Shown: piece by piece, positions 1 through 34,612 of the stretch
Layout: each line of letters begins with the position of its first letter
Numbering within the stretch: position 1 is the first letter of the stretch
DNA from: Lysobacterales bacterium
GTDB taxonomy: Bacteria > Pseudomonadota > Gammaproteobacteria > Xanthomonadales > SZUA-5
Assembly (NCBI GenBank): GCA_041745855.1
Contig: JBGTIE010000568.1
Location: 1-34,612, forward strand
Direction of reading: 5' to 3'
Length of the DNA stretch: 34,612 nt
Notes under the pieces: model-generated
Told to the model about the DNA's origin: nothing
Databases searched by the model: none
The model's input: only the letters and a program-made list of their open reading frames with translations
Program-made: the position numbers and the translations under genes

Positions 1-158
1 GCAGCCTCGATCGCTGCCGCGGGCGGCTGGCCCGCTTCTTCGCCATCGGGCCGGTTGTTGATGATCGCGCGGAAGCCGCGGGCGGCGGCGAGCGCCACAT
101 CGGCCGCGGTGATCTGCGCGCTGACGGAGAAGGTCGACGAGATCAGTTTCGTGTCCAT
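1..158 (-). CDS. 5' part of a DUF442/TIGR01244-like (phosphatase-fold, sulfur-metabolism-linked) gene, truncated by the left window edge
   Basis: It is absent from the ORF track because it runs off the window. A minus-strand ATG at 158-156 is followed by MDTKLISSTFSVSAQITAADVALAAARGFRAIINNRPDGEEAGQPPAAAIEA. The SVSxQI / GFRxIINNRPDGE / QP pattern is how I remember DUF442 N-termini. It lies on the same strand as the MBL gene, 66 nt downstream. Confidence 0.5.
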   Translation of the reverse strand, partial: MDTKLISSTFSVSAQITAADVALAAARGFRAIINNRPDGEEAGQPPAAAIEA

Positions 159-224
159 GGCGGTTCCCGGTGCGGTGGCATCGACCGGCGTTGTGAGCGC
201 CGGCACTGGGTCAGGGCGCGTGGT

Positions 225-1094
225 TCAGAGCGCGTCGATCGGTATCTTCAGGTAGCGCATGCCGTTGTCTTCTGCCGGCGGCAGCTCACCGGCGCGCATG
301 TTCACCTGCACGCTCGGGAGGATCAGCCGCGGCATCGCCAGGGTGGCGTCGCGCGCGGTGCGCATGGCGACGAAGTCGTTCTCGCTGATGCCGCCGCCGA
401 CGTGGACGTTGTGCGCCTTTTCGTCGCCGACCGTGGTTTCGAAGGCGTACTCATTGCGGCCCGGTGCCTTGTAGTCGTGGCACATGAACAGCCGGGTCGA
501 TTCGGGCAGAGCGAAGATCTTCTGGATCGACTGATACAGCGTGCTGGCATCACCGCCGGGGAAGTCACAGCGCGCGGTGCCGTAGTCGGGCATGAACAGG
601 GTGTCGCCGACGAAGCCGGCGTCGCCGATCACGAAGGTCATGCAGGCCGGGGTATGGCCGGGGGTGTGGATCGCGGTGGCCTGCAGCGAACCGATGGTGA
701 ACTGCTCGCCATCTTCGAGAAGCTGGTCGAACTGCGAGCCATCACAAGCGAATTCGGTGCCGGCGTTAAACACCTTGCCGAACACGCACTGCACGATGCG
801 GATGTTGGAACCGATTGCAAGCTTGCCGCCGAGCGTTTCCTTCAGATACGGCGCAGCCGAGAGGTGATCGGCGTGCACGTGGGTCTCGAGGATCCATTCG
901 ACGTCGAGGCCCTGTTCGCGCACGAAGGCGATGATCGCGTCAGCGCCGGCGCGCGAGGTGCGCCCGGAGGCCGGGTCGTAGTCGAGCACCGGATCGATGA
1001 TCGCTGCCTTGCGGGTGGCCGCGTCGGAGACGACGTAGCTGAAGGTGAAGGTCGGCTCGTCGAAGAACATGTGCACATCGGGGGTGCGGATCAT
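225..1094 (-). CDS. MBL-fold metallo-hydrolase, persulfide dioxygenase (ETHE1/Blh)-like
   Basis: The track ORF is 225..1148. I prefer the internal ATG at 1094 (MIRTPDVHMFFDE...). It has a GGGAGA Shine-Dalgarno about 7 nt upstream and overlaps the ArsR stop as ATGA. The protein carries the HVHADH (HxHxDH) metallo-beta-lactamase motif and a later HTPGHT. Its operon partner is a BigR-type regulator. Confidence 0.88.
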   Translation of the reverse strand: MIRTPDVHMFFDEPTFTFSYVVSDAATRKAAIIDPVLDYDPASGRTSRAGADAIIAFVREQGLDVEWILETHVHADHLSAAPYLKETLGGKLAIGSNIRIVQCVFGKVFNAGTEFACDGSQFDQLLEDGEQFTIGSLQATAIHTPGHTPACMTFVIGDAGFVGDTLFMPDYGTARCDFPGGDASTLYQSIQKIFALPESTRLFMCHDYKAPGRNEYAFETTVGDEKAHNVHVGGGISENDFVAMRTARDATLAMPRLILPSVQVNMRAGELPPAEDNGMRYLKIPIDAL

Positions 1095-1432
1095 CGCTTT
1101 TTCTCCCTGTATGTCGGGCCGGTCGGGGCCGGCTTGAAGGCCGCGCACAGTGCGCCCATGAGCAATCGGATGCGGCCGTCGGCCAGGGTGTAGAACACCT
1201 GCCTGGACTCACGCCGGGTGCTGACGATGCCATCGGCGCGCAGCCGGGCGAGGTCACGTGAGAGGTTGGGCTGGCGCACGCCGGTGGCCTGTTCGATCTC
1301 CGACACCGAGCGCTCGCCCTCCATCAGCTCGCAGGCCACCAGCAGCCGGTTGGGGTGGGACAGCAGCTTCAACAGCCCCGACACCTCCTCGGCGCGGGTG
1401 CGGAATTCCTGCAGATCGATCGCCATGTCCAT
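1091..1432 (-). CDS. ArsR/SmtB-family winged-helix repressor, BigR/SqrR-like two-cysteine persulfide sensor
   Basis: The track ORF is 1091..1483. I moved the start to the ATG at 1432 (MDMAIDLQEF...), which has GAGGA about 9 nt upstream. It shows LKLLSHPNRLLVACEL...SVSEIEQATGVRQPNLSRDLARLRADGIV, an ArsR HTH. Two Cys residues (C34 and C96 from the proposed start) have spacing similar to the redox pair of BigR/SqrR. There is a 4-nt overlap with the MBL gene. Confidence 0.85.
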   Translation of the reverse strand: MDMAIDLQEFRTRAEEVSGLLKLLSHPNRLLVACELMEGERSVSEIEQATGVRQPNLSRDLARLRADGIVSTRRESRQVFYTLADGRIRLLMGALCAAFKPAPTGPTYREKKR

Positions 1433-1477
1433 TGGATGCCGTCCTCGTGGGTCGTGCGCTCTTCCCGCGCATGCCAA

Positions 1478-1510
1478 CATCATATATCATTTTCGATAAG
1501 TGATAAATGT
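1478..1510. promoter_or_regulatory. AT-rich imperfect palindrome in the divergent promoter region; candidate BigR-type operator / -10 elements
   Basis: ACATCATATATCATTTTCGATAAGTGATAAATG is the only AT-rich patch between the divergent ArsR (start 1432) and YeeE (start 1563) genes. It contains TATCA-N11-TGATA. No experimental or consensus match could be computed. Confidence 0.3.
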
Positions 1511-1562
1511 CTGGGCGGCGACTGCCCTCCGGATACCAGCCTGCAGACGAGGTCGATACACC

Positions 1563-1988
1563 ATGGACTACGCCACCGCTTTCACCCCCTGGAGCGCACT
1601 CGCCGGAGGCGCGCTGATCGGACTTTCCGCCGTGCTGTTGATGCTCGCCAACGGCCGTATCGCTGGTATTTCCGGCATTGCCGGCGGCCTGATAGGCCCA
1701 CGAACGCCCGACCGCGGCTGGCGCGCGGCCTTCATCGGCGGCCTCGTGATTGCCCCGTTGCTGTATCTCGCGTTTGGACCGGTGATCGAGTTCACGGTCA
1801 CCGTTCCGGCGCCGCTCTTGATCGTCGCCGGACTGCTGGTCGGCATTGGCACCCAGATGGGCTCGGGCTGTACGTCCGGCCACGGAGTGTGCGGCATATC
1901 GCGCTTCTCGCCGCGCGGCATCGCGGCCACGGTCACCTTCATGGCAACAGGCGCGCTCGCGGTGTACCTCGTCCGTCATGTCTTCTGA
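1563..1988 (+). CDS. YeeE/YedE-family (DUF395, sulfur-compound transport) half-size membrane protein
   Basis: The track ORF is 1500..1988. I set the start at ATG 1563 (MDYATAFTPW...), with GAGG 11 nt upstream. The protein is hydrophobic with multiple transmembrane segments. GSGCTSGHGVCG is the conserved Cys-containing YeeE/YedE motif. Confidence 0.85.
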   Translation: MDYATAFTPWSALAGGALIGLSAVLLMLANGRIAGISGIAGGLIGPRTPDRGWRAAFIGGLVIAPLLYLAFGPVIEFTVTVPAPLLIVAGLLVGIGTQMGSGCTSGHGVCGISRFSPRGIAATVTFMATGALAVYLVRHVF

Positions 1989-2113
1989 AGGAGTCCGGCT
2001 CGCCCGAGTCGGTGCGCTGATTCGCGCATCAAACACCGCGAATTCGATGTTGCCTGCTCTTCCTGACCCCTCAGCCCTCAGCCCTCAGCCCTGTGTTTGG
2101 AGGGAGAATCCCG

Positions 2114-2542
2114 ATGATCCGTATCGTTTCAAGTCTATTTGCCGGCCTGGTGTTCGGGCTCGGCCTGGTCATCTCCGGGATGATCAACCCGGCCAAGGTG
2201 CAGAACTTCCTGGACGTGGCCGGTACCTGGGACCCGAGCCTGGCGCTGGTGATGGGCGCGGCGCTGGTGGTGGCCGGGGTCGGGTACCGGTTGGTGCTGC
2301 GGCGCGAGCGGCCGCTGTTCGAGGCGAGTTTCCAGGTGCCGACGCTGCGCACACTGGACGCCAGCTTGCTCGGCGGTGCGGCGATCTTCGGCTTCGGCTG
2401 GGGAGTGGGCGGCTTCTGCCCAGGCCCGGCGATCACTGCGGCGGCACTCGGGCAAACCGATGTGTACCTGTTCCTGGCCGCGATGTTCGCCGGGATCGCG
2501 GGGTATCGCTGGTTAGCGGTGAGCGCGACGCCCCCACGTTGA
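2114..2542 (+). CDS. Second half-size YeeE/YedE-like (DUF6691-type) membrane protein
   Basis: The track ORF is 2093..2542. I set the start at ATG 2114 (MIRIVSSLFAGLVFGLGL...), preceded by GGAGGGAG. It has a GWGVGGFCPGP motif, is hydrophobic throughout, and pairs with the upstream YeeE half as in BigR operons. Confidence 0.85.
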   Translation: MIRIVSSLFAGLVFGLGLVISGMINPAKVQNFLDVAGTWDPSLALVMGAALVVAGVGYRLVLRRERPLFEASFQVPTLRTLDASLLGGAAIFGFGWGVGGFCPGPAITAAALGQTDVYLFLAAMFAGIAGYRWLAVSATPPR

Positions 2543-2614
2543 ATAGCGGCGGCTTCCGGGGCTAAGCCAAAGCGGGTCTATCGGATCGTTGAACTTGCTT
2601 TGCGACGGGCAATC

Positions 2615-3199
2615 CTAGTGTCCGCGTAGGAACGCCAACAGTGGCGCGTAGTCCTTTGCATCCGCGGCTCGAATCGCCGCAAGATATCGGGATCGTTGTT
2701 CGTTTGCAGGTAGGTGAGTGCCCCAGGAGAATGCTTCGAGCCGGTGTTTCGTCAGATAGGCATCGGTGAACACGCGCGCACAGCGTCCATTGCCGTTCGC
2801 GAACGGATGAATCCAGGTCAGCCGGTGGTGCAGGCGCGCGCCTCGCTCGTGGAGCGAATAGGTGTTGTATTCGTCCCAGGCGCGCACGTCGTCGAAGAGG
2901 TTCTTCAATTCCCCAGTGATGGCGCTCGGTGCCACGCCGATGTTCTTTTCGGACGCTCGGTACGTGCCTGCCCACCGCCACACGTTACCGAACATATGCG
3001 TGTGCAGTTCGCGCAGGAAATCCTGCGTCGGCACGTCTCGCCGACCAACCAGCCGTTGCATCCACGCCTGCCCTTCGCGGATGTTCTCTTCCTCGGCCAC
3101 GTTCAGGTCGCCGCGCGTGGCGATCCACGCCGGGATCAGGCCAGCGGCCTCATCCGGATCGATAGGAGTCTGGCCGTCTTCCGTCGCTTCGTTGTTCAC
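2615..3199 (-). CDS. Fic-domain protein ('mobile mystery protein B' type)
   Basis: HPFANGNGRCAR fits the Fic core HxFx(D/E)GNGRxxR, with N at the D/E position. The GTG start overlaps the upstream stop as GTGA. From memory, this size and HTH pairing match TIGR02613 (B) and TIGR02612 (A). Confidence 0.85.
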   Translation of the reverse strand: MNNEATEDGQTPIDPDEAAGLIPAWIATRGDLNVAEEENIREGQAWMQRLVGRRDVPTQDFLRELHTHMFGNVWRWAGTYRASEKNIGVAPSAITGELKNLFDDVRAWDEYNTYSLHERGARLHHRLTWIHPFANGNGRCARVFTDAYLTKHRLEAFSWGTHLPANEQRSRYLAAIRAADAKDYAPLLAFLRGH

Positions 3200-3669
3200 T
3201 TCCGCTTCTTCCAGTTCTTCCAGAGCCGGCGATCGCTAATCAGGGAAGCGCTGTGCTCCTTCCTCCAATCGGCGAGGCTCGGGTCCTTCTCGTCCTGATC
3301 TTCCAGGCGCATGTGTGTACGCGTGCGGGCCTCCAGCTCTCTGGCCGCTCGGTCACGCTGCCGTTCGACCATTGCCTGCAACGGCTCTCTTGGAACAAGC
3401 GCGTACACCAGATCGCAATCCATCGCATCCGCGAGCCGCTGCAGGCTGTCGAGCTGGATCGTCTGTTTTTGTTCGGAGCCTTCCAGGCGGGACAGGACGC
3501 CACGGGTGATACCCATGCTAGCCGCGAGATCCGCCAGCGTCATGCCAAGGGCGGAGCGGATGGCTTTCGCCCAGCCGCCGCGCGGCACGGCCAACTGGTC
3601 GCGCCGCGTACGCAGCGTCGCCAGGCGTTCGTCGAGTCGGGTGCGGGCTAGGTTAGTCTTGGCAGTCAT
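3196..3669 (-). CDS. XRE-type HTH protein ('mobile mystery protein A' type), probable partner/antidote of the Fic protein
   Basis: RSALGMTLADLAASMGITRGVLSRLEGSE is an XRE-like HTH. The ATG is at 3669 and the gene is translationally coupled to the Fic gene. Confidence 0.8.
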   Translation of the reverse strand: MTAKTNLARTRLDERLATLRTRRDQLAVPRGGWAKAIRSALGMTLADLAASMGITRGVLSRLEGSEQKQTIQLDSLQRLADAMDCDLVYALVPREPLQAMVERQRDRAARELEARTRTHMRLEDQDEKDPSLADWRKEHSASLISDRRLWKNWKKRK

Positions 3670-3682
3670 GAGCCTGTTGCCT

Positions 3683-3760
3683 TATGAGACAACAGATTTA
3701 TACGATATGTTGTCTTATAGGACAACAAAACGGATTGGATTGTTGCTCTGCAGGACAACG
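3683..3760. promoter_or_regulatory. Cluster of GACAAC/GTTGTC repeats including a 12-bp imperfect palindrome; probable autoregulatory operator of the HTH-Fic operon
   Basis: TATGAGACAACA (3683-3694) and TGTTGTCTTATA (3708-3719) are inverted copies with one mismatch. Further GACAAC copies lie at 3721-3726 and 3754-3759. The cluster begins 14 nt upstream of the HTH gene start. Confidence 0.45.
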
Positions 3761-3826
3761 ATATAGCCCTATACCGCTGTATCGACAGCCTTTTCAGCCA
3801 TGGGCACGCGGATTTCGCCAGACAGC

Positions 3827-3930
3827 AACTTGCGGACCATGCAGAGGATCAGCAAGTGCAAGGCCAGCTTGTGGGCGCGCTTCATGTTCGACTAGCTAGA
3901 TGGCGCGCAGCAGCTTGCCAATCTCGTCGC
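3827..3930 (-). pseudogene. Internal fragment of a P4/SGI1-like integrase gene (decayed copy)
   Basis: A hand alignment to 33421-33523 inside the intact integrase gives roughly 80% identity with a 1-nt indel. The minus-strand translation reads ...DEIGKLLRAI, then hits TAG at 3896-3898. The intact gene reads ELGKLLRAIYQSSMKRAHKLALHLLILCMVRK. Confidence 0.7.
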
Positions 3931-3986
3931 GGAAGTGGCGATTTTGCTTGCTATGGTGCGGTTCTGCCGGAAGGGGCCGGTTGGCC

Positions 3987-4020
3987 TCGGAACCGAATCT
4001 ACTTGCCGATGCAGAAGCTC
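3987..4020. repeat. Distal att direct repeat (duplicated 3' end of mnmE)
   Basis: TCGGAACCGAATCTACTTGCCGATGCAGAAGCTC is identical to 34437-34470. Here the 19 mnmE-derived coding nt are preceded in frame by TAG, so this copy is not part of a gene. Confidence 0.85.
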
Positions 4021-4076
4021 TAAGGAATTCCCATCCTCTTGATCTAAAAGGCACCAACATATAGATTGCCTCATAC

Positions 4077-4097
4077 CATGGGCACGCATATGGGCAC
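4077..4097 (+). repeat. Two ATGGGCAC copies 12 bp apart; candidate integrase/excisionase arm-type sites (distal arm)
   Basis: The sequence is CATGGGCACgcatATGGGCAC. The same octamer with the same 12-bp phasing and orientation recurs at 34315-34335 at the other island end. Confidence 0.4.
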
Positions 4098-4299
4098 AGA
4101 CACAGTCCCCAGCACAGTTGCGCAACGTCGCTCCTAGAACTGGGGCGTAGTTCCCTTCTGTGGAGATCAGATGGACCAAAGTCCAAGTACGCCATCGTCA
4201 ATCTACGGATAACAACGCGGCAAAGTGGGCTGCTAGTGTCGTGGGGTATGGCGTAAAGCTAGCCAACTAGCACTAGCGCCCAAAGAGGTCTCAGCACCG

Positions 4300-6021
4300 T
4301 CAGGCATCGAACGACGCAAGGCTGTCGACTCTTATGAGCTCAAACAGCATGCAGTTGTATCCTTGGCGCCAATCGCTTAGGCGTCGCTTAACTCGGAAGC
4401 CGGATGCCTTTATCAGCTTCTCCAATAGTAAGACATCACCGGATTCGGAAAATCCAAATACAACTAACCCACCCGGCCTAAGGAACCGGTCCACGGACCG
4501 AAAAAACGATTTAATATCGCGATATCCCTCGTCGGTACAACCTCGCTCCAACATATCGTGAGGACGAGCGCCATGATAGGGTGCGTTCCACGTCACGACA
4601 TCATAACAGCCTGACACAGCGTCGAATCCGTCCGATTGGAATGCCTCGCCGTTGAAGACACCCAATCTTTCGAAATTAAGTTGAGTGTTCCTCACTGCCT
4701 CAGGGTTCACGTCCACTGCGACCACGCGAGCAGCACCCGCGCGCGCCGCATGGACGGATAAGACACCCGTGCCGCAACCGATCTCTAAGAACTCAAGTCC
4801 ACCCACAGCCACTAGGTTCTCAGCGTAGAACGAGCTGGACCAGTCATAGGCCGGCGACCACACGCCTGGCAAAACCAGAATGTTCACCCCCAGCACTTCT
4901 GTCTCGTAGGGAGTCCGGTGTGACCGCATACGCTCAAGCGCATTAGGCGTTGTAGGGTGAAGCATGTACTCCTTCGTGCTCGGGCTTTGCTCCTCACCCT
5001 CCGAATTACTGCGAAAATACTCTTGGTTCAATTTCTCGGGTAGCCTGATGCGCGTAGGGTCTGGCAGTTGCCTGAGCCAATCCTTCACAATCCTACATTG
5101 CGTGGCAGGATTCAGCATGACACCTCTAGGTTCCGAACCAATTAACGAGCGCGCTTGCTCGAGCCCCGCGAATACAAGCATTCTTGTCAAGAGAATCTCT
5201 TCCGGCCGTTCCCACTCGCGAACTCTGTCGAAGTTTATGGGATACCCACCGTTTAAAACAGTGCAGTGAAGCTTGCCTACCTGACCGTTAGCATCACTGA
5301 AGCGTCCAGTAATAGGAAGTCTTGCTAACACTGATCGGAACTCGACGTTGGACGACGAGCAACTTGCAAAGATCCTGCGTCCAGAGACTGAATCCAGATC
5401 TTGTCCAGCCATGGTATCAGTCCCAGTCGCCCCCAAGATCAATTCTGACGAAAGCATCAGTTGATCAGGATCGACACGAACGTGGCGTAAATCGCTAACG
5501 AAAGCGTATGGGTCCGTCGCAGATACCGGTACACCTTTAAACACCAACGCCCTGGTAATCGCTGTTCCTAGAGCCCCAAGACCGATAACGCCGACAGAGC
5601 GCCCATCGAGCAGACCGAGACTCTCGAGTTTGCGAAGAATGCCGCCCGCGATGATCTGCGATTCAAATAGTAACTTGGCGCCAGATCGACAGACAAGGAC
5701 GGTCGGACAACTCCAGTTCAATTGCATACCGGCTGTAGTTTGCTCGACAGCAGCGGTTTGCGCGACTAGCGACGCAGGCAACGCACGTTGCAACTCGCCC
5801 CCTTCGTCCAGTACAAGCAAGCGTTCTTGATCGAGCGCATCGAAACACCCTGAAAGATCCGAGCGTAACGAAACTTGCGGAGGTAGTACGATGCGCGGTT
5901 CGATAGTCGAGTAGTCTTTGCCGAACAGGTCTATGGACGAATACTCGCCGCTCGCGGAAATTTTTTCCAAGAGCCACGATAGCGAAGGCAGGAGATGTTG
6001 CCTAGCAACTAGCCTAGCCAT
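4300..6021 (-). CDS. Fusion protein: AdoHcy-hydrolase-like NAD(P)-binding Rossmann domain plus C-terminal class I SAM methyltransferase of the HemK/PrmC-like type (NAPY motif)
   Basis: GRSVGVIGLGALGTAITRALVFKGVPVSATDP is a GxGxxG Rossmann motif. It is followed by ILGATGTDTM...RRIFASCSSSNVEF, laid out like the AdoHcyase NAD domain. The C-terminal half has VLPGVWSP, LEIGCGTGVLSVHAARAGA..VVAVDVN (SAM motif I) and VVTWNAPY (the NPPY-class motif IV, with A for P). The ATG at 6021 overlaps the upstream stop by 8 nt. Confidence 0.8.
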   Translation of the reverse strand: MARLVARQHLLPSLSWLLEKISASGEYSSIDLFGKDYSTIEPRIVLPPQVSLRSDLSGCFDALDQERLLVLDEGGELQRALPASLVAQTAAVEQTTAGMQLNWSCPTVLVCRSGAKLLFESQIIAGGILRKLESLGLLDGRSVGVIGLGALGTAITRALVFKGVPVSATDPYAFVSDLRHVRVDPDQLMLSSELILGATGTDTMAGQDLDSVSGRRIFASCSSSNVEFRSVLARLPITGRFSDANGQVGKLHCTVLNGGYPINFDRVREWERPEEILLTRMLVFAGLEQARSLIGSEPRGVMLNPATQCRIVKDWLRQLPDPTRIRLPEKLNQEYFRSNSEGEEQSPSTKEYMLHPTTPNALERMRSHRTPYETEVLGVNILVLPGVWSPAYDWSSSFYAENLVAVGGLEFLEIGCGTGVLSVHAARAGAARVVAVDVNPEAVRNTQLNFERLGVFNGEAFQSDGFDAVSGCYDVVTWNAPYHGARPHDMLERGCTDEGYRDIKSFFRSVDRFLRPGGLVVFGFSESGDVLLLEKLIKASGFRVKRRLSDWRQGYNCMLFELIRVDSLASFDA

Positions 6022-7201
6022 CTAGAGTTGATTCCTTGCTGGCAAACTCAAGCACCATGATCTTCGAATAAGTCCCTTGAATTTCCTTGCATACAACTCT
6101 GTATGGATAATTCGAGTATTTAGGTACAATGTTTTCCGCTATCATAATATTTGCAAGATCAAGATAGAACTCGTTTACCGGTTTCTCATTCGCATCTCTC
6201 TGTTTGTTCTGCCGGTGGAATATTCTATTGATGTTCCTCCTGATACTGTCGCGTCTTTTCTTCGCGGGGTTATCTAAAGCGGCTTGCGCATAGGCGCCAA
6301 TTAGAAAATTATGCGAACCGACAGGGAACAACAAACGGCTCTCCGTTGCCCACGAAGCCGATGCAAGATGAATATTCTCGGGCTTGATGCCGGTCATACT
6401 CAACGCTGAAGCTTCGTTAGGGCTGAGCGATTCACCCGACTGAGCCAAGAAGAGAGGCTCGTTCCGCAACGGACGGTTGCAAGCATCCCATACTGCGTCG
6501 AGAAACACGTCAAGGATGGCATCCTTTGACACGGCTTTTGCATACTGGCGACCCCCGCCATCTCTGCGCTTGTTGAGTAGATCATCGTGTATTCGGTAGG
6601 CTTTCTCTTTGAACAATAGCAGTTCGTTGAAGTTAAAGGAATTAAGAGAGTCTCTGTAGATCTTCGCCCTGACCCACGAATACCTTAGGAGACGATCCAC
6701 TAGATCTGTTTCGTTTTCTCCGAATTGCGCTCCATCGATGAACAGGACCCTGGCGCCCTCTTGAAGTATTAGCGGTAAAATAAGATGGGGTTTGCTTGTA
6801 CCACCATCAGTGATAACAGGCTCGTTGTCAGGATGGATTCTCTGTACGCTTCGTGCACCGGCCTGGATCCGCCATGATTCGCCCCGCCGGGTTGGACCAC
6901 TGCACCCTAGCTTCGCGTCAAGAAAAGAGAAGTCACCTATCACATCGCCCTGCGAAAGAAGTCGAATCGGACGGTAAGCGGTCATTTCGAGAAATTCGTA
7001 GGACTCGTATATTTCTATCTTTCCGCTAAGAACGAAGCCAATCGGGGTGGAATAGTTTAAGTTATTCAAATCTATATCCTCACACTTCGCGTATTCAGCT
7101 ATCTTGCAAAAGACGTCTGCTGCAATCAAGGGGGCCCAAGATGCGATTGCTTGTTTGTCGACGTAATCTATGTCGCTGAATTGAATTGGTAGCAGCTTCA
7201 C
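6014..7201 (-). CDS. Hypothetical protein, possible N-terminal cNMP-binding-like beta-barrel; very low GC
   Basis: It has a GTG start at 7201 with AGGAG about 8 nt upstream. FVLSGKIEIYES...RLLSQGDVIGDFSFLD resembles the cyclic-nucleotide-binding fold signature, but weakly. The remainder is unrecognised. Two 60-nt lines gave 35% and 38% G+C. Confidence 0.65.
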   Translation of the reverse strand: MKLLPIQFSDIDYVDKQAIASWAPLIAADVFCKIAEYAKCEDIDLNNLNYSTPIGFVLSGKIEIYESYEFLEMTAYRPIRLLSQGDVIGDFSFLDAKLGCSGPTRRGESWRIQAGARSVQRIHPDNEPVITDGGTSKPHLILPLILQEGARVLFIDGAQFGENETDLVDRLLRYSWVRAKIYRDSLNSFNFNELLLFKEKAYRIHDDLLNKRRDGGGRQYAKAVSKDAILDVFLDAVWDACNRPLRNEPLFLAQSGESLSPNEASALSMTGIKPENIHLASASWATESRLLFPVGSHNFLIGAYAQAALDNPAKKRRDSIRRNINRIFHRQNKQRDANEKPVNEFYLDLANIMIAENIVPKYSNYPYRVVCKEIQGTYSKIMVLEFASKESTLDG

Positions 7202-7211
7202 AATAGCGCTC

Positions 7212-8333
7212 CTACTGCAGATCCGTCAGATCAATGGTTGGCAGAGTATCAAATCGTCTCGAGTGACTAATGATCAGACTAGATCTGCCCTTCAACAAGG
7301 CGGACGTGCCGGTGAGCGCACTTTTGTCGTCCTGACCAAGAGTTGGCTCGTCCAGGATGAGCAATCCGGTGTTCCGAGCCAGCGATCCCGCAATCGCCAA
7401 GCGTTTTCTCATAACAAACGGCAAATCTAATGGGTGAGCTTCTCGTACCTGATTCAGACCGAAGGCCGAGAGCAGGAAGTCGACCTTTTCTCCCTGGCTG
7501 AGCTGACGCAAGACTGACTGTTCGAAAAGTTGGAGGTCAGGATTCTGAAAATGATAGCTTACAAAGCGCCCCGGCATTTTCCATGGATGCACCGATTGAC
7601 CATTTACCCGGATTTCTCCCGATGTCGGCTTGAGGAGTCCACACAGAATCTTGGACAGTGTAGTTTTGCCCGAACCGTTGGGCCCTCTCAGCAAGTAACG
7701 TTCAGATGCACGAATGCGGAGGTTCAGGTTGTGGAGTACGGGTTTGCCTCTGACGTAGCCGTAGCAGAGGTCGATCAATTCGAGTTCACACTGCTCGGGC
7801 AGAAGAGGGAAGGGTTCGTCAAGCTGCGTGGACGGGGCAGTTGCCGGCGCGAGCATCAAGTCCTCGACCGCCCCGTCGTGCCACTCGTTCAATCGGTTAT
7901 CCGTCAACATGACCTCGCCGTCCGTGTGACTCAGATAGGCGATGAGACGGGCCCTCACGTCAGCGCTCAGCTGTTCTAGTGTGCAATCAATAGCCAAGCG
8001 CTTGGGGCGGCCAGCCATGGCGGCAATCAAGGTAACGACGGTCTGTTCCCCGCCTGAAAGCGTGAATGGATTTTGCGTTAAGCAGTACCCGAAGCCAAGA
8101 TCTTCCAGGGCGTTACGAGCATTCGTTGCAGCGGAACGGTCAGCCGCCATGAGCTCAAACTCCGCTTCGACAGTTGGCGCAATTCCGGAAAGCGCACTTG
8201 ATGGATCGGGGCCCACGTAGGCCATATTGCAGTATGGCACGTCTTCGTCCGGATCATTTGGCAGCTTGACCCAGGCGCGAAGGCGACGCGTCCTTCCTGA
8301 GAAGTTCGGACCGTGAATTGCCTTCACGTTCAT
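7212..8333 (-). CDS. ECF/CbiO-type ABC ATPase with two compact, asymmetric nucleotide-binding domains
   Basis: NBD2 has GPNGSGKTTL (Walker A), FQNPDLQLF (Q-loop), LLILDEPTLGQD (Walker B/D-loop) and IISHS (H-loop), but a degenerate signature (LPFVMRKRL). NBD1 has a degenerate Walker A (GPNFSGRT) and Walker B (LAIDC), but an intact LSGGEQ signature. Confidence 0.88.
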   Translation of the reverse strand: MNVKAIHGPNFSGRTRRLRAWVKLPNDPDEDVPYCNMAYVGPDPSSALSGIAPTVEAEFELMAADRSAATNARNALEDLGFGYCLTQNPFTLSGGEQTVVTLIAAMAGRPKRLAIDCTLEQLSADVRARLIAYLSHTDGEVMLTDNRLNEWHDGAVEDLMLAPATAPSTQLDEPFPLLPEQCELELIDLCYGYVRGKPVLHNLNLRIRASERYLLRGPNGSGKTTLSKILCGLLKPTSGEIRVNGQSVHPWKMPGRFVSYHFQNPDLQLFEQSVLRQLSQGEKVDFLLSAFGLNQVREAHPLDLPFVMRKRLAIAGSLARNTGLLILDEPTLGQDDKSALTGTSALLKGRSSLIISHSRRFDTLPTIDLTDLQ

Positions 8334-9031
8334 GTGAGCTTTCCTGACGCAACAACCGCCAGGACAAGTGTTAGTGAGACCGCCCCCTGCACGCGGCTAT
8401 AGTAAGTGTCTTCGATCACCAGTTTGTTCCGCCTACTTAACACTCCTCGATGCGCCCATACCTCTGCGCGATTGACTGACGATTCTAGAAGTGACGCCAC
8501 CACCGGCATTAGCAGCGTAGGCAGCGCACGCAGTCCATTGAGCCCTGAAACTTGGTGCCCTTGCGCTCGGCGAGCATCGATGACTTGGGCCAGTCTGCGA
8601 CGCGTTTCGGGGATGAAGACCAGGGAGGAAATTATCAAGGTTCCCAAGGCGCCTCCCAGCCCGGTTCGATCTAAAAAGTCCTTGAGATTTGCGGGATGTT
8701 CGATCAGCGGGATGAGCAAGAATTGAAGGGCTCCGCCGCAGACCACGACTCTGAGCCAGAAATAGAGCGCATACGCGAATCCCGTACGATGTGGCGCAGG
8801 CACATCACTGGGGTCCATGATGACCCCCCAGACCAGCAGGAGGGCAATCAAGATGGGCATCGTCGCGAATGCTATGAACTTCAGCGCACTGACCCACACC
8901 CCTGAAAATGACACGGCCACAGCCACGAGGAGTGCTGAAGGGACTAGCCCGATGAGCGATTCAGTGAGTAATGCTGTCGCGATAGTCAGCATCACCGTGA
9001 ACAGCCTAACCATTGGATGCAGCCGCAGCAT
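8330..9031 (-). CDS. ECF transporter transmembrane (T, EcfT/CbiQ-like) component
   Basis: It is polytopic and hydrophobic. ETRRRLAQVIDARRAQG resembles the conserved EcfT Ala-Arg-Gly coupling helices. There is a 4-nt overlap with the ATPase gene. Confidence 0.72.
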   Translation of the reverse strand: MLRLHPMVRLFTVMLTIATALLTESLIGLVPSALLVAVAVSFSGVWVSALKFIAFATMPILIALLLVWGVIMDPSDVPAPHRTGFAYALYFWLRVVVCGGALQFLLIPLIEHPANLKDFLDRTGLGGALGTLIISSLVFIPETRRRLAQVIDARRAQGHQVSGLNGLRALPTLLMPVVASLLESSVNRAEVWAHRGVLSRRNKLVIEDTYYSRVQGAVSLTLVLAVVASGKLT

Positions 9032-9033
9032 GC

Positions 9034-9618
9034 TCAGAGGAAGCCATTCTTTTCCAGCACCGGATTTTTAAACCGCGCGAGTACTGTCTTGGGGAGCGAT
9101 CGCATCACGAAGAAGGCTGCCAGTGTTTGGAGTAGCTTGTCCACCGGCTCGCTGGCTGCACCGCTGAGGATCACCGCCTTGTAGATCTGCTGCCCAGTGG
9201 TAATGAGGCCAGCTGTAATCAGGTCGCGCCCGCTGCCCGCCACGCCTCCGAACACGTAGACGATCACAGGGGCCGATACCACGCCCGCCACGATTCCCAA
9301 CGCGATGCCCGTCGGGATTACACGGCCAAGCGTCTTGAAGGCAGCGAAGTGCGAAGCGAGGAGATACGCGAAGGCGGCGATCACAGCTTGGGTACCGATG
9401 AACCAAATGAAAACTGGATTGATGAGTACGGATGCCAGAAGGAAGCTGATTACTCCCACGATGATGCCGGGTAAGAGACCCAGCATCAGTACAGCGATGA
9501 TCGTGCCGATTGCGTCGAGGAAAATTGGAAGCTTGGTAATGTGAACGATCCCACCGATGGAGACGTTTAGGGCCACCAGCATGCCCATTAGGGCGAGGGC
9601 TCTTCCGCTGAACTTCAT
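9034..9618 (-). CDS. ECF transporter substrate-capture (S) component, substrate unknown
   Basis: The track ORF is 9034..9696. I moved the start to ATG 9618 (MKFSGRALALMGMLVALNVS...) with GGAG upstream. It is a six-TM-like small hydrophobic protein lying 2 nt upstream of the T gene. Confidence 0.68.
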   Translation of the reverse strand: MKFSGRALALMGMLVALNVSIGGIVHITKLPIFLDAIGTIIAVLMLGLLPGIIVGVISFLLASVLINPVFIWFIGTQAVIAAFAYLLASHFAAFKTLGRVIPTGIALGIVAGVVSAPVIVYVFGGVAGSGRDLITAGLITTGQQIYKAVILSGAASEPVDKLLQTLAAFFVMRSLPKTVLARFKNPVLEKNGFL

Positions 9619-9851
9619 TGAGGGACTCCGCTTCGGGTCGAGGGCGGGACCGCCCGGTCCATGGATTTTGAACTGCCTGGCACTGCGATGCGCCACCCGT
9701 TTCGCGGAAAAGTTTGCGAGATTACTTCAGCAAAGAAGTTGCGAGTACCAGCGCTCCAGTAATGGTGCCGAGCAAGGTTGTCGAATTTGGGCTATTTCTC
9801 GGGCGGCGTGTGTGAAAAATTAACGGTCCGCAGCGCACCGAGGACACGCTA

Positions 9852-10694
9852 ATGAACTTCGCAACGCCGATCCTTTCTAAGACGAGACGTCTTGCGGTCC
9901 CCGCGAATTGTCTCAATCTGTCGTCCCTCAACAGCTCCACGCAACTCCTCGCCGCGATGAAAGCCGTTCTCCGGGGCGAGGTACTTGCCATAGTTTCGTC
10001 GATTGAGCCCGAGGTCGCCCACAAGGCGGCAACAGTTGCTTCGACGGTCGCTGTAAACGACTACCGCGTCGCACCGGGCTTTGCGTTTCAGGCTGATGCT
10101 GCGCCGCTCTTCGAGGCTCGGACGGAGCAGGACGTCGCGGACTATTTGTCCAACGGCACCGCCTATGAGAGGCGTTTTGCTGCACGAATGCGCCCTCTGC
10201 CAACGCCGGCCGAACTCGTGGAAGAAGCGCTGGCCGCGGCATGGCCAGGTGGCTTGAGTCGCTTGCTTCTTCATGGGAAGCGCGCGCCTTTCGGCGTCGT
10301 GCGGCACCTCCAGCCTGGCGCCGGCGTGGCGCCGCACACTGACAACAGCGACCTCGATCGGCCGGACGTGCTCGCGTTCGCGCGCGCGCGAACGAATCTT
10401 TCTGCGCTCGTCTATCTGGAGCCTGGCCTCGGCGGCGAATTGTGCATCTGGAGGAGGCGGTTAACCACCAGGGAGGAGATTCGCGCACTTCGCGTTGAGG
10501 GCCATGCGTACGCAATTGACACGCGGGGGTTCCCCGCACCCATCGTGATCTCCCCTAAGCCAGGGATGGTGGTGATTTTTGACGCCAAGTATGTCCACGC
10601 CGTCTTGCTGAATCGCGGTGGAACGCCACGCGTGACTCAATCGGGCTTCGTTCTGGTGGGCGATCTCGACGACTCGCTCCAAACGTACTACTGA
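9852..10694 (+). CDS. 2-oxoglutarate/Fe(II)-dependent oxygenase superfamily protein
   Basis: It shows APHTDNS (HxD), SALVYLEPGLGGEL, VIFDAKYVHAV (distal His) and RVTQSGF (2OG-binding Arg). This order and spacing are typical of prolyl-hydroxylase-like 2OG oxygenases. The start codon is not verified. Confidence 0.72.
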   Translation: MNFATPILSKTRRLAVPANCLNLSSLNSSTQLLAAMKAVLRGEVLAIVSSIEPEVAHKAATVASTVAVNDYRVAPGFAFQADAAPLFEARTEQDVADYLSNGTAYERRFAARMRPLPTPAELVEEALAAAWPGGLSRLLLHGKRAPFGVVRHLQPGAGVAPHTDNSDLDRPDVLAFARARTNLSALVYLEPGLGGELCIWRRRLTTREEIRALRVEGHAYAIDTRGFPAPIVISPKPGMVVIFDAKYVHAVLLNRGGTPRVTQSGFVLVGDLDDSLQTYY

Positions 10695-10705
10695 AGGAGA
10701 ATCCA

Positions 10706-11368
10706 ATGCGAACACACACGCAACTCATCTACCTCATTGCTAAAACTTCTCTGAGCTGCACGGCCCGCGTTCTCGAGGCGGGCCAGGACAACCTCGGGCA
10801 TTACCTCATCCTTGATCAGACCGTCGCCCACGTTCGCGGCGGTGGCCAACTTGGCGATCGAGGCTCAATCAGTGGCATCCCGCTGATCGACGTTCGACGT
10901 GTTGAAGGCGAGGTCCGTCACTACGTCGACGGTCCTGCGCAGCCGGTGGGCGCCGTCGTCACGGTCGACGTAGATCGCGCGTTCCGTGCCGAGCAAAGCT
11001 GCAGTCATACCGCCGGACATCTGGTCGCAGCTGCTCTGGAACAGGAAATTCCGGGCGTTTCTGCCAACGCTGCGCAACATTGGCCGACGGACGCCTGGGC
11101 AGCGGGTGCTTGGAACGGGCCTCTCGCCGACGACCTCGCCGAGCGCCTGCAGCGGTTCGTCGATGCCGCAATTCAAGCCGATTGGGCCGTCAAGGTAGCC
11201 GCTGGCGACCTCCGAACCGTGGCAATCCACGACCACCGCCAGATCCCGTGCGGCGGTACGCATGTCGCGAGCCTGGGTGCCATCGGCCTTCTGCGAATCG
11301 CGGACGTGCGGATCAAAAAAGGCGTGCTGAAGGCTCGCTACGTTTGTGGCGAAAAGGAGGGTACCTGA
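10706..11368 (+). CDS. AlaX-like protein (alanyl/threonyl-tRNA synthetase editing-domain homologue, COG2872 type)
   Basis: HTAGH (HxxxH) and CGGTH (CxxxH) zinc motifs of the AlaRS/ThrRS editing (tRNA_SAD) domain are present. They are preceded by an N-terminal GGGQLGDRG segment as in AlaX-M. GAAGGAGA lies 6 nt upstream of the ATG. Confidence 0.8.
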   Translation: MRTHTQLIYLIAKTSLSCTARVLEAGQDNLGHYLILDQTVAHVRGGGQLGDRGSISGIPLIDVRRVEGEVRHYVDGPAQPVGAVVTVDVDRAFRAEQSCSHTAGHLVAAALEQEIPGVSANAAQHWPTDAWAAGAWNGPLADDLAERLQRFVDAAIQADWAVKVAAGDLRTVAIHDHRQIPCGGTHVASLGAIGLLRIADVRIKKGVLKARYVCGEKEGT

Positions 11369-11432
11369 CGCTCCTCCGGGCCGGCACCCCCAACGCAGTT
11401 CCACTCCCCGCTTCAACTCTGGAGACACGCTC

Positions 11433-12707
11433 ATGAAAAGCCTCATCAAGCAACTTGGACTGTTGGCGAAGTTGGCAATGCTGCTCACCATCTTCACCAC
11501 AACGACCGCCTCCGGGCAGAACTCAGTGCAGGTGTTGCAGCACCCGATCAGCCCCCTCTACACATACAACGGCCGTTGCCCGGGCGGTTTTGCGGCCATC
11601 GACGTGCACATGTACTACGACCCGTTATTCGGCGCCTGGCACATGGGAAGTGACATTAATGGGTACAACGCGGATGGCAGCCCTTGTGGGAACGCCGATG
11701 AGGGCGCGGAAGTCCGCGCGATCGGCAATGGGACCATCGTCTTGGCGACGGATCAAGGCCCGGGTCGCGGCAAGGTAATGATCACGCGCCATATTCTGCC
11801 TGATGACAATCGAAGTCAGGTCGACTTCGCTTGTTACCACCTCAAGAGTTTCGATCGCACAAGCGGTCCGGTGGCAGCCGGCACGTTGGTTGCCAAGCTG
11901 GGGAGAACCGGAAACGTGCCCGCTCATTTGCACTGCGAGGCCACTGTAGTGTCGGCGACGGGTACCATGGTCAACCCATGGGCTGACGCCTGCACTGCCG
12001 CAAACCAGAGTGCGGGGTTTTGCATCGACAACCCCAATCAGATTAGACGGCCATTGATGACGGCAGCTCATGCAAGGCGCTATGTGTCGCCGTCGCTGCT
12101 GCTGGAGACGCGGATGTACGGGGTGACTCGCGCGATCTCGGGAAGCGGTGCCCTTTACAGGTTCACGGTGGGAATGCACGCCCCCGCCGCTTTCACATAC
12201 GTCAGCAGGGGATCAGACCGGAAATCGATCAATAGCGCCGTCGCAGCTGGATGGATCCGCTACGGGTTGCTCTATGCCCGTGACAACAGCTGGTACTACC
12301 GCGGTGACTCAACCGACGTGACGATGCACCCAGGGTCGTCGTATGGCATCTGGCCGCTGGTAGACGGGCTTGGCTTGACCATCGCCTACGTCTACAACAC
12401 GCCGGAGCTCAAGGACGATCTGGCTCGGTTCGACCTGGTAAAGGCTGCGAATGAGGCGGGGCTGAAGTACATCGACCCTTCGGCCATGGTGCGAAATCCT
12501 CCGTACGCTTCGAGCACCGAGTTCGACTTCTTCGCAATGCCGGCAACAAAGACGACTAACGCCGTGAAAGGAGATGCAAACTTCAAACACGTCGTCCTCA
12601 TCGCGATGCACCGTACTGAACCCTGGACACGGCGCCTGTCGTCGATTTGGGACGGCGATCAGCGAGCGTGGGGGCCCTGGAGGGATAGAGGGAACACGGT
12701 CCCATAG
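11433..12707 (+). CDS. Secreted M23 (LytM/beta-lytic) family metallopeptidase with an unrecognised C-terminal domain of about 250 aa
   Basis: The track ORF is 11346..12707. I set the start at ATG 11433 (MKSLIKQLGLLAKLAMLLTIFTTTTASGQ, signal-peptide-like), with GGAGA upstream. It has HMGSD (HxxxD) and GRTGNVPAHLHCE (HxH) M23 zinc motifs. Confidence 0.83.
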   Translation: MKSLIKQLGLLAKLAMLLTIFTTTTASGQNSVQVLQHPISPLYTYNGRCPGGFAAIDVHMYYDPLFGAWHMGSDINGYNADGSPCGNADEGAEVRAIGNGTIVLATDQGPGRGKVMITRHILPDDNRSQVDFACYHLKSFDRTSGPVAAGTLVAKLGRTGNVPAHLHCEATVVSATGTMVNPWADACTAANQSAGFCIDNPNQIRRPLMTAAHARRYVSPSLLLETRMYGVTRAISGSGALYRFTVGMHAPAAFTYVSRGSDRKSINSAVAAGWIRYGLLYARDNSWYYRGDSTDVTMHPGSSYGIWPLVDGLGLTIAYVYNTPELKDDLARFDLVKAANEAGLKYIDPSAMVRNPPYASSTEFDFFAMPATKTTNAVKGDANFKHVVLIAMHRTEPWTRRLSSIWDGDQRAWGPWRDRGNTVP

Positions 12708-12758
12708 CTGCTGCTCACTCGGCAGGGGCCATGCAACCGCTAACTCCGTTGTCAGACC

Positions 12759-12784
12759 AAGCCGAGGGAGCCTTCCCTCGGCTT
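12759..12784. terminator. 11-bp perfect stem / 4-nt loop hairpin between convergent genes
   Basis: The sequence is AAGCCGAGGGA-gcct-TCCCTCGGCTT. It lies between the M23 stop (12707) and the recombinase stop (12799). There is no clear U-tract on either side. Confidence 0.45.
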
Positions 12785-12798
12785 GCGTCCTGGTCAAG

Positions 12799-13944
12799 TC
12801 AATGCGATCCGCCCAGCGCTTCCGCCGCATGCAGATCGTCGGCTTCCCGCCAGCGAGCGTTAGTTGCGCTGTGCTGTTCCAATAGACGCGATAGCTGCAC
12901 GACAATGTCGCCTGGCTGCGGGCGGCCAGCGGCGCCCAGACTCGCGATCAGTTCCGCCTGCCGACTCGTCGACACCGTCCCATAGCTGACAAACGTGGTC
13001 AGCACACCCTCATGCCCGAGGTTCTGGCTCCAGGCCTTGAACTCTTCGGGGGTCGTGCAGCGTTCCAGGCCGAGGGCGACCAAGGTCTTGCGAAGGCTGT
13101 GGGGATTGAAGTACGGCAGCCCTGCCTGCTCGAAGGCCTGGCGAAAGATCTGGCGTATCGGGGTTGCATTGCTCCAGTGCCCGTGCTCGAGTCCTGCTGC
13201 GCTGAACTGCTTGCCGGCGCCGACTTCAACGTGCGTGCGCGGGAAAAGGGCGTCATCGTCACCCCAGAGACGCTCCTTGCGTAGATGCGTCACCCAATCG
13301 ACCACGATGTCGCGTATTTCGTCGCCAACCGGGAAGAAGACGGTCGTGAAGGTCTTGCTGAACTTCGTCCTGACTTCCCGGGCATCCTGGAAAACGCGAT
13401 GTCTCGCGACATCGACATGCTTGAGCTTCATCGACGCCACGGCGCTGTCCCTGGCGCCGGTCAGCAGGATCAAGGCGATCAATGCGCGGTTGCGCAACTC
13501 GATGTCGTTGCCGGCCGGCATCGTGGCGATGACATGCCGGACCTGCTCCAGTGTCGGGCCCGAGGTCTCTCGACGGGCCGTGGCGACCCGGCAGTCCTTC
13601 TCGGAGAGGTTGAAGTACTCGGCGTCTGAGTACCTGACCCTTCTGGTGTAACCCGGTTCCCTGGCCAGCCACTCGATGAAGCGTTTCAGATGCGACACGA
13701 TCGCATACTGAGTCGCCTTGCTCAGGGCCTTCTCGGATCCGGCCGCGCCTGCGAGCCGCTTCTTGAAGGCGATGGCCTGCTCCCTGTGAAAATCCTTGAA
13801 GGCGCGATGGCCGGTGCTGGTCTCGAAGCGCGCCAGGGCCGCCGCGACAGCGTCGATGCTGCTCTCATCCTTCTGCTTTGCCTCTCGCAGAAACAGGAAG
13901 TACTTGCGCTTGATCCGCTCGTTCTGGACGTTGCGTTTTCTCAT
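12799..13944 (-). CDS. Tyrosine recombinase (phage-integrase family), internal to the island
   Basis: LLTGARDSAV (catalytic Arg box), HSLRKT (HxxR) and LGHEGVLTTFVSYG (His...Tyr box) are present. The N-terminal region is a SAM-like core-binding domain. There is an ATGA overlap with the upstream gene. Confidence 0.9.
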   Translation of the reverse strand: MRKRNVQNERIKRKYFLFLREAKQKDESSIDAVAAALARFETSTGHRAFKDFHREQAIAFKKRLAGAAGSEKALSKATQYAIVSHLKRFIEWLAREPGYTRRVRYSDAEYFNLSEKDCRVATARRETSGPTLEQVRHVIATMPAGNDIELRNRALIALILLTGARDSAVASMKLKHVDVARHRVFQDAREVRTKFSKTFTTVFFPVGDEIRDIVVDWVTHLRKERLWGDDDALFPRTHVEVGAGKQFSAAGLEHGHWSNATPIRQIFRQAFEQAGLPYFNPHSLRKTLVALGLERCTTPEEFKAWSQNLGHEGVLTTFVSYGTVSTSRQAELIASLGAAGRPQPGDIVVQLSRLLEQHSATNARWREADDLHAAEALGGSH

Positions 13945-14447
13945 GTCTGATTGCTCCTCTTGAAGTCACTGTTCACGGAAGCGCTGGCGTTCTCGCCTAT
14001 GTGTTGCTCTGCTTCCGCGAACTGGAGCTCCAGATCGGCAACCACCTGCAGCAACTTGGACTTCGACACGCGCCTGAACATCCAGCCATCGCAGGCCGGG
14101 CAGATGCCGACGAGGTTGCCGTTGGTCGGCGTCATTGGCTGAAACTCCACCATGTCACCTGCAGGACGCCGCGGTAACCGACAGCGCACGCAGTAGATCT
14201 CGGCCGGCCCACAGGGCTGTTTGTTCGCCCGGCGCCGGGACGTCAGATAGGCACTCAGGTCACAGCCCAGGATCAGGAACGGCCGCTGCTCGGTCAGCGC
14301 GGGGAGTCCGCGGCGGACCCAGTCGCGCACCGTGTTCTTGTGCACGCCGAGCAGATCGGCGGCTTCGCCGAAGGTGTAGTTGCGATGGATCTTGACCCGG
14401 CGCGGATTGGGCAGGCGCCGGTGTGTCCTCTGGGCTGAATCTGACAC
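13941..14447 (-). CDS. Excisionase/MerR-like HTH protein with C-terminal Cys4 zinc ribbon
   Basis: The track ORF is 13941..14519, which would overlap the AlpA gene by 70 nt. I prefer the GTG at 14447, 2 nt after the AlpA stop. It shows YTFGEAADLLGVHKNTVRDWVRRG (HTH) and CVRC...CPAC (zinc ribbon). Confidence 0.62.
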   Translation of the reverse strand: MSDSAQRTHRRLPNPRRVKIHRNYTFGEAADLLGVHKNTVRDWVRRGLPALTEQRPFLILGCDLSAYLTSRRRANKQPCGPAEIYCVRCRLPRRPAGDMVEFQPMTPTNGNLVGICPACDGWMFRRVSKSKLLQVVADLELQFAEAEQHIGENASASVNSDFKRSNQT

Positions 14448-14449
14448 GG

Positions 14450-14680
14450 TCAGCCACCGGTGCCGCGGCTGACCTGGATCTGCTGGGCCAGCCAAGCGTC
14501 GACTTCGGCCGCGACCCAACCGACGCTGTTGCCTCCGAGTCGGATCGGCTTGGGGAAGGTCGGGTCGTGGCGCCGCGACTTGGGATCGAGCTTGTCGTAG
14601 ATGGTGCTGCGCTTGAGACCCACGCGGGACTCAACCTGCCTGCGGCGAAGTATCGTGATGGAGCGGTTTGGGTCGGACAT
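14450..14680 (-). CDS. AlpA-family (prophage CP4-57-type) transcriptional regulator/excisionase
   Basis: ILRRRQVESRVGLKRSTIYDKL...FPKPIRLGGNSVGWVAAEVDAWL is the AlpA signature. The ATG is at 14680 with GGAG upstream. Confidence 0.85.
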   Translation of the reverse strand: MSDPNRSITILRRRQVESRVGLKRSTIYDKLDPKSRRHDPTFPKPIRLGGNSVGWVAAEVDAWLAQQIQVSRGTGG

Positions 14681-14736
14681 GGTCGGCTCCGGTTGGAAAG
14701 GCCGACCCGATTGTTATGACAGAACCGCAGAAAATC

Positions 14737-14771
14737 ACCGCAATTGCGGTTGGCGCGACCGCAATTGCGGT
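14737..14771. promoter_or_regulatory. Twin perfect 14-bp palindromes ACCGCAATTGCGGT spaced 21 bp centre to centre; candidate operator upstream of the AlpA-recombinase module
   Basis: Copies lie at 14737-14750 and 14758-14771, each its own reverse complement. They sit 57-91 nt upstream of the AlpA start. The second copy overlaps the stop codon of the upstream ORF. Confidence 0.55.
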
Positions 14772-15814
14772 CAGAGAGGCAGGCTACGCTTGGCCTCCGC
14801 AAACTTTGTTTCCAGCGTCCGCTGAGACATCCCGGGCTTTCCTCTATGCTCGGCCAGAAGCGCGTCGATGACTGCGGCCTGATCCTTGAACACTGAAAGC
14901 GGCTTGCCGGAAGGGCTCTTGCCCAGCAGTAGGCCGAGCAGTCCGCCGACTATATTGAGCAACGTGGATTCTCGCCGTTTCGCGAGTGGCCGCTCTTCTT
15001 CCCATGCCTCTTCGGATAGCTTGCGCTTCAGCGCCCGGAGCACCTCGGTTCGCACAACCCAGACCGCGTCTTGGGGGAGTTGCGACGTCGGATAGTAGCC
15101 AGGACCTCGATCGAGAAGCTTCTTCCGATGCGCTCGGTGTGTCTCCAGCAGATGATCCGCTTCATCACGGAGGATCTGCTCGTCGTGAATTCGTGCCTTC
15201 AATACTTCCAATTCGGCCCGCGATCCCTTCACGTACGGGTTGTTGTCTTCGTTCTCCAGCAGCTGGAAGAAGACTCCCGCGCGCTGGACGAACACTCCAT
15301 CGAACCTTGTCCAGGAAACCTCAGGACCACGAGTGGCTTCCTGATAGCGCTTCTCTACCTCGAAGCGGTCGCCGCCAATCATCACGAGGTCCCAGACGCC
15401 ATCGATGACTTTCTGCGCTGGATCCACGTCCAACCACTGGTCGTTGTCGGAATAGCGGACGGCATCAGGGAGCAGAAGAATCTCCTTGTTGTCGATTTTC
15501 TCCTGCAGACCCGGGTGCCTTTCATGCAGTTCAGCCAGCTTGTAGGACTGGGCCGGAGGCAACTCGGGAATCGTGGTCTTGAAGGCCTCGAGGTCGAGCG
15601 GACGCCATTTGCACTCGGACAGTGGGACCAAGCGTGCGCTCCTGGCAGCTCGCTTGTTGACCAGGTGAACCGACAGCACAAGCTTCCCATCGAGGACCAG
15701 GCGCAGTACGTCGGCAACGACCACCCTCTCTTCCAGCAATTCGCCCAGAAGTCCTGCTGCTTCGTCGAGGGTGACCCACTCCTTTAGCTGGAACAGCTTG
15801 CTCGTCTTGCCCAT
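14771..15814 (-). CDS. Hypothetical protein (347 aa; possible N-terminal HTH)
   Basis: The track ORF is 14771..15907. The ATG at 15814 (MGKTSKLFQLKEWVTLDEAAGLL...) avoids a 59-nt overlap with the HNH gene, but neither start has a clear RBS. I recognised no catalytic motif. Confidence 0.55.
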   Translation of the reverse strand: MGKTSKLFQLKEWVTLDEAAGLLGELLEERVVVADVLRLVLDGKLVLSVHLVNKRAARSARLVPLSECKWRPLDLEAFKTTIPELPPAQSYKLAELHERHPGLQEKIDNKEILLLPDAVRYSDNDQWLDVDPAQKVIDGVWDLVMIGGDRFEVEKRYQEATRGPEVSWTRFDGVFVQRAGVFFQLLENEDNNPYVKGSRAELEVLKARIHDEQILRDEADHLLETHRAHRKKLLDRGPGYYPTSQLPQDAVWVVRTEVLRALKRKLSEEAWEEERPLAKRRESTLLNIVGGLLGLLLGKSPSGKPLSVFKDQAAVIDALLAEHRGKPGMSQRTLETKFAEAKRSLPL

Positions 15815-15848
15815 TGATCGACTGACCCGTTGTTCGATTTGCAGAATC

Positions 15849-16676
15849 CTACGCCGGATGGCCGGAGTCTTGCCTGCGTCCACTATCGGCTGGCAGATGC
15901 CCGCCATGGTCCGAATTTGCGAACTTCACGCGGTGATATGCCAGATATCGCTGATGCTCATCCGCGATCCAACGCAATCGCGGACGTTCATCCAAACGCA
16001 GCGTAGCGAAGTCCTGAGACGGAATCCTTGGCGAGACCAGCATGCCACCCTCGATATCGAAGCTGATCAGGTAGCGGTCGAACAGGGCATCCAGGTTTGC
16101 CGTGAGCAGGAGGCCATTGAAGACATCGAGCCGCTCGGCGTCTGTCGCACACTCCGCCCAGGGCTTGGCATGGCTGGCGCGCAGAACTGCGCTGATGGCC
16201 ACGCCGGTGACGGCGCAGGCGCCGCCCCAGTAGTCCAGCAAGGCTGCCCGAAAGACATCTTGTCCGACGCGCTGGCGGACCAGGCGCTCAATCTCGGTAC
16301 CTAGAGCTGCGACTGGCAAGCGCCGCAGTTCAGTATTGACCGTCTGCTCGTAATCCTTCTCGGCCTGACGGGGCAAGGCCCGCGCCAGCGCCGCGGCACG
16401 GCGAAGCAATAGCGCAAGATGATCACGGTCGGTCGCTTCGAAGTCGTTGCCGCCCAAGTGCAACTCGGGCCAACTGCGGCCCAGTTCGTCTATCAGCGAA
16501 CAACGTGAGGAAGATTCGAAGCCGAGTCTCCATCCACGCGGCAACGTAGCCACGATGACTCGCGCGGGATGCAGCGCCGAGCCCATCCGGACCTCGGAAA
16601 GCGACCCATCCTTCACATGCTCGAAGCCATTGTCGTGACCGGCCTTTTCCACGAGCACTCGCTCCAAAGGGTTCAC
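15849..16676 (-). CDS. HNH nuclease (HNH_2/PF13391-like) with an uncharacterised N-terminal domain
   Basis: RQRVGQDVFRAALLDYWGGACAVTG...LRASHAKPW...DVFNGLLLTANLDALFDRYLISF matches my memory of the restriction-type HNH_2 domain. The GTG start overlaps the upstream stop as GTGA. Confidence 0.82.
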   Translation of the reverse strand: MNPLERVLVEKAGHDNGFEHVKDGSLSEVRMGSALHPARVIVATLPRGWRLGFESSSRCSLIDELGRSWPELHLGGNDFEATDRDHLALLLRRAAALARALPRQAEKDYEQTVNTELRRLPVAALGTEIERLVRQRVGQDVFRAALLDYWGGACAVTGVAISAVLRASHAKPWAECATDAERLDVFNGLLLTANLDALFDRYLISFDIEGGMLVSPRIPSQDFATLRLDERPRLRWIADEHQRYLAYHRVKFANSDHGGHLPADSGRRQDSGHPA

Positions 16677-16897
16677 GGACCGGCCTTCTGGTCATCGGAG
16701 CTCGTACCATTTCCCTCCATCGAAGCAGCCATCTCCATCTGGGTGAGCAGCGCCCCATCCAAAACGGGTCTCGGAATTTTCGCCATCACGGTCTCGCAAA
16801 ACACCTTGTCGTTTAGCATTTGGTACCTCACATCCCTGCACAGGCAGTGGATCCTCATGCCATCGACCAGTTCGGAAGCTTCGAAGAAGTCGCTCAT
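16673..16897 (-). CDS. Small hypothetical protein (74 aa)
   Basis: The ATG at 16897 has AGGA upstream and the stop is coupled to the HNH start. No motif was recognised, so the coding status is uncertain. Confidence 0.4.
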   Translation of the reverse strand: MSDFFEASELVDGMRIHCLCRDVRYQMLNDKVFCETVMAKIPRPVLDGALLTQMEMAASMEGNGTSSDDQKAGP

Positions 16898-16974
16898 CGG
16901 ACCATCCTGGCTTGCGTTTCACAGTAGCAAAGGCTATGCTCCCAAGACTCATCAGCCCAAGGCTGAAGGAGCTG

Positions 16975-16997
16975 GGCCAACGCCACGTGCGTTGGCC
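16975..16997. terminator. 9-bp stem / 5-nt loop hairpin just downstream of the defence operon
   Basis: The sequence is GGCCAACGC-cacgt-GCGTTGGCC, 18 nt beyond the stop of the 162-aa gene. The T-run (TTACTTTTTCT) is on the plus-strand side, so it is not a textbook minus-strand intrinsic terminator. Confidence 0.3.
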
Positions 16998-17014
16998 TTA
17001 CTTTTTCTGCCGCA

Positions 17015-17503
17015 TCAAGATTGGCGCTTTGCATACTTGTTCTGCAGGCTGCGGCGCTTGCTTTCATAGTCAATCCAGTACGCCGTAATCAGCCTTCGTT
17101 GCCCGTCTGGATAGCGCTTCATCACGACCACGTAGTCACAGGCTTCCAGCCAGAGGTAGGTACGGATCTCGCCGCTACCCTCCTCGAAATCCCAGCTCCT
17201 AACGGCCGGATCGCTTAGATGATCGAATAGTGCGCGCGCCCAGGGGAGCCTTTCGCAGCGACGAAAGTCTGGCAGGCGGTTTCCCGAGCCCGGTGGATCC
17301 TCTCGTTCTGTCAGGTGCCAGAAGATCAGTTCCTTGCCGCGCTCCCTTTCAGGGAAGAACCAGACGCGTCGACCATGGTAGAGAGGTGGGTTCAGGATGA
17401 AGTCCTGACGAAAGGTCGCATAGAGCGTATGAAGAACCGCCTCGTTCCAGGGCGATATCGGCATGAGTTGCGGGAGCCACTCCGGTGTGTCGGGTTCGAT
17501 CAT
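17015..17503 (-). CDS. Hypothetical protein (162 aa), last gene of the defence operon
   Basis: The ATG at 17503 overlaps the DUF3800 stop as ATGA. The sequence is Trp/Arg-rich (LIFWHLTERED...RLPWARALF...YLWLEACDYVVVMKRY...ITAYWID). I recognised no family. Confidence 0.65.
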   Translation of the reverse strand: MIEPDTPEWLPQLMPISPWNEAVLHTLYATFRQDFILNPPLYHGRRVWFFPERERGKELIFWHLTEREDPPGSGNRLPDFRRCERLPWARALFDHLSDPAVRSWDFEEGSGEIRTYLWLEACDYVVVMKRYPDGQRRLITAYWIDYESKRRSLQNKYAKRQS

Positions 17504-18225
17504 GCCGCCACGGGCCTTCGTGGGGTGAATAGGAAAATGTTGAGCTTCTGTTCCCTGAGCGATGTTGCCCGCAACAGGCTGTGGCCCCAGCGTTCTTCAA
17601 TACGGCGGATGACCGCCTGCTTCGCGGCGTTTCCGTGAAGCCCGCGGTGGCGGTAAGCGAGGGCGCCGATCAGAAAATCTGCCACTTGCATCAACTCGGC
17701 TTCATGTGAATGAACGTTCTGAATGTGGCAGATCATCTCGCTGGTGAAGTCGTACACGTTGCTGCACAGCACTTCGCGCAGCTTCTGCACCTTCTTGCGG
17801 CTGCGTGTGTCCTTGATGTCGAGGTAGATCGCGTAGCAGCTGTCGGGCGAAAGGATCTTGCTCAGTAGTGAGAACTGCATCTTGTAGTAGAAGAGGTCAT
17901 GATCGCCTTGGTTGAAGGCCGTATGATCCAGTGCCTGTTTGTTGTGGACCACAAGTCCACGAAAATGCAACGACGACTCGCCGATGAACCAGTCCACCAG
18001 GTCCAGGTAAAAGGGAAGGCGGGACGCAGATGCCTTGGACCACTTCAACTCGCCGCGGGCACTGTGCCTTCGCTTGAGGTCGCGCAATTCCGCGGACAGT
18101 CTCCGCGTCTGGTCCTGCAGACACCAGATCGCGCCCAGCACCATGACCGGCTGGCCATCGTTCGGAAGATGACAGGACTCGTCGCAATAAACGTTGTATA
18201 GCTGGGGTTCGACGGTTGTGCTCAA
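17500..18225 (-). CDS. DUF3800-family protein
   Basis: It has N-terminal YNVYCDES (the DUF3800 acidic DE motif) and C-terminal ELMQVADFLIGALAY (the Q-x-A-D motif). The only start that preserves the DES motif is TTG at 18225, with GAGG about 10 nt upstream. Confidence 0.72.
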   Translation of the reverse strand: MSTTVEPQLYNVYCDESCHLPNDGQPVMVLGAIWCLQDQTRRLSAELRDLKRRHSARGELKWSKASASRLPFYLDLVDWFIGESSLHFRGLVVHNKQALDHTAFNQGDHDLFYYKMQFSLLSKILSPDSCYAIYLDIKDTRSRKKVQKLREVLCSNVYDFTSEMICHIQNVHSHEAELMQVADFLIGALAYRHRGLHGNAAKQAVIRRIEERWGHSLLRATSLREQKLNIFLFTPRRPVAA

Positions 18226-18309
18226 TGCAGATGACCTCGTTCGAGTCTTTCCCAGGCGTGCGGCGCGAAGCGATGGGTGCGGTAGCCGTCAAGCTTACCC
18301 GACTCCCTC

Positions 18310-20253
18310 TCACACCAGCTCCTGCTGAAGTGCGCCAAAGCGCCTGCGGAAGAGAAGCCCGTCCTCGCTATCTGCGGAAAGCGTAAGGCGTACGAACGGT
18401 TTGAAGTCGGGGGCAGGCTCGGTCGATGTGGTGACAATGTACTGGAACGCGCCGGCACTGTTCGAAGCAACGTGGCCCAGTAAGCGCCACAGCATGGCTT
18501 CGCTCATCTCCGCTTCGCGTGGGGAGTCGTGGAGCAGGAACCCAGGATGGAAGCTCTGCGCTGAAGTGCTATCCAGCAGGCAGGCGATGTCGCCGGCAAG
18601 GATCTCCAGAACACTGAAGGTCGTCGAGTGCATCGGACCCATCCGGAATGGGCGGTTCTGATGTTTCTCGTCATCGTTGAACACACCCCAGGTGAATCCC
18701 GGCAACGCGTTGGCGACGACATTCATGGTCTCGCCAAGGCTGTGCCGTCGCGCGCCCATCGCGCCACGCTCCGCTTCATGTTTGCCTCGAAGTACTTCGA
18801 GCCGATGCCTCCCTCCCTGCAGCCTCTGTTGCGCATTCACCAATTCGATCCAAGGGGAGCTGCCGGCGATGACCGCTTCGTAGTTCTCGTAGTCGTCAAT
18901 GGCCCCGCGGAGCAGCTCATGCCTGGACACGGTTTCGGCGTGTCGCCTGTCCAGATCTCCAATCCGCGACTCGATCTTCGTGAGTTGGTTATCGTAAGGT
19001 GCAGTCTCGGCGCTCAGAAGCTCACGTCGACCGCGAAGGTCGACCAGCCTGCGCTCGCGAAGGCGCTGAGCCTCGTGATGCCGCTTGATGCTCTGCGCGC
19101 GATCGATCTGGTCCAGCTCGATGCGCTCGTTCACGTGGCGGCAGTCCTTGAGCAGCAGGTGCCCAGCATCGCACCATGTCGCGAGCCTCTGCTGCAGGGA
19201 CGAAGCCTCCTTCTGTAGCTCGTCAACCCGATCGAGATCGCCCGCGTTGAACGCTTCCAGCTGCTCGATCTCGTTGTTGACCAGCTCGATCGACCTCTTG
19301 AGCGGGAAGCGCTTTTCAATCAAGGCCTCGCGCTCTGTCGCACGTCGTAGCCGCTCAGCGTCGATGGATTGAAGCTCTTCCTGATACGCATCATGTCGCT
19401 GGCGGGCAATAGCGATCAGATTCGGGTGGTCAATCAGTCCGTCCTGTCGGAACGGAACTTCATCCGGAACGTCAAGCAATCGGCTCAGCTGTCGACGCGC
19501 GTGAGTCAGGAGGTATTGGGGCTCCTCGCTAAGCGCCTGCAATCTCGCCTCTAGCTCGCTGACCTCCTTGCTGGCGCTGTCCAGGTCCCGAAGGGCCGTG
19601 GCGTCTTTCAGCAGGCCGAGGACGATTCGAAGCAATGCCACAGGGGACTTCGCCGGCAAGCTGAATCCGACGCCTTCGGCACGCCATTGGAAGTAGTTCT
19701 GGTAGCGGGCATTCTGGTCACGCGAGCACCAGGCCAGGAGATGATGCCATTGGATGGGCTGCTTCGATCCTGGCAGCTCCTGCACTGGAAGGACGCCGAC
19801 CAGATGCTGTTGCAGCGCTGCTTGATAGGCGTCGAACTCATTGTCCGACACATTGGCAGCCAATCTTCTCCAATCGGCGTTGCGCGAAGCCCGGTAGTGC
19901 TTCTGATGCTGCCATGGTTTCAACACAGTCCAGGCTTCGCCGCCGACGTGAACGCGGGCCGCGACCCCGCCTTCCTTCAGCTCTGCGCAGAACAAGAGTT
20001 CTTCGCGCAAGTTGGAGCCTTCAGACCAAAGTGGATCGTCCAGGACGAAGCGCAGCAACTGGCAGAAGGCGGTCTTGCCCACCCCATGCCCTGAGCTGCC
20101 GCTTGCTGGCGGAGAAACGACCAGATTGAGCCCGCGCCCAAAGGTGATCTCGCGCACAGGCTGCTCGGATGTCAGCGAATCCAGCAGCCACAGCGTCTCC
20201 ACCCACAGGTGCGGCCTGTCTGAGCCGACTGCGCGGGCGCCGACTTCAGGCAT
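18310..20253 (-). CDS. ABC/SMC-like P-loop ATPase with a long coiled-coil insertion (DUF2326/YydD-like)
   Basis: ITFGRGLNLVVSPPASGSSGHGVGKTAF is an N-terminal Walker A. A charged, heptad-like segment of about 300 aa follows (EVSELEARLQAL..., LRRATEREALIEKRF..., VDELQKEASSLQQRL...). The C-terminal region has GFLLHDSP (Walker-B-like) and FQYIVTTS. Confidence 0.82.
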   Translation of the reverse strand: MPEVGARAVGSDRPHLWVETLWLLDSLTSEQPVREITFGRGLNLVVSPPASGSSGHGVGKTAFCQLLRFVLDDPLWSEGSNLREELLFCAELKEGGVAARVHVGGEAWTVLKPWQHQKHYRASRNADWRRLAANVSDNEFDAYQAALQQHLVGVLPVQELPGSKQPIQWHHLLAWCSRDQNARYQNYFQWRAEGVGFSLPAKSPVALLRIVLGLLKDATALRDLDSASKEVSELEARLQALSEEPQYLLTHARRQLSRLLDVPDEVPFRQDGLIDHPNLIAIARQRHDAYQEELQSIDAERLRRATEREALIEKRFPLKRSIELVNNEIEQLEAFNAGDLDRVDELQKEASSLQQRLATWCDAGHLLLKDCRHVNERIELDQIDRAQSIKRHHEAQRLRERRLVDLRGRRELLSAETAPYDNQLTKIESRIGDLDRRHAETVSRHELLRGAIDDYENYEAVIAGSSPWIELVNAQQRLQGGRHRLEVLRGKHEAERGAMGARRHSLGETMNVVANALPGFTWGVFNDDEKHQNRPFRMGPMHSTTFSVLEILAGDIACLLDSTSAQSFHPGFLLHDSPREAEMSEAMLWRLLGHVASNSAGAFQYIVTTSTEPAPDFKPFVRLTLSADSEDGLLFRRRFGALQQELV

Positions 20254-20259
20254 GTCGCC

Positions 20260-23200
20260 TCATCCTCGCTTGCGCGAGACAGGCTGCGCCTGCGATGCCG
20301 AACCTGCCATTGTTGCCTCCAACGCGGTCTCGTGTTGACGACGCGCTTCAATCAACGCCTGTGCCAGCGACTCGGTGCGCGCATCGCCAATCACGTCGGT
20401 GAGTACATCGGGCGCGCGAACGGAGAGCGGTGCCGTGACGGGAACGCCGAGCAGGGAGCGCAGCCAGTCGCAGAGATGTGGCCAGCGTGCGTTGCTCAGC
20501 GCAACCCGCCAGCGGTCGAGTTCTTCGGCATACCGGGTGCTTGAAGGAAGCGGTGTGGCCAGAATCAAGCGCAATTGAGTGTCGTCGCAGGGCCCGGCTT
20601 GCAGGAGCACGTCGCAGACCAGGCCGGCAAGGAAATCTTCGGCTTCGGAGGCCGGAGTGCCGCCTTCGGCATACATGGGCAGGGGTGCCGTACGCCGCGC
20701 TGGAATGGTGAGGCGTTTCTGAACTTCCAGTGCATCCCAGGCTTCCAGCACCAGGCGCTGGGTGCGGTACTCGCCATGGGCCTTGAGTTCGTTCTTCTGC
20801 AGGACGCGAAAGGTCTCGGAGGGGTAGTCCGGGCCTTCGATGTCGGCGGGGTCGAGGATATAGCGCAGTTCGTCGCGGGTGAGCCCGTAGGCGCGGGCGT
20901 ACCAGGCGTCGAGTTCGGCGCGCAGGTGGGCGCGGCGATCGGGGTCAAAGCGGAAGGGCGGACCTTCGAAGCCGAGTTCGCGTGCCCAGGGTTCGAGGTC
21001 CCAAGCGGTGTATGTGAGTTCCAGCACTCGGGGGACGATAAAGGCCAGGTCGCCAGCGACAAAGTCTTCCGGGCCTGGAAGAGGCAACTGACGCAAGAAG
21101 TAAAAGCTAAAGTTCATGCCGCCAACCTTCTGGCGCGCTACATAGTCAAACGTCAGCGAATTGAGCCCGGCCAGAAGACAGGCTTGCGCAACGGCGTTGC
21201 GAGCCGGACAGAGCAGGAAGATGCTGTCTCCTGCCCCGCTCATAGGAAGGACATTCGCGATCATCGTCCTTTCGTCCGTGGATCGAGAGTTCCTTCGCCA
21301 ACCCAACAGCCACTGCCACTCCCAGTCCTTGTCCGTCAACCGTCGCCGCACGTCGGCCCCCTCCACCCAGTATCGCGGCGTGGGAGTGAAGCGCGGATTG
21401 GCCTTCTCGGCTTCAGTCACGTCGCGGCTGCCGACATCGCCCTTGCCAGCCTGACCTTTCTCGCTGGCTTCGTACGTAGCCCAGCGGTGGTCGAACTGGT
21501 GGATCATCTTGGCTTCGTACAGCGGCAGATCTCTTTCGCTCGCGGAGTCCGCGAACAGATGGCTGTCGCTTGACATGTTGTGCGTGCCTTGCATGAAGCG
21601 GATACCCCAAGGGTTCCGCTCCGGTCGGGTGCCGCGCCCCTCGCGGATGAGCACGGGCACGCGAAGGTAGATCTTGCGGGTCAGCTCGGCATCGCGCCTC
21701 GCACGAAACACCGGGCAAGTCAGCGTATTGGGGTTGATCCGAGTGAAATCTTCCGCACCCAGCGTGAATCGTCGGCGCGGATCTGTCAGTTGCCCGATCT
21801 GGGTGAGGAAGAACGCGAACTCCGCTTCAGCGGCTTGGCCCAAAGTCAGCAGGCAGAACTTGTAGCTACGGTGGACACCGGGAAAAATCCCCTCACGGTT
21901 CTCGAAGTCGTACAGACTGGCCAGCCGTCCACCCGACGCAATCGCTCCGAAGTAGGCCTTGGTCGAATCGTCGGTGGCGATGCCGGTCGGCACGATGAAG
22001 CCGGCACGACCGTTCGTGTCCACGATTTGGCTGATGGTCTCGGCGAACAGCGCATACGTGTTGACACGTCCAACCCCGGTCAGCCGATAGCGGCCACCGT
22101 CCTCACCGTCCACATGCGCGAACGTGCTGGCTGCGTCCAAGTTGCGCTTTGTGGTAAGAAACTCGCGATAAAGGCGCTGCTCGGCGAGGCAGACCGCTAT
22201 GCCTTGATCCCGATCAGGGTAGAGGTTGTGCGCCAACCTGCCTTGGGCCAGCCAGTCGATGCGATGGCTGCGCTCGGCCTTGTTCTTCGCCTGCGCCACT
22301 AGCGGATTGCGGGTGGCAAAGAACTCTTCCTCCTTCAGCTCAACATGTTCCCAGGGCGGATTTCCCAACACGCAATCGAAACCACCCTGTGCGAACACTT
22401 GCGGAAAGGTCAGCGGCCAGTGCAATACGCGTGCCTCGCGGCAAGCCGCGCGCGCGGCACCAAGCTGCCGGGCGTGCAGCGCGCCCGGCGTAGCCCCTAA
22501 CAGCTCGAAATAGAGTGACTGGCTAGTCGGGATCTGTTCGGCACTGGCTTGGGTCTTGGGCAGCAGAAATGCACCGAGTAGCAGGTCAGCTGCATGAGCG
22601 AGGTGGCTGGACTCTGCCTGCTGCTGAAATGCTTGCCATGCCGCGGCGCGAGCTTCGATGTCCGCCGTGGTGGCGTCGGGTAGCGCCTCCAGCGCCTTGA
22701 GCTGATCCATGCCGCTGGCGACGTCGAAGCGCATCAGCTGTTGGCCACGATTGAGGTCGCGCTCCAGCTGCTTGAGACCCAGCTTGTTCGCCTTCGCAAG
22801 TTCCCTGCACACGTCCTTGTCATCGCCGGACAGCGGCTTGAAGGCCGCCGCCGGGATGCCGGCCTCCAGCGCCTTGAGGTCAGTAATGCCGAGTAGGGCA
22901 TCGCCGCATTGCAGGTGATGATCGAGAAAGGATAGCGGTCTGCCCTCCTCAAAGCCCTCCAACCACAGGGCCGTGCGGCACAACTCTCTCGCCATCGGGT
23001 TGCGGTCGACGCCGTAGATGCAGCGGCCGATGACTTCACGCAAGGCATGACGATAGTCCGGCTCGAGGACAGCGCCCTCCACGCTGCGCAACGCGGCCAG
23101 GCGCTCGGCCAGTCGCCGGGCAGCTGCTAGCAGGAAGTGCCCGCTACCGCATGCCGGATCTATCACCTTGATACTAAGCAGGGCCTCGGTGGGGTTGTCG

Positions 23201-24693
23201 GGGCACTCGGCCAGACGTGCATTGATCACCGGGTCCAACGCGGTGCGAATCAACTCGGCAACCAGCGTGTCTGGGGTGTAGTAACTACCGCTGATCTTGC
23301 GCGCATGGCCTTGGGTGCTGCCCTCGCTGGTCAGGCCGACGAAGCCGAACCGGCGCGCGGATAGTTCCAATTCCGGCACCAGCTCAAGCAGGCTCTCGTA
23401 GACGCTGCCCAACTCCTCAGGGCCCATGTTTCGATAGTCGATCGGCACCCGCAAACCGCCGACACCGGCCCAGCGCAGTTGCTCCAGTGCGGCGAGCAGA
23501 TCAGCATTGGCGAGACTCGCTACGTCCAGGTCCGGACACTGTTCTGCGGCGAACAAGCCGCCCAGCGCCGGCAGCGCCAGTCGCGCTTCGCCATCCCGCA
23601 GGCCGCGGAAGACGATACGGGTGGCTTGCCAGAGATCCTCGAAGCTCGTTCTGGCGCGCCGCTTGAGCACGCGCTCGCGCAAGCGAGCCTGGGAATAGCC
23701 TTCGGCGTAGGCACGGCGAGCCGCAACGGCTGTCGGGCTGTCATCGTGCGGATGCAGCAGCCCGCGCTCCTCGACGGTGAAGACGAAGATCAGCCGATAA
23801 ATCAACCGCAGCAACTGCTCGAAGTAGCCGTCCTTGTCCAGCTGGCCATCCTGCAGGCGCTGACGCAATGTGCCGTTGCCAGAGTGCTGGAGAAAGCCGT
23901 TCCCAAGCGCAAGCAATGCGCTCGTGACACCGCTGCGCAAGCCCTCCCTGACTCGAGTGCCTTCCTCACGACCGGTCTCGCGCCAGTTCTCCCAGATGCA
24001 TGCCTGGGCTGGCGCGCCCGCTTGGCCGGCGCGGCTGGCATGCAACAAGCGCCAGACCAGCGGGAACTCGGGATAGCGCTGGGCGCCGAGCAGATCCTGC
24101 AGGTCGAACTCCAGATAGCTGGGGCGGGTTAGCGTCGCCGCATCGCGCAGCAGGCGCAGCTGACGACCGTTGCTGACGATGCCCCACAGATGGTCGTCGC
24201 TGGCATTGAGGAATTCCTGCGCCAGCTGAAATGCCGACTTGCGACGGCTGCCGCTACCGCTGACTGCGAAACGTTCATCGGGATCGTCCAGGCCCAGGTT
24301 GTGCGGCGCCACGACCACAGGCAGCACGCCCGCGATGAGTTGCACAGGGTATCGGCGCTCAGCGAGTGCCATGCCGTCGATGGCGTGAATGCCGTGGTAA
24401 CCGAAGGCATCTTCGAGCAGTTCCCGCACGAAGGCGTGCGTCGTTGAAGCTGGATCCAGGTCGGTGCGTTCAAGCATGGAGGCAAAGTGCTTCCATTGCG
24501 CCGAAGCGATCTGGAAAGCACGGCTGAAATCATCCTTCAGCTTGAGCCCCTTGGGCGTCCCGTAGTCAGCTTCGGCTTGCCGCGCGGCCTGTCCGTGCGC
24601 AGCCTTCTCCAGCTGATCTGGGAGGAACAGTCCGCCCACCAGACGCAAGCAAGGCAGGTCAAGCGCGGCGTGCTGTCCTCGAACGCGCTTCAT
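20260..24693 (-). CDS. Large gamma-class N6-adenine DNA methyltransferase (DISARM DrmMI / Eco57I-like)
   Basis: YYTPDTLV, VIDPACGSGHFLLAAARRL (SAM motif I) and VLGNPPWEH (NPPW motif IV) are present. It is 1477 aa with long N- and C-terminal extensions. There is an ATGA overlap with the SNF2 gene. Confidence 0.9.
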   Translation of the reverse strand: MKRVRGQHAALDLPCLRLVGGLFLPDQLEKAAHGQAARQAEADYGTPKGLKLKDDFSRAFQIASAQWKHFASMLERTDLDPASTTHAFVRELLEDAFGYHGIHAIDGMALAERRYPVQLIAGVLPVVVAPHNLGLDDPDERFAVSGSGSRRKSAFQLAQEFLNASDDHLWGIVSNGRQLRLLRDAATLTRPSYLEFDLQDLLGAQRYPEFPLVWRLLHASRAGQAGAPAQACIWENWRETGREEGTRVREGLRSGVTSALLALGNGFLQHSGNGTLRQRLQDGQLDKDGYFEQLLRLIYRLIFVFTVEERGLLHPHDDSPTAVAARRAYAEGYSQARLRERVLKRRARTSFEDLWQATRIVFRGLRDGEARLALPALGGLFAAEQCPDLDVASLANADLLAALEQLRWAGVGGLRVPIDYRNMGPEELGSVYESLLELVPELELSARRFGFVGLTSEGSTQGHARKISGSYYTPDTLVAELIRTALDPVINARLAECPDNPTEALLSIKVIDPACGSGHFLLAAARRLAERLAALRSVEGAVLEPDYRHALREVIGRCIYGVDRNPMARELCRTALWLEGFEEGRPLSFLDHHLQCGDALLGITDLKALEAGIPAAAFKPLSGDDKDVCRELAKANKLGLKQLERDLNRGQQLMRFDVASGMDQLKALEALPDATTADIEARAAAWQAFQQQAESSHLAHAADLLLGAFLLPKTQASAEQIPTSQSLYFELLGATPGALHARQLGAARAACREARVLHWPLTFPQVFAQGGFDCVLGNPPWEHVELKEEEFFATRNPLVAQAKNKAERSHRIDWLAQGRLAHNLYPDRDQGIAVCLAEQRLYREFLTTKRNLDAASTFAHVDGEDGGRYRLTGVGRVNTYALFAETISQIVDTNGRAGFIVPTGIATDDSTKAYFGAIASGGRLASLYDFENREGIFPGVHRSYKFCLLTLGQAAEAEFAFFLTQIGQLTDPRRRFTLGAEDFTRINPNTLTCPVFRARRDAELTRKIYLRVPVLIREGRGTRPERNPWGIRFMQGTHNMSSDSHLFADSASERDLPLYEAKMIHQFDHRWATYEASEKGQAGKGDVGSRDVTEAEKANPRFTPTPRYWVEGADVRRRLTDKDWEWQWLLGWRRNSRSTDERTMIANVLPMSGAGDSIFLLCPARNAVAQACLLAGLNSLTFDYVARQKVGGMNFSFYFLRQLPLPGPEDFVAGDLAFIVPRVLELTYTAWDLEPWARELGFEGPPFRFDPDRRAHLRAELDAWYARAYGLTRDELRYILDPADIEGPDYPSETFRVLQKNELKAHGEYRTQRLVLEAWDALEVQKRLTIPARRTAPLPMYAEGGTPASEAEDFLAGLVCDVLLQAGPCDDTQLRLILATPLPSSTRYAEELDRWRVALSNARWPHLCDWLRSLLGVPVTAPLSVRAPDVLTDVIGDARTESLAQALIEARRQHETALEATMAGSASQAQPVSRKRG

Positions 24694-27476
24694 AGGGCGT
24701 CCGGGAGCAGTACGTAGACGCCAATCAGATCAAGCGGCAAGCAGGGGCTCACGCTGTACTGGCCGACGTCACGGGCGGCCTCGCGCACGCGGCGGTGATC
24801 TTCCAGCAGGGCTTGCGCACGTTCGTCGGCAAGGGATTCCAGCTTTTCAGGGTGAGCGCGAAGGAAAACCATCGCCGCCTCGATTTCGTGCTGGATCTGA
24901 GCTGGGGAGAGGTTGCCGCTGGGCTGGCACTGGAGCAGCGCATCGGTGCTGGACTCGACTGACCAGACCGGTGAGGCGCGACCGCGCACAGCCAGAGTGA
25001 GTGTTTCCTCAGCCATCAGCTGGTGGGGTTGGCGACGGCGGACGTAGCTCAGCTGATGACGCAGGCGTAGCAGGTAGAGGGTGGTGACGACCTCCACATC
25101 GCCCGTGACGGTTGCCGCGCAACGCGCGGCCATGGGTTGCTCGCCCTGAAGTGTGTCCTCCAGCAGATGTTCGGCAATCACGGTCACCAGCGGATGACTG
25201 CGATGAAGCTGAGCCAGATCCAGCGTGTGAGGCAATGCCAGACCTTCGTCTTCCAGTCGCAGCCGCAGGGGCTCGGGGAAGTGCTGTGGCAGGAACCGTA
25301 CATGGTCCTTGCGCAGCGGTTCTAATGGCGAGTTCAGGCGCGCGCAGGCGCTCCGCAGGAAGCGATGCACATCGGCCTGATCGCCCAGGGCCTGCTGCTG
25401 CTTGCGCCATTCCGGCAACACTTCGTCAGGACGGATTCGGCGCTGGGCAAAGACGGTGCGGTTGGCCTTGGCCTTGTCCAGCGCGTCACGCCACTGCGCC
25501 TGGAGCGGTTCGAGCAGTTGTTCGGATTCGCCGAAATCGAAACTGGCCTGGGGTGAGTTATGTTGGGCGTCGCTGCGCTTCATCAGCGCGGCCTTGACCA
25601 GTGCCTGATTGATGCGCAGTTCGTCCTCGGGCATGGGCACCAATACACCAAGTTCCTTCTGGATCGCCTCGCCTTTGCGCAGGATCACATTCAGGACGAA
25701 GCCATCGACAGGGTTGTCCTGACCATAGAGCATCGTGCAGCGCACGCTCTTGGCTTCCTGCCCGAAGCGATCGACCCGGCCCTCGCGCTGTTCATGACGG
25801 GTGGGGTTCCAGGCCAGGTCGTAATGCACGACGGCAGTAAACAGATGTTGGAGGTTGATACCTTCCGAAAGGCAATCGGTGGCCACCAGCACGCGCCGGT
25901 TTGCTTCGGTCATGCTCTCGACACGGTCCTTGCGTTCGTCGGGGGTCTGCTCTCCGGTCACCGCCTCCACCAGAACATCTGGAAAGTCGCGCCGCAGATG
26001 TTCGGCGACATAGTGCGCCGTGGCCACATAGCGACAGAAGACCACGACATGGAAGCCATCCGACAGCAACTCCTGCAAGTGGCGAACCAGGACTGAAAGC
26101 TTGGGATCAGTCGCACGGCCGGACAGGCGCTGGGCTTCGCCAATCAAGGATTGCAGACGCAGGGTGTCCTGCAATTGTGCTGGTGGCTCCAGATCGCTGC
26201 CGGACAGATCATCAGCCTGACCATCGTGAAGGCGGTCGTCCAACAAGTCCGAGGCTTCGTCGACGGCAGCACCTTCCAATCGCGTGGTCAGGGCTTTCAC
26301 AGCGGCCGCGGGCGAGGAGGCGACACAGCGCAGAAGTGCCAATGTGGCGTACCAGATCAGGCGAGCGCCACCGCCCCCGGCGTGTTGCATGCTTTCGGCC
26401 AGATCTCGGCAATAGGCCTGCACCGAATCGAAGAAAGCGCCCCATTCGCCGCTGAGCTGATAGGTGATCTCGGTCTTCATGCGGCGGGGGAAGGCGCGTC
26501 CCTCTGAAGACTCGATCTGCCATTCCTCGATATCCTTTCGGCGGCGCTGAACGAAGTGCCGCGCCAGCCGTTGGCGCAATGGGTGGTCGGCCGAGTTATG
26601 ACCCTGCAGGCCGGCGAATTCCGGATCGAGCAAGGCAATCAAGTTGTAGAAGGCCGCTTCGTCCCCGGAGTGAGGCGTAGCTGTGAGCATTATGAGGTGC
26701 CGCTCGGGATCGACCAGAAGGCGCTGCAGCAACTCGTAGCGCAGCTGCTTGCCGCGGCCTCCGGTTGCGCAAGTGTGCGCCTCGTCTACGATCAGGCACT
26801 CCGGCGCGATGCTGAGGAAGTGATCTCGGTGGCGTTCGCTCTTGATGTAGTCAAGGCTGACGACCACGATCCGATGATGCTCAAACAAACTTACGCCGTG
26901 CGGTAACTCACGCTCAACGCGGTTGGCAGTAGCCGCCGTGAGAGCGACTGCGGGCAAGTGAAAGCGATCGGCCAGCTCGCCCTGCCATTGATCGACGAGA
27001 TGCGGCGGACAGAGCACGGCCGCTCGGCCGATCTCCCCGCGGTCCAGCAGTTCGCGTACGATCAGGCCGGCTTCGATGGTCTTTCCGATACCGACGTCAT
27101 CGGCGATGAGCAGACGAACGGTAGACAAGCGCAATGCCATCAACAAAGGAACCAGCTGATAGGCCCGGGGTTCGACACCAATGTTGCCGAAGGATCGGAA
27201 CGGTCCAGCACCGGCGCGCAACTTCAGCCGCAGCGCATCTCGCAGAAGCAAAGCGCCCGCATGAGTACCTGGCCGCGTTGGGTCCGGCCAGTGGAAACTC
27301 GCTGATTCGACTGGATCGAGCTCCAGGTCAGGGATAACGCCGACGACATCTTCGTCTGCACCGCCGAGTGGACGCAGTCGCAGCCAATCCGGCCTTGAGT
27401 CGCCGAGTACGACCCACTCGCGGCCGCGTGCGCGAACGAGATTACCCGGTTGGAATGAGAGGCCCGATTGCATCAT
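24690..27476 (-). CDS. SNF2-family helicase (DISARM DrmD-like)
   Basis: ADDVGIGKTIEAG (motif I), IVDEAHTC (II), LTATPHSG (III), LSEGINLQ (V) and WNPTRHEQREGRVDRFGQ (VI) are present. The N-terminal region shows G..VRARGREWVV. Confidence 0.9.
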   Translation of the reverse strand: MMQSGLSFQPGNLVRARGREWVVLGDSRPDWLRLRPLGGADEDVVGVIPDLELDPVESASFHWPDPTRPGTHAGALLLRDALRLKLRAGAGPFRSFGNIGVEPRAYQLVPLLMALRLSTVRLLIADDVGIGKTIEAGLIVRELLDRGEIGRAAVLCPPHLVDQWQGELADRFHLPAVALTAATANRVERELPHGVSLFEHHRIVVVSLDYIKSERHRDHFLSIAPECLIVDEAHTCATGGRGKQLRYELLQRLLVDPERHLIMLTATPHSGDEAAFYNLIALLDPEFAGLQGHNSADHPLRQRLARHFVQRRRKDIEEWQIESSEGRAFPRRMKTEITYQLSGEWGAFFDSVQAYCRDLAESMQHAGGGGARLIWYATLALLRCVASSPAAAVKALTTRLEGAAVDEASDLLDDRLHDGQADDLSGSDLEPPAQLQDTLRLQSLIGEAQRLSGRATDPKLSVLVRHLQELLSDGFHVVVFCRYVATAHYVAEHLRRDFPDVLVEAVTGEQTPDERKDRVESMTEANRRVLVATDCLSEGINLQHLFTAVVHYDLAWNPTRHEQREGRVDRFGQEAKSVRCTMLYGQDNPVDGFVLNVILRKGEAIQKELGVLVPMPEDELRINQALVKAALMKRSDAQHNSPQASFDFGESEQLLEPLQAQWRDALDKAKANRTVFAQRRIRPDEVLPEWRKQQQALGDQADVHRFLRSACARLNSPLEPLRKDHVRFLPQHFPEPLRLRLEDEGLALPHTLDLAQLHRSHPLVTVIAEHLLEDTLQGEQPMAARCAATVTGDVEVVTTLYLLRLRHQLSYVRRRQPHQLMAEETLTLAVRGRASPVWSVESSTDALLQCQPSGNLSPAQIQHEIEAAMVFLRAHPEKLESLADERAQALLEDHRRVREAARDVGQYSVSPCLPLDLIGVYVLLPDAL

Positions 27477-27479
27477 TGA

Positions 27480-30400
27480 TCAGTTCTGGGTTGACCCGAA
27501 CACGGTGGGATGGAGGGAGAAAAGCTCGGACCAACGGGCCTGATCGGAGAAGTCCAGGACCTGCCAACCCTTGTCGACGAGCAAGCTGCGCAGATGATCT
27601 GCGAGTGGGTCGATGAACACCAGCGCGCGCGACTGTCTGTACTGCCCGGCAGCGCTTGCAGCTCCGCCCGCCACGACGACATTCAGTGCGTCAGGTTCCC
27701 GCAATCCGCGGGTCCGCAGCGCCTGCAGCCATTCGCTAGATGATGGATTTGGATCGTCATCAGGCGTGCTCCCCACGTGGCTCGTCAAACTGACGCGAGA
27801 CTGCGCCAACGCCACGAGAAGATCGAGTACGTCCGAATCCCGACGGTTGATGTGGTCGTGATCGGGCTGGTTGAAGTACGACAACAGGCATCGATAGCAG
27901 CCGGCTTCGCAAGTGGCGATCCCATTTCGCCGCTCCTCCCACTGATCCAGTTCGGATCGAATCCAGACGCCTTCCGGCGCCTTGTAGTGCATCAGTTCCA
28001 GCGCCGCAGAGGCCACCTGCGCGAGGGCATCTGGATCGGTAGCGAGGCGGGTGAGCACGCCCGCGCCACCTTCGGCGGACTCATAGAACATCAGCGCTCT
28101 GCGATTATCCGAGGTGGGCAAGGGCTCGGCGACCAGCTCTGATTCCTCGATCTGGAAGCTCATCTCGATACCGCGCTTGAGCGCCGCCTGCAGGGTGGCC
28201 ATGGTCGTCAGAGAGAGGGGCCTGACCGGACTCAACGTGAGCAGATTCCGGTGATCTTCAACGAAGGGCACGATGCGCTGGTTGGGGATCTTGTCGATCG
28301 AGGCTTCATCGGCATTCTGAGACGAATCGTCAGCGGTGGGATCGTCCTGCTTGCTCCAGGTGCCAGTGATCGGATTGATGTAGAAGCCCAACTGTTCCTT
28401 GTTCTTGCGCCGGCGCCAGCCGCGATTGATGCGCCACAAGCGTGCCGATGGCGTATAGACCAGACCCGCCAGCACGTCTTCTCCCAGGCGCACCTCCGCC
28501 TGCCGCTTCTGGATCTCGCCGTCAGGGCCGGGCATGAAGCGATAGGTGGTCTGTAACTCGAAGCCCTGGCGCTGGCGGTCTTCGTCGTTGATCGAGATCC
28601 GCTCGACTGCCACGGTTTCCACCGTTTCGATACGGTAGAGCTGCTTCACCCAGTCGCCTTCGGTCAGCAGCGCATCGCAATGCTCGCAGCGCTCGGCGAG
28701 CGGCTCGGGGTCACCCGGCTCACCCAAATGCCCATAGCCGCACTGACTGCAGATGCGCGAGGCGATCGTGCTAAGTAGCCCGCTGCCCGAGACATGTTCG
28801 GCCGCGCCAACATTCAGCTTGGCCCGAACCACACGGTACATGCGGCCCTGATGATAAATGAGGCTGCGCGGACCGAACTCGGACAGGGCAAGGAAGCGCG
28901 GTCTGCTGACCATGTTCCCCTCGTCATCAGCCGCACCTGCGCCACTGCCGCCACGTGCGGGAATCCACGCCATGAGTGGCAAGCGCGGGAAGTTGTAGCC
29001 CGGTAGAAATCCCTGACTGGCCAGATAGCGGTAGGTGTAGAAGTCGGTTCCTTGGGAATTTCCGGACTTGAGCAGGACCGCATATTGACGCGCAGCATCA
29101 CCATAACGACGACTGGCGTTCTGCCGCTCGCCGTGGGTTGCGGTGTGACTCTTGACGATCTGGTCCGCCAGATCCATCTGCTTGCGGGTTGAGTCGAAGA
29201 GCACACGCCAGCGCTCCAGAGCGCCAGAAAACATGCCGGGCGAGCCCTCGATTACCTTGTCCACGTAGTCTTCGGTGAACCAGTCGACTTCCTGCAGCGA
29301 CTCGCGTAGGCGTGCAGCGACGGTGCGCGCGCTCGTGCGAGCCCGCGCGAGTACGTCAGTTGCAGACAACAGCTCATGCAGCGGCCCCTTGACCGGCTTG
29401 CCAGGCAAGTCCAGATCCAGTAGCGGCGCAATGCTGCTGTCCAGTTCGACCCTGGTAGAGGCGAGCCAGATCGCGCGCAGATGGCTTTCGAGCAGATCGC
29501 GATTGGCCAGGTCCAGGGTCGGGGGTTTGACGACACCGTGGACCATTTCGTCGGCGTGACTGAAGAACCACTGGTCATGCGGGCTTTGTGCCGCACAGTA
29601 GGTGATGACCAGCGCTTGCTGGCCCGAGCGACCGGCACGACCGCTCCGTTGGGCGTAGTTGGCCGGTGTCGGCGGTACGTTCCGCAAGAAGACCGTATTC
29701 AGCGCTGAAATGTCGACGCCCAACTCCATCGTTGGCGAGCAGAACATTACCGGCAGCCGCTCCAGCGGCGTTTCGTGGGCAGGATTCTGTGCCCAGTCTT
29801 TGCGGTCCTTCTCGCTGTAGCGGAAGCGCTGTTCCAGCCACTGCCGCCGGCTAGCCTCGACCTGAGCAGTGTGTTCCTGGGCCTCGAACTCGAACAGCGG
29901 ATGGCCGGGCTGACGGAGCAGTTCGCCAATTTGCAGGTAGAGCTGCCTGAAGAAGGTGTTGGCGGCGCTGGGTTTCGGGTCCTCTGAGACCAGGCACCAG
30001 TCCATGGCTGCCGCGTTCAAGCGCCAGCCGACGAGTTCGTTGTCCACCGCCAGCTTGTGCACATAGCCATAGAGTGCCGCTGCCTGCAGCATGGCCTTGA
30101 TCAGTTCGGCCCACTCTGTCTCCCTCCAGGCATGGGTCTGGTCTGCGAACGGCGTCGCCTTCCAGACCTTGGATGACTTGACTCGCTTGAGCAGACGCGA
30201 TCGTGGACCGCCTGCGACCACATCGGTCCTGGGCCTTCCTCGGTACTCCGGCCGCCGGTCAAGGATCAGGAATCGGGCTGTTTCGAGGCTCTCATCAGGC
30301 GCGAAGGCCCAACGCTCGTGCAAATAGGAGAATGCGCTGTTGCGCGCCTTGTCCTGCTCGGTGGGATCGAGATAGCGACTTTCCAGGCACAGGCCGCGAC

Positions 30401-32756
30401 GCATCTCGTCGAACAGCAGCTGAAACAATTCGGCACGGCTGGCAGCATCCAGTCGACCCAAGACCGAGTCTTGCGGAACAAAGAGGCTTTCCTCGCTGCA
30501 GAATTCCTGCATGCCTCGATAACGAATTGCCAGCAGGCCCAATTGGTCCAGATTGGGGTTGTTGAATCGCCAGCCCCGACGCAAGTCTCGAAGCAAGCGA
30601 TAGCCAATGACAAACCGGAGTGTGCGCTGTGCCTCCTGCCGCGCCAGCCCCATCAGTTTGGGTGAACGCAGGTACTCAGACAGTGTCGCTACGTCAACCT
30701 GCTGAAATCCAAGTGAGGTGAAGACCGCATCAGCGAGGTGCTCTTCAGTGAGCACGCCCTGGCTTGCCTTGAGTGCTCCGATCAATGCCGCGCGCAAGGT
30801 GAGCAGAAAGACGAAGTCGTTGAAGTGACCCGCCTGCAGTGCAGCATCCTGACGGTTGTCGGAAAAGCCAAGCAGCTTGCGCGGATCAGGCATTCCTGCT
30901 GGAAGGTCAGCCTGCCGGAAGAGCAGACTGAGTGCGCTGACGGTAAGCATCGTCGTCGCCGAAGACCTGCCCTCACCCGAGAGGCTGGAAAGGCGGTTGA
31001 TGTCCTTGCCATGCGCCTCGTGAACCTCCCTACAGGCCAAACAGAAGCGAAACTTTCCTGGAATGAACCAGTAGGGCTCGCCGCGACCCTCCAGACCTTG
31101 CGCATCGACTCGTGTCGGTGTGGGTACAGCTGCTCGGTAGCTGGACTTGACCTTCGGCTCCGATCTGGTGAGGTCCAGCCACCCTTCCGGGAGATCCTCA
31201 ATGCTGCCGGTGTAGGCTAACTGGTCGGACTGCGGGCACAGGAAGCCAAACCGGGCAGCGTCCGCATCCTCGGCGGTCATGTCATCAATTTCCCGCGGAT
31301 CGAACTGGATGTGACTTCCCTGTTCAGTTCGCCAGACCGGGTGGTACTCCTGGCCACAATCGCGACAGAAATGCGCCGGGTACAAGCGCACTCCCTCGCC
31401 TTGCCGTCCTGGAGCGAAGCGTTGCGCATCCAGGGTAACGTGCCGCTTTCCGGGTGCCTCAAGAGTCGTCAGAACTTTTCCGGGGCCACTGATGAACTGA
31501 TGCAGCTTGAAGGCGAATGGCGCTCGGCCCAGCGGTGTCCTGAGCTCGTTGGCGGCAACCAGGAATCGCTGCAATGCCGTCTTGGCTTCTCCTTGGGAGC
31601 ACCCTGCATCGACCATCAGTCGTTGGCTGGCCTGGTGCAGCGTGACTGGCCTGGCCCGGCGCGGCGCTTCGTCACCATTGAGCTCAATTCCTAGCGTCAG
31701 CTCGACCCAGATCGCCAAGGGCGACTTCTGGAAGGCCCCTAGATCTGGCCAGGAAAACTCCTCACGCTGCACTTCAGCGAGCAGGAGCGGACAAACGGCC
31801 GCTACGTCTTTCGACTGGTCGGTCACTCGCTCCAGCGTCTCACCGATGACATCGTGCTCGGAAACCCGGACACCGAAAAGCTTGCTGGCCACGTCGGCAA
31901 CCGTTCTGTTTCGATCGGCCGGGTTCCCTGCGCTGGACATGGTGGCCGAGGTGCCAATGCAGACCAGATCCTCCGCATTGAGCCGCTCTCGCAGTCGCCG
32001 AACCAACATCGCTACATCCGCACCTTGCCGACCGCGGTAGGTGTGAAGTTCGTCGAGCACCAGAAACTGTAGGCCACGACAGTGCTCGACAACGCGCCGA
32101 TCCGTGTCGTCGTGCCGAGTCATGATCAGCTCAAGCATCATGAAGTTGGTCAGCAGGATGTCGGGCGGGCAATCCGCAATCTGAAGTCGCTCGCTCTGGC
32201 TTTCCTGGCCCGTGTAGCGGCCCACGGTGAAGGGTCTGGATCCTTCGGGAAAGTCGCACAGAAACTTCTCCAGCTCCTCCATCTGGCTGTTGGCCAGCGC
32301 ATTCATCGGGTAAATCACGATGGCGCAGGTGCGAGGAGCACTATCCACGGACTTGCTGCGCAGGACGTGATCCACGATGGGCAGGAAGAACGAGAGGGAC
32401 TTTCCAGAGCCCGTTCCAGTTGTGACCACGAAGCTCTGCTTTGACTTTCCCTTCGCCAGTGCCTCGATCTGGTGGGCGAACAGCTGCAGGGGTCTGGGGT
32501 CACCCTCGGGCTTGCCGGAAAGGAACAGAGTCGCGCAACCTGGATGCAGCTCACCATGCTCAGACAGCGTCTGAACGGTCGCCTTGCGTTGATAGTTGGG
32601 ATTGATCTGAATCAGTGGCTCGGGCCAATACCGGCCTGCCGCATACTCGCTATCGACCGCGTCTCTTATGTCGCCAGCGGCGATGCGCGTGAAGCTTCGG
32701 GAGAACTCGCTGTAGTCCGAAACGACCTGGTCTCGAAACCGGAAGACATCTTCCAT
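27480..32756 (-). CDS. 1758-aa DEXH helicase fused to a DUF1998 (MrfA-type Zn-binding) module: DrmA+DrmB fusion / DruE-like
   Basis: Motifs by residue number (my count):
- GTGSGKS, 114-120.
- DELH, 235-238.
- SAT, 270-272.
- FSDNRQDAA, 631-639.
- QRSGRAGR, 1036-1043.
- YRYLASQGFLPGYNFPR, 1242-1258.
- CSQC..CEHC, 1336-1360.
- CEAGCYRC, 1616-1623.
The ATG is at 32756 with GAGGGA upstream. Confidence 0.9.
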   Translation of the reverse strand: MEDVFRFRDQVVSDYSEFSRSFTRIAAGDIRDAVDSEYAAGRYWPEPLIQINPNYQRKATVQTLSEHGELHPGCATLFLSGKPEGDPRPLQLFAHQIEALAKGKSKQSFVVTTGTGSGKSLSFFLPIVDHVLRSKSVDSAPRTCAIVIYPMNALANSQMEELEKFLCDFPEGSRPFTVGRYTGQESQSERLQIADCPPDILLTNFMMLELIMTRHDDTDRRVVEHCRGLQFLVLDELHTYRGRQGADVAMLVRRLRERLNAEDLVCIGTSATMSSAGNPADRNRTVADVASKLFGVRVSEHDVIGETLERVTDQSKDVAAVCPLLLAEVQREEFSWPDLGAFQKSPLAIWVELTLGIELNGDEAPRRARPVTLHQASQRLMVDAGCSQGEAKTALQRFLVAANELRTPLGRAPFAFKLHQFISGPGKVLTTLEAPGKRHVTLDAQRFAPGRQGEGVRLYPAHFCRDCGQEYHPVWRTEQGSHIQFDPREIDDMTAEDADAARFGFLCPQSDQLAYTGSIEDLPEGWLDLTRSEPKVKSSYRAAVPTPTRVDAQGLEGRGEPYWFIPGKFRFCLACREVHEAHGKDINRLSSLSGEGRSSATTMLTVSALSLLFRQADLPAGMPDPRKLLGFSDNRQDAALQAGHFNDFVFLLTLRAALIGALKASQGVLTEEHLADAVFTSLGFQQVDVATLSEYLRSPKLMGLARQEAQRTLRFVIGYRLLRDLRRGWRFNNPNLDQLGLLAIRYRGMQEFCSEESLFVPQDSVLGRLDAASRAELFQLLFDEMRRGLCLESRYLDPTEQDKARNSAFSYLHERWAFAPDESLETARFLILDRRPEYRGRPRTDVVAGGPRSRLLKRVKSSKVWKATPFADQTHAWRETEWAELIKAMLQAAALYGYVHKLAVDNELVGWRLNAAAMDWCLVSEDPKPSAANTFFRQLYLQIGELLRQPGHPLFEFEAQEHTAQVEASRRQWLEQRFRYSEKDRKDWAQNPAHETPLERLPVMFCSPTMELGVDISALNTVFLRNVPPTPANYAQRSGRAGRSGQQALVITYCAAQSPHDQWFFSHADEMVHGVVKPPTLDLANRDLLESHLRAIWLASTRVELDSSIAPLLDLDLPGKPVKGPLHELLSATDVLARARTSARTVAARLRESLQEVDWFTEDYVDKVIEGSPGMFSGALERWRVLFDSTRKQMDLADQIVKSHTATHGERQNASRRYGDAARQYAVLLKSGNSQGTDFYTYRYLASQGFLPGYNFPRLPLMAWIPARGGSGAGAADDEGNMVSRPRFLALSEFGPRSLIYHQGRMYRVVRAKLNVGAAEHVSGSGLLSTIASRICSQCGYGHLGEPGDPEPLAERCEHCDALLTEGDWVKQLYRIETVETVAVERISINDEDRQRQGFELQTTYRFMPGPDGEIQKRQAEVRLGEDVLAGLVYTPSARLWRINRGWRRRKNKEQLGFYINPITGTWSKQDDPTADDSSQNADEASIDKIPNQRIVPFVEDHRNLLTLSPVRPLSLTTMATLQAALKRGIEMSFQIEESELVAEPLPTSDNRRALMFYESAEGGAGVLTRLATDPDALAQVASAALELMHYKAPEGVWIRSELDQWEERRNGIATCEAGCYRCLLSYFNQPDHDHINRRDSDVLDLLVALAQSRVSLTSHVGSTPDDDPNPSSSEWLQALRTRGLREPDALNVVVAGGAASAAGQYRQSRALVFIDPLADHLRSLLVDKGWQVLDFSDQARWSELFSLHPTVFGSTQN

Positions 32757-32930
32757 CTGTCCCTCGCCCCCTGAATGGACTCTGATCTTTCGGGATTCGG
32801 TCCAGGCTGTAGCCGTGCCTGACTGTCCGATCTACCCAGCAACGCAGCATACCGGGAACAGTGCGGATCTCGGCAGAGTTGGATATTGGGTCATAGCCAT
32901 GCGTTGCGCGGTCGCGAAAAGCGACCAGCT

Positions 32931-34235
32931 TCATCCAGTAAGGCCAAACCGCCCAAGCACCACTTTCCGGCCTTCCTCGATCTGACTCTCGACGAAATCC
33001 GCCCACCACTGCAGCATCTGCCGCCGCTGGTCGAGCCATTCGGCCTTGTTGTAGACCCTTCGGACGCCCTTGCCTTCGTGGGCGAGGGACTTCTCGATCC
33101 AGTCGGCATTGAAGCCGGATTCGTTGAGATGGGTGGATGCGGTGCGGCGGAAGTCGTGGATCACGAAGTCGCGCACGTCGACCTGCAGTGCCCTGATCGC
33201 CACGTTCAAGGTTGACTTGCTGATGGGGCGCTTGAGCGAGCTCCGGCTGGGAAAGACCCATTCCGAGCCGCAGGCCAGCGGCTGCAGTTCCTCGAACATG
33301 GCGAGGGCCTGATCGGCGAGTGGGACGACGTGGGCGCGGTCCTTCTTCATGCGTTCGGCGGGAATGGTCCAGGTGCGCGCCTTGAGGTCGAGTTCCCCCC
33401 AGCGGGCTTCGATGAGTTCCGACTTGCGCACCATGCACAGAATCAGCAGATGCAAGGCCAGCTTGTGAGCGCGCTTCATGCTTGACTGGTAGATGGCTCG
33501 CAGCAACTTGCCGAGCTCGTCCGGCGTCAACGCCACTTCCCGGCTACGCGCGACCGCAACGAATCGGGCTTCGATCGCGGCCGCCGGATTGAACTGGATC
33601 TTCTGCCGCGCTATCGCATAGGCGAACAACCGCTTCATGATGTTTCGGGTTTGCAGGGCCATCTGATCGGCACCGCGGGCCTTGATGGTGTCGGTGATGC
33701 TCAGCACGTCGTCGACCGAGACATCCTTCAGTTGCTTGGCGCCGATCGCCGGAATGACGTCCTTCTCCAGCGCGCGCTGGATGTTGCGGCTGTTGCTGTT
33801 GGCGGGTTCGGCGACCTCGCGGAACCAGTGCCACGCGAAGGCTTCGACGTTGTCGGAAGCGCGCTGCTCTTCCACCACCGCGCGCTGCCGGGCGACGGTC
33901 TGGGCGCACCAGGTGCTGACAAACAGATCGGCCTGTTCGCGGGTGTGCGGCGGGGCATCCGCCGGAACCGGGTCGCCACGGGTCAAGGCCATCGGCGACA
34001 GGCCACGCTTGGCGAGATTCTTCGCCGCATCGCGCCATTGGCGGGCATCGGCCAGCGTCCACGCGGGATAGGTTCCGAGCGTGACCTTCTCCTGCTTGTC
34101 TGCAAGCCGGTAGCGCAGCCGCCAGGCTTTGGTGCCGCCCGGCATGACCTCCACGAACAGACCGCCGCCGTCGGCGACTGGGTAAGGCTTTGGTTGCGGC
34201 TTGAGGTTTCGGAGCTTGGTATCGGTCAGCGCCAT
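32931..34235 (-). CDS. int: P4/SGI1-like tyrosine integrase of the island
   Basis: The track ORF is 32931..34304. I set the start at ATG 34235 (MALTDTKLRNLKPQPKPYPVADGGGLFVEV..., a DUF4102-type arm-binding N-terminus). The catalytic region shows MVRKSEL, HDFRRTAST and LAHEGKGVRRVYNK. It lies adjacent to the att repeat in mnmE. Confidence 0.9.
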   Translation of the reverse strand: MALTDTKLRNLKPQPKPYPVADGGGLFVEVMPGGTKAWRLRYRLADKQEKVTLGTYPAWTLADARQWRDAAKNLAKRGLSPMALTRGDPVPADAPPHTREQADLFVSTWCAQTVARQRAVVEEQRASDNVEAFAWHWFREVAEPANSNSRNIQRALEKDVIPAIGAKQLKDVSVDDVLSITDTIKARGADQMALQTRNIMKRLFAYAIARQKIQFNPAAAIEARFVAVARSREVALTPDELGKLLRAIYQSSMKRAHKLALHLLILCMVRKSELIEARWGELDLKARTWTIPAERMKKDRAHVVPLADQALAMFEELQPLACGSEWVFPSRSSLKRPISKSTLNVAIRALQVDVRDFVIHDFRRTASTHLNESGFNADWIEKSLAHEGKGVRRVYNKAEWLDQRRQMLQWWADFVESQIEEGRKVVLGRFGLTG

Positions 34236-34274
34236 GGCATTCCCCCGTGATGTGTGCCCATGGGTGAAAGGCTG

Positions 34275-34304
34275 GTGTGCCCAGATTGTCCGATCTGGGC
34301 ACAC
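34275..34304. promoter_or_regulatory. Perfect 12-bp inverted repeat with 6-bp spacer upstream of int; candidate operator or core/arm-type site
   Basis: The sequence is GTGTGCCCAGAT-tgtccg-ATCTGGGCACAC, 40-70 nt upstream of the proposed int start. Both arms contain the TGGGCAC heptamer that is also repeated nearby. Confidence 0.5.
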
Positions 34305-34314
34305 TTGGCGGCTT

Positions 34315-34335
34315 CATGGGCACAACCATGGGCAC
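34315..34335 (+). repeat. Two CATGGGCAC copies 12 bp apart; candidate arm-type sites (mnmE-proximal arm)
   Basis: The sequence is CATGGGCACaacCATGGGCAC. It has the same motif, phasing and orientation as 4077-4097. An inverted copy (GTGCCCAT) lies at 34254-34261. Confidence 0.4.
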
Positions 34336-34436
34336 ATTATGCCATGGATGCAGTAGGACTTTGTCGGATCGCATCGGAACGGAAGTGCTGCTTTTGCTTG
34401 CAGTAGCGCGGTTCCATTGGAACGGCTCGGTCGGCT

Positions 34437-34470
34437 TCGGAACCGAATCTACTTGCCGATGCAGAAGCTC
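34437..34470. repeat. mnmE-proximal att direct repeat
   Basis: It is identical to 3987-4020. It covers the last six mnmE codons (SFCIGK), the TAG stop (34449-34451) and 12 nt of 3' flank. Confidence 0.85.
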
Positions 34471-34612
34471 CCAAAAATCTCCCCCAGCAGGTCGTCGGCG
34501 TTGAAGCGGCCGGTGATTTCGGCGAGCGCTTCCTGGGCGAGGCGGAGGTCTTCGGCGACGAGTTCGGCGCCGAGCTGGTCGACGAGCGCACTGCTGGCGC
34601 GGTGGAGGTGGG
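34449..34612 (-). CDS. mnmE: 3' end of tRNA modification GTPase MnmE (TrmE), truncated by the right window edge
   Basis: The minus-strand frame is not in the ORF track because it is edge-truncated. It reads [53 protein letters not shown]. The ...ITG.F..DDLLG.IFS.FCIGK end is the invariant MnmE C-terminus. The listed ORF 34337..34591 is the wrong frame. Confidence 0.85.

Follow-up and report, generated by a model that had tools for sequence, protein, structure and literature searches.

P0001, encoded in the window (i.e., the whole stretch of 34,612 nucleotides that was analysed), joins a complete S-adenosylhomocysteine hydrolase (SAHH) fold with an altered active site to a class-I methyltransferase of the amino type, and its gene closes a rare, horizontally mobile five-gene cassette of patchy distribution, which also encodes a CNB-like protein and what is probably an ECF-type importer. 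The preferred reading, a tentative one that we rate somewhat below an even chance, is that P0001 is a bifunctional small-molecule enzyme performing the last step of a self-sufficient, mobile uptake-and-modification cassette, in which an NAD-dependent oxidation would be followed by an N-methylation. The operon is the main clue to the function of P0001 and had been overlooked in the initial annotation.

P0001 is a real gene and not a chance ORF, since 58 near-full-length homologous clusters (563-592 aa, coverage of at least 97%, identity 46-70%) are found among 89 non-self matches, its motifs are invariant or nearly so in an alignment of 45 sequences, and the AF2 model is confident (pLDDT 88.5, pTM 0.86). 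All motifs quoted in the initial annotation, which gave no strand, are present in the translation (Table 1), and both of its fold guesses, an AdoHcy-hydrolase-like part and a HemK/PrmC-like methyltransferase, hold more strongly than it had stated. The fusion is rare elsewhere and carries only automatic names (“release factor glutamine methyltransferase” or “methyltransferase”). Our literature searches, which covered search listings and the openings of abstracts, with subscription journals outside the coverage, brought up no description of the architecture. Within that material, no methyltransferase domain fused to SAHH or linked to product inhibition was found, nothing relevant appeared on adenosylhomocysteinase in an anti-phage context or on SAHH-like proteins in bacteria, no paper on CD3073 turned up, none was found on energy-coupling factors in defense islands, and among the papers listed on ECF, defence, methyltransferase and SAHH none was relevant.

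Table 1. Location of the genes, modules and motifs discussed in the text (window positions, or residues of P0001 where indicated).
Feature	Position	Strand	Description
P0001, whole gene	4300..6021	-	573 aa, ATG-to-stop ORF: SAHH-fold module, linker and N-methyltransferase module
SAHH-fold module, residues 1-340	5002..6021	-	substrate lobe, NAD lobe and C-terminal helices; from VIA, Foldseek and profile against PDB
Gln94 in VEQTTxG	5740..5742	-	aligned with second Glu of SAHH EETTTG; Q in 143/155
Lys116 in SxAKLxFES	5674..5676	-	aligned with catalytic Lys of SAHH SVTKSKFDN; K in 155/155
GLGALG dinucleotide-binding loop, residues 147-152	5566..5583	-	all three G in 155/155
SCSSS, residues 220-224	5350..5364	-	replaces SAHH NIGHF; Ser223 at catalytic His position, S in 155/155
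Inter-module linker, residues 341-356	4954..5001	-	AF2 pLDDT <50 at residues 349-356
Class-I SAM methyltransferase module, residues 357-566	4324..4953	-	MTS / HemK-related type
GCGTG SAM-binding loop (motif I), residues 415-419	4765..4779	-	G415, G417, G419 invariant (45-sequence alignment)
NAPY (motif IV), residues 479-482	4576..4587	-	N479, P481 invariant; A480, Y482 at least 90% (45-sequence alignment)
GVIGLGALGTAITRAL	residues 144-159 of P0001		translation
ATDP	residues 168-171 of P0001		translation
ILGATGTDTM	residues 195-204 of P0001		translation
RRIFASCSSSNVEF	residues 215-228 of P0001		translation
VLPGVWSP	residues 383-390 of P0001		translation
P0002	6014..7201	-	395 aa; CNB-like (CRP-like) N-terminal domain, C-terminal half without assigned fold
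P0003	7212..8333	-	373 aa; fused double ABC ATPase, probably of ECF/CbiO type; one consensus and one degenerate site (motifs read from the sequence)
P0004	8330..9031	-	233 aa; membrane protein, probable ECF T component
P0005	9034..9618	-	194 aa; probable ECF S component; ATG at 9618, ORF open to GTG at 9696

The initial annotation had likened the N-terminal part to the NAD domain of SAHH; the resemblance is borne out and extends to the whole SAHH body with both lobes. By VIA-align, residues 1-340 superimpose on SAHH with Z 28-30 and an rmsd of 2.9-3.5 Å over 314-332 aligned residues. The alignments run from model residue 1 to 323 or 340 and cover about 47 to 432 of the SAHH chain; a counterpart of about the first 45 residues of SAHH is missing, and the end of the SAHH chains is reached, where in the SAHH tetramer a Lys/Tyr of the C-terminal tail completes the NAD site of the adjacent subunit. 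With the P0001 model, Foldseek ranks 1-47 among the matches listed are SAHH or SAHH-like proteins (E about 3e-13 for SAHH), the one exception being a methyltransferase at rank 12, and the family profile finds SAHH-like chains in the PDB at E 5e-17 to 4e-12. The N-terminal part is therefore SAHH-like by profile and by fold and does not belong to an unrelated dehydrogenase family. A 2-hydroxyacid dehydrogenase was considered and rejected, as the single sub-threshold Pfam match to 2-Hacid_dh_C (18.8 bits vs a cut-off of 25.1) covers the NAD loop only, whereas SAHH matches both lobes. The Pfam models PF05221 and PF00670 report nothing for P0001 even at E 0.1; the distant relatives P0088 and P0089 pass PF00670 with 34.4 and 60.5 bits (cut-off 27). 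The module belongs to a large bacterial family that is still uncharacterised and whose active site is altered throughout. At 50% identity this family forms at least 1156 clusters, and nearly all of the members listed are devoid of a methyltransferase.

Conservation was counted in 155 sequences of this SAHH-like family. The dinucleotide loop, K116, E120, T95, H9, and N263 are each kept in 154-155 of them; E120, a conservative replacement for the Asp of SAHH SVTKSKFDN, is present in all, and the acid at the end of the strand following GLGALG, Asp170, is Asp in 149 sequences and Glu in the other 6. Thus the catalytic Lys, acid and Thr of SAHH and its N-terminal His are retained, while the catalytic Glu and His are replaced family-wide by Gln94 and Ser223. 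As the initial annotation had noticed, residues of the GHFD type are absent, and SCSSS aligns with the NIGHF/NMGHS segment of SAHH. The N-terminal segment H9-L-L11-P-S13 aligns with H-x-T-x-E of SAHH, Leu11 (L in 140/155) and Ser13 (S or T in 151/155) taking the places of a Thr and a Glu that contact adenine in SAHH. An insertion of about 30 residues seems to separate Asn263 from the counterpart of the SAHH His-Pro loop, in a region beyond position about 231 where residue equivalences are of low confidence. A polar set shared with SAHH (H9, D72, T95, K116, and E120) and a further set (K35, Y37, S38, S220, S222, S223, E227, N263, D265, T279, and R280) occur in at least 140 of the 155 sequences, with 153-155 for all residues but D265. 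The altered residues (Q94, S223, L11, and S/T13) suggest a different ligand or reaction.

One way to read these replacements is that the SAHH-like domain has become a non-catalytic ligand sensor like AHCYL/IRBIT, with NAD(H), adenosine, SAH or some related nucleoside as its ligand. It would gate the methyltransferase, which may in turn act on a macromolecule. The loss of two SAHH catalytic residues points in this direction, as does the order of the PDB profile matches, with AHCYL domains (3mtg at 5e-17 and 3gvp at 9e-17) ahead of true SAHH (7r39 at 3.6e-12), and the partner protein P0002 has a sensor-type fold. However, the polar set conserved throughout this large family looks like an active site, though a binding site could be conserved too, and in most of the family there is no methyltransferase that could be regulated. 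We see only a small chance for such a regulatory role.

The C-terminal module is, as had been proposed, a small class-I methyltransferase of the amino type. It matches PF05175 (MTS) at residues 380-486 with 51.2 bits (gathering cut-off 23), and its best NCBIfam matches are HemK-, MTQ2-, and RsmC-related models, all of them far below their cut-offs: 83.4 vs 162 bits for NF011529 (the PRK14968 model), 62.5 vs 87 for TIGR00537 (HemK2/MTQ2), and 47.3 vs 199.1 for TIGR03534 (PrmC), where only profile positions 90-241 are covered and the N-terminal helical domain is unmatched. A better PrmC candidate is encoded elsewhere in the host genome (180.4 bits vs 48.6 for P0001), and the label “release factor glutamine methyltransferase” on genes of the P0001 type is very probably wrong. 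Among solved structures, the closest sequence matches of the module are GenN (4e-12), RsmC (4e-9), and HemK (5e-6), and the nearest folds found by Foldseek are a carbamoyl N-methyltransferase and GenN, the match to 9l4q_B having a TMt of 0.74. NAPY is a variant of the (D/N/S)PP(Y/F) class, which is common to several kinds of amino-methyltransferases. Enzymes with an NxPY motif also methylate glutamine in proteins and bases in rRNA or DNA, and therefore the motif does not select a small molecule as substrate.

The initial annotation had depicted a SAM consumer tied to a domain resembling the enzyme that clears its product. In such a scheme the methyltransferase would modify a glutamine in a protein or a base in a nucleic acid, and product inhibition would be relieved as the SAHH-like module fused to it removes SAH in cis. 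An SAHH fold over the whole body, the retained Lys, acid, Thr and N-terminal His, and the kinship of the C-terminal module to HemK, MTQ2 and RsmC would fit, but the proposal is at odds with Gln94 and Ser223 in place of Glu and His, with Leu11 and Ser13 at the adenine-contact positions, with the extra residues after Asn263 (in a low-confidence part of the alignment), and with the silence of PF05221 and PF00670. In addition, the host genome encodes a separate canonical AhcY (480 bits) besides its far better PrmC candidate, none of the HemK, MTQ2 and RsmC models comes near its cut-off, nearly all listed family members are without a methyltransferase, and no role is left for the transporter or for P0002. 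Clearance of SAH in cis is unlikely and has, in our opinion, very little chance of being the correct explanation.

In all eight full-length loci, the fusion is the last gene of a cassette encoding ECF-type S and T components, a double ATPase, and the CNB-like protein. The order S-T-ATPase-P0002-fusion is found in the window and in loci L001-L006, P0002 thus being syntenic in seven of the eight loci, whereas in L009 an N-terminal extension of the fusion replaces the fourth gene. Cassette genes overlap or are at most 10 bases apart, the stop of P0002 overlapping the start of P0001 by 8 bases, and the loci come from Nitrospirota, Sphingomonadales, Caulobacterales, Desulfobulbia, and Thiohalocapsa. 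P0003 matches PF00005 in two stretches (109 bits), and its top NCBIfam models are the ECF ATPases TIGR04521 and TIGR04520, both below cut-off (104.9 vs 330 bits for TIGR04521). P0004 matches TIGR02454 weakly (E 0.011), PF02361 (CbiQ) is detected in four of eight members of its family (best E 4.3e-4), and it contains the stretches ARRAQG and AHRG, of an Ala-x-x-Gly/Arg-Gly type that we take to be the EcfT signature; neither its sequence nor its family profile finds a match in the PDB. P0005, the most conserved protein of the cassette, reaches 92.7 bits with NF045596 (the CD3073 family; cut-off 180) and 28.3 bits with PF12822 (cut-off 30.7), has no PDB match by sequence, and has 217 homologs (identity 59-88%), a length of exactly 194 aa being shared by 98 of the 120 that were listed; most of these homologs carry a precomputed assignment to PF12822. 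These similarities suggest that P0003-P0005 probably form an ECF-type importer, the T component being indicated weakly. At gathering scores, Rfam finds nothing in the whole window and only chance-level matches at 9400-10100, and an element upstream of the cassette that would give a riboswitch clue to the ligand is therefore lacking. A promoter and terminator scan stayed at or below chance level, and an aminotransferase, kinase or glycosidase that might outline a pathway is not among the cassette genes.

Of the cassette genes, P0002 evolves fastest, with 24-46% identity in the best local matches (21-31% over the whole alignment); the fusion retains 52-56% and the S component 65-77%. Its AF2 model (pLDDT 80.7) finds CRP in Foldseek at E about 1e-4, and in the VIA-wide comparison residues about 6-190 show a CNB fold (Z 10-11, 107-126 aligned residues, rmsd about 3 Å). 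Pfam including PF00027 gives no match, and the Atlas scores of P0002 (0.88) fall under the Atlas line of 0.9. Links between CNB-like and SAHH-like proteins recur outside the cassette. An N-terminal stretch of P0080 and P0075 matches P0002 residues about 29-126 (E 1e-5 and 3e-4), P0088 combines PF00027 with PF00670, and hhalign shows F5, a family of partners of SAHH-like proteins, to be related to P0002 by homology (probability 97.6, E 4e-12). L009 was considered as a three-way fusion and is not accepted as a proven one, as its N-terminal extension of about 390 residues matches the CNB core of P0002 (probability 30%, E 5.6e-4) or that of F5 (probability 10%) only shortly and weakly.

The cassette and the fusion were not found in 40 related genomes, the cassette is low in GC, and its flanks are not conserved between loci. 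Defence and mobile genes surround it in four of the eight loci, i.e., HTH-Fic, integrases, HNH_2, DUF3800 and ARMADA in the window, a NikA-like gene and RT-Cas1 in L001, HNH_2 and a serine recombinase in L002, and a DNA methylase and patatin in L004; no convincing terminal repeats are seen around the cassette. The two-gene pair of F5 and an SAHH-like protein has integrases, a transposase or a Type ISP restriction enzyme as neighbours at three of six scanned loci, and it also lies between toxin-antitoxin genes on Legionella conjugative plasmids. On the Simkania plasmid pSn, a member of the SAHH-like family adjoins an SDR and an EamA transporter, a second association with a transporter.

Such surroundings mean that a conflict system also fits. 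The CNB-like and SAHH-fold pair would then be a mobile anti-phage or inter-element module with a CNB-like sensor and a nucleotide- or NAD-directed SAHH-fold effector, to which methyltransferase and ECF genes were added in the branch of the window. The absence from relatives, the base composition, the variable flanks, the defence and mobile neighbours of cassette and pair, and the rapid evolution of P0002 are all in line with it. CNB domains serve as sensors in Pycsar effectors, and a Pycsar-effector chain (8jsk_B, Z 9.8) is among the fold matches of P0002. However, PADLOC has no model for P0002, F5 or SAHH-like proteins and yields for the cassette only generic methyltransferase and ATPase matches, to mad2 (81.5 bits, residues 398-527) and mad3. 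PHROGs has no family for P0002, F5 or stand-alone SAHH-like proteins and matches P0001 weakly in the methyltransferase region only, and of 14 pattern matches in viral contigs none was confirmed as a relative. A strongly conserved importer of the vitamin type has no obvious role in defence, and the other three scanned loci of the pair have surroundings of the housekeeping type. For these reasons we give a conflict system a limited chance.

With the preferred reading of P0001 as a bifunctional small-molecule enzyme, the following sequence of events can be imagined. The ECF-type transporter, with S component P0005, T component P0004 and the fused asymmetric ATPase P0003, would import a scarce compound, probably nucleoside-like or amino-sugar-like. 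P0002 might bind the imported compound or a related cue and work together with the SAHH-fold module. That module would hold NAD, and Lys116, Thr95, Glu120, and His9 could oxidise a secondary hydroxyl of the ligand; an oxidation-assisted chemistry as in SAHH may be involved, though not the hydrolysis of SAH. The NAPY methyltransferase would subsequently use SAM to methylate this molecule at an amino nitrogen. The folds, the conserved motifs, the operon with its synteny, the fusions and the patchy mobile distribution are observed, and NAD binding, catalysis, the inward direction of transport, the order of the steps and the nature of the ligand are inferred. In favour of the reading are the whole SAHH fold with its retained and its altered residues, GenN as the nearest solved relative of the methyltransferase, the conserved operon order, the recurrent links between CNB-like and SAHH-like proteins, and the second transporter association on pSn. 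Against an uptake pathway stands that the S component matches only NF045596, a family of undefined specificity, and below its cut-off. Also, in most of the SAHH-like family transporter and methyltransferase genes are both absent from the neighbourhood, so that the core function needs no uptake.

It is possible, if doubtful, that the SAHH-fold family as a whole represents an unrecognised enzyme family with a catalytic set of its own (Gln replacing Glu, Ser-Ser-Ser replacing Gly-His-Phe, and a helix inserted close to the base pocket). With the CNB-like partner that usually stands beside it or is fused to it, it might form a mobile module of two genes for sensing and chemically converting a metabolite or signal of nucleoside type, and the branch of the window would have captured a dedicated ECF importer and an N-methyltransferase. 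To our knowledge, SAHH is among the most conserved enzymes, and a single reaction is commonly associated with its fold. In the present case, an SAHH fold with a consistently altered active site defines a large bacterial family travelling on islands and plasmids. If this wider reading is correct, a complete, transferable pathway of import, oxidation and N-methylation, or else a new kind of conflict system, would exist for a compound not previously known to be handled in this way. The identity of the ligand would assign a function to more than 1000 protein clusters and a substrate to an orphan family of ECF S components, and it would show whether the oxidation-assisted chemistry of the SAHH type was reused for another substrate.

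Dedicated, operon-encoded ECF transporters such as CbiMNQO and BioMNY, or those with a CD3073-family S component, resemble the cassette, in which a small protein that is probably the S component is likewise encoded together with a probable T component like CbiQ and with ATPase domains that are probably of the CbiO type. In contrast, all components of the cassette score below curated cut-offs, its ATPase domains are fused and asymmetric, its hosts are mostly Gram-negative, and its operon adds the CNB-like and SAHH-methyltransferase genes. GenN, the gentamicin 3''-N-methyltransferase (5u4t, 5tyq, and 5u0t), which methylates a primary amine of a small molecule, is the closest solved sequence relative of the methyltransferase module over 130 residues (Foldseek E 8.6e-12), but identity is about 25%, GenN has N-S-P-T as motif IV and an N-terminal domain of its own, and the window contains no aminoglycoside gene cluster. 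With HemK/PrmC and HemK2/MTQ2, P0001 shares the small class-I fold, a GxGxG motif I, and an N-x-P-Y motif IV, whereas its NAPY differs from the NPPY of HemK/PrmC and the helical N-terminal domain of PrmC has no match. AHCYL1 and AHCYL2 (IRBIT) are SAHH-fold proteins that are not known to act as SAH hydrolases, and their SAHH-like domains are the best profile matches among solved structures. Unlike P0001, they are eukaryotic regulators with a disordered N-terminal extension, show another pattern of substitutions, and come without a methyltransferase or a transporter operon. SAHH itself (AhcY; PF05221, PF00670) has the same two-lobed fold and collinear motifs, namely H..., DxGG, E-x-T-T-x-G, S-x-x-K-x-x-F-acid, GxGxxG, an acid following the second strand, xTG, and E-F/I behind the His segment. 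In P0001, however, the second Glu of EETTTG is replaced by Gln, Gly-His-Phe by Ser-Ser-Ser, and the Asp after the Lys by Glu, while Leu and Ser occupy the adenine-contact positions; its N-terminus is shortened, and its C-terminal tail is a different one, which continues into the methyltransferase.

The fusion gene P0001 encodes a protein of 573 amino acids whose translation contains every motif quoted in the initial annotation (residues 144-159, 168-171, 195-204, 215-228, 383-390, 415-419, and 479-482), and these motifs are invariant or almost so across an alignment of 45 homologs. Near-full-length homologs account for 58 of 89 non-self matches (563-592 amino acids, at least 97% coverage, 46-70% identity). 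The AlphaFold2 model calculated from the 45-sequence alignment (mean pLDDT 88.5, pTM 0.86) confines disorder to residues 349-356 and the final seven residues. The host genome carries a single copy of the module resembling S-adenosylhomocysteine hydrolase (SAHH).

Coordinates of the features discussed (window positions unless a locus or protein is named)
Feature	Position	Strand	Description
P0001 ORF	4300-6021	minus	ATG to stop, 573 codons, from translation
Methyltransferase module	P0001 residues 357-566		class I; PF05175 (MTS) 51.2 bits, cut-off 23
P0002	6014-7201	minus	CNB-like protein
P0003	7212-8333	minus	single-chain double ABC ATPase with unequal halves; best matches ECF/CbiO-type
Fic/DOC gene	2615-3199	minus	start overlapped by HTH_3 gene
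HTH_3 gene	3196-3669	minus	directly downstream of cassette
2OG-Fe(II) oxygenase-like gene	9852-10694	plus	divergent from cassette
Integrase regions	12799-14519; 32931-34304	minus	tyrosine integrase with HTH_17 excisionase-like gene; second ORF (cluster F6)
HNH_2 (cluster F8)	15849-16676; L002:3248-4027	minus (window)
1477-aa ORF (cluster F7)	20260-24693; L002:111-1622	minus (window)	part of the ORF in L002
Stand-alone methyltransferase	L007:1128-1787		chromosomal, close to rpoA and rplQ
Stand-alone methyltransferase	L008:8004-8702		chromosomal, flanked by NAD-kinase-like and PfkB-like genes
Thiohalocapsa MAG fusion	L009:6816-9716		966 aa
Simkania plasmid pSn	L027:5647-8600		SAHH-like member, then SDR oxidoreductase and EamA-family transporter

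In Pfam, the sole match of the N-terminal module is to 2-Hacid_dh_C at the dinucleotide loop and, with 18.8 bits, stays below the cut-off of 25.1. In Foldseek, SAHH or SAHH-like entries, save for one methyltransferase at rank 12, fill the listed ranks 1-47 (E ~3e-13, 374-454 columns), and VIA-align superimposes 314-332 residues of the model on SAHH (Z 28-30, rmsd 2.9-3.5 Å), pairing model residues 1 to 323/340 with SAHH chain residues ~47 to 432. A profile of the module finds AHCYL SAHH-like domains (E 5e-17 and 9e-17) and true SAHH (3.6e-12) in the PDB, with alignments that cover both lobes. Because fold and profile alignments alike span both lobes, residues 1-340 are unambiguously the whole SAHH body minus only its first ~45 residues, which goes beyond the SAHH-like NAD domain originally proposed.

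Active-site equivalences were obtained by aligning the host AhcY and the PDB matches to the module, and residue conservation by aligning 155 wider-family sequences to its profile; key residues in human SAHH numbering include His55, Glu156, Lys186, and His301.

Equivalences between P0001 and SAHH, with occurrence among 155 wider-family sequences
P0001	SAHH	Change	Occurrence
H9	His of SLHMTTE	His retained	154
K35-x-Y-S	CNIFST		K35, Y37, S38: 154 each
LDEGG	DDGGD		D72: 153; position 73: D 117, E 33
VEQTTxG	EETTTG	second Glu to Gln94; Thr95 retained	Q94: 143; T95: 154
SxAKLxFES	SVTKSKFDN	Lys116 retained; Asp to Glu120; Asn to Ser121	K116, E120: 155 each
GLGALG	GYGDVG		three loop glycines: 155 each
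Asp170	Glu of TEID		D 149, E 6
GATG	TTGN
SCSSS	NIGHF	His to Ser223	S223: 155

Glu227 is also present in 155/155 sequences and Asn263 in 154/155. Leu11 occurs in 140 and Ser/Thr13 in 151 of the 155, and the SAHH positions aligned with these two, following the N-terminal His, are adenine contacts. The residue counts suggest that the family retains the NAD site together with those SAHH elements that oxidise the hydroxyl, and it has a different, strictly conserved residue set in the region responsible in SAHH for adenine binding and the 5' side. A role for the module as a non-catalytic sensor that gates the methyltransferase seems quite unlikely. Past residue ~231, the alignment to SAHH is of low confidence; it suggests an insertion of ~30 residues after Asn263 and ahead of the counterpart of the SAHH His-Pro loop, possibly including a helix (273-291) with invariant T279 and R280.

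The C-terminal module was correctly recognized as a class-I methyltransferase with an amino-type motif IV, its PF05175 score lying above the cut-off and N-A-P-Y being conserved (N479 and P481 are invariant among the 45 sequences). The best NCBIfam models, PRK14968 (83.4 vs 162), HemK2/MTQ2 (62.5 vs 87), PrmC (47.3 vs 199.1), and RsmC (39.4 vs 295), all score far under cut-off. By sequence, the nearest solved relatives of the module alone are GenN (4e-12), the gentamicin 3''-N-methyltransferase, RsmC (4e-9), and HemK (5e-6); by fold, the carbamoyl N-methyltransferase 9l4q_B (TMt 0.74) and GenN are closest. Nitrogen is the methylation target of all nearest relatives. A far better PrmC candidate exists at another locus of the same genome (180.4 vs 48.6 bits), so that "release factor glutamine methyltransferase", as assigned automatically, is unlikely to be correct. 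Stand-alone homologs, unnamed as well, are encoded in two MAGs (L007 and L008), are 55-57% identical from residue ~316-332 onward, and are possibly relatives of the donor of the module.

Four genes on the same strand lie upstream of P0001, and neighbours either overlap or are no more than 10 bases apart. P0005, for which ATG at 9618 is the likely start, is predicted to be an ECF S component; it scores 92.7 bits, below cut-off, against NF045596 ("CD3073 family") and 28.3 bits against PF12822 (cut-off 30.7). P0004 is a probable T component (TIGR02454, E 0.011; PF02361 matches 4/8 members of its family). The short first half of the ATPase P0003 has a Walker A with Arg (GPNFSGRT), lacks the catalytic Glu (LAIDCT), and has a good LSGGE, and the second half combines consensus Walker A, Walker B, and H-loop with a degenerate signature, so that P0003 would be left with one active ATP site. 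P0002 (395 amino acids) has no match in Pfam; its AlphaFold2 model (pLDDT 80.7) adopts a cyclic-nucleotide-binding (CNB), CRP-like fold over residues ~6-190 (VIA-wide Z 10-11; Foldseek E ~1e-4), no fold being assigned to the remainder. By eye, residues ~85-114 (GDxxGDFSxLD...GESWRIxAG) resemble the phosphate-binding cassette of CRP-type domains, with an invariant Glu108 at the position of the phosphate-binding Arg, which would argue against a cyclic-nucleotide ligand.

A family profile search of 1.84 billion representatives recovered 3749 proteins at E ≤1e-3 and 1156 at ≤1e-30. Stand-alone proteins of 400-470 amino acids make up most of the top 150; very few are methyltransferase fusions, i.e., P0036 (574 aa), P0075 (891 aa), and, judging by its similar length, perhaps P0137 (934 aa). 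The closest Atlas clusters are automatically named "NAD(P)-dependent oxidoreductase" or "hypothetical", with PF00670 in up to 94% of members. In genomes, family proteins come after a ~470-aa gene (F5) that has no Pfam match and shares homology with P0002 in its N-terminal part (hhalign probability 97.6, E 3.9e-12). N-terminal stretches of P0080 and P0075 match P0002 residues ~29-126 (E 1e-5 and 3e-4), P0088 carries both PF00027 and PF00670, and P0089 exceeds the PF00670 threshold with 60.5 bits; P0080, P0075, and P0088 thus join a CNB-like and an SAHH-like fold. In one variant cassette (L013), S, T, ATPase, and F5 are accompanied by a methyltransferase-free SAHH-like protein. The F5 pairing, the two-fold fusions, and the methyltransferase-free relatives therefore point to a CNB-like partner and an SAHH-fold protein as the ancestral unit, to which methyltransferase and importer were added in this branch. 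The initial annotation had pointed out that the fusion couples a SAM-consuming domain with one resembling the enzyme for removal of its product. Literal clearance in cis of the S-adenosylhomocysteine formed by the fused methyltransferase is very unlikely because other residues stand in for key ones of SAHH, the family is mostly without methyltransferase, the host possesses its own AhcY on a separate contig (480 bits to PF05221), and the transporter and P0002 would remain unexplained.

The gene order S-T-ATPase-P0002-fusion is common to the window and L001-L006; in L009, a 390-aa N-terminal extension of the fusion, with a weak CNB core match, replaces the separate P0002-like gene. The cassette is thus present at all eight loci with a full-length or near-full-length P0001 relative, which belong to MAGs of Nitrospirota, Sphingomonadales, Caulobacterales, Desulfobulbia, and Thiohalocapsa. 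Compared with its counterpart in the window, the S component is 65-77% identical, the fusion 52-56%, the ATPase 47-55%, and the T component 38-51%, P0002 reaching only 24-46% in best local matches and 21-31% over the whole alignment. S-component homologs number 217; among the 120 listed, 98 have exactly 194 amino acids (59-88% identity, generic names only).

The window is an island containing HTH-Fic, 2OG oxygenase, M23 peptidase, integrase with excisionase-like gene, HNH_2, and DUF3800 genes. GC content is 49-57% in the cassette vs mostly 60-66% in the remainder, the locus comparison revealed no conserved flanks, and the P0001 gene was not found in 40 relatives sharing the genus (2), the family (22), or the order (16). 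The HTH_3 and Fic/DOC genes are arranged like a toxin-antitoxin pair, and the oxygenase-like gene is not conserved beside the cassette elsewhere. A second integrase-type ORF clusters (F6) with Arm-binding integrases of L014 and L018, and it and the tyrosine integrase may mark the limits of either a single integrated element or two. In L002, a Parasphingorhabdus MAG, homologs of the HNH_2 endonuclease and of part of the 1477-aa ORF lie immediately upstream of the cassette, and therefore both islands share cargo beyond the cassette. Mobile or defence-type neighbours occur at 4/8 cassette loci: the window, L001 (NikA-like gene, RT-Cas1), L002 (HNH_2, serine recombinase), and L004 (DNA methylase, patatin); among the scanned ORFs of L003, L005, L006, and L009, none was found. 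The two-gene pair has a transposase, integrase, or Type ISP restriction enzyme nearby in 3/6 scanned loci, and conjugative plasmids of Legionella carry family members with toxin-antitoxin genes around them. PADLOC and viral contigs gave nothing specific for cassette or family proteins, and PHROGs a weak methyltransferase-region match for P0001 only. That the cassette is a mobile conflict system seems rather unlikely. The Simkania plasmid pSn provides a second, independent link between family and transporter.

An uptake-linked small-molecule pathway is the most likely reading, if a tentative one. The ECF system might import a scarce, nucleoside-like or amino-sugar-like compound, P0002 might bind this compound or a cue, the SAHH-fold module with bound NAD would oxidise a hydroxyl of the compound, and the NAPY methyltransferase would then methylate an amine.

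The listings and opening parts of abstracts consulted yielded no description of the fusion, of an SAHH-type active site altered in this way, of the obligatory CNB-like partner, or of the five-gene cassette, and fusion and cassette proteins bear automatic names only. The two folds, like the ECF module, belong to kinds already known, and there is a fair chance of a new function for the underlying family.

Follow-up and report, generated by a model that had tools for sequence, protein, structure and literature searches.

We read the defence locus in the 34,612-nt stretch of DNA analysed here (the window) as probably an ARMADA type I system with a restriction–modification-like way of working, carried on an integrase island and equipped with a terminal HNH_2 nuclease, a slot now occupied by the cassette PDC-M04, an optional coiled-coil ATPase and a mechanism of the kind proposed below. 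Known biology accounts for most of the locus and leaves a few accessory features that are undescribed. ARMADA type I is defined by the gene order YprA-like helicase, BrxHII-like SNF2 and PglX-like methylase (Bell et al. 2025, bioRxiv 10.1101/2025.09.15.676423; PMC12458937), and genes 1–3 here follow the same order with a YprA/DruE-like helicase, a BrxHII/DrmD-like SNF2 protein and a PglX/DrmMI-like methylase (Table 1). Loci in Massilia forsythiae (CP051685.1) and Pseudomonas sp. (CP182250.1) encode proteins 59–73% identical to P1–P4, and both accessions appear as 'ARMADA Type I helicase' in Table S1 of PMC12458937, a match made by contig and approximate locus-tag position and not by protein sequence.

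Table 1. Features of the locus, with positions in the window.
Feature	Position	Strand	Basis
Tyrosine integrase, Arm-DNA-bind_3 domain	32931..34304	-	Pfam
P1, ArmC-like YprA-family helicase, 1758 aa	27480..32756	-	Pfam, PADLOC, PDB matches
P1 degenerate Vsr/DUF559-like C-terminal domain, ~residues 1665–1758	27483..27764	-	Alignments
P2, ArmA-like BrxHII/DrmD/RapA-type SNF2 ATPase, 928 aa	24690..27476	-	Pfam, PADLOC, NCBIfam
P3 core, ArmB-like PglX/DrmMI-type N6-adenine methyltransferase, residues 1–1323	20725..24693	-	Pfam, PADLOC, motifs
P3 C-terminal extension, residues 1324–1477 (~155 aa)	20260..20724	-	Co-occurrence with ATPase
P4, SMC/Rad50-family coiled-coil ABC ATPase, YydD/DUF2326- and LmuB-like, 647 aa	18310..20253	-	AF2, PADLOC
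P5, PDC-M04A, DUF3800 protein, first cassette gene	17500..18225	-	PADLOC, Pfam
P6, PDC-M04B, second cassette gene, 162 aa	17015..17503	-	PADLOC; ATGA overlap with P5
Remnant of another cassette gene, 74-aa ORF	16673..16897	-	Similarity to 410-aa protein
HNH_2 endonuclease, 275 aa from GTG start	15849..16676	-	Pfam; called as 267 aa in public collection

The six minus-strand ORFs of the initial annotation (P1–P6) proved exact in their coordinates, which give its spacers of 3, 6 and 84 nt, and its two ATGA overlaps, each of 4 nt, can be read directly from the DNA. Each ORF has full-length homologues (40–77% identity) in many genomes and is thus a real gene, and inspection of the predicted proteins found intact catalytic motifs in P1–P5. 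The PADLOC and Pfam searches that it had suggested, run on all six proteins, uphold its domain calls. Its coordinates ended at 17015, however, and so missed the conserved HNH_2 gene.

The helicase P1 combines Pfam DEAD, Helicase_C (residues 999–1045) and MZB/DUF1998 domains, the last with a Zn cluster at residues 1522–1624, and carries Walker A (GTGSGKS, residue 114) and DELH (235) motifs. PADLOC scores it far higher for DruE (279 bits) than for DrmA (53 bits), the NCBIfam DISARM DrmA model yields 15 bits where its cut-off is 999, and the PDB matches of P1 comprise YprA (6znp, E=3.6e-21) and two further large helicases (9tu7 and 9wae) that are possibly DruE. What had been taken for a fusion of drmA and drmB is therefore better read as a YprA/DruE-type helicase that natively carries an OB-CON-DUF1998 module; the helicase of ARMADA type I is likewise described as closer to DruE than to DrmA (PMC12458937). 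P2 (SNF2-rel_dom and Helicase_C; GIGKT at residue 129, DEAH at 231) matches the PADLOC DpdE model PDLC02853 with 678 bits, DrmD with 282 bits and BrxHII with 169–182 bits, in addition to 129 bits for RapA and 327 bits for NCBIfam DISARM_DrmD, the last under its cut-off of 610. The methylase P3 matches Pfam Eco57I, N6_Mtase and MmeI_Mtase and has a SAM motif (DPACGSG, 512) and an NPPW motif (778).

As the initial annotation had it, the locus is DISARM-related, without fitting either canonical DISARM class 1 or Hma; its broader statement that no single described system fits holds for those two and fails for genes 1–3, which fit ARMADA type I. In common with DISARM class 1 (DrmD, DrmMI, DrmA, DrmB, DrmC), the locus has an SNF2 helicase, an N6A methylase and a helicase module that bears DUF1998, and in both, self and non-self are presumably told apart by methylation. 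In contrast to DISARM class 1, helicase and DUF1998 form one polypeptide of the Druantia/ARMADA lineage, the gene order is different, the scores for both NCBIfam models, DrmD and DrmA, stay far under the cut-offs, and there is no PLD nuclease DrmC. The HxK(x)4D motif, previously reported missing from the ORFs, is absent from all six reading frames of the window, and profile searches gave no match to PLDc families among 26 scanned ORFs, including the downstream genes, where a DrmC/PLD domain had been named as evidence against the original reading. Identity with Hma was rejected because the methylase of Hma is of the m5C type (PMC8565338) and P4 has no HmaC match in PADLOC. In ARMADA type II (E. 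coli ArmABCD), ArmA, ArmB and ArmC are homologous to the core of the present locus, and direct, non-abortive defence has been validated experimentally, with all ATPase motifs and NPPW needed (PMC12458937); its order (SNF2, methylase, YprA) differs, and its fourth gene, the RelE–GajB-like helicase ArmD, does not occur in the window. The text on ARMADA type I (PMC12458937) gives the system three genes and predicts that its C-terminal Vsr nuclease is active, with the mark 'active?' for this type, whereas the present locus has lost the Vsr motif and adds HNH_2, an SMC-like ATPase with a methylase extension, and a cassette slot; the text and supplements of that paper, figures aside, mention none of these.

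Aligned with its relatives, P1 has AAGQY...IDPL, plus a 10-residue deletion, in place of the Vsr catalytic residues PDF...DGxxH. Pfam DUF559 matches four of five scanned relatives that keep the motif (22.7–31.1 bits; cut-off 20.6) and does not match the window's P1 even at E<=10. The Vsr-type nuclease has thus lost its catalytic motif in the window, which leaves HNH_2 as the sole DNA nuclease still intact in the conserved gene set. The HNH_2 protein (Pfam HNH_2, 44.4 bits) has invariant catalytic motifs HAKP (169) and NGL (187). Of 44 informative methylase-anchored metagenome loci, 38 have its gene downstream and in the same orientation, as do most genome loci; the gene directly follows the ATPase or methylase gene (gap 0–53 nt) where cargo is missing and stays the terminal gene where cargo is present. 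These comparisons make HNH_2 the gene most consistently linked to genes 1–3 and the conserved terminal gene of this proteobacterial ARMADA-I subfamily. Since it also coexists with intact-Vsr helicases (L051, L062, L072, L075, L081, L092, L101 and L105), it is not a simple replacement for Vsr.

For the coiled-coil ATPase P4, conservation with the upstream genes extends to only ~40% of loci, and its presence is tied to the C-terminal extension of the methylase. An ATPase gene is present in 16 of the 38 methylase-anchored loci that carry HNH_2. The extension (159–218 aa) accompanies the ATPase in 21/21 loci and is seen in 0/57 of those that lack it; in ATPase-free loci P3 homologues end within 0–18 aa of residue 1323. 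Two loci (L022 and L028) have a Type III Res subunit that ends in a homologous segment (36–38% identity) and is followed by an ATPase homologue, while in L106 methylase, extension and ATPase are fused in frame, which could be a sequencing error as a single stop-codon change suffices. On this pattern, P4 is an optional accessory that arrives together with the extension, which we propose to be an adaptor domain for it. P4 itself has a Walker A (GHGVGKT, 55–61) and a Walker B motif (FLLHD, 572), reaches only 23.4 bits for Pfam DUF2326, under the cut-off of 28.7, and matches PADLOC LmuB weakly (47 bits). Its AF2 model (mean pLDDT 74) is closest in fold to YydD (9a6c, E=1e-11), then to Lamassu LmuB (9uxh, 9hqx, 9nyg; 1e-8 to 1e-7), and after these to Rad50, JetC and SMC. 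An ABC head interrupted by a long coiled coil is shared with LmuB, Bacillus subtilis YydD (DUF2326) and Rad50/SMC, but the LmuA and LmuC partners of Lamassu are missing here, and ATPases of the P4 type are instead coupled to an extension of a methylase or a Type III Res subunit.

P5 (PADLOC PDC-M04A, 301 bits; Pfam DUF3800, 63.6 bits) keeps DES and QVAD motifs, and P6 matches PDC-M04B (152 bits) and no Pfam family. Homologues of either are absent from the 30 other loci of the genome comparison, and PDC-M04 occurs in two of 80 metagenome loci, L064 and L068, so that the pair is missing from all but 2 of ~110 related loci. In these two the cassettes are 74–76% and 60–61% identical to the window's, respectively, far closer than the host genes (only 29–55%), which indicates horizontal exchange. 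Escherichia coli IncY P1-like plasmids without ARMADA carry an overlapping pair of the same architecture, a DUF3800 gene and a 154-aa gene. PDC-M04 is accordingly an independent, exchangeable two-gene candidate defence system embedded in the ARMADA locus, in a hot spot for such cassettes directly upstream of HNH_2; elsewhere the slot holds HEC-03 with an RNA ligase, HEPN_RES_NTD1-RES, Schlafen, PDC-M65, a UvrD-like helicase, or GmrSD with HicAB. The 74-aa ORF between P6 and HNH_2, whose stop overlaps the HNH_2 GTG start (GTGA), is 52% identical over 16700–16888 to residues 350–410 of a 410-aa protein, and the gene for this protein stands intact immediately upstream of HNH_2 in other loci. We read the ORF as a scar left by cassette replacement, PDC-M04 having taken the place of the 410-aa gene. 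Defence genes embedded inside DISARM, BREX and Hma are an established phenomenon (bioRxiv 10.1101/2024.01.29.577857). The catalogue of Payne et al. 2024, which covers Hma, BREX, DISARM and Type I R-M, likewise features co-oriented, exchangeable cassettes nested between system genes and is the source of HEC-03, HEC-06/GmrSD, PDC-M04 and PDC-M65 as named here; the differences are that the host is ARMADA type I and that the slot is fixed directly upstream of a terminal HNH_2.

It was against this background that we weighed the original proposal of a six-gene coupled operon, a DISARM class 1/Hma hybrid in which the ATPase, the DUF3800 protein and the 162-aa protein supply the missing effector. The tight, co-directional spacing and overlaps suit it, as do the lack of a PLD nuclease and the chance that DUF3800 is a nuclease, a retron-associated member of the family having been modelled as RNase H2-like (PMC7736814). 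Yet embedded genes are co-oriented with their host system in 96.7% of cases (Payne et al., bioRxiv 10.1101/2024.01.29.577857), so a shared strand is no evidence of coupling, and P5 and P6 match an independent PADLOC candidate. The initial annotation had itself held that free exchange of the last three genes would count against it; such exchange is what we find for the last two, which are largely missing, swapped for unrelated cassettes and present as a similar pair on P1-like plasmids. Comparative data have thus largely refuted the coupled hybrid, and we consider it hardly tenable.

Instead of being the ARMADA effector, HNH_2 may be an autonomous Type IV modification-dependent enzyme that habitually travels with ARMADA-I, much like BrxU/GmrSD with BREX, and covers phages with modified DNA, in which case the methylase–SNF2–YprA trio of this clade would restrict without DNA cleavage or through a host nuclease. 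The HNH domain is most like that of the EVE-HNH modification-dependent enzyme VcaM4I (PDB 6YEX/6YMG, E=1.4e-18; Foldseek), PADLOC returns only generic HNH and Type II REase models, and HNH_2 is kept beside intact-Vsr helicases and in loci with and without the ATPase. The family is also much larger than that of the ATPase (at least 3864 against at least 237 matches). We nevertheless regard this reading as rather unlikely, as the gene holds a near-obligate terminal place while the intervening genes up to the methylase vary, lies translationally close to the preceding core gene in cargo-free loci, and has ARMADA-I genes or remnants nearby in all five HNH_2-anchored contexts sampled; moreover, its N-terminal domain has no Foldseek match to EVE, SRA or PUA readers. 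Alternatively, ATPase and HNH_2 might form their own two-gene ATPase–nuclease system, comparable to Septu, retron I-A or Lamassu, merely embedded after ARMADA. The two adjoin in many cargo-free loci, ABC-ATPase and HNH pairs recur in defence (a retron IA complex with an HNH nuclease, 9n6b, is among the P4 fold matches), and the ATPase resembles LmuB. Such a pairing is nonetheless quite improbable, given that the ATPase is missing from 22 of the 38 HNH_2 loci, occurs without HNH_2 beside the Type III Res subunit, and tracks the methylase extension perfectly and HNH_2 not; cargo also inserts between the two genes, so that the slot splits the pair.

Under the ARMADA type I reading, the P3 methylase would mark a host motif with m6A, and the SNF2 and YprA motors would load on invading DNA that is without the mark, a step that has been proposed for DISARM and demonstrated by genetics for ARMADA type II, the one ARMADA type studied by experiment. 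Because the Vsr-type domain of the helicase is without catalytic residues in this clade, cleavage of the DNA would most likely fall to HNH_2. The methylase extension is probably the docking site of the ATPase, as their co-occurrence suggests, and by analogy with LmuB the ATPase probably serves as a DNA-sensing or regulatory clamp. PDC-M04 would be a separate second layer of defence, acting on its own.

The position of the system is in keeping with that of ARMADA type I, which is described as carried on integrase/AlpA islands (PMC12458937). A co-directional integrase lies immediately upstream and marks the integration module of the island, and a direct repeat at 3828–4020 is 82–88% identical to the 5′ part of the integrase gene and the adjacent 91 nt.

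The minus-strand ORFs that the initial annotation read as a possible hybrid operon fitting no described system cleanly are a member of ARMADA type I, one of the ‘disARM-related Antiviral Defense Array’ systems (Bell et al. 2025, PMC12458937), with an embedded PDC-M04 cassette, and the locus is thus an example of embedding misleading an operon-based reading. The observation itself is accurate, and its interpretation is right in part. All six ORFs were recovered at exactly the annotated boundaries, with spacers of 3, 6 and 84 nt and ATGA at both overlaps, and Pfam and PADLOC uphold the domain calls for the YprA-family helicase P1 (DEAD, Helicase_C, MZB/DUF1998), the SNF2 protein P2, the N6A methylase P3 (Eco57I/N6_Mtase) and the DUF3800 protein P5. 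The coiled-coil ATPase P4 matches DUF2326 weakly (Pfam, 23.4 bits, under the cut-off) and LmuB also weakly (PADLOC), and the 162-aa protein P6 has no Pfam domain. The catalytic motifs of these domains are intact, including NPPW and DPACGSG in P3.

ARMADA type I is described as a YprA homologue followed by a BrxHII-like helicase and a PglX-like methylase, where the YprA helicase is nearest to Druantia DruE and ends in a Vsr-type nuclease marked ‘active?’; experiments were reported for type II only and none for type I (PMC12458937). In the window, P1 joins DEAD, Helicase_C and MZB in one polypeptide (Pfam), in keeping with the fused OB-CON-DUF1998 build of YprA-family helicases of the Druantia/ARMADA branch, and matches DruE at 279 bits as against 53 bits for DrmA (PADLOC), and it precedes a BrxHII/RapA-like SNF2 protein and a PglX-like N6A methylase in the order YprA, SNF2, methylase. 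In the PDB it matches YprA (6znp) and a pair of large unnamed helicases (9tu7, 9wae), possibly DruE, and the CxxC pairs between RecA1 and RecA2 (residues 464 and 572) are consistent with the zinc-binding module described for ARMADA (PMC12458937). Table S1 of Bell et al. lists entries on CP051685.1 (Massilia forsythiae) and CP182250.1 (Pseudomonas sp. RHF3.3-3) as ‘ARMADA Type I helicase’. The two sequences are the source of our related loci L005 and L012, whose proteins are 59-73% identical to P1-P4; this correspondence was made by contig rather than by protein sequence, and locus-tag numbers agree with the positions of the two loci. Related loci were collected in two surveys, in which the ATPase (26 genome loci and a further five via exact look-ups) and the methylase core (80 metagenome loci) served as the respective anchors, and the order of helicase, SNF2 protein and methylase is kept across Gamma- and Betaproteobacteria and one Desulfovibrionaceae MAG. 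The same Table S1 holds 93 Pseudomonas aeruginosa entries, and one ATPase sequence occurs on 269 contigs; the system is common in P. aeruginosa, which gives it a bearing on host range in phage therapy.

Two side observations concern these core proteins. P2 scores 678 bits against the PADLOC DpdE model PDLC02853, far above its 282 bits for DrmD, and 206 bits against NCBIfam DpdE (cut-off 500); since PDLC02853 scores this ARMADA SNF2 protein so highly, automated annotation could mislabel ARMADA type I loci as Dpd. The methylases of nine related loci (L006, L007, L008, L011, L013, L015, L016, L019 and L026) have an insertion of ~150 aa between the equivalents of P3 residues 1119 and 1127, possibly a specificity module that was exchanged or gained.

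Membership of canonical DISARM, Hma or Lamassu was rejected, as each comparison fails on defining features. Of the class 1 DISARM parts suggested for the locus, P2 and P3 match DrmD (282 bits) and DrmMI (230 bits) in PADLOC, NCBIfam DISARM_DrmD reaches 327 bits against a cut-off of 610, and on sequence comparison the two proteins are probable homologues of DrmD and DrmMI, not equivalogs. DISARM class 1 has separate DrmA and DrmB genes, whereas the window has one 1758-aa ORF, which had been taken for a drmA-drmB fusion; this ORF scores only 15 bits against NCBIfam DISARM_DrmAL (cut-off 999) and prefers DruE to DrmA. DISARM also has the PLD-family nuclease DrmC, the absence of which from the window is borne out, with the motif HxK(x)4D in no frame and the PLDc family in none of 26 scanned ORFs. 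The likeness to Hma, which comprises a helicase, an m5C methylase and an ATPase (PMC8565338), is not sustained: HmaB is an m5C methyltransferase whereas P3 is an N6A enzyme (Eco57I, N6_Mtase, NPPW), P4 matches LmuB and JetC only and not HmaC, and P2 matches HmaA only in part (174 bits; PADLOC). Lamassu combines LmuB with the effector LmuA, with or without LmuC; P4 is LmuB-like weakly (47 and 40 bits) and by fold, and neither LmuA nor LmuC has a match among the window's scanned ORFs. We also set aside the ‘Type-1 BR’ BREX-related systems (PMC12839542), whose DUF499 ATPase and DUF1156 methylase give a composition unlike that of the window locus.

The inclusion of P5 and P6 in a six-gene system is contradicted by their distribution. 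The two are PDC-M04A (P5, the DUF3800 protein, 301 bits) and PDC-M04B (P6, 152 bits), matched by PADLOC over nearly their full length and adjacent with an ATGA overlap, and they form an exchangeable cassette whose homologues occur in only two of the surveyed loci, L064 and L068. Identity to the window's cassette is 74-76% in the former and 60-61% in the latter, against just 29-55% for the host genes, so that the cassette moves independently of its host system. According to the available text of Payne et al. 2024 (bioRxiv 10.1101/2024.01.29.577857), a PDC is a ‘phage defence candidate’ defined by embedding inside BREX, DISARM or Type I R-M, and that text reports no defence activity for PDC-M04. 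A pair of like build, in which a DUF3800 gene and a 154-aa gene overlap, is carried by E. coli IncY P1-like plasmids in their immunity region, where a helicase or methylase system is absent nearby.

The cassette occupies a fixed slot just upstream of a terminal HNH_2 gene, which the initial annotation had missed, and across the related loci this slot has captured at least eight cassette types (Table). One cargo, a 410-aa protein, is encoded intact directly upstream of HNH_2 in L020/L037, L029, L046 and L088, and the window retains 61 residues with 52% identity to residues 350-410 of this protein, within an ORF whose stop overlaps the GTG start of HNH_2. From its sequence, this remnant is probably the scar of a cassette replacement. 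A 10-bp GC-rich hairpin (GGCCAACGC...GCGTTGGCC) lies directly past the PDC-M04B stop codon, with a T-run on the opposite strand only, and may mark the cassette boundary; a promoter scan of 14500-20400 gave no sigma-70-like site.

Coordinates of features in the window, followed by slot cargo of other loci
Feature	Position	Strand	Remark
Fic/Doc protein	2615-3669	-	with an Xre-type HTH protein; both just outside the repeat-bounded island
Imperfect direct repeat	3828-4020		integrase 5' part + 91 nt
101-aa ORF	3896-4201		beside one repeat copy
Five-gene cluster	4300-9696	-	low G+C
Tyrosine integrase	12799-13944	-	second mobility module, downstream of defence genes
HTH_17/MerR-like protein	13941-14519	-	second mobility module
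AlpA-like 76-aa ORF	14450-14680	-	second mobility module
378-aa putative ORF	14771-15907	-	overlaps HNH_2 3' end by 59 nt
HNH_2 endonuclease	15849-16676	-	Pfam; missed in the initial annotation
Remnant ORF, 74 aa	16673-16897	-	C-terminal piece of 410-aa cassette protein
Remnant, 61 residues	16700-16888		aligned to 410-aa cassette protein
GC-rich hairpin	16974-16998		past PDC-M04B stop codon
Tyrosine integrase	32931-34304		immediately upstream of defence genes
Imperfect direct repeat	33422-34470		integrase 5' part + 91 nt
HEC-03A/B + RNA ligase			slot cargo in other loci
HEPN_RES_NTD1-RES			slot cargo in other loci
Schlafen/AlbA_2 protein			slot cargo in other loci
PDC-M65A/B			slot cargo in other loci
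UvrD-like helicases			slot cargo in other loci
GmrSD/HEC-06 + HicAB			slot cargo in other loci
AIPR			slot cargo in other loci
410-aa protein			slot cargo in other loci; no Pfam or PADLOC match

The feature of ARMADA type I that the window lacks is the predicted active Vsr-type PD-(D/E)xK nuclease at the helicase C-terminus. An alignment of helicase C-termini places a Vsr-homologous region in P1 with the catalytic motif lost and a 10-aa deletion: divergent relatives keep the Vsr/DUF559 motif ‘PDF...DGPxH’, whereas the window clade has ‘AAGQY...IDPL’. Four of five scanned motif-keeping relatives match Pfam DUF559 above threshold (22.7-31.1 bits), and the C-terminus of P1 matches neither DUF559 nor Vsr. 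Single-sequence Pfam searches of this C-terminus (Vsr, DUF559 or any domain) and of the HNH_2 N-terminus, the methylase extension described below, the methylase N-terminus and the SNF2 C-terminus gave nothing significant, and a profile search of PDB sequences with the P1 C-terminus gave marginal matches to large helicases only. Judged by these residues, the built-in nuclease of P1 is very probably dead in the window clade, which would leave HNH_2 as the sole intact DNA nuclease among the conserved genes.

Nearly all related loci have HNH_2 as their last gene. Among the 44 methylase-anchored loci whose downstream sequence extends for 6 kb or more, it is present in 38, the six without it being those with the most divergent methylases (40-47% identity). 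It starts 0-53 nt past the ATPase or methylase where there is no cargo and 0.4-6.4 kb past it where the slot is filled. Its HNH domain resembles VcaM4I (PDB 6YEX, E=1.4e-18) with invariant catalytic residues; in an AF2 model of moderate confidence the HNH part is poorly modelled and the N-terminal domain is confidently folded, and Foldseek returned VcaM4I alone, with no match for the N-terminal domain. HNH_2 might instead be an autonomous Type IV enzyme, which we consider rather improbable. A strict replacement of Vsr by HNH_2 was rejected, since HNH_2 accompanies an intact Vsr motif in eight loci and so predates the Vsr decay. For the putative 378-aa ORF that shares 59 nt with the end of HNH_2, neither Pfam nor PADLOC gave a match, and the first 31 related loci lack a homologue.

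The ATPase is a further variable part of the system: it is found in 16 of the 38 methylase-anchored loci with HNH_2, and was rejected as a universal core gene for this reason. In an AF2 model of P4 (mean pLDDT 74) a long coiled coil interrupts the ABC head, and the fold is closest to YydD and Lamassu LmuB, then Rad50, JetC and SMC; the protein is placed by this fold search, as a sequence-profile search against the PDB gave coiled-coil noise only. Its presence coincides with a methylase extension beyond the core (P3 residues 1324-1477 in the window), which is 159-218 aa long in 21/21 loci with the ATPase and found in 0/57 without it, where the methylase stops 0-18 aa past the core. Two recognisable sequence types of the extension each pair with a matching ATPase type, and the extension that precedes a third, divergent ATPase type has a similar length and no detectable similarity. 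In one locus (L106, 7403-13690) methylase, extension and ATPase form one continuous ORF running 804 residues past the methylase core, which reflects a natural fusion or else the loss of a stop codon; across the window's 6-nt spacer, a stop-codon mutation would likewise yield an in-frame fusion. L022 and L028 each encode a Type III Res subunit with a C-terminal homologue of the methylase extension, and next to it, downstream, an ATPase of 45% identity. Both loci (1-12000 in each) are Type III R-M systems in the order AAA_13 ATPase, Mod, embedded gene, Res and coiled-coil ATPase, with DUF4391 before the AAA_13 ATPase in L028 and an embedded gene that encodes a Schlafen protein in L022 and YhcG/DUF1016 in L028.

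We infer that the extension and ATPase form an adaptor-plus-ATPase accessory module, in which the ATPase, by analogy, might sense DNA or have a regulatory role. Four accessory features seem undescribed in the available parts of the literature, namely HNH_2 as terminal gene, a decayed Vsr domain, an ATPase coupled by an extension to methylase or Res, and a fixed cassette slot. Taken together, they point to a division of labour in ARMADA type I that can be put to the test, and they give a handy anchor for discovery through guilt by embedding. A joint reading is offered tentatively, as possible though doubtful: the extension and SMC/LmuB-like ATPase would be a portable module that joins unrelated restriction systems through an adaptor of ~155-200 aa fused to the last enzyme (the ARMADA methylase, or elsewhere Type III Res), and in this ARMADA type I subfamily DNA cleavage would have passed from the decayed Vsr domain to a trans-acting HNH_2. 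If true, the system would count as a five-gene ARMADA subtype of its own, with a slot dedicated to the capture of cassettes.

The locus also carries signatures of mobility. The upstream integrase and a pair of imperfect direct repeats 30.4 kb apart are consistent with the carriage on integrative islands reported for ARMADA (PMC12458937). The repeats comprise 66 nt at 88% identity and an adjacent 91 nt at 82% that ends in ~33 identical bases; the integrase gene shares its 5' part with one copy, and the pair looks like an integrase remnant and an att-like site bounding a composite island of ~30 kb. The second mobility module (12799-14680) suggests two islands inserted in tandem. The five-gene cluster (G+C 0.49-0.57, against ~0.62 elsewhere) encodes a 573-aa SAM-methyltransferase-domain protein (PADLOC mad2, 81 bits), an ABC_tran ATPase (mad3, 54 bits), proteins of 395 and 233 aa and an ECF-transporter-like protein. 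An Xre-type HTH protein comes before the Fic/Doc protein (PADLOC PDC-S04, 80 bits; SoFic, 43 bits), and the pair looks like a toxin-antitoxin or defence candidate.

Follow-up and report, generated by a model that had tools for sequence, protein, structure and literature searches.

A DISARM-like operon with an inserted rlfA-rlfB cassette and its convergent small RNA

The window, a 34,612-nt stretch of DNA from a Lysobacterales bacterium (contig JBGTIE010000568.1 of assembly GCA_041745855.1), carries a DISARM-like operon on the minus strand. An earlier note on this DNA had read three consecutive genes at 17015-20253 (an SMC-like ATPase, a DUF3800 gene and a gene for a 162-aa protein) as one undescribed sensor-effector module. 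The sequence features that it described, namely the ORFs, the motifs, a 6-nt gap, an ATGA overlap and a hairpin, were all confirmed. The features considered here are:

20260-32756, minus strand: core of the DISARM-like operon, encoding a 1758-aa DEAD/MZB helicase, a 928-aa SNF2 helicase and a 1477-aa Eco57I/MmeI-type N6-adenine methylase
18310-20253, minus strand, ATG start: 647-aa SMC/LmuB/YydD-like coiled-coil ABC ATPase, accessory fourth gene of the operon
17500-18225, minus strand, TTG start: RlfA-like DUF3800 protein (PDC-M04A), presumed RNase-H-fold nuclease of the cassette
17015-17503, minus strand, ATG start: RlfB-like 162-aa protein (PDC-M04B), obligate partner of RlfA
16945-17008, plus strand: conserved small RNA of about 62 nt, convergent with rlfB
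16912-16940, plus strand: sigma-70-like promoter position for the small RNA (TTGCGT, 17-nt spacer, TATGCT), weak in the window
15849-16676, minus strand: HNH_2 endonuclease gene (Pfam HNH_2 1.5e-11; PADLOC HNH 2e-19), conserved last gene of the operon

The operon runs in the order DEAD/MZB helicase, SNF2 helicase, N6-adenine methylase, the ATPase where present, a variable cargo slot and the HNH_2 nuclease. In Pfam, PADLOC and NCBIfam searches its core matches DrmD (2.9e-84), DrmMI (1.2e-68) and DruE (2.7e-83), with the DrmD match lying under the NCBIfam cut-off (327 vs 610 bits). Like class 1 DISARM (DrmD, DrmMI, DrmA, DrmB, DrmC), it combines an SNF2 helicase, an N6-adenine methylase and a DEAD helicase with MZB/DUF1998. 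Unlike class 1 DISARM, it has helicase and MZB domain in one fused protein, which scores better as DruE than as DrmA, and the PLD protein DrmC is absent, an HNH_2 gene and an SMC-like ATPase being found instead. The operon also resembles Hma (helicase, m5C methylase, ATPase), both in its helicase, methylase and ATPase and in hosting embedded defence cassettes; however, its methylase is of the N6-adenine type and no HmaC match was found.

Loci from P. aeruginosa, Alicycliphilus, M. agile, Acidithiobacillus and metagenomes encode HNH_2 on the 3' side of the ATPase or cargo, and in the window this gene bounds the rlfAB-containing slot on its far side. It is likely the nuclease of the DISARM-like operon, a role for which the trio had been proposed. 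Because this conserved same-strand gene (15849-16676) comes after the hairpin, the operon does not simply end there. The hairpin at 16975-16997, previously taken as the operon end, does exist (9-10 bp, 16974-16998), but its T-run is on the plus strand, opposite to the operon. In P. aeruginosa the cargo slot is occupied by HEC-03 (PADLOC 2.5e-132 and 2e-24), which has been experimentally validated as a defence system (Payne et al. preprint).

The 647-aa protein was correctly called as an SMC/RecF/DUF2326-type coiled-coil ABC ATPase, with a Pfam DUF2326 score (23.4 bits) under the 28.7 cut-off. An N-terminal Walker A (GHGVGKT, residues 55-61), FLLHDSP (572-578) and FQYIVTTS (603-610) are invariant across 63 homologues, and in the AlphaFold model (AF2, pLDDT 79.5) long helices at 219-516 form a coiled coil of about 300 aa, complemented by the C-terminal head. 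Foldseek against the PDB returned YydD (6e-14) and LmuB of Lamassu (8e-10 to 6e-7), then Smc, JetC and Rad50; the PADLOC LmuB model gave a partial match (4e-13). The predicted fold, in which an ABC head carries about 300 aa of antiparallel coiled coil, is most similar to those of B. subtilis YydD and of LmuB from Lamassu (LmuA-LmuC-LmuB / DdmABC). Unlike Lamassu, the protein has no LmuA or LmuC partner and is fixed between the DrmMI-like methylase and the HNH_2 gene, and its Walker B reads hhhHDSP in place of the usual hhhhDE.

The ATPase gene begins at 20253 and the methylase ORF ends at 20260, confirming a gap of only 6 nt. A DrmMI-like methylase is encoded immediately 5' of the ATPase in all 29 homologue loci with upstream sequence (P. 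aeruginosa, Alicycliphilus, metagenomes). On the 3' side, HNH_2 follows directly in 8 loci, or after another cassette; the DUF3800/162-aa pair was absent from all ATPase homologue loci examined (0/28-29). DISARM-like operons that lack the ATPase were also found (M. agile and the locus of the closest 162-aa relative). The ATPase belongs to the DISARM-class-1-like operon as its lineage-specific fourth gene and lies outside the downstream cassette. Its fold and position, with LmuB and Rad50 as models, suggest a probable role as a clamp that binds DNA or senses DNA ends, in partnership with the operon helicases and the HNH_2 nuclease.

These distributions bear directly on the proposal that the trio is one three-gene sensor-effector system, either Lamassu-like or ABC-3C-like, or the missing effector arm of the DISARM-like genes. 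Because the ATPase and the pair lack conserved linkage across loci, the trio is no single unit. ATPase relatives accompany the pair in only about 3 of 80 loci (L024, L025 and L029, each with a diverged ATPase upstream), and the ATPase is missing from about 67 of 70 pair loci. Those three loci, the contiguity of the genes on one strand in the window, and the LmuB-like fold and partial LmuB match of the ATPase speak for a three-gene system; in L025, however, a 1321-aa RT-domain gene separates the ATPase from the pair. The nearest relatives of the ATPase and of the pair each occur without the other. For instance, the closest 162-aa relative (79% identity) lies in a helicase-SNF2-methylase-DUF3800-162aa-HNH_2 locus devoid of the ATPase, an arrangement shared with M. 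agile. The pair is also present in P1 and in type I R-M operons that have no such ATPase. No match was seen between the DUF3800 protein and LmuA, or between the 162-aa protein and an ABC-3C middle component. Co-occurrence elsewhere, the comparison suggested in the earlier note, thus holds for the DUF3800 and 162-aa genes and fails for the ATPase and the pair; by conserved linkage a single three-gene system is essentially refuted, and we consider it highly improbable.

In about 70 of 80 species loci, the gene directly 5' of that for the 162-aa protein encodes DUF3800. Assignment of the first protein to DUF3800 was upheld (Pfam PF12686, E 4e-17, 63.6 bits against a cut-off of 21), with YCDES at residue 13 and QVADF at residue 180. 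It matches PADLOC PDC-M04A (1e-90) and is 48% identical to P1 RlfA (E 2e-79), and residues D15, E16, H19, D136, K138, D139, Q180 and D183 are invariant. Profile search returned no solved structural homologue; RNase-H-like models exist in the literature for other DUF3800 members, and the protein is presumed to be an RNase-H-fold nuclease.

Translational coupling to the second gene is supported by the overlap of the rlfB start codon with the rlfA stop codon as ATGA. The 162-aa protein is indeed Trp/Arg-rich (8 Trp, 19 Arg), and it has no match in Pfam or NCBIfam. It had been considered an orphan, but it matches PADLOC PDC-M04B (2e-45), PHROG 16230 and P1 RlfB (29% identity, E 3e-15). Structure prediction, which had been advised for this protein, gave a confident AF2 model (pLDDT 94.9); comparison with the PDB returned nothing significant (best, a HigB-like toxin at probability 0.69 and TM 0.30-0.38).

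Based on sequence similarity, the two genes correspond to the rlfA-rlfB pair of P1 and to PADLOC PDC-M04, so "undescribed" does not apply to them; both P1 proteins match the PDC-M04A and PDC-M04B models. The pair in the window shares with P1 rlfA-rlfB (rapA-rapB in P7; 'replication-linked function') the gene order, the stop/start overlap and a small-RNA motif after rlfB. The P1 copy is on a phage-plasmid next to repL, whereas the window copy is on a chromosomal island within the DISARM-like operon. P1 rlfAB, a neighbour of repL/oriL, is induced at an early lytic stage, a setting that fits a replication role as well as defence.

The pair is a separate conserved unit that is often embedded in restriction systems. 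About 40% of pair loci fall within R-M operons (type I, IIG or III) or DISARM-like operons. Within two genes upstream of the pair (about 65 loci) we found HsdS in 17, N6_Mtase in 12 and Eco57I in 9, and HsdR is downstream in 12-13. Free-standing copies next to housekeeping genes also occur. In the window, the cargo slot is occupied by these two genes, which form an independent, mobile cassette. A stand-alone system embedded in the operon, the second possibility raised earlier, is therefore a fair description of this pair and not of the ATPase, which follows the methylase.

PDC-M04 is given as a candidate in the supplement of a guilt-by-embedding preprint (Payne et al. 2024), and embedding in a DISARM-like operon is the situation that defined the candidates in that study. 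The preprint has it as a candidate only, and we found no phage-defence test of PDC-M04 or RlfAB. A term search of the preprint text and supplements gave no link between PDC-M04 and P1 rlfAB, and no RNA component is named there; neither the link nor the RNA was found in the retrieved literature on DUF3800 and rlfA/rlfB. The catalogue entry (CAS_00034) consists of two protein families only, to which the window cassette adds a third, previously unannotated part, the small RNA convergent with rlfB.

This RNA begins with 5'-CUCAUC, followed by a hairpin, GAAGGAG(C/U)UG, a GC-rich terminator hairpin and a U-run. A plus-strand terminator was found at the hairpin; the supposed operon terminator is the 3' end of the small RNA, abutting the rlfB stop codon. 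Immediately after this stop codon the DNA is 80-98% conserved, whereas the proteins are just 50-68% identical. In the family alignment 96% of cells are paired (40-52% in slid controls), both sides of the pair change in 10 of 17 pairs (hand alignment) or 13 of 17 (model-fitted alignment), and the covariation value was reached by none of 500 shuffles. On the strand antisense to rlfB there are 29 G-U pairs against 10 A-C mismatches. The window RNA has a minimum free energy of -29.8 kcal/mol (z -5.15) and scores 67.8 bits (E 3.5e-18) with the covariance model R1. This model matches 79 of 80 pair loci, P1 (a divergent family member, 26.8 bits) and phage Bbif-1, and had no match in the ATPase-only loci (about 430 kb). 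The aligned promoter consensus is TTGAC-N17-nATAnT, and at least 9 of 12 consensus positions are present at a fixed distance in 74% of 77 distinct upstream regions, versus 2% of random positions. The small RNA is real, specific and conserved.

No Rfam 15 family matched the RNA, even at E up to 10. Eleven other structured RNAs are associated with DUF3800 genes (DUF3800-I to -XI, Weinberg et al. 2017). As in those cases, and as in retron type VII and Cas12a2-a3 TPR-DUF3800, a DUF3800 protein is found here with a dedicated nucleic-acid partner. Several of the DUF3800-I to -XI RNAs end in intrinsic terminators and may be on either strand, in which they resemble the small RNA. They differ in that the window RNA is without an Rfam 15 family and its DUF3800 subfamily has a protein partner, RlfB.

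Full-length copies of the RNA, including the terminator hairpin, are present as orphans (criterion, at least 40 bits) in 21 of 23 pattern-matched IMG/VR phage stretches, giving at least 21 phage contigs with orphans. None of the 23 stretches contains an RlfA or RlfB relative, and a sigma-70-like promoter precedes only 4 of the 21 copies.

We favor, with a probability of roughly 0.7, a reading in which the interval 17015-20253 contains parts of two systems: the SMC-like ATPase of the DISARM-like operon, and an inserted rlfA-rlfB cassette that has its own small RNA and may be an RNA-controlled, toxin-antitoxin-like abortive-infection module. In this module RlfA, as an RNase-H-fold nuclease, would be the effector, with RlfB as an obligate partner. 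RlfAB could be held off by the convergent RNA, a short-lived molecule that would either pair antisense with the rlfAB mRNA at its 3' end or bind the proteins. RlfAB would then be released when a phage shuts off host transcription or through some other infection cue, and the orphan RNA copies in phages could act as decoy antitoxin.

RlfA, RlfB and the RNA might instead be a replication-linked module for mobile elements, concerned with primer or R-loop processing or copy-number control rather than defence. P1 rlfAB directly follows repL/oriL with a C1 operator nearby and is induced together with early lytic replication genes; the RNase-H-like models for DUF3800 are compatible with such a function, and the small convergent RNA, ending in a terminator, is reminiscent of the counter-transcribed RNAs of plasmids. 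Yet rlfA and rlfB are non-essential to P1 lytic growth, P1-like plasmids carry other cargo in their place, and the bacterial copies, about 40% in R-M/DISARM-like operons and others by housekeeping genes, have no replication genes nearby. With a validated defence system in the same slot of sister loci, we regard a replication role as unlikely.

The frequent association with restriction genes raises the possibility that RlfAB depends on its host system as a latent back-up nuclease, kept inactive by the R-M or DISARM proteins and freed when a phage inhibits them, as for PrrC in type Ic R-M. Like prrC, the pair can lie between hsdS and hsdR, and in many loci it follows type IIG, type III and DrmMI-like methylases, sometimes with overlapping stop and start codons. 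However, R-M genes are not adjacent in more than half of the loci, nor in P1, and the host systems are of four unrelated types. The cassette has its own candidate regulator, the RNA, and embedded systems were functional when cloned alone (Payne et al.). Such dependence on the host system is improbable.

An RNA-controlled abortive-infection cassette would have precedents among toxin-antitoxin systems. Convergent antisense RNAs are found in type I loci such as txpA/RatA and par of pAD1, and phages reportedly carry pseudo-ToxI mimics of the type III system ToxIN. Shared features are a small RNA with its own promoter, convergent orientation, a terminator hairpin common to the RNA and the protein operon, and orphan copies in phages. 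The presumed toxin differs, being a 240-aa nuclease-like protein with a 160-aa partner, where those systems have a small membrane peptide or a ToxN-type RNase; unlike ToxI, the cassette RNA is not a tandem repeat, and its antitoxin role is putative. No extended complementarity was found between the small-RNA motif and the ribosome-binding sites of rlfA or rlfB. The strict conservation of the RNA sequence exceeds what simple antisense pairing needs, an observation that runs counter to such pairing.

The genes from the helicase to the 162-aa ORF form a tight run on the minus strand of the window, and within this run an earlier note had read a 647-aa ATPase, a DUF3800 protein and a 162-aa protein as one candidate novel module. 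In this interval we identified two systems: a DISARM-like operon that includes the ATPase, and a three-part cassette (the DUF3800 gene, the 162-aa gene and a small RNA gene) that occupies a cargo slot of the operon, between the ATPase/methylase and the HNH_2 gene. The genes are arranged as follows.

27480-32756, minus strand: DEAD/MZB helicase, 1758 aa
24690-27476, minus strand: SNF2 helicase, 928 aa
20260-24693, minus strand: Eco57I/MmeI-type N6-adenine methylase, 1477 aa
18310-20253, minus strand: ATPase, 647 aa
17500-18225, minus strand: DUF3800 ORF
17015-17503, minus strand: 162-aa ORF
15849-16676, minus strand: HNH_2 endonuclease gene, the last gene of the DISARM-like operon

The sequence motifs quoted in the earlier note lie where it placed them and are invariant in homologues. 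The 6-nt gap between methylase and ATPase, the ATGA overlap (17500-17503) and the hairpin that it described are all real. The note had named a lack of conserved linkage among the three genes as refuting its reading; this applies to the ATPase, and the DUF3800 and 162-aa genes are tightly linked to each other.

The AlphaFold2 model of the ATPase (pLDDT 79.5) has an ABC head interrupted by a helical arm of ~300 residues. In Foldseek searches of the PDB, B. subtilis YydD ranks first (6e-14), followed by four Lamassu LmuB chains (8e-10 to 6e-7) and then Smc, JetC and Rad50. Based on this architecture and ranking, the RecF/SMC/DUF2326 design proposed for the protein is correct. The sequence gives partial matches to PADLOC LmuB (4e-13) and stays below threshold for Pfam DUF2326 (23.4 vs 28.7 bits). 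PDB sequence searches with all three proteins returned nothing useful.

ATPase homologues (45-70% identity) are common in Pseudomonas aeruginosa; one sequence occurs on 269 contigs. Besides the locus of the closest distinct relative, we surveyed the gene neighbourhoods of 9 genome and 19 metagenome loci. In every locus with sequence 5' of the ATPase, a DrmMI-like methylase is its direct neighbour on that side, with SNF2 and DEAD/MZB helicases before it. On the 3' side the next gene is HNH_2 in 8 loci, and otherwise a guest cassette stands between the ATPase and HNH_2; DUF3800 and 162-aa genes are absent 3' of the ATPase throughout the survey. Conversely, an ATPase relative is present in only three (L024, L025 and L029) of the 80 loci that carry the pair. 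The closest distinct ATPase relative (70% identity) is followed by an HEC-03-like cassette, and the nearest relative of the 162-aa protein (79% identity) lies in a locus with the order helicase-SNF2-methylase-DUF3800-162aa-HNH_2, from which the ATPase is absent. Since the closest relative of each part occurs without the other, and linkage of the ATPase to the pair is not conserved across loci, the trio does not hold as a unit.

On the evidence of the gene neighbourhoods, a Lamassu-like or ABC-3C-like unit was also rejected. The ATPase has an LmuB-like fold, but neither of the two downstream proteins matches an LmuA or LmuC model. ABC-3C needs a middle component beside the ATPase, and Pfam and NCBIfam give no match for the 162-aa protein. 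As the ATPase lacks such partners (LmuA, LmuC, a middle component) and is not conserved together with the pair, it belongs to neither group. Presumably, it clamps or senses DNA in cooperation with the helicases of the operon and the HNH_2 nuclease.

The operon is similar to DISARM class 1, and to Hma in its logic, and fits neither definition cleanly. The SNF2 helicase matches PADLOC DrmD (2.9e-84) and scores 327 bits against NCBIfam DISARM_DrmD, under the cut-off of 610, and the methylase matches PADLOC DrmMI (1.2e-68). The 1758-aa protein fuses DEAD/Helicase_C with MZB (DUF1998); its score for DruE, the best match (2.7e-83), is far above that for DrmA (weak, 3e-15), and thus the operon mixes DISARM-like and Druantia-like parts. 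Unlike DISARM class 1, it lacks the PLD gene (DrmC) and has HNH_2 in its place; the HNH_2 protein is likely the nuclease of this DISARM-like system, replacing DrmC. Hma is ruled out, because its methylase is by definition an m5C enzyme, whereas that of the window is of the N6_Mtase/Eco57I type, and the ATPase has no HmaC match.

HNH_2 is the last gene of the DISARM-like operon in every related locus, whether or not the ATPase is present. In P. aeruginosa the cargo slot holds genes encoding an AAA_15/DUF3696 ATPase and a 176-aa protein, which PADLOC assigns to HEC-03B (2.5e-132) and HEC-03A (2e-24), followed by an RNA ligase. The anti-phage activity of HEC-03 has been experimentally validated (Payne et al. 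preprint). HEC-03-type pairs lie just 3' of the ATPase in L001-L009, L103, L108, L109, L111 and L118 (P. aeruginosa, Alicycliphilus and other genomes); in the slot they are always followed by an RNA_ligase-domain gene, which lies outside published HEC-03. Another guest was seen in Lautropia mirabilis (L025), where a 1321-aa reverse-transcriptase-domain protein (5253-9218, plus strand) is encoded between a diverged ATPase and the pair. Because of such cargo slots, neighbouring genes in a defence operon may belong to different systems. In DISARM-like loci of Pseudomonas and relatives, the SMC-like ATPase and the HNH_2 gene at the end are best annotated as parts of the operon, and the content between them as a separate guest.

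Judged by sequence similarity, the pair in the slot is a member of a catalogued, uncharacterised family, PDC-M04, and of the RlfAB family of phage P1. The DUF3800 protein (RlfA) matches PDC-M04A (PADLOC PDLC04353; E 1.2e-90, residues 8-236 of 241 aa) and Pfam PF12686 (4e-17, 63.6 bits; cut-off 21), and the adjacent 162-aa protein (RlfB), encoded on the same strand, matches PDC-M04B (PADLOC PDLC04360; E 2.3e-45). PDC-M04 is a "phage defence candidate" derived from guilt-by-embedding in BREX, DISARM and type I restriction-modification loci; its supplement row reads "679 CAS_00034 FAM_00014>>FAM_00043", where 679 is apparently the RefSeq instance count (Payne et al. preprint). Our literature search found neither the name PDC-M04 in the main texts of papers nor a report of experimental testing. 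Searches of phage genomes (tblastn) identified the 162-aa protein as a homologue of P1 RlfB and P7 RapB; together with the PDC-M04B match, this removes its status as an orphan. Identity to P1 is 48% for RlfA (E 2e-79) and 29% for RlfB (E 3e-15), and both P1 proteins match the PDC-M04 models. In the P1 annotation rlfA is a DUF3800 gene; it overlaps rlfB, the end of the one being the start position of the other. The P1 name suggests a role of the cassette in replication, as an alternative to one in defence; both genes are non-essential in P1 and are replaced by other cargo in P1-like plasmids.

A scan of one genome per species yielded the 80 pair loci. The DUF3800 gene lies immediately 5' of the rlfB-like gene in ~70 of them, and the remaining loci are truncated. 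Up to two genes upstream we found HsdS (17 loci), HsdM/N6_Mtase (12) and Eco57I-type methylases (9), and up to two genes downstream HsdR (12-13 loci); hsdM-hsdS-[pair]-hsdR is the most frequent arrangement. A PrrC-like dependence of the cassette on the host restriction-modification system is an alternative that bears on this arrangement. The pair also follows type IIG enzymes, a type III system or a DISARM-like methylase, and it occurs beside glyS, pnp or sugar-metabolism genes.

RlfA is probably an RNase-H-fold nuclease effector, by analogy with other DUF3800 proteins, for which published models have an RNase-H-like fold. The N-terminal DE motif (D15-E16) and the C-terminal QxxD motif (Q180-x-x-D183) of DUF3800 are invariant (n=71 sequences), as is D136. 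A profile search with RlfA found no solved homologue. The RlfB model has a pLDDT of 94.9, and hints of HigB- or BrnT-like toxins in it are weak. It has no significant match in the PDB, and a fold search of BFVD returned one uncharacterised homologue and nothing else. RlfB would be an obligate partner of RlfA.

The third part of the cassette emerged from cross-locus comparison. The 53-65 nt of DNA 3' of the rlfB stop are 80-98% identical where RlfB is only 50-68% identical, and this stretch includes the hairpin that had been taken for the terminator of the operon. A plain operon terminator is ruled out: the U-run is on the opposite strand, a terminator scan places the terminator on the plus strand, and the hairpin lies inside a conserved RNA with its own promoter. 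Read opposite rlfB, the alignment consists of TTGAC, a 17-nt spacer, nATAnT, ~7 nt and CUCAUC, and then a short hairpin, GAAGGAGUUG, a GC-rich hairpin and a U-run. From these features, we conclude that the conserved element is a putative promoter, a ~62-nt small RNA and an intrinsic terminator. The positions of the RNA in the window and in P1 are the following, with scores from R1, a covariance model of the RNA.

16945-17008 of the window, plus strand: small RNA, ~62 nt, two covarying hairpins; R1 match at 16945-17006, 67.8 bits
~16912-16940 of the window, plus strand: putative promoter of the small RNA
4451-4526 of L097 (the P1 locus), minus strand: P1 copy of the small RNA; R1, 26.8 bits
~52,903-52,978 of NC_005856, strand opposite rlfB: place of the predicted P1 small RNA in the P1 record, expected length ~60-65 nt, expected start near AUCUCAUC

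Several lines of evidence establish that this predicted RNA gene exists and is conserved. On a MAFFT alignment (n=43), 96% of cells are paired in a structure drawn by hand, vs 40-52% with slid partners; 10 pairs are changed on both sides, and 0 of 500 shuffles reach the observed value. In a model-fitted alignment of 79 distinct sequences, which leans to the model structure, 13 of 17 pairs have changes on both sides. On the strand opposite rlfB there are 29 G-U pairs vs 10 A-C mismatches. The window copy folds into the consensus structure (-29.8 kcal/mol, z -5.15), and RNAalifold also pairs the 5' CUC with the GAG of GAAGGAG. At a fixed distance, at least 9 of 12 sigma-70 consensus positions are present in 74% of 77 distinct upstream regions, compared with 2% for random positions. 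R1 matches 79 of the 80 pair loci, with the RNA always opposite rlfB and abutting its stop codon, as well as M. agile and Bifidobacterium phage Bbif-1 (29.2 bits); it has no match in ~430 kb of ATPase-only loci. Rfam 15, including DUF3800-I and DUF3800-IX, has no match at the gathering threshold or at E<=1 in the window and 17 loci including P1, and at E<=10 it yields noise alone.

In Desulfobacterota-type loci the first hairpin is longer, with an insert of ~15 nt (consensus ...GGCNCUUACACC...GGAUGGCC...), and the short-form model scores such copies at 36-48 bits. This form occurs in L057, L060-L062, L064-L069, L072-L074, L078, L079, L081 and L083, at ~10,500-10,600 in the 20-kb loci.

Other explanations of the element were considered. 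A small ORF is ruled out, since the substitutions are compensatory stem changes. For folding of an anti-SD-like CUCCUUC in the rlfB 3' UTR onto the ribosome-binding site of rlfA or rlfB we obtained no support: the longest stretch that matches GAAGGAGTTG averages 3.1 nt upstream of rlfA, 2.9 nt upstream of rlfB and 2.5 nt for control genes. An integron attC-like site, considered for the cassette behaviour and the 3' palindrome, was set aside on inspection because the core sites misfit and the promoter is conserved. A hammerhead-like CUGAUGA core in the window copy was dropped, as the sequence past GAUGAG varies in other loci.

Copies of the RNA also occur in phages. A scan of IMG/VR with an exact pattern for the 5' half of the RNA alone yielded 23 stretches, 189 kb in total. 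In 21, R1 finds the complete RNA (40-72 bits), including the covarying terminator hairpin that lies outside the search pattern; the other two are weak matches. Examples are L126 (971-1030, plus strand) and L127 (1083-1139, minus strand), and source contigs include IMGVR_UViG_3300037851_000345 and 3300020577_003271. Neither tblastn nor profile HMMs detected relatives of RlfA or RlfB at E<=10 in these 189 kb, in searches whose P1 positive control gave 1e-107 and 1e-22; the stretches span ~5 kb on each side, and thus longer contigs could carry rlfAB elsewhere. The neighbours are ordinary phage genes, encoding PhoH, gp32, a tail collar protein and endonuclease-I-like proteins. Only 4 of the 21 copies have a sigma-70-like promoter.

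Like type I and type III toxin-antitoxin systems, the cassette has a small RNA gene that carries a promoter and a terminator of its own, here abutting the rlfB stop. RlfA could be the nuclease effector and RlfB its partner, and the convergent RNA would switch the system off, much as type I or type III antitoxins do. The orphan copies in phages may then be decoy antitoxins, by analogy with pseudo-ToxI, which is reportedly a phage mimic of an antitoxin RNA. We give a little better than one chance in three to the full reading, in which RlfA-RlfB and the ~62-nt RNA are a widespread abortive-infection system under RNA-antitoxin control, found from P1 to Proteobacteria, Bacteroidota, Chloroflexota and Firmicutes and habitually nested in restriction-modification operons, and lytic phages counter it with orphan decoy RNAs. 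Three findings seem to be new: the identity of PDC-M04 and P1 rlfAB, the conserved small RNA, and the occurrence of orphan copies of this RNA in phages. The first of these ties PDC-M04 to a classic unexplained gene pair and thereby to a well-studied E. coli model; the small RNA and the phage orphans suggest how the cassette is controlled and a possible route of phage evasion. If the abortive-infection reading is true, it would give a function to P1 rlfA/rlfB, unexplained for decades, and provide a first working model of DUF3800 proteins that use dedicated RNAs. To the structured RNAs that DUF3800 genes repeatedly recruit, the small RNA of rlfAB and its phage copies add a twelfth, protein-plus-RNA case.

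The operon is flanked by genes for two tyrosine integrases and an AlpA/MerR-like HTH protein (32931-34304, 12799-13944 and 13941-14519, all on the minus strand), and a search for tRNA genes in the window found none. As a whole, the region has the look of an integrative island. Directly after HNH_2 lies a 378-aa ORF (14771-15907, minus strand) with no Pfam, PADLOC or PHROG match. Between 4000 and 8000 of the window, GC is 0.49-0.54 vs 0.61-0.66 elsewhere; this part, which contains a 573-aa methyltransferase-domain ORF (4300-6021), may be separately acquired DNA.
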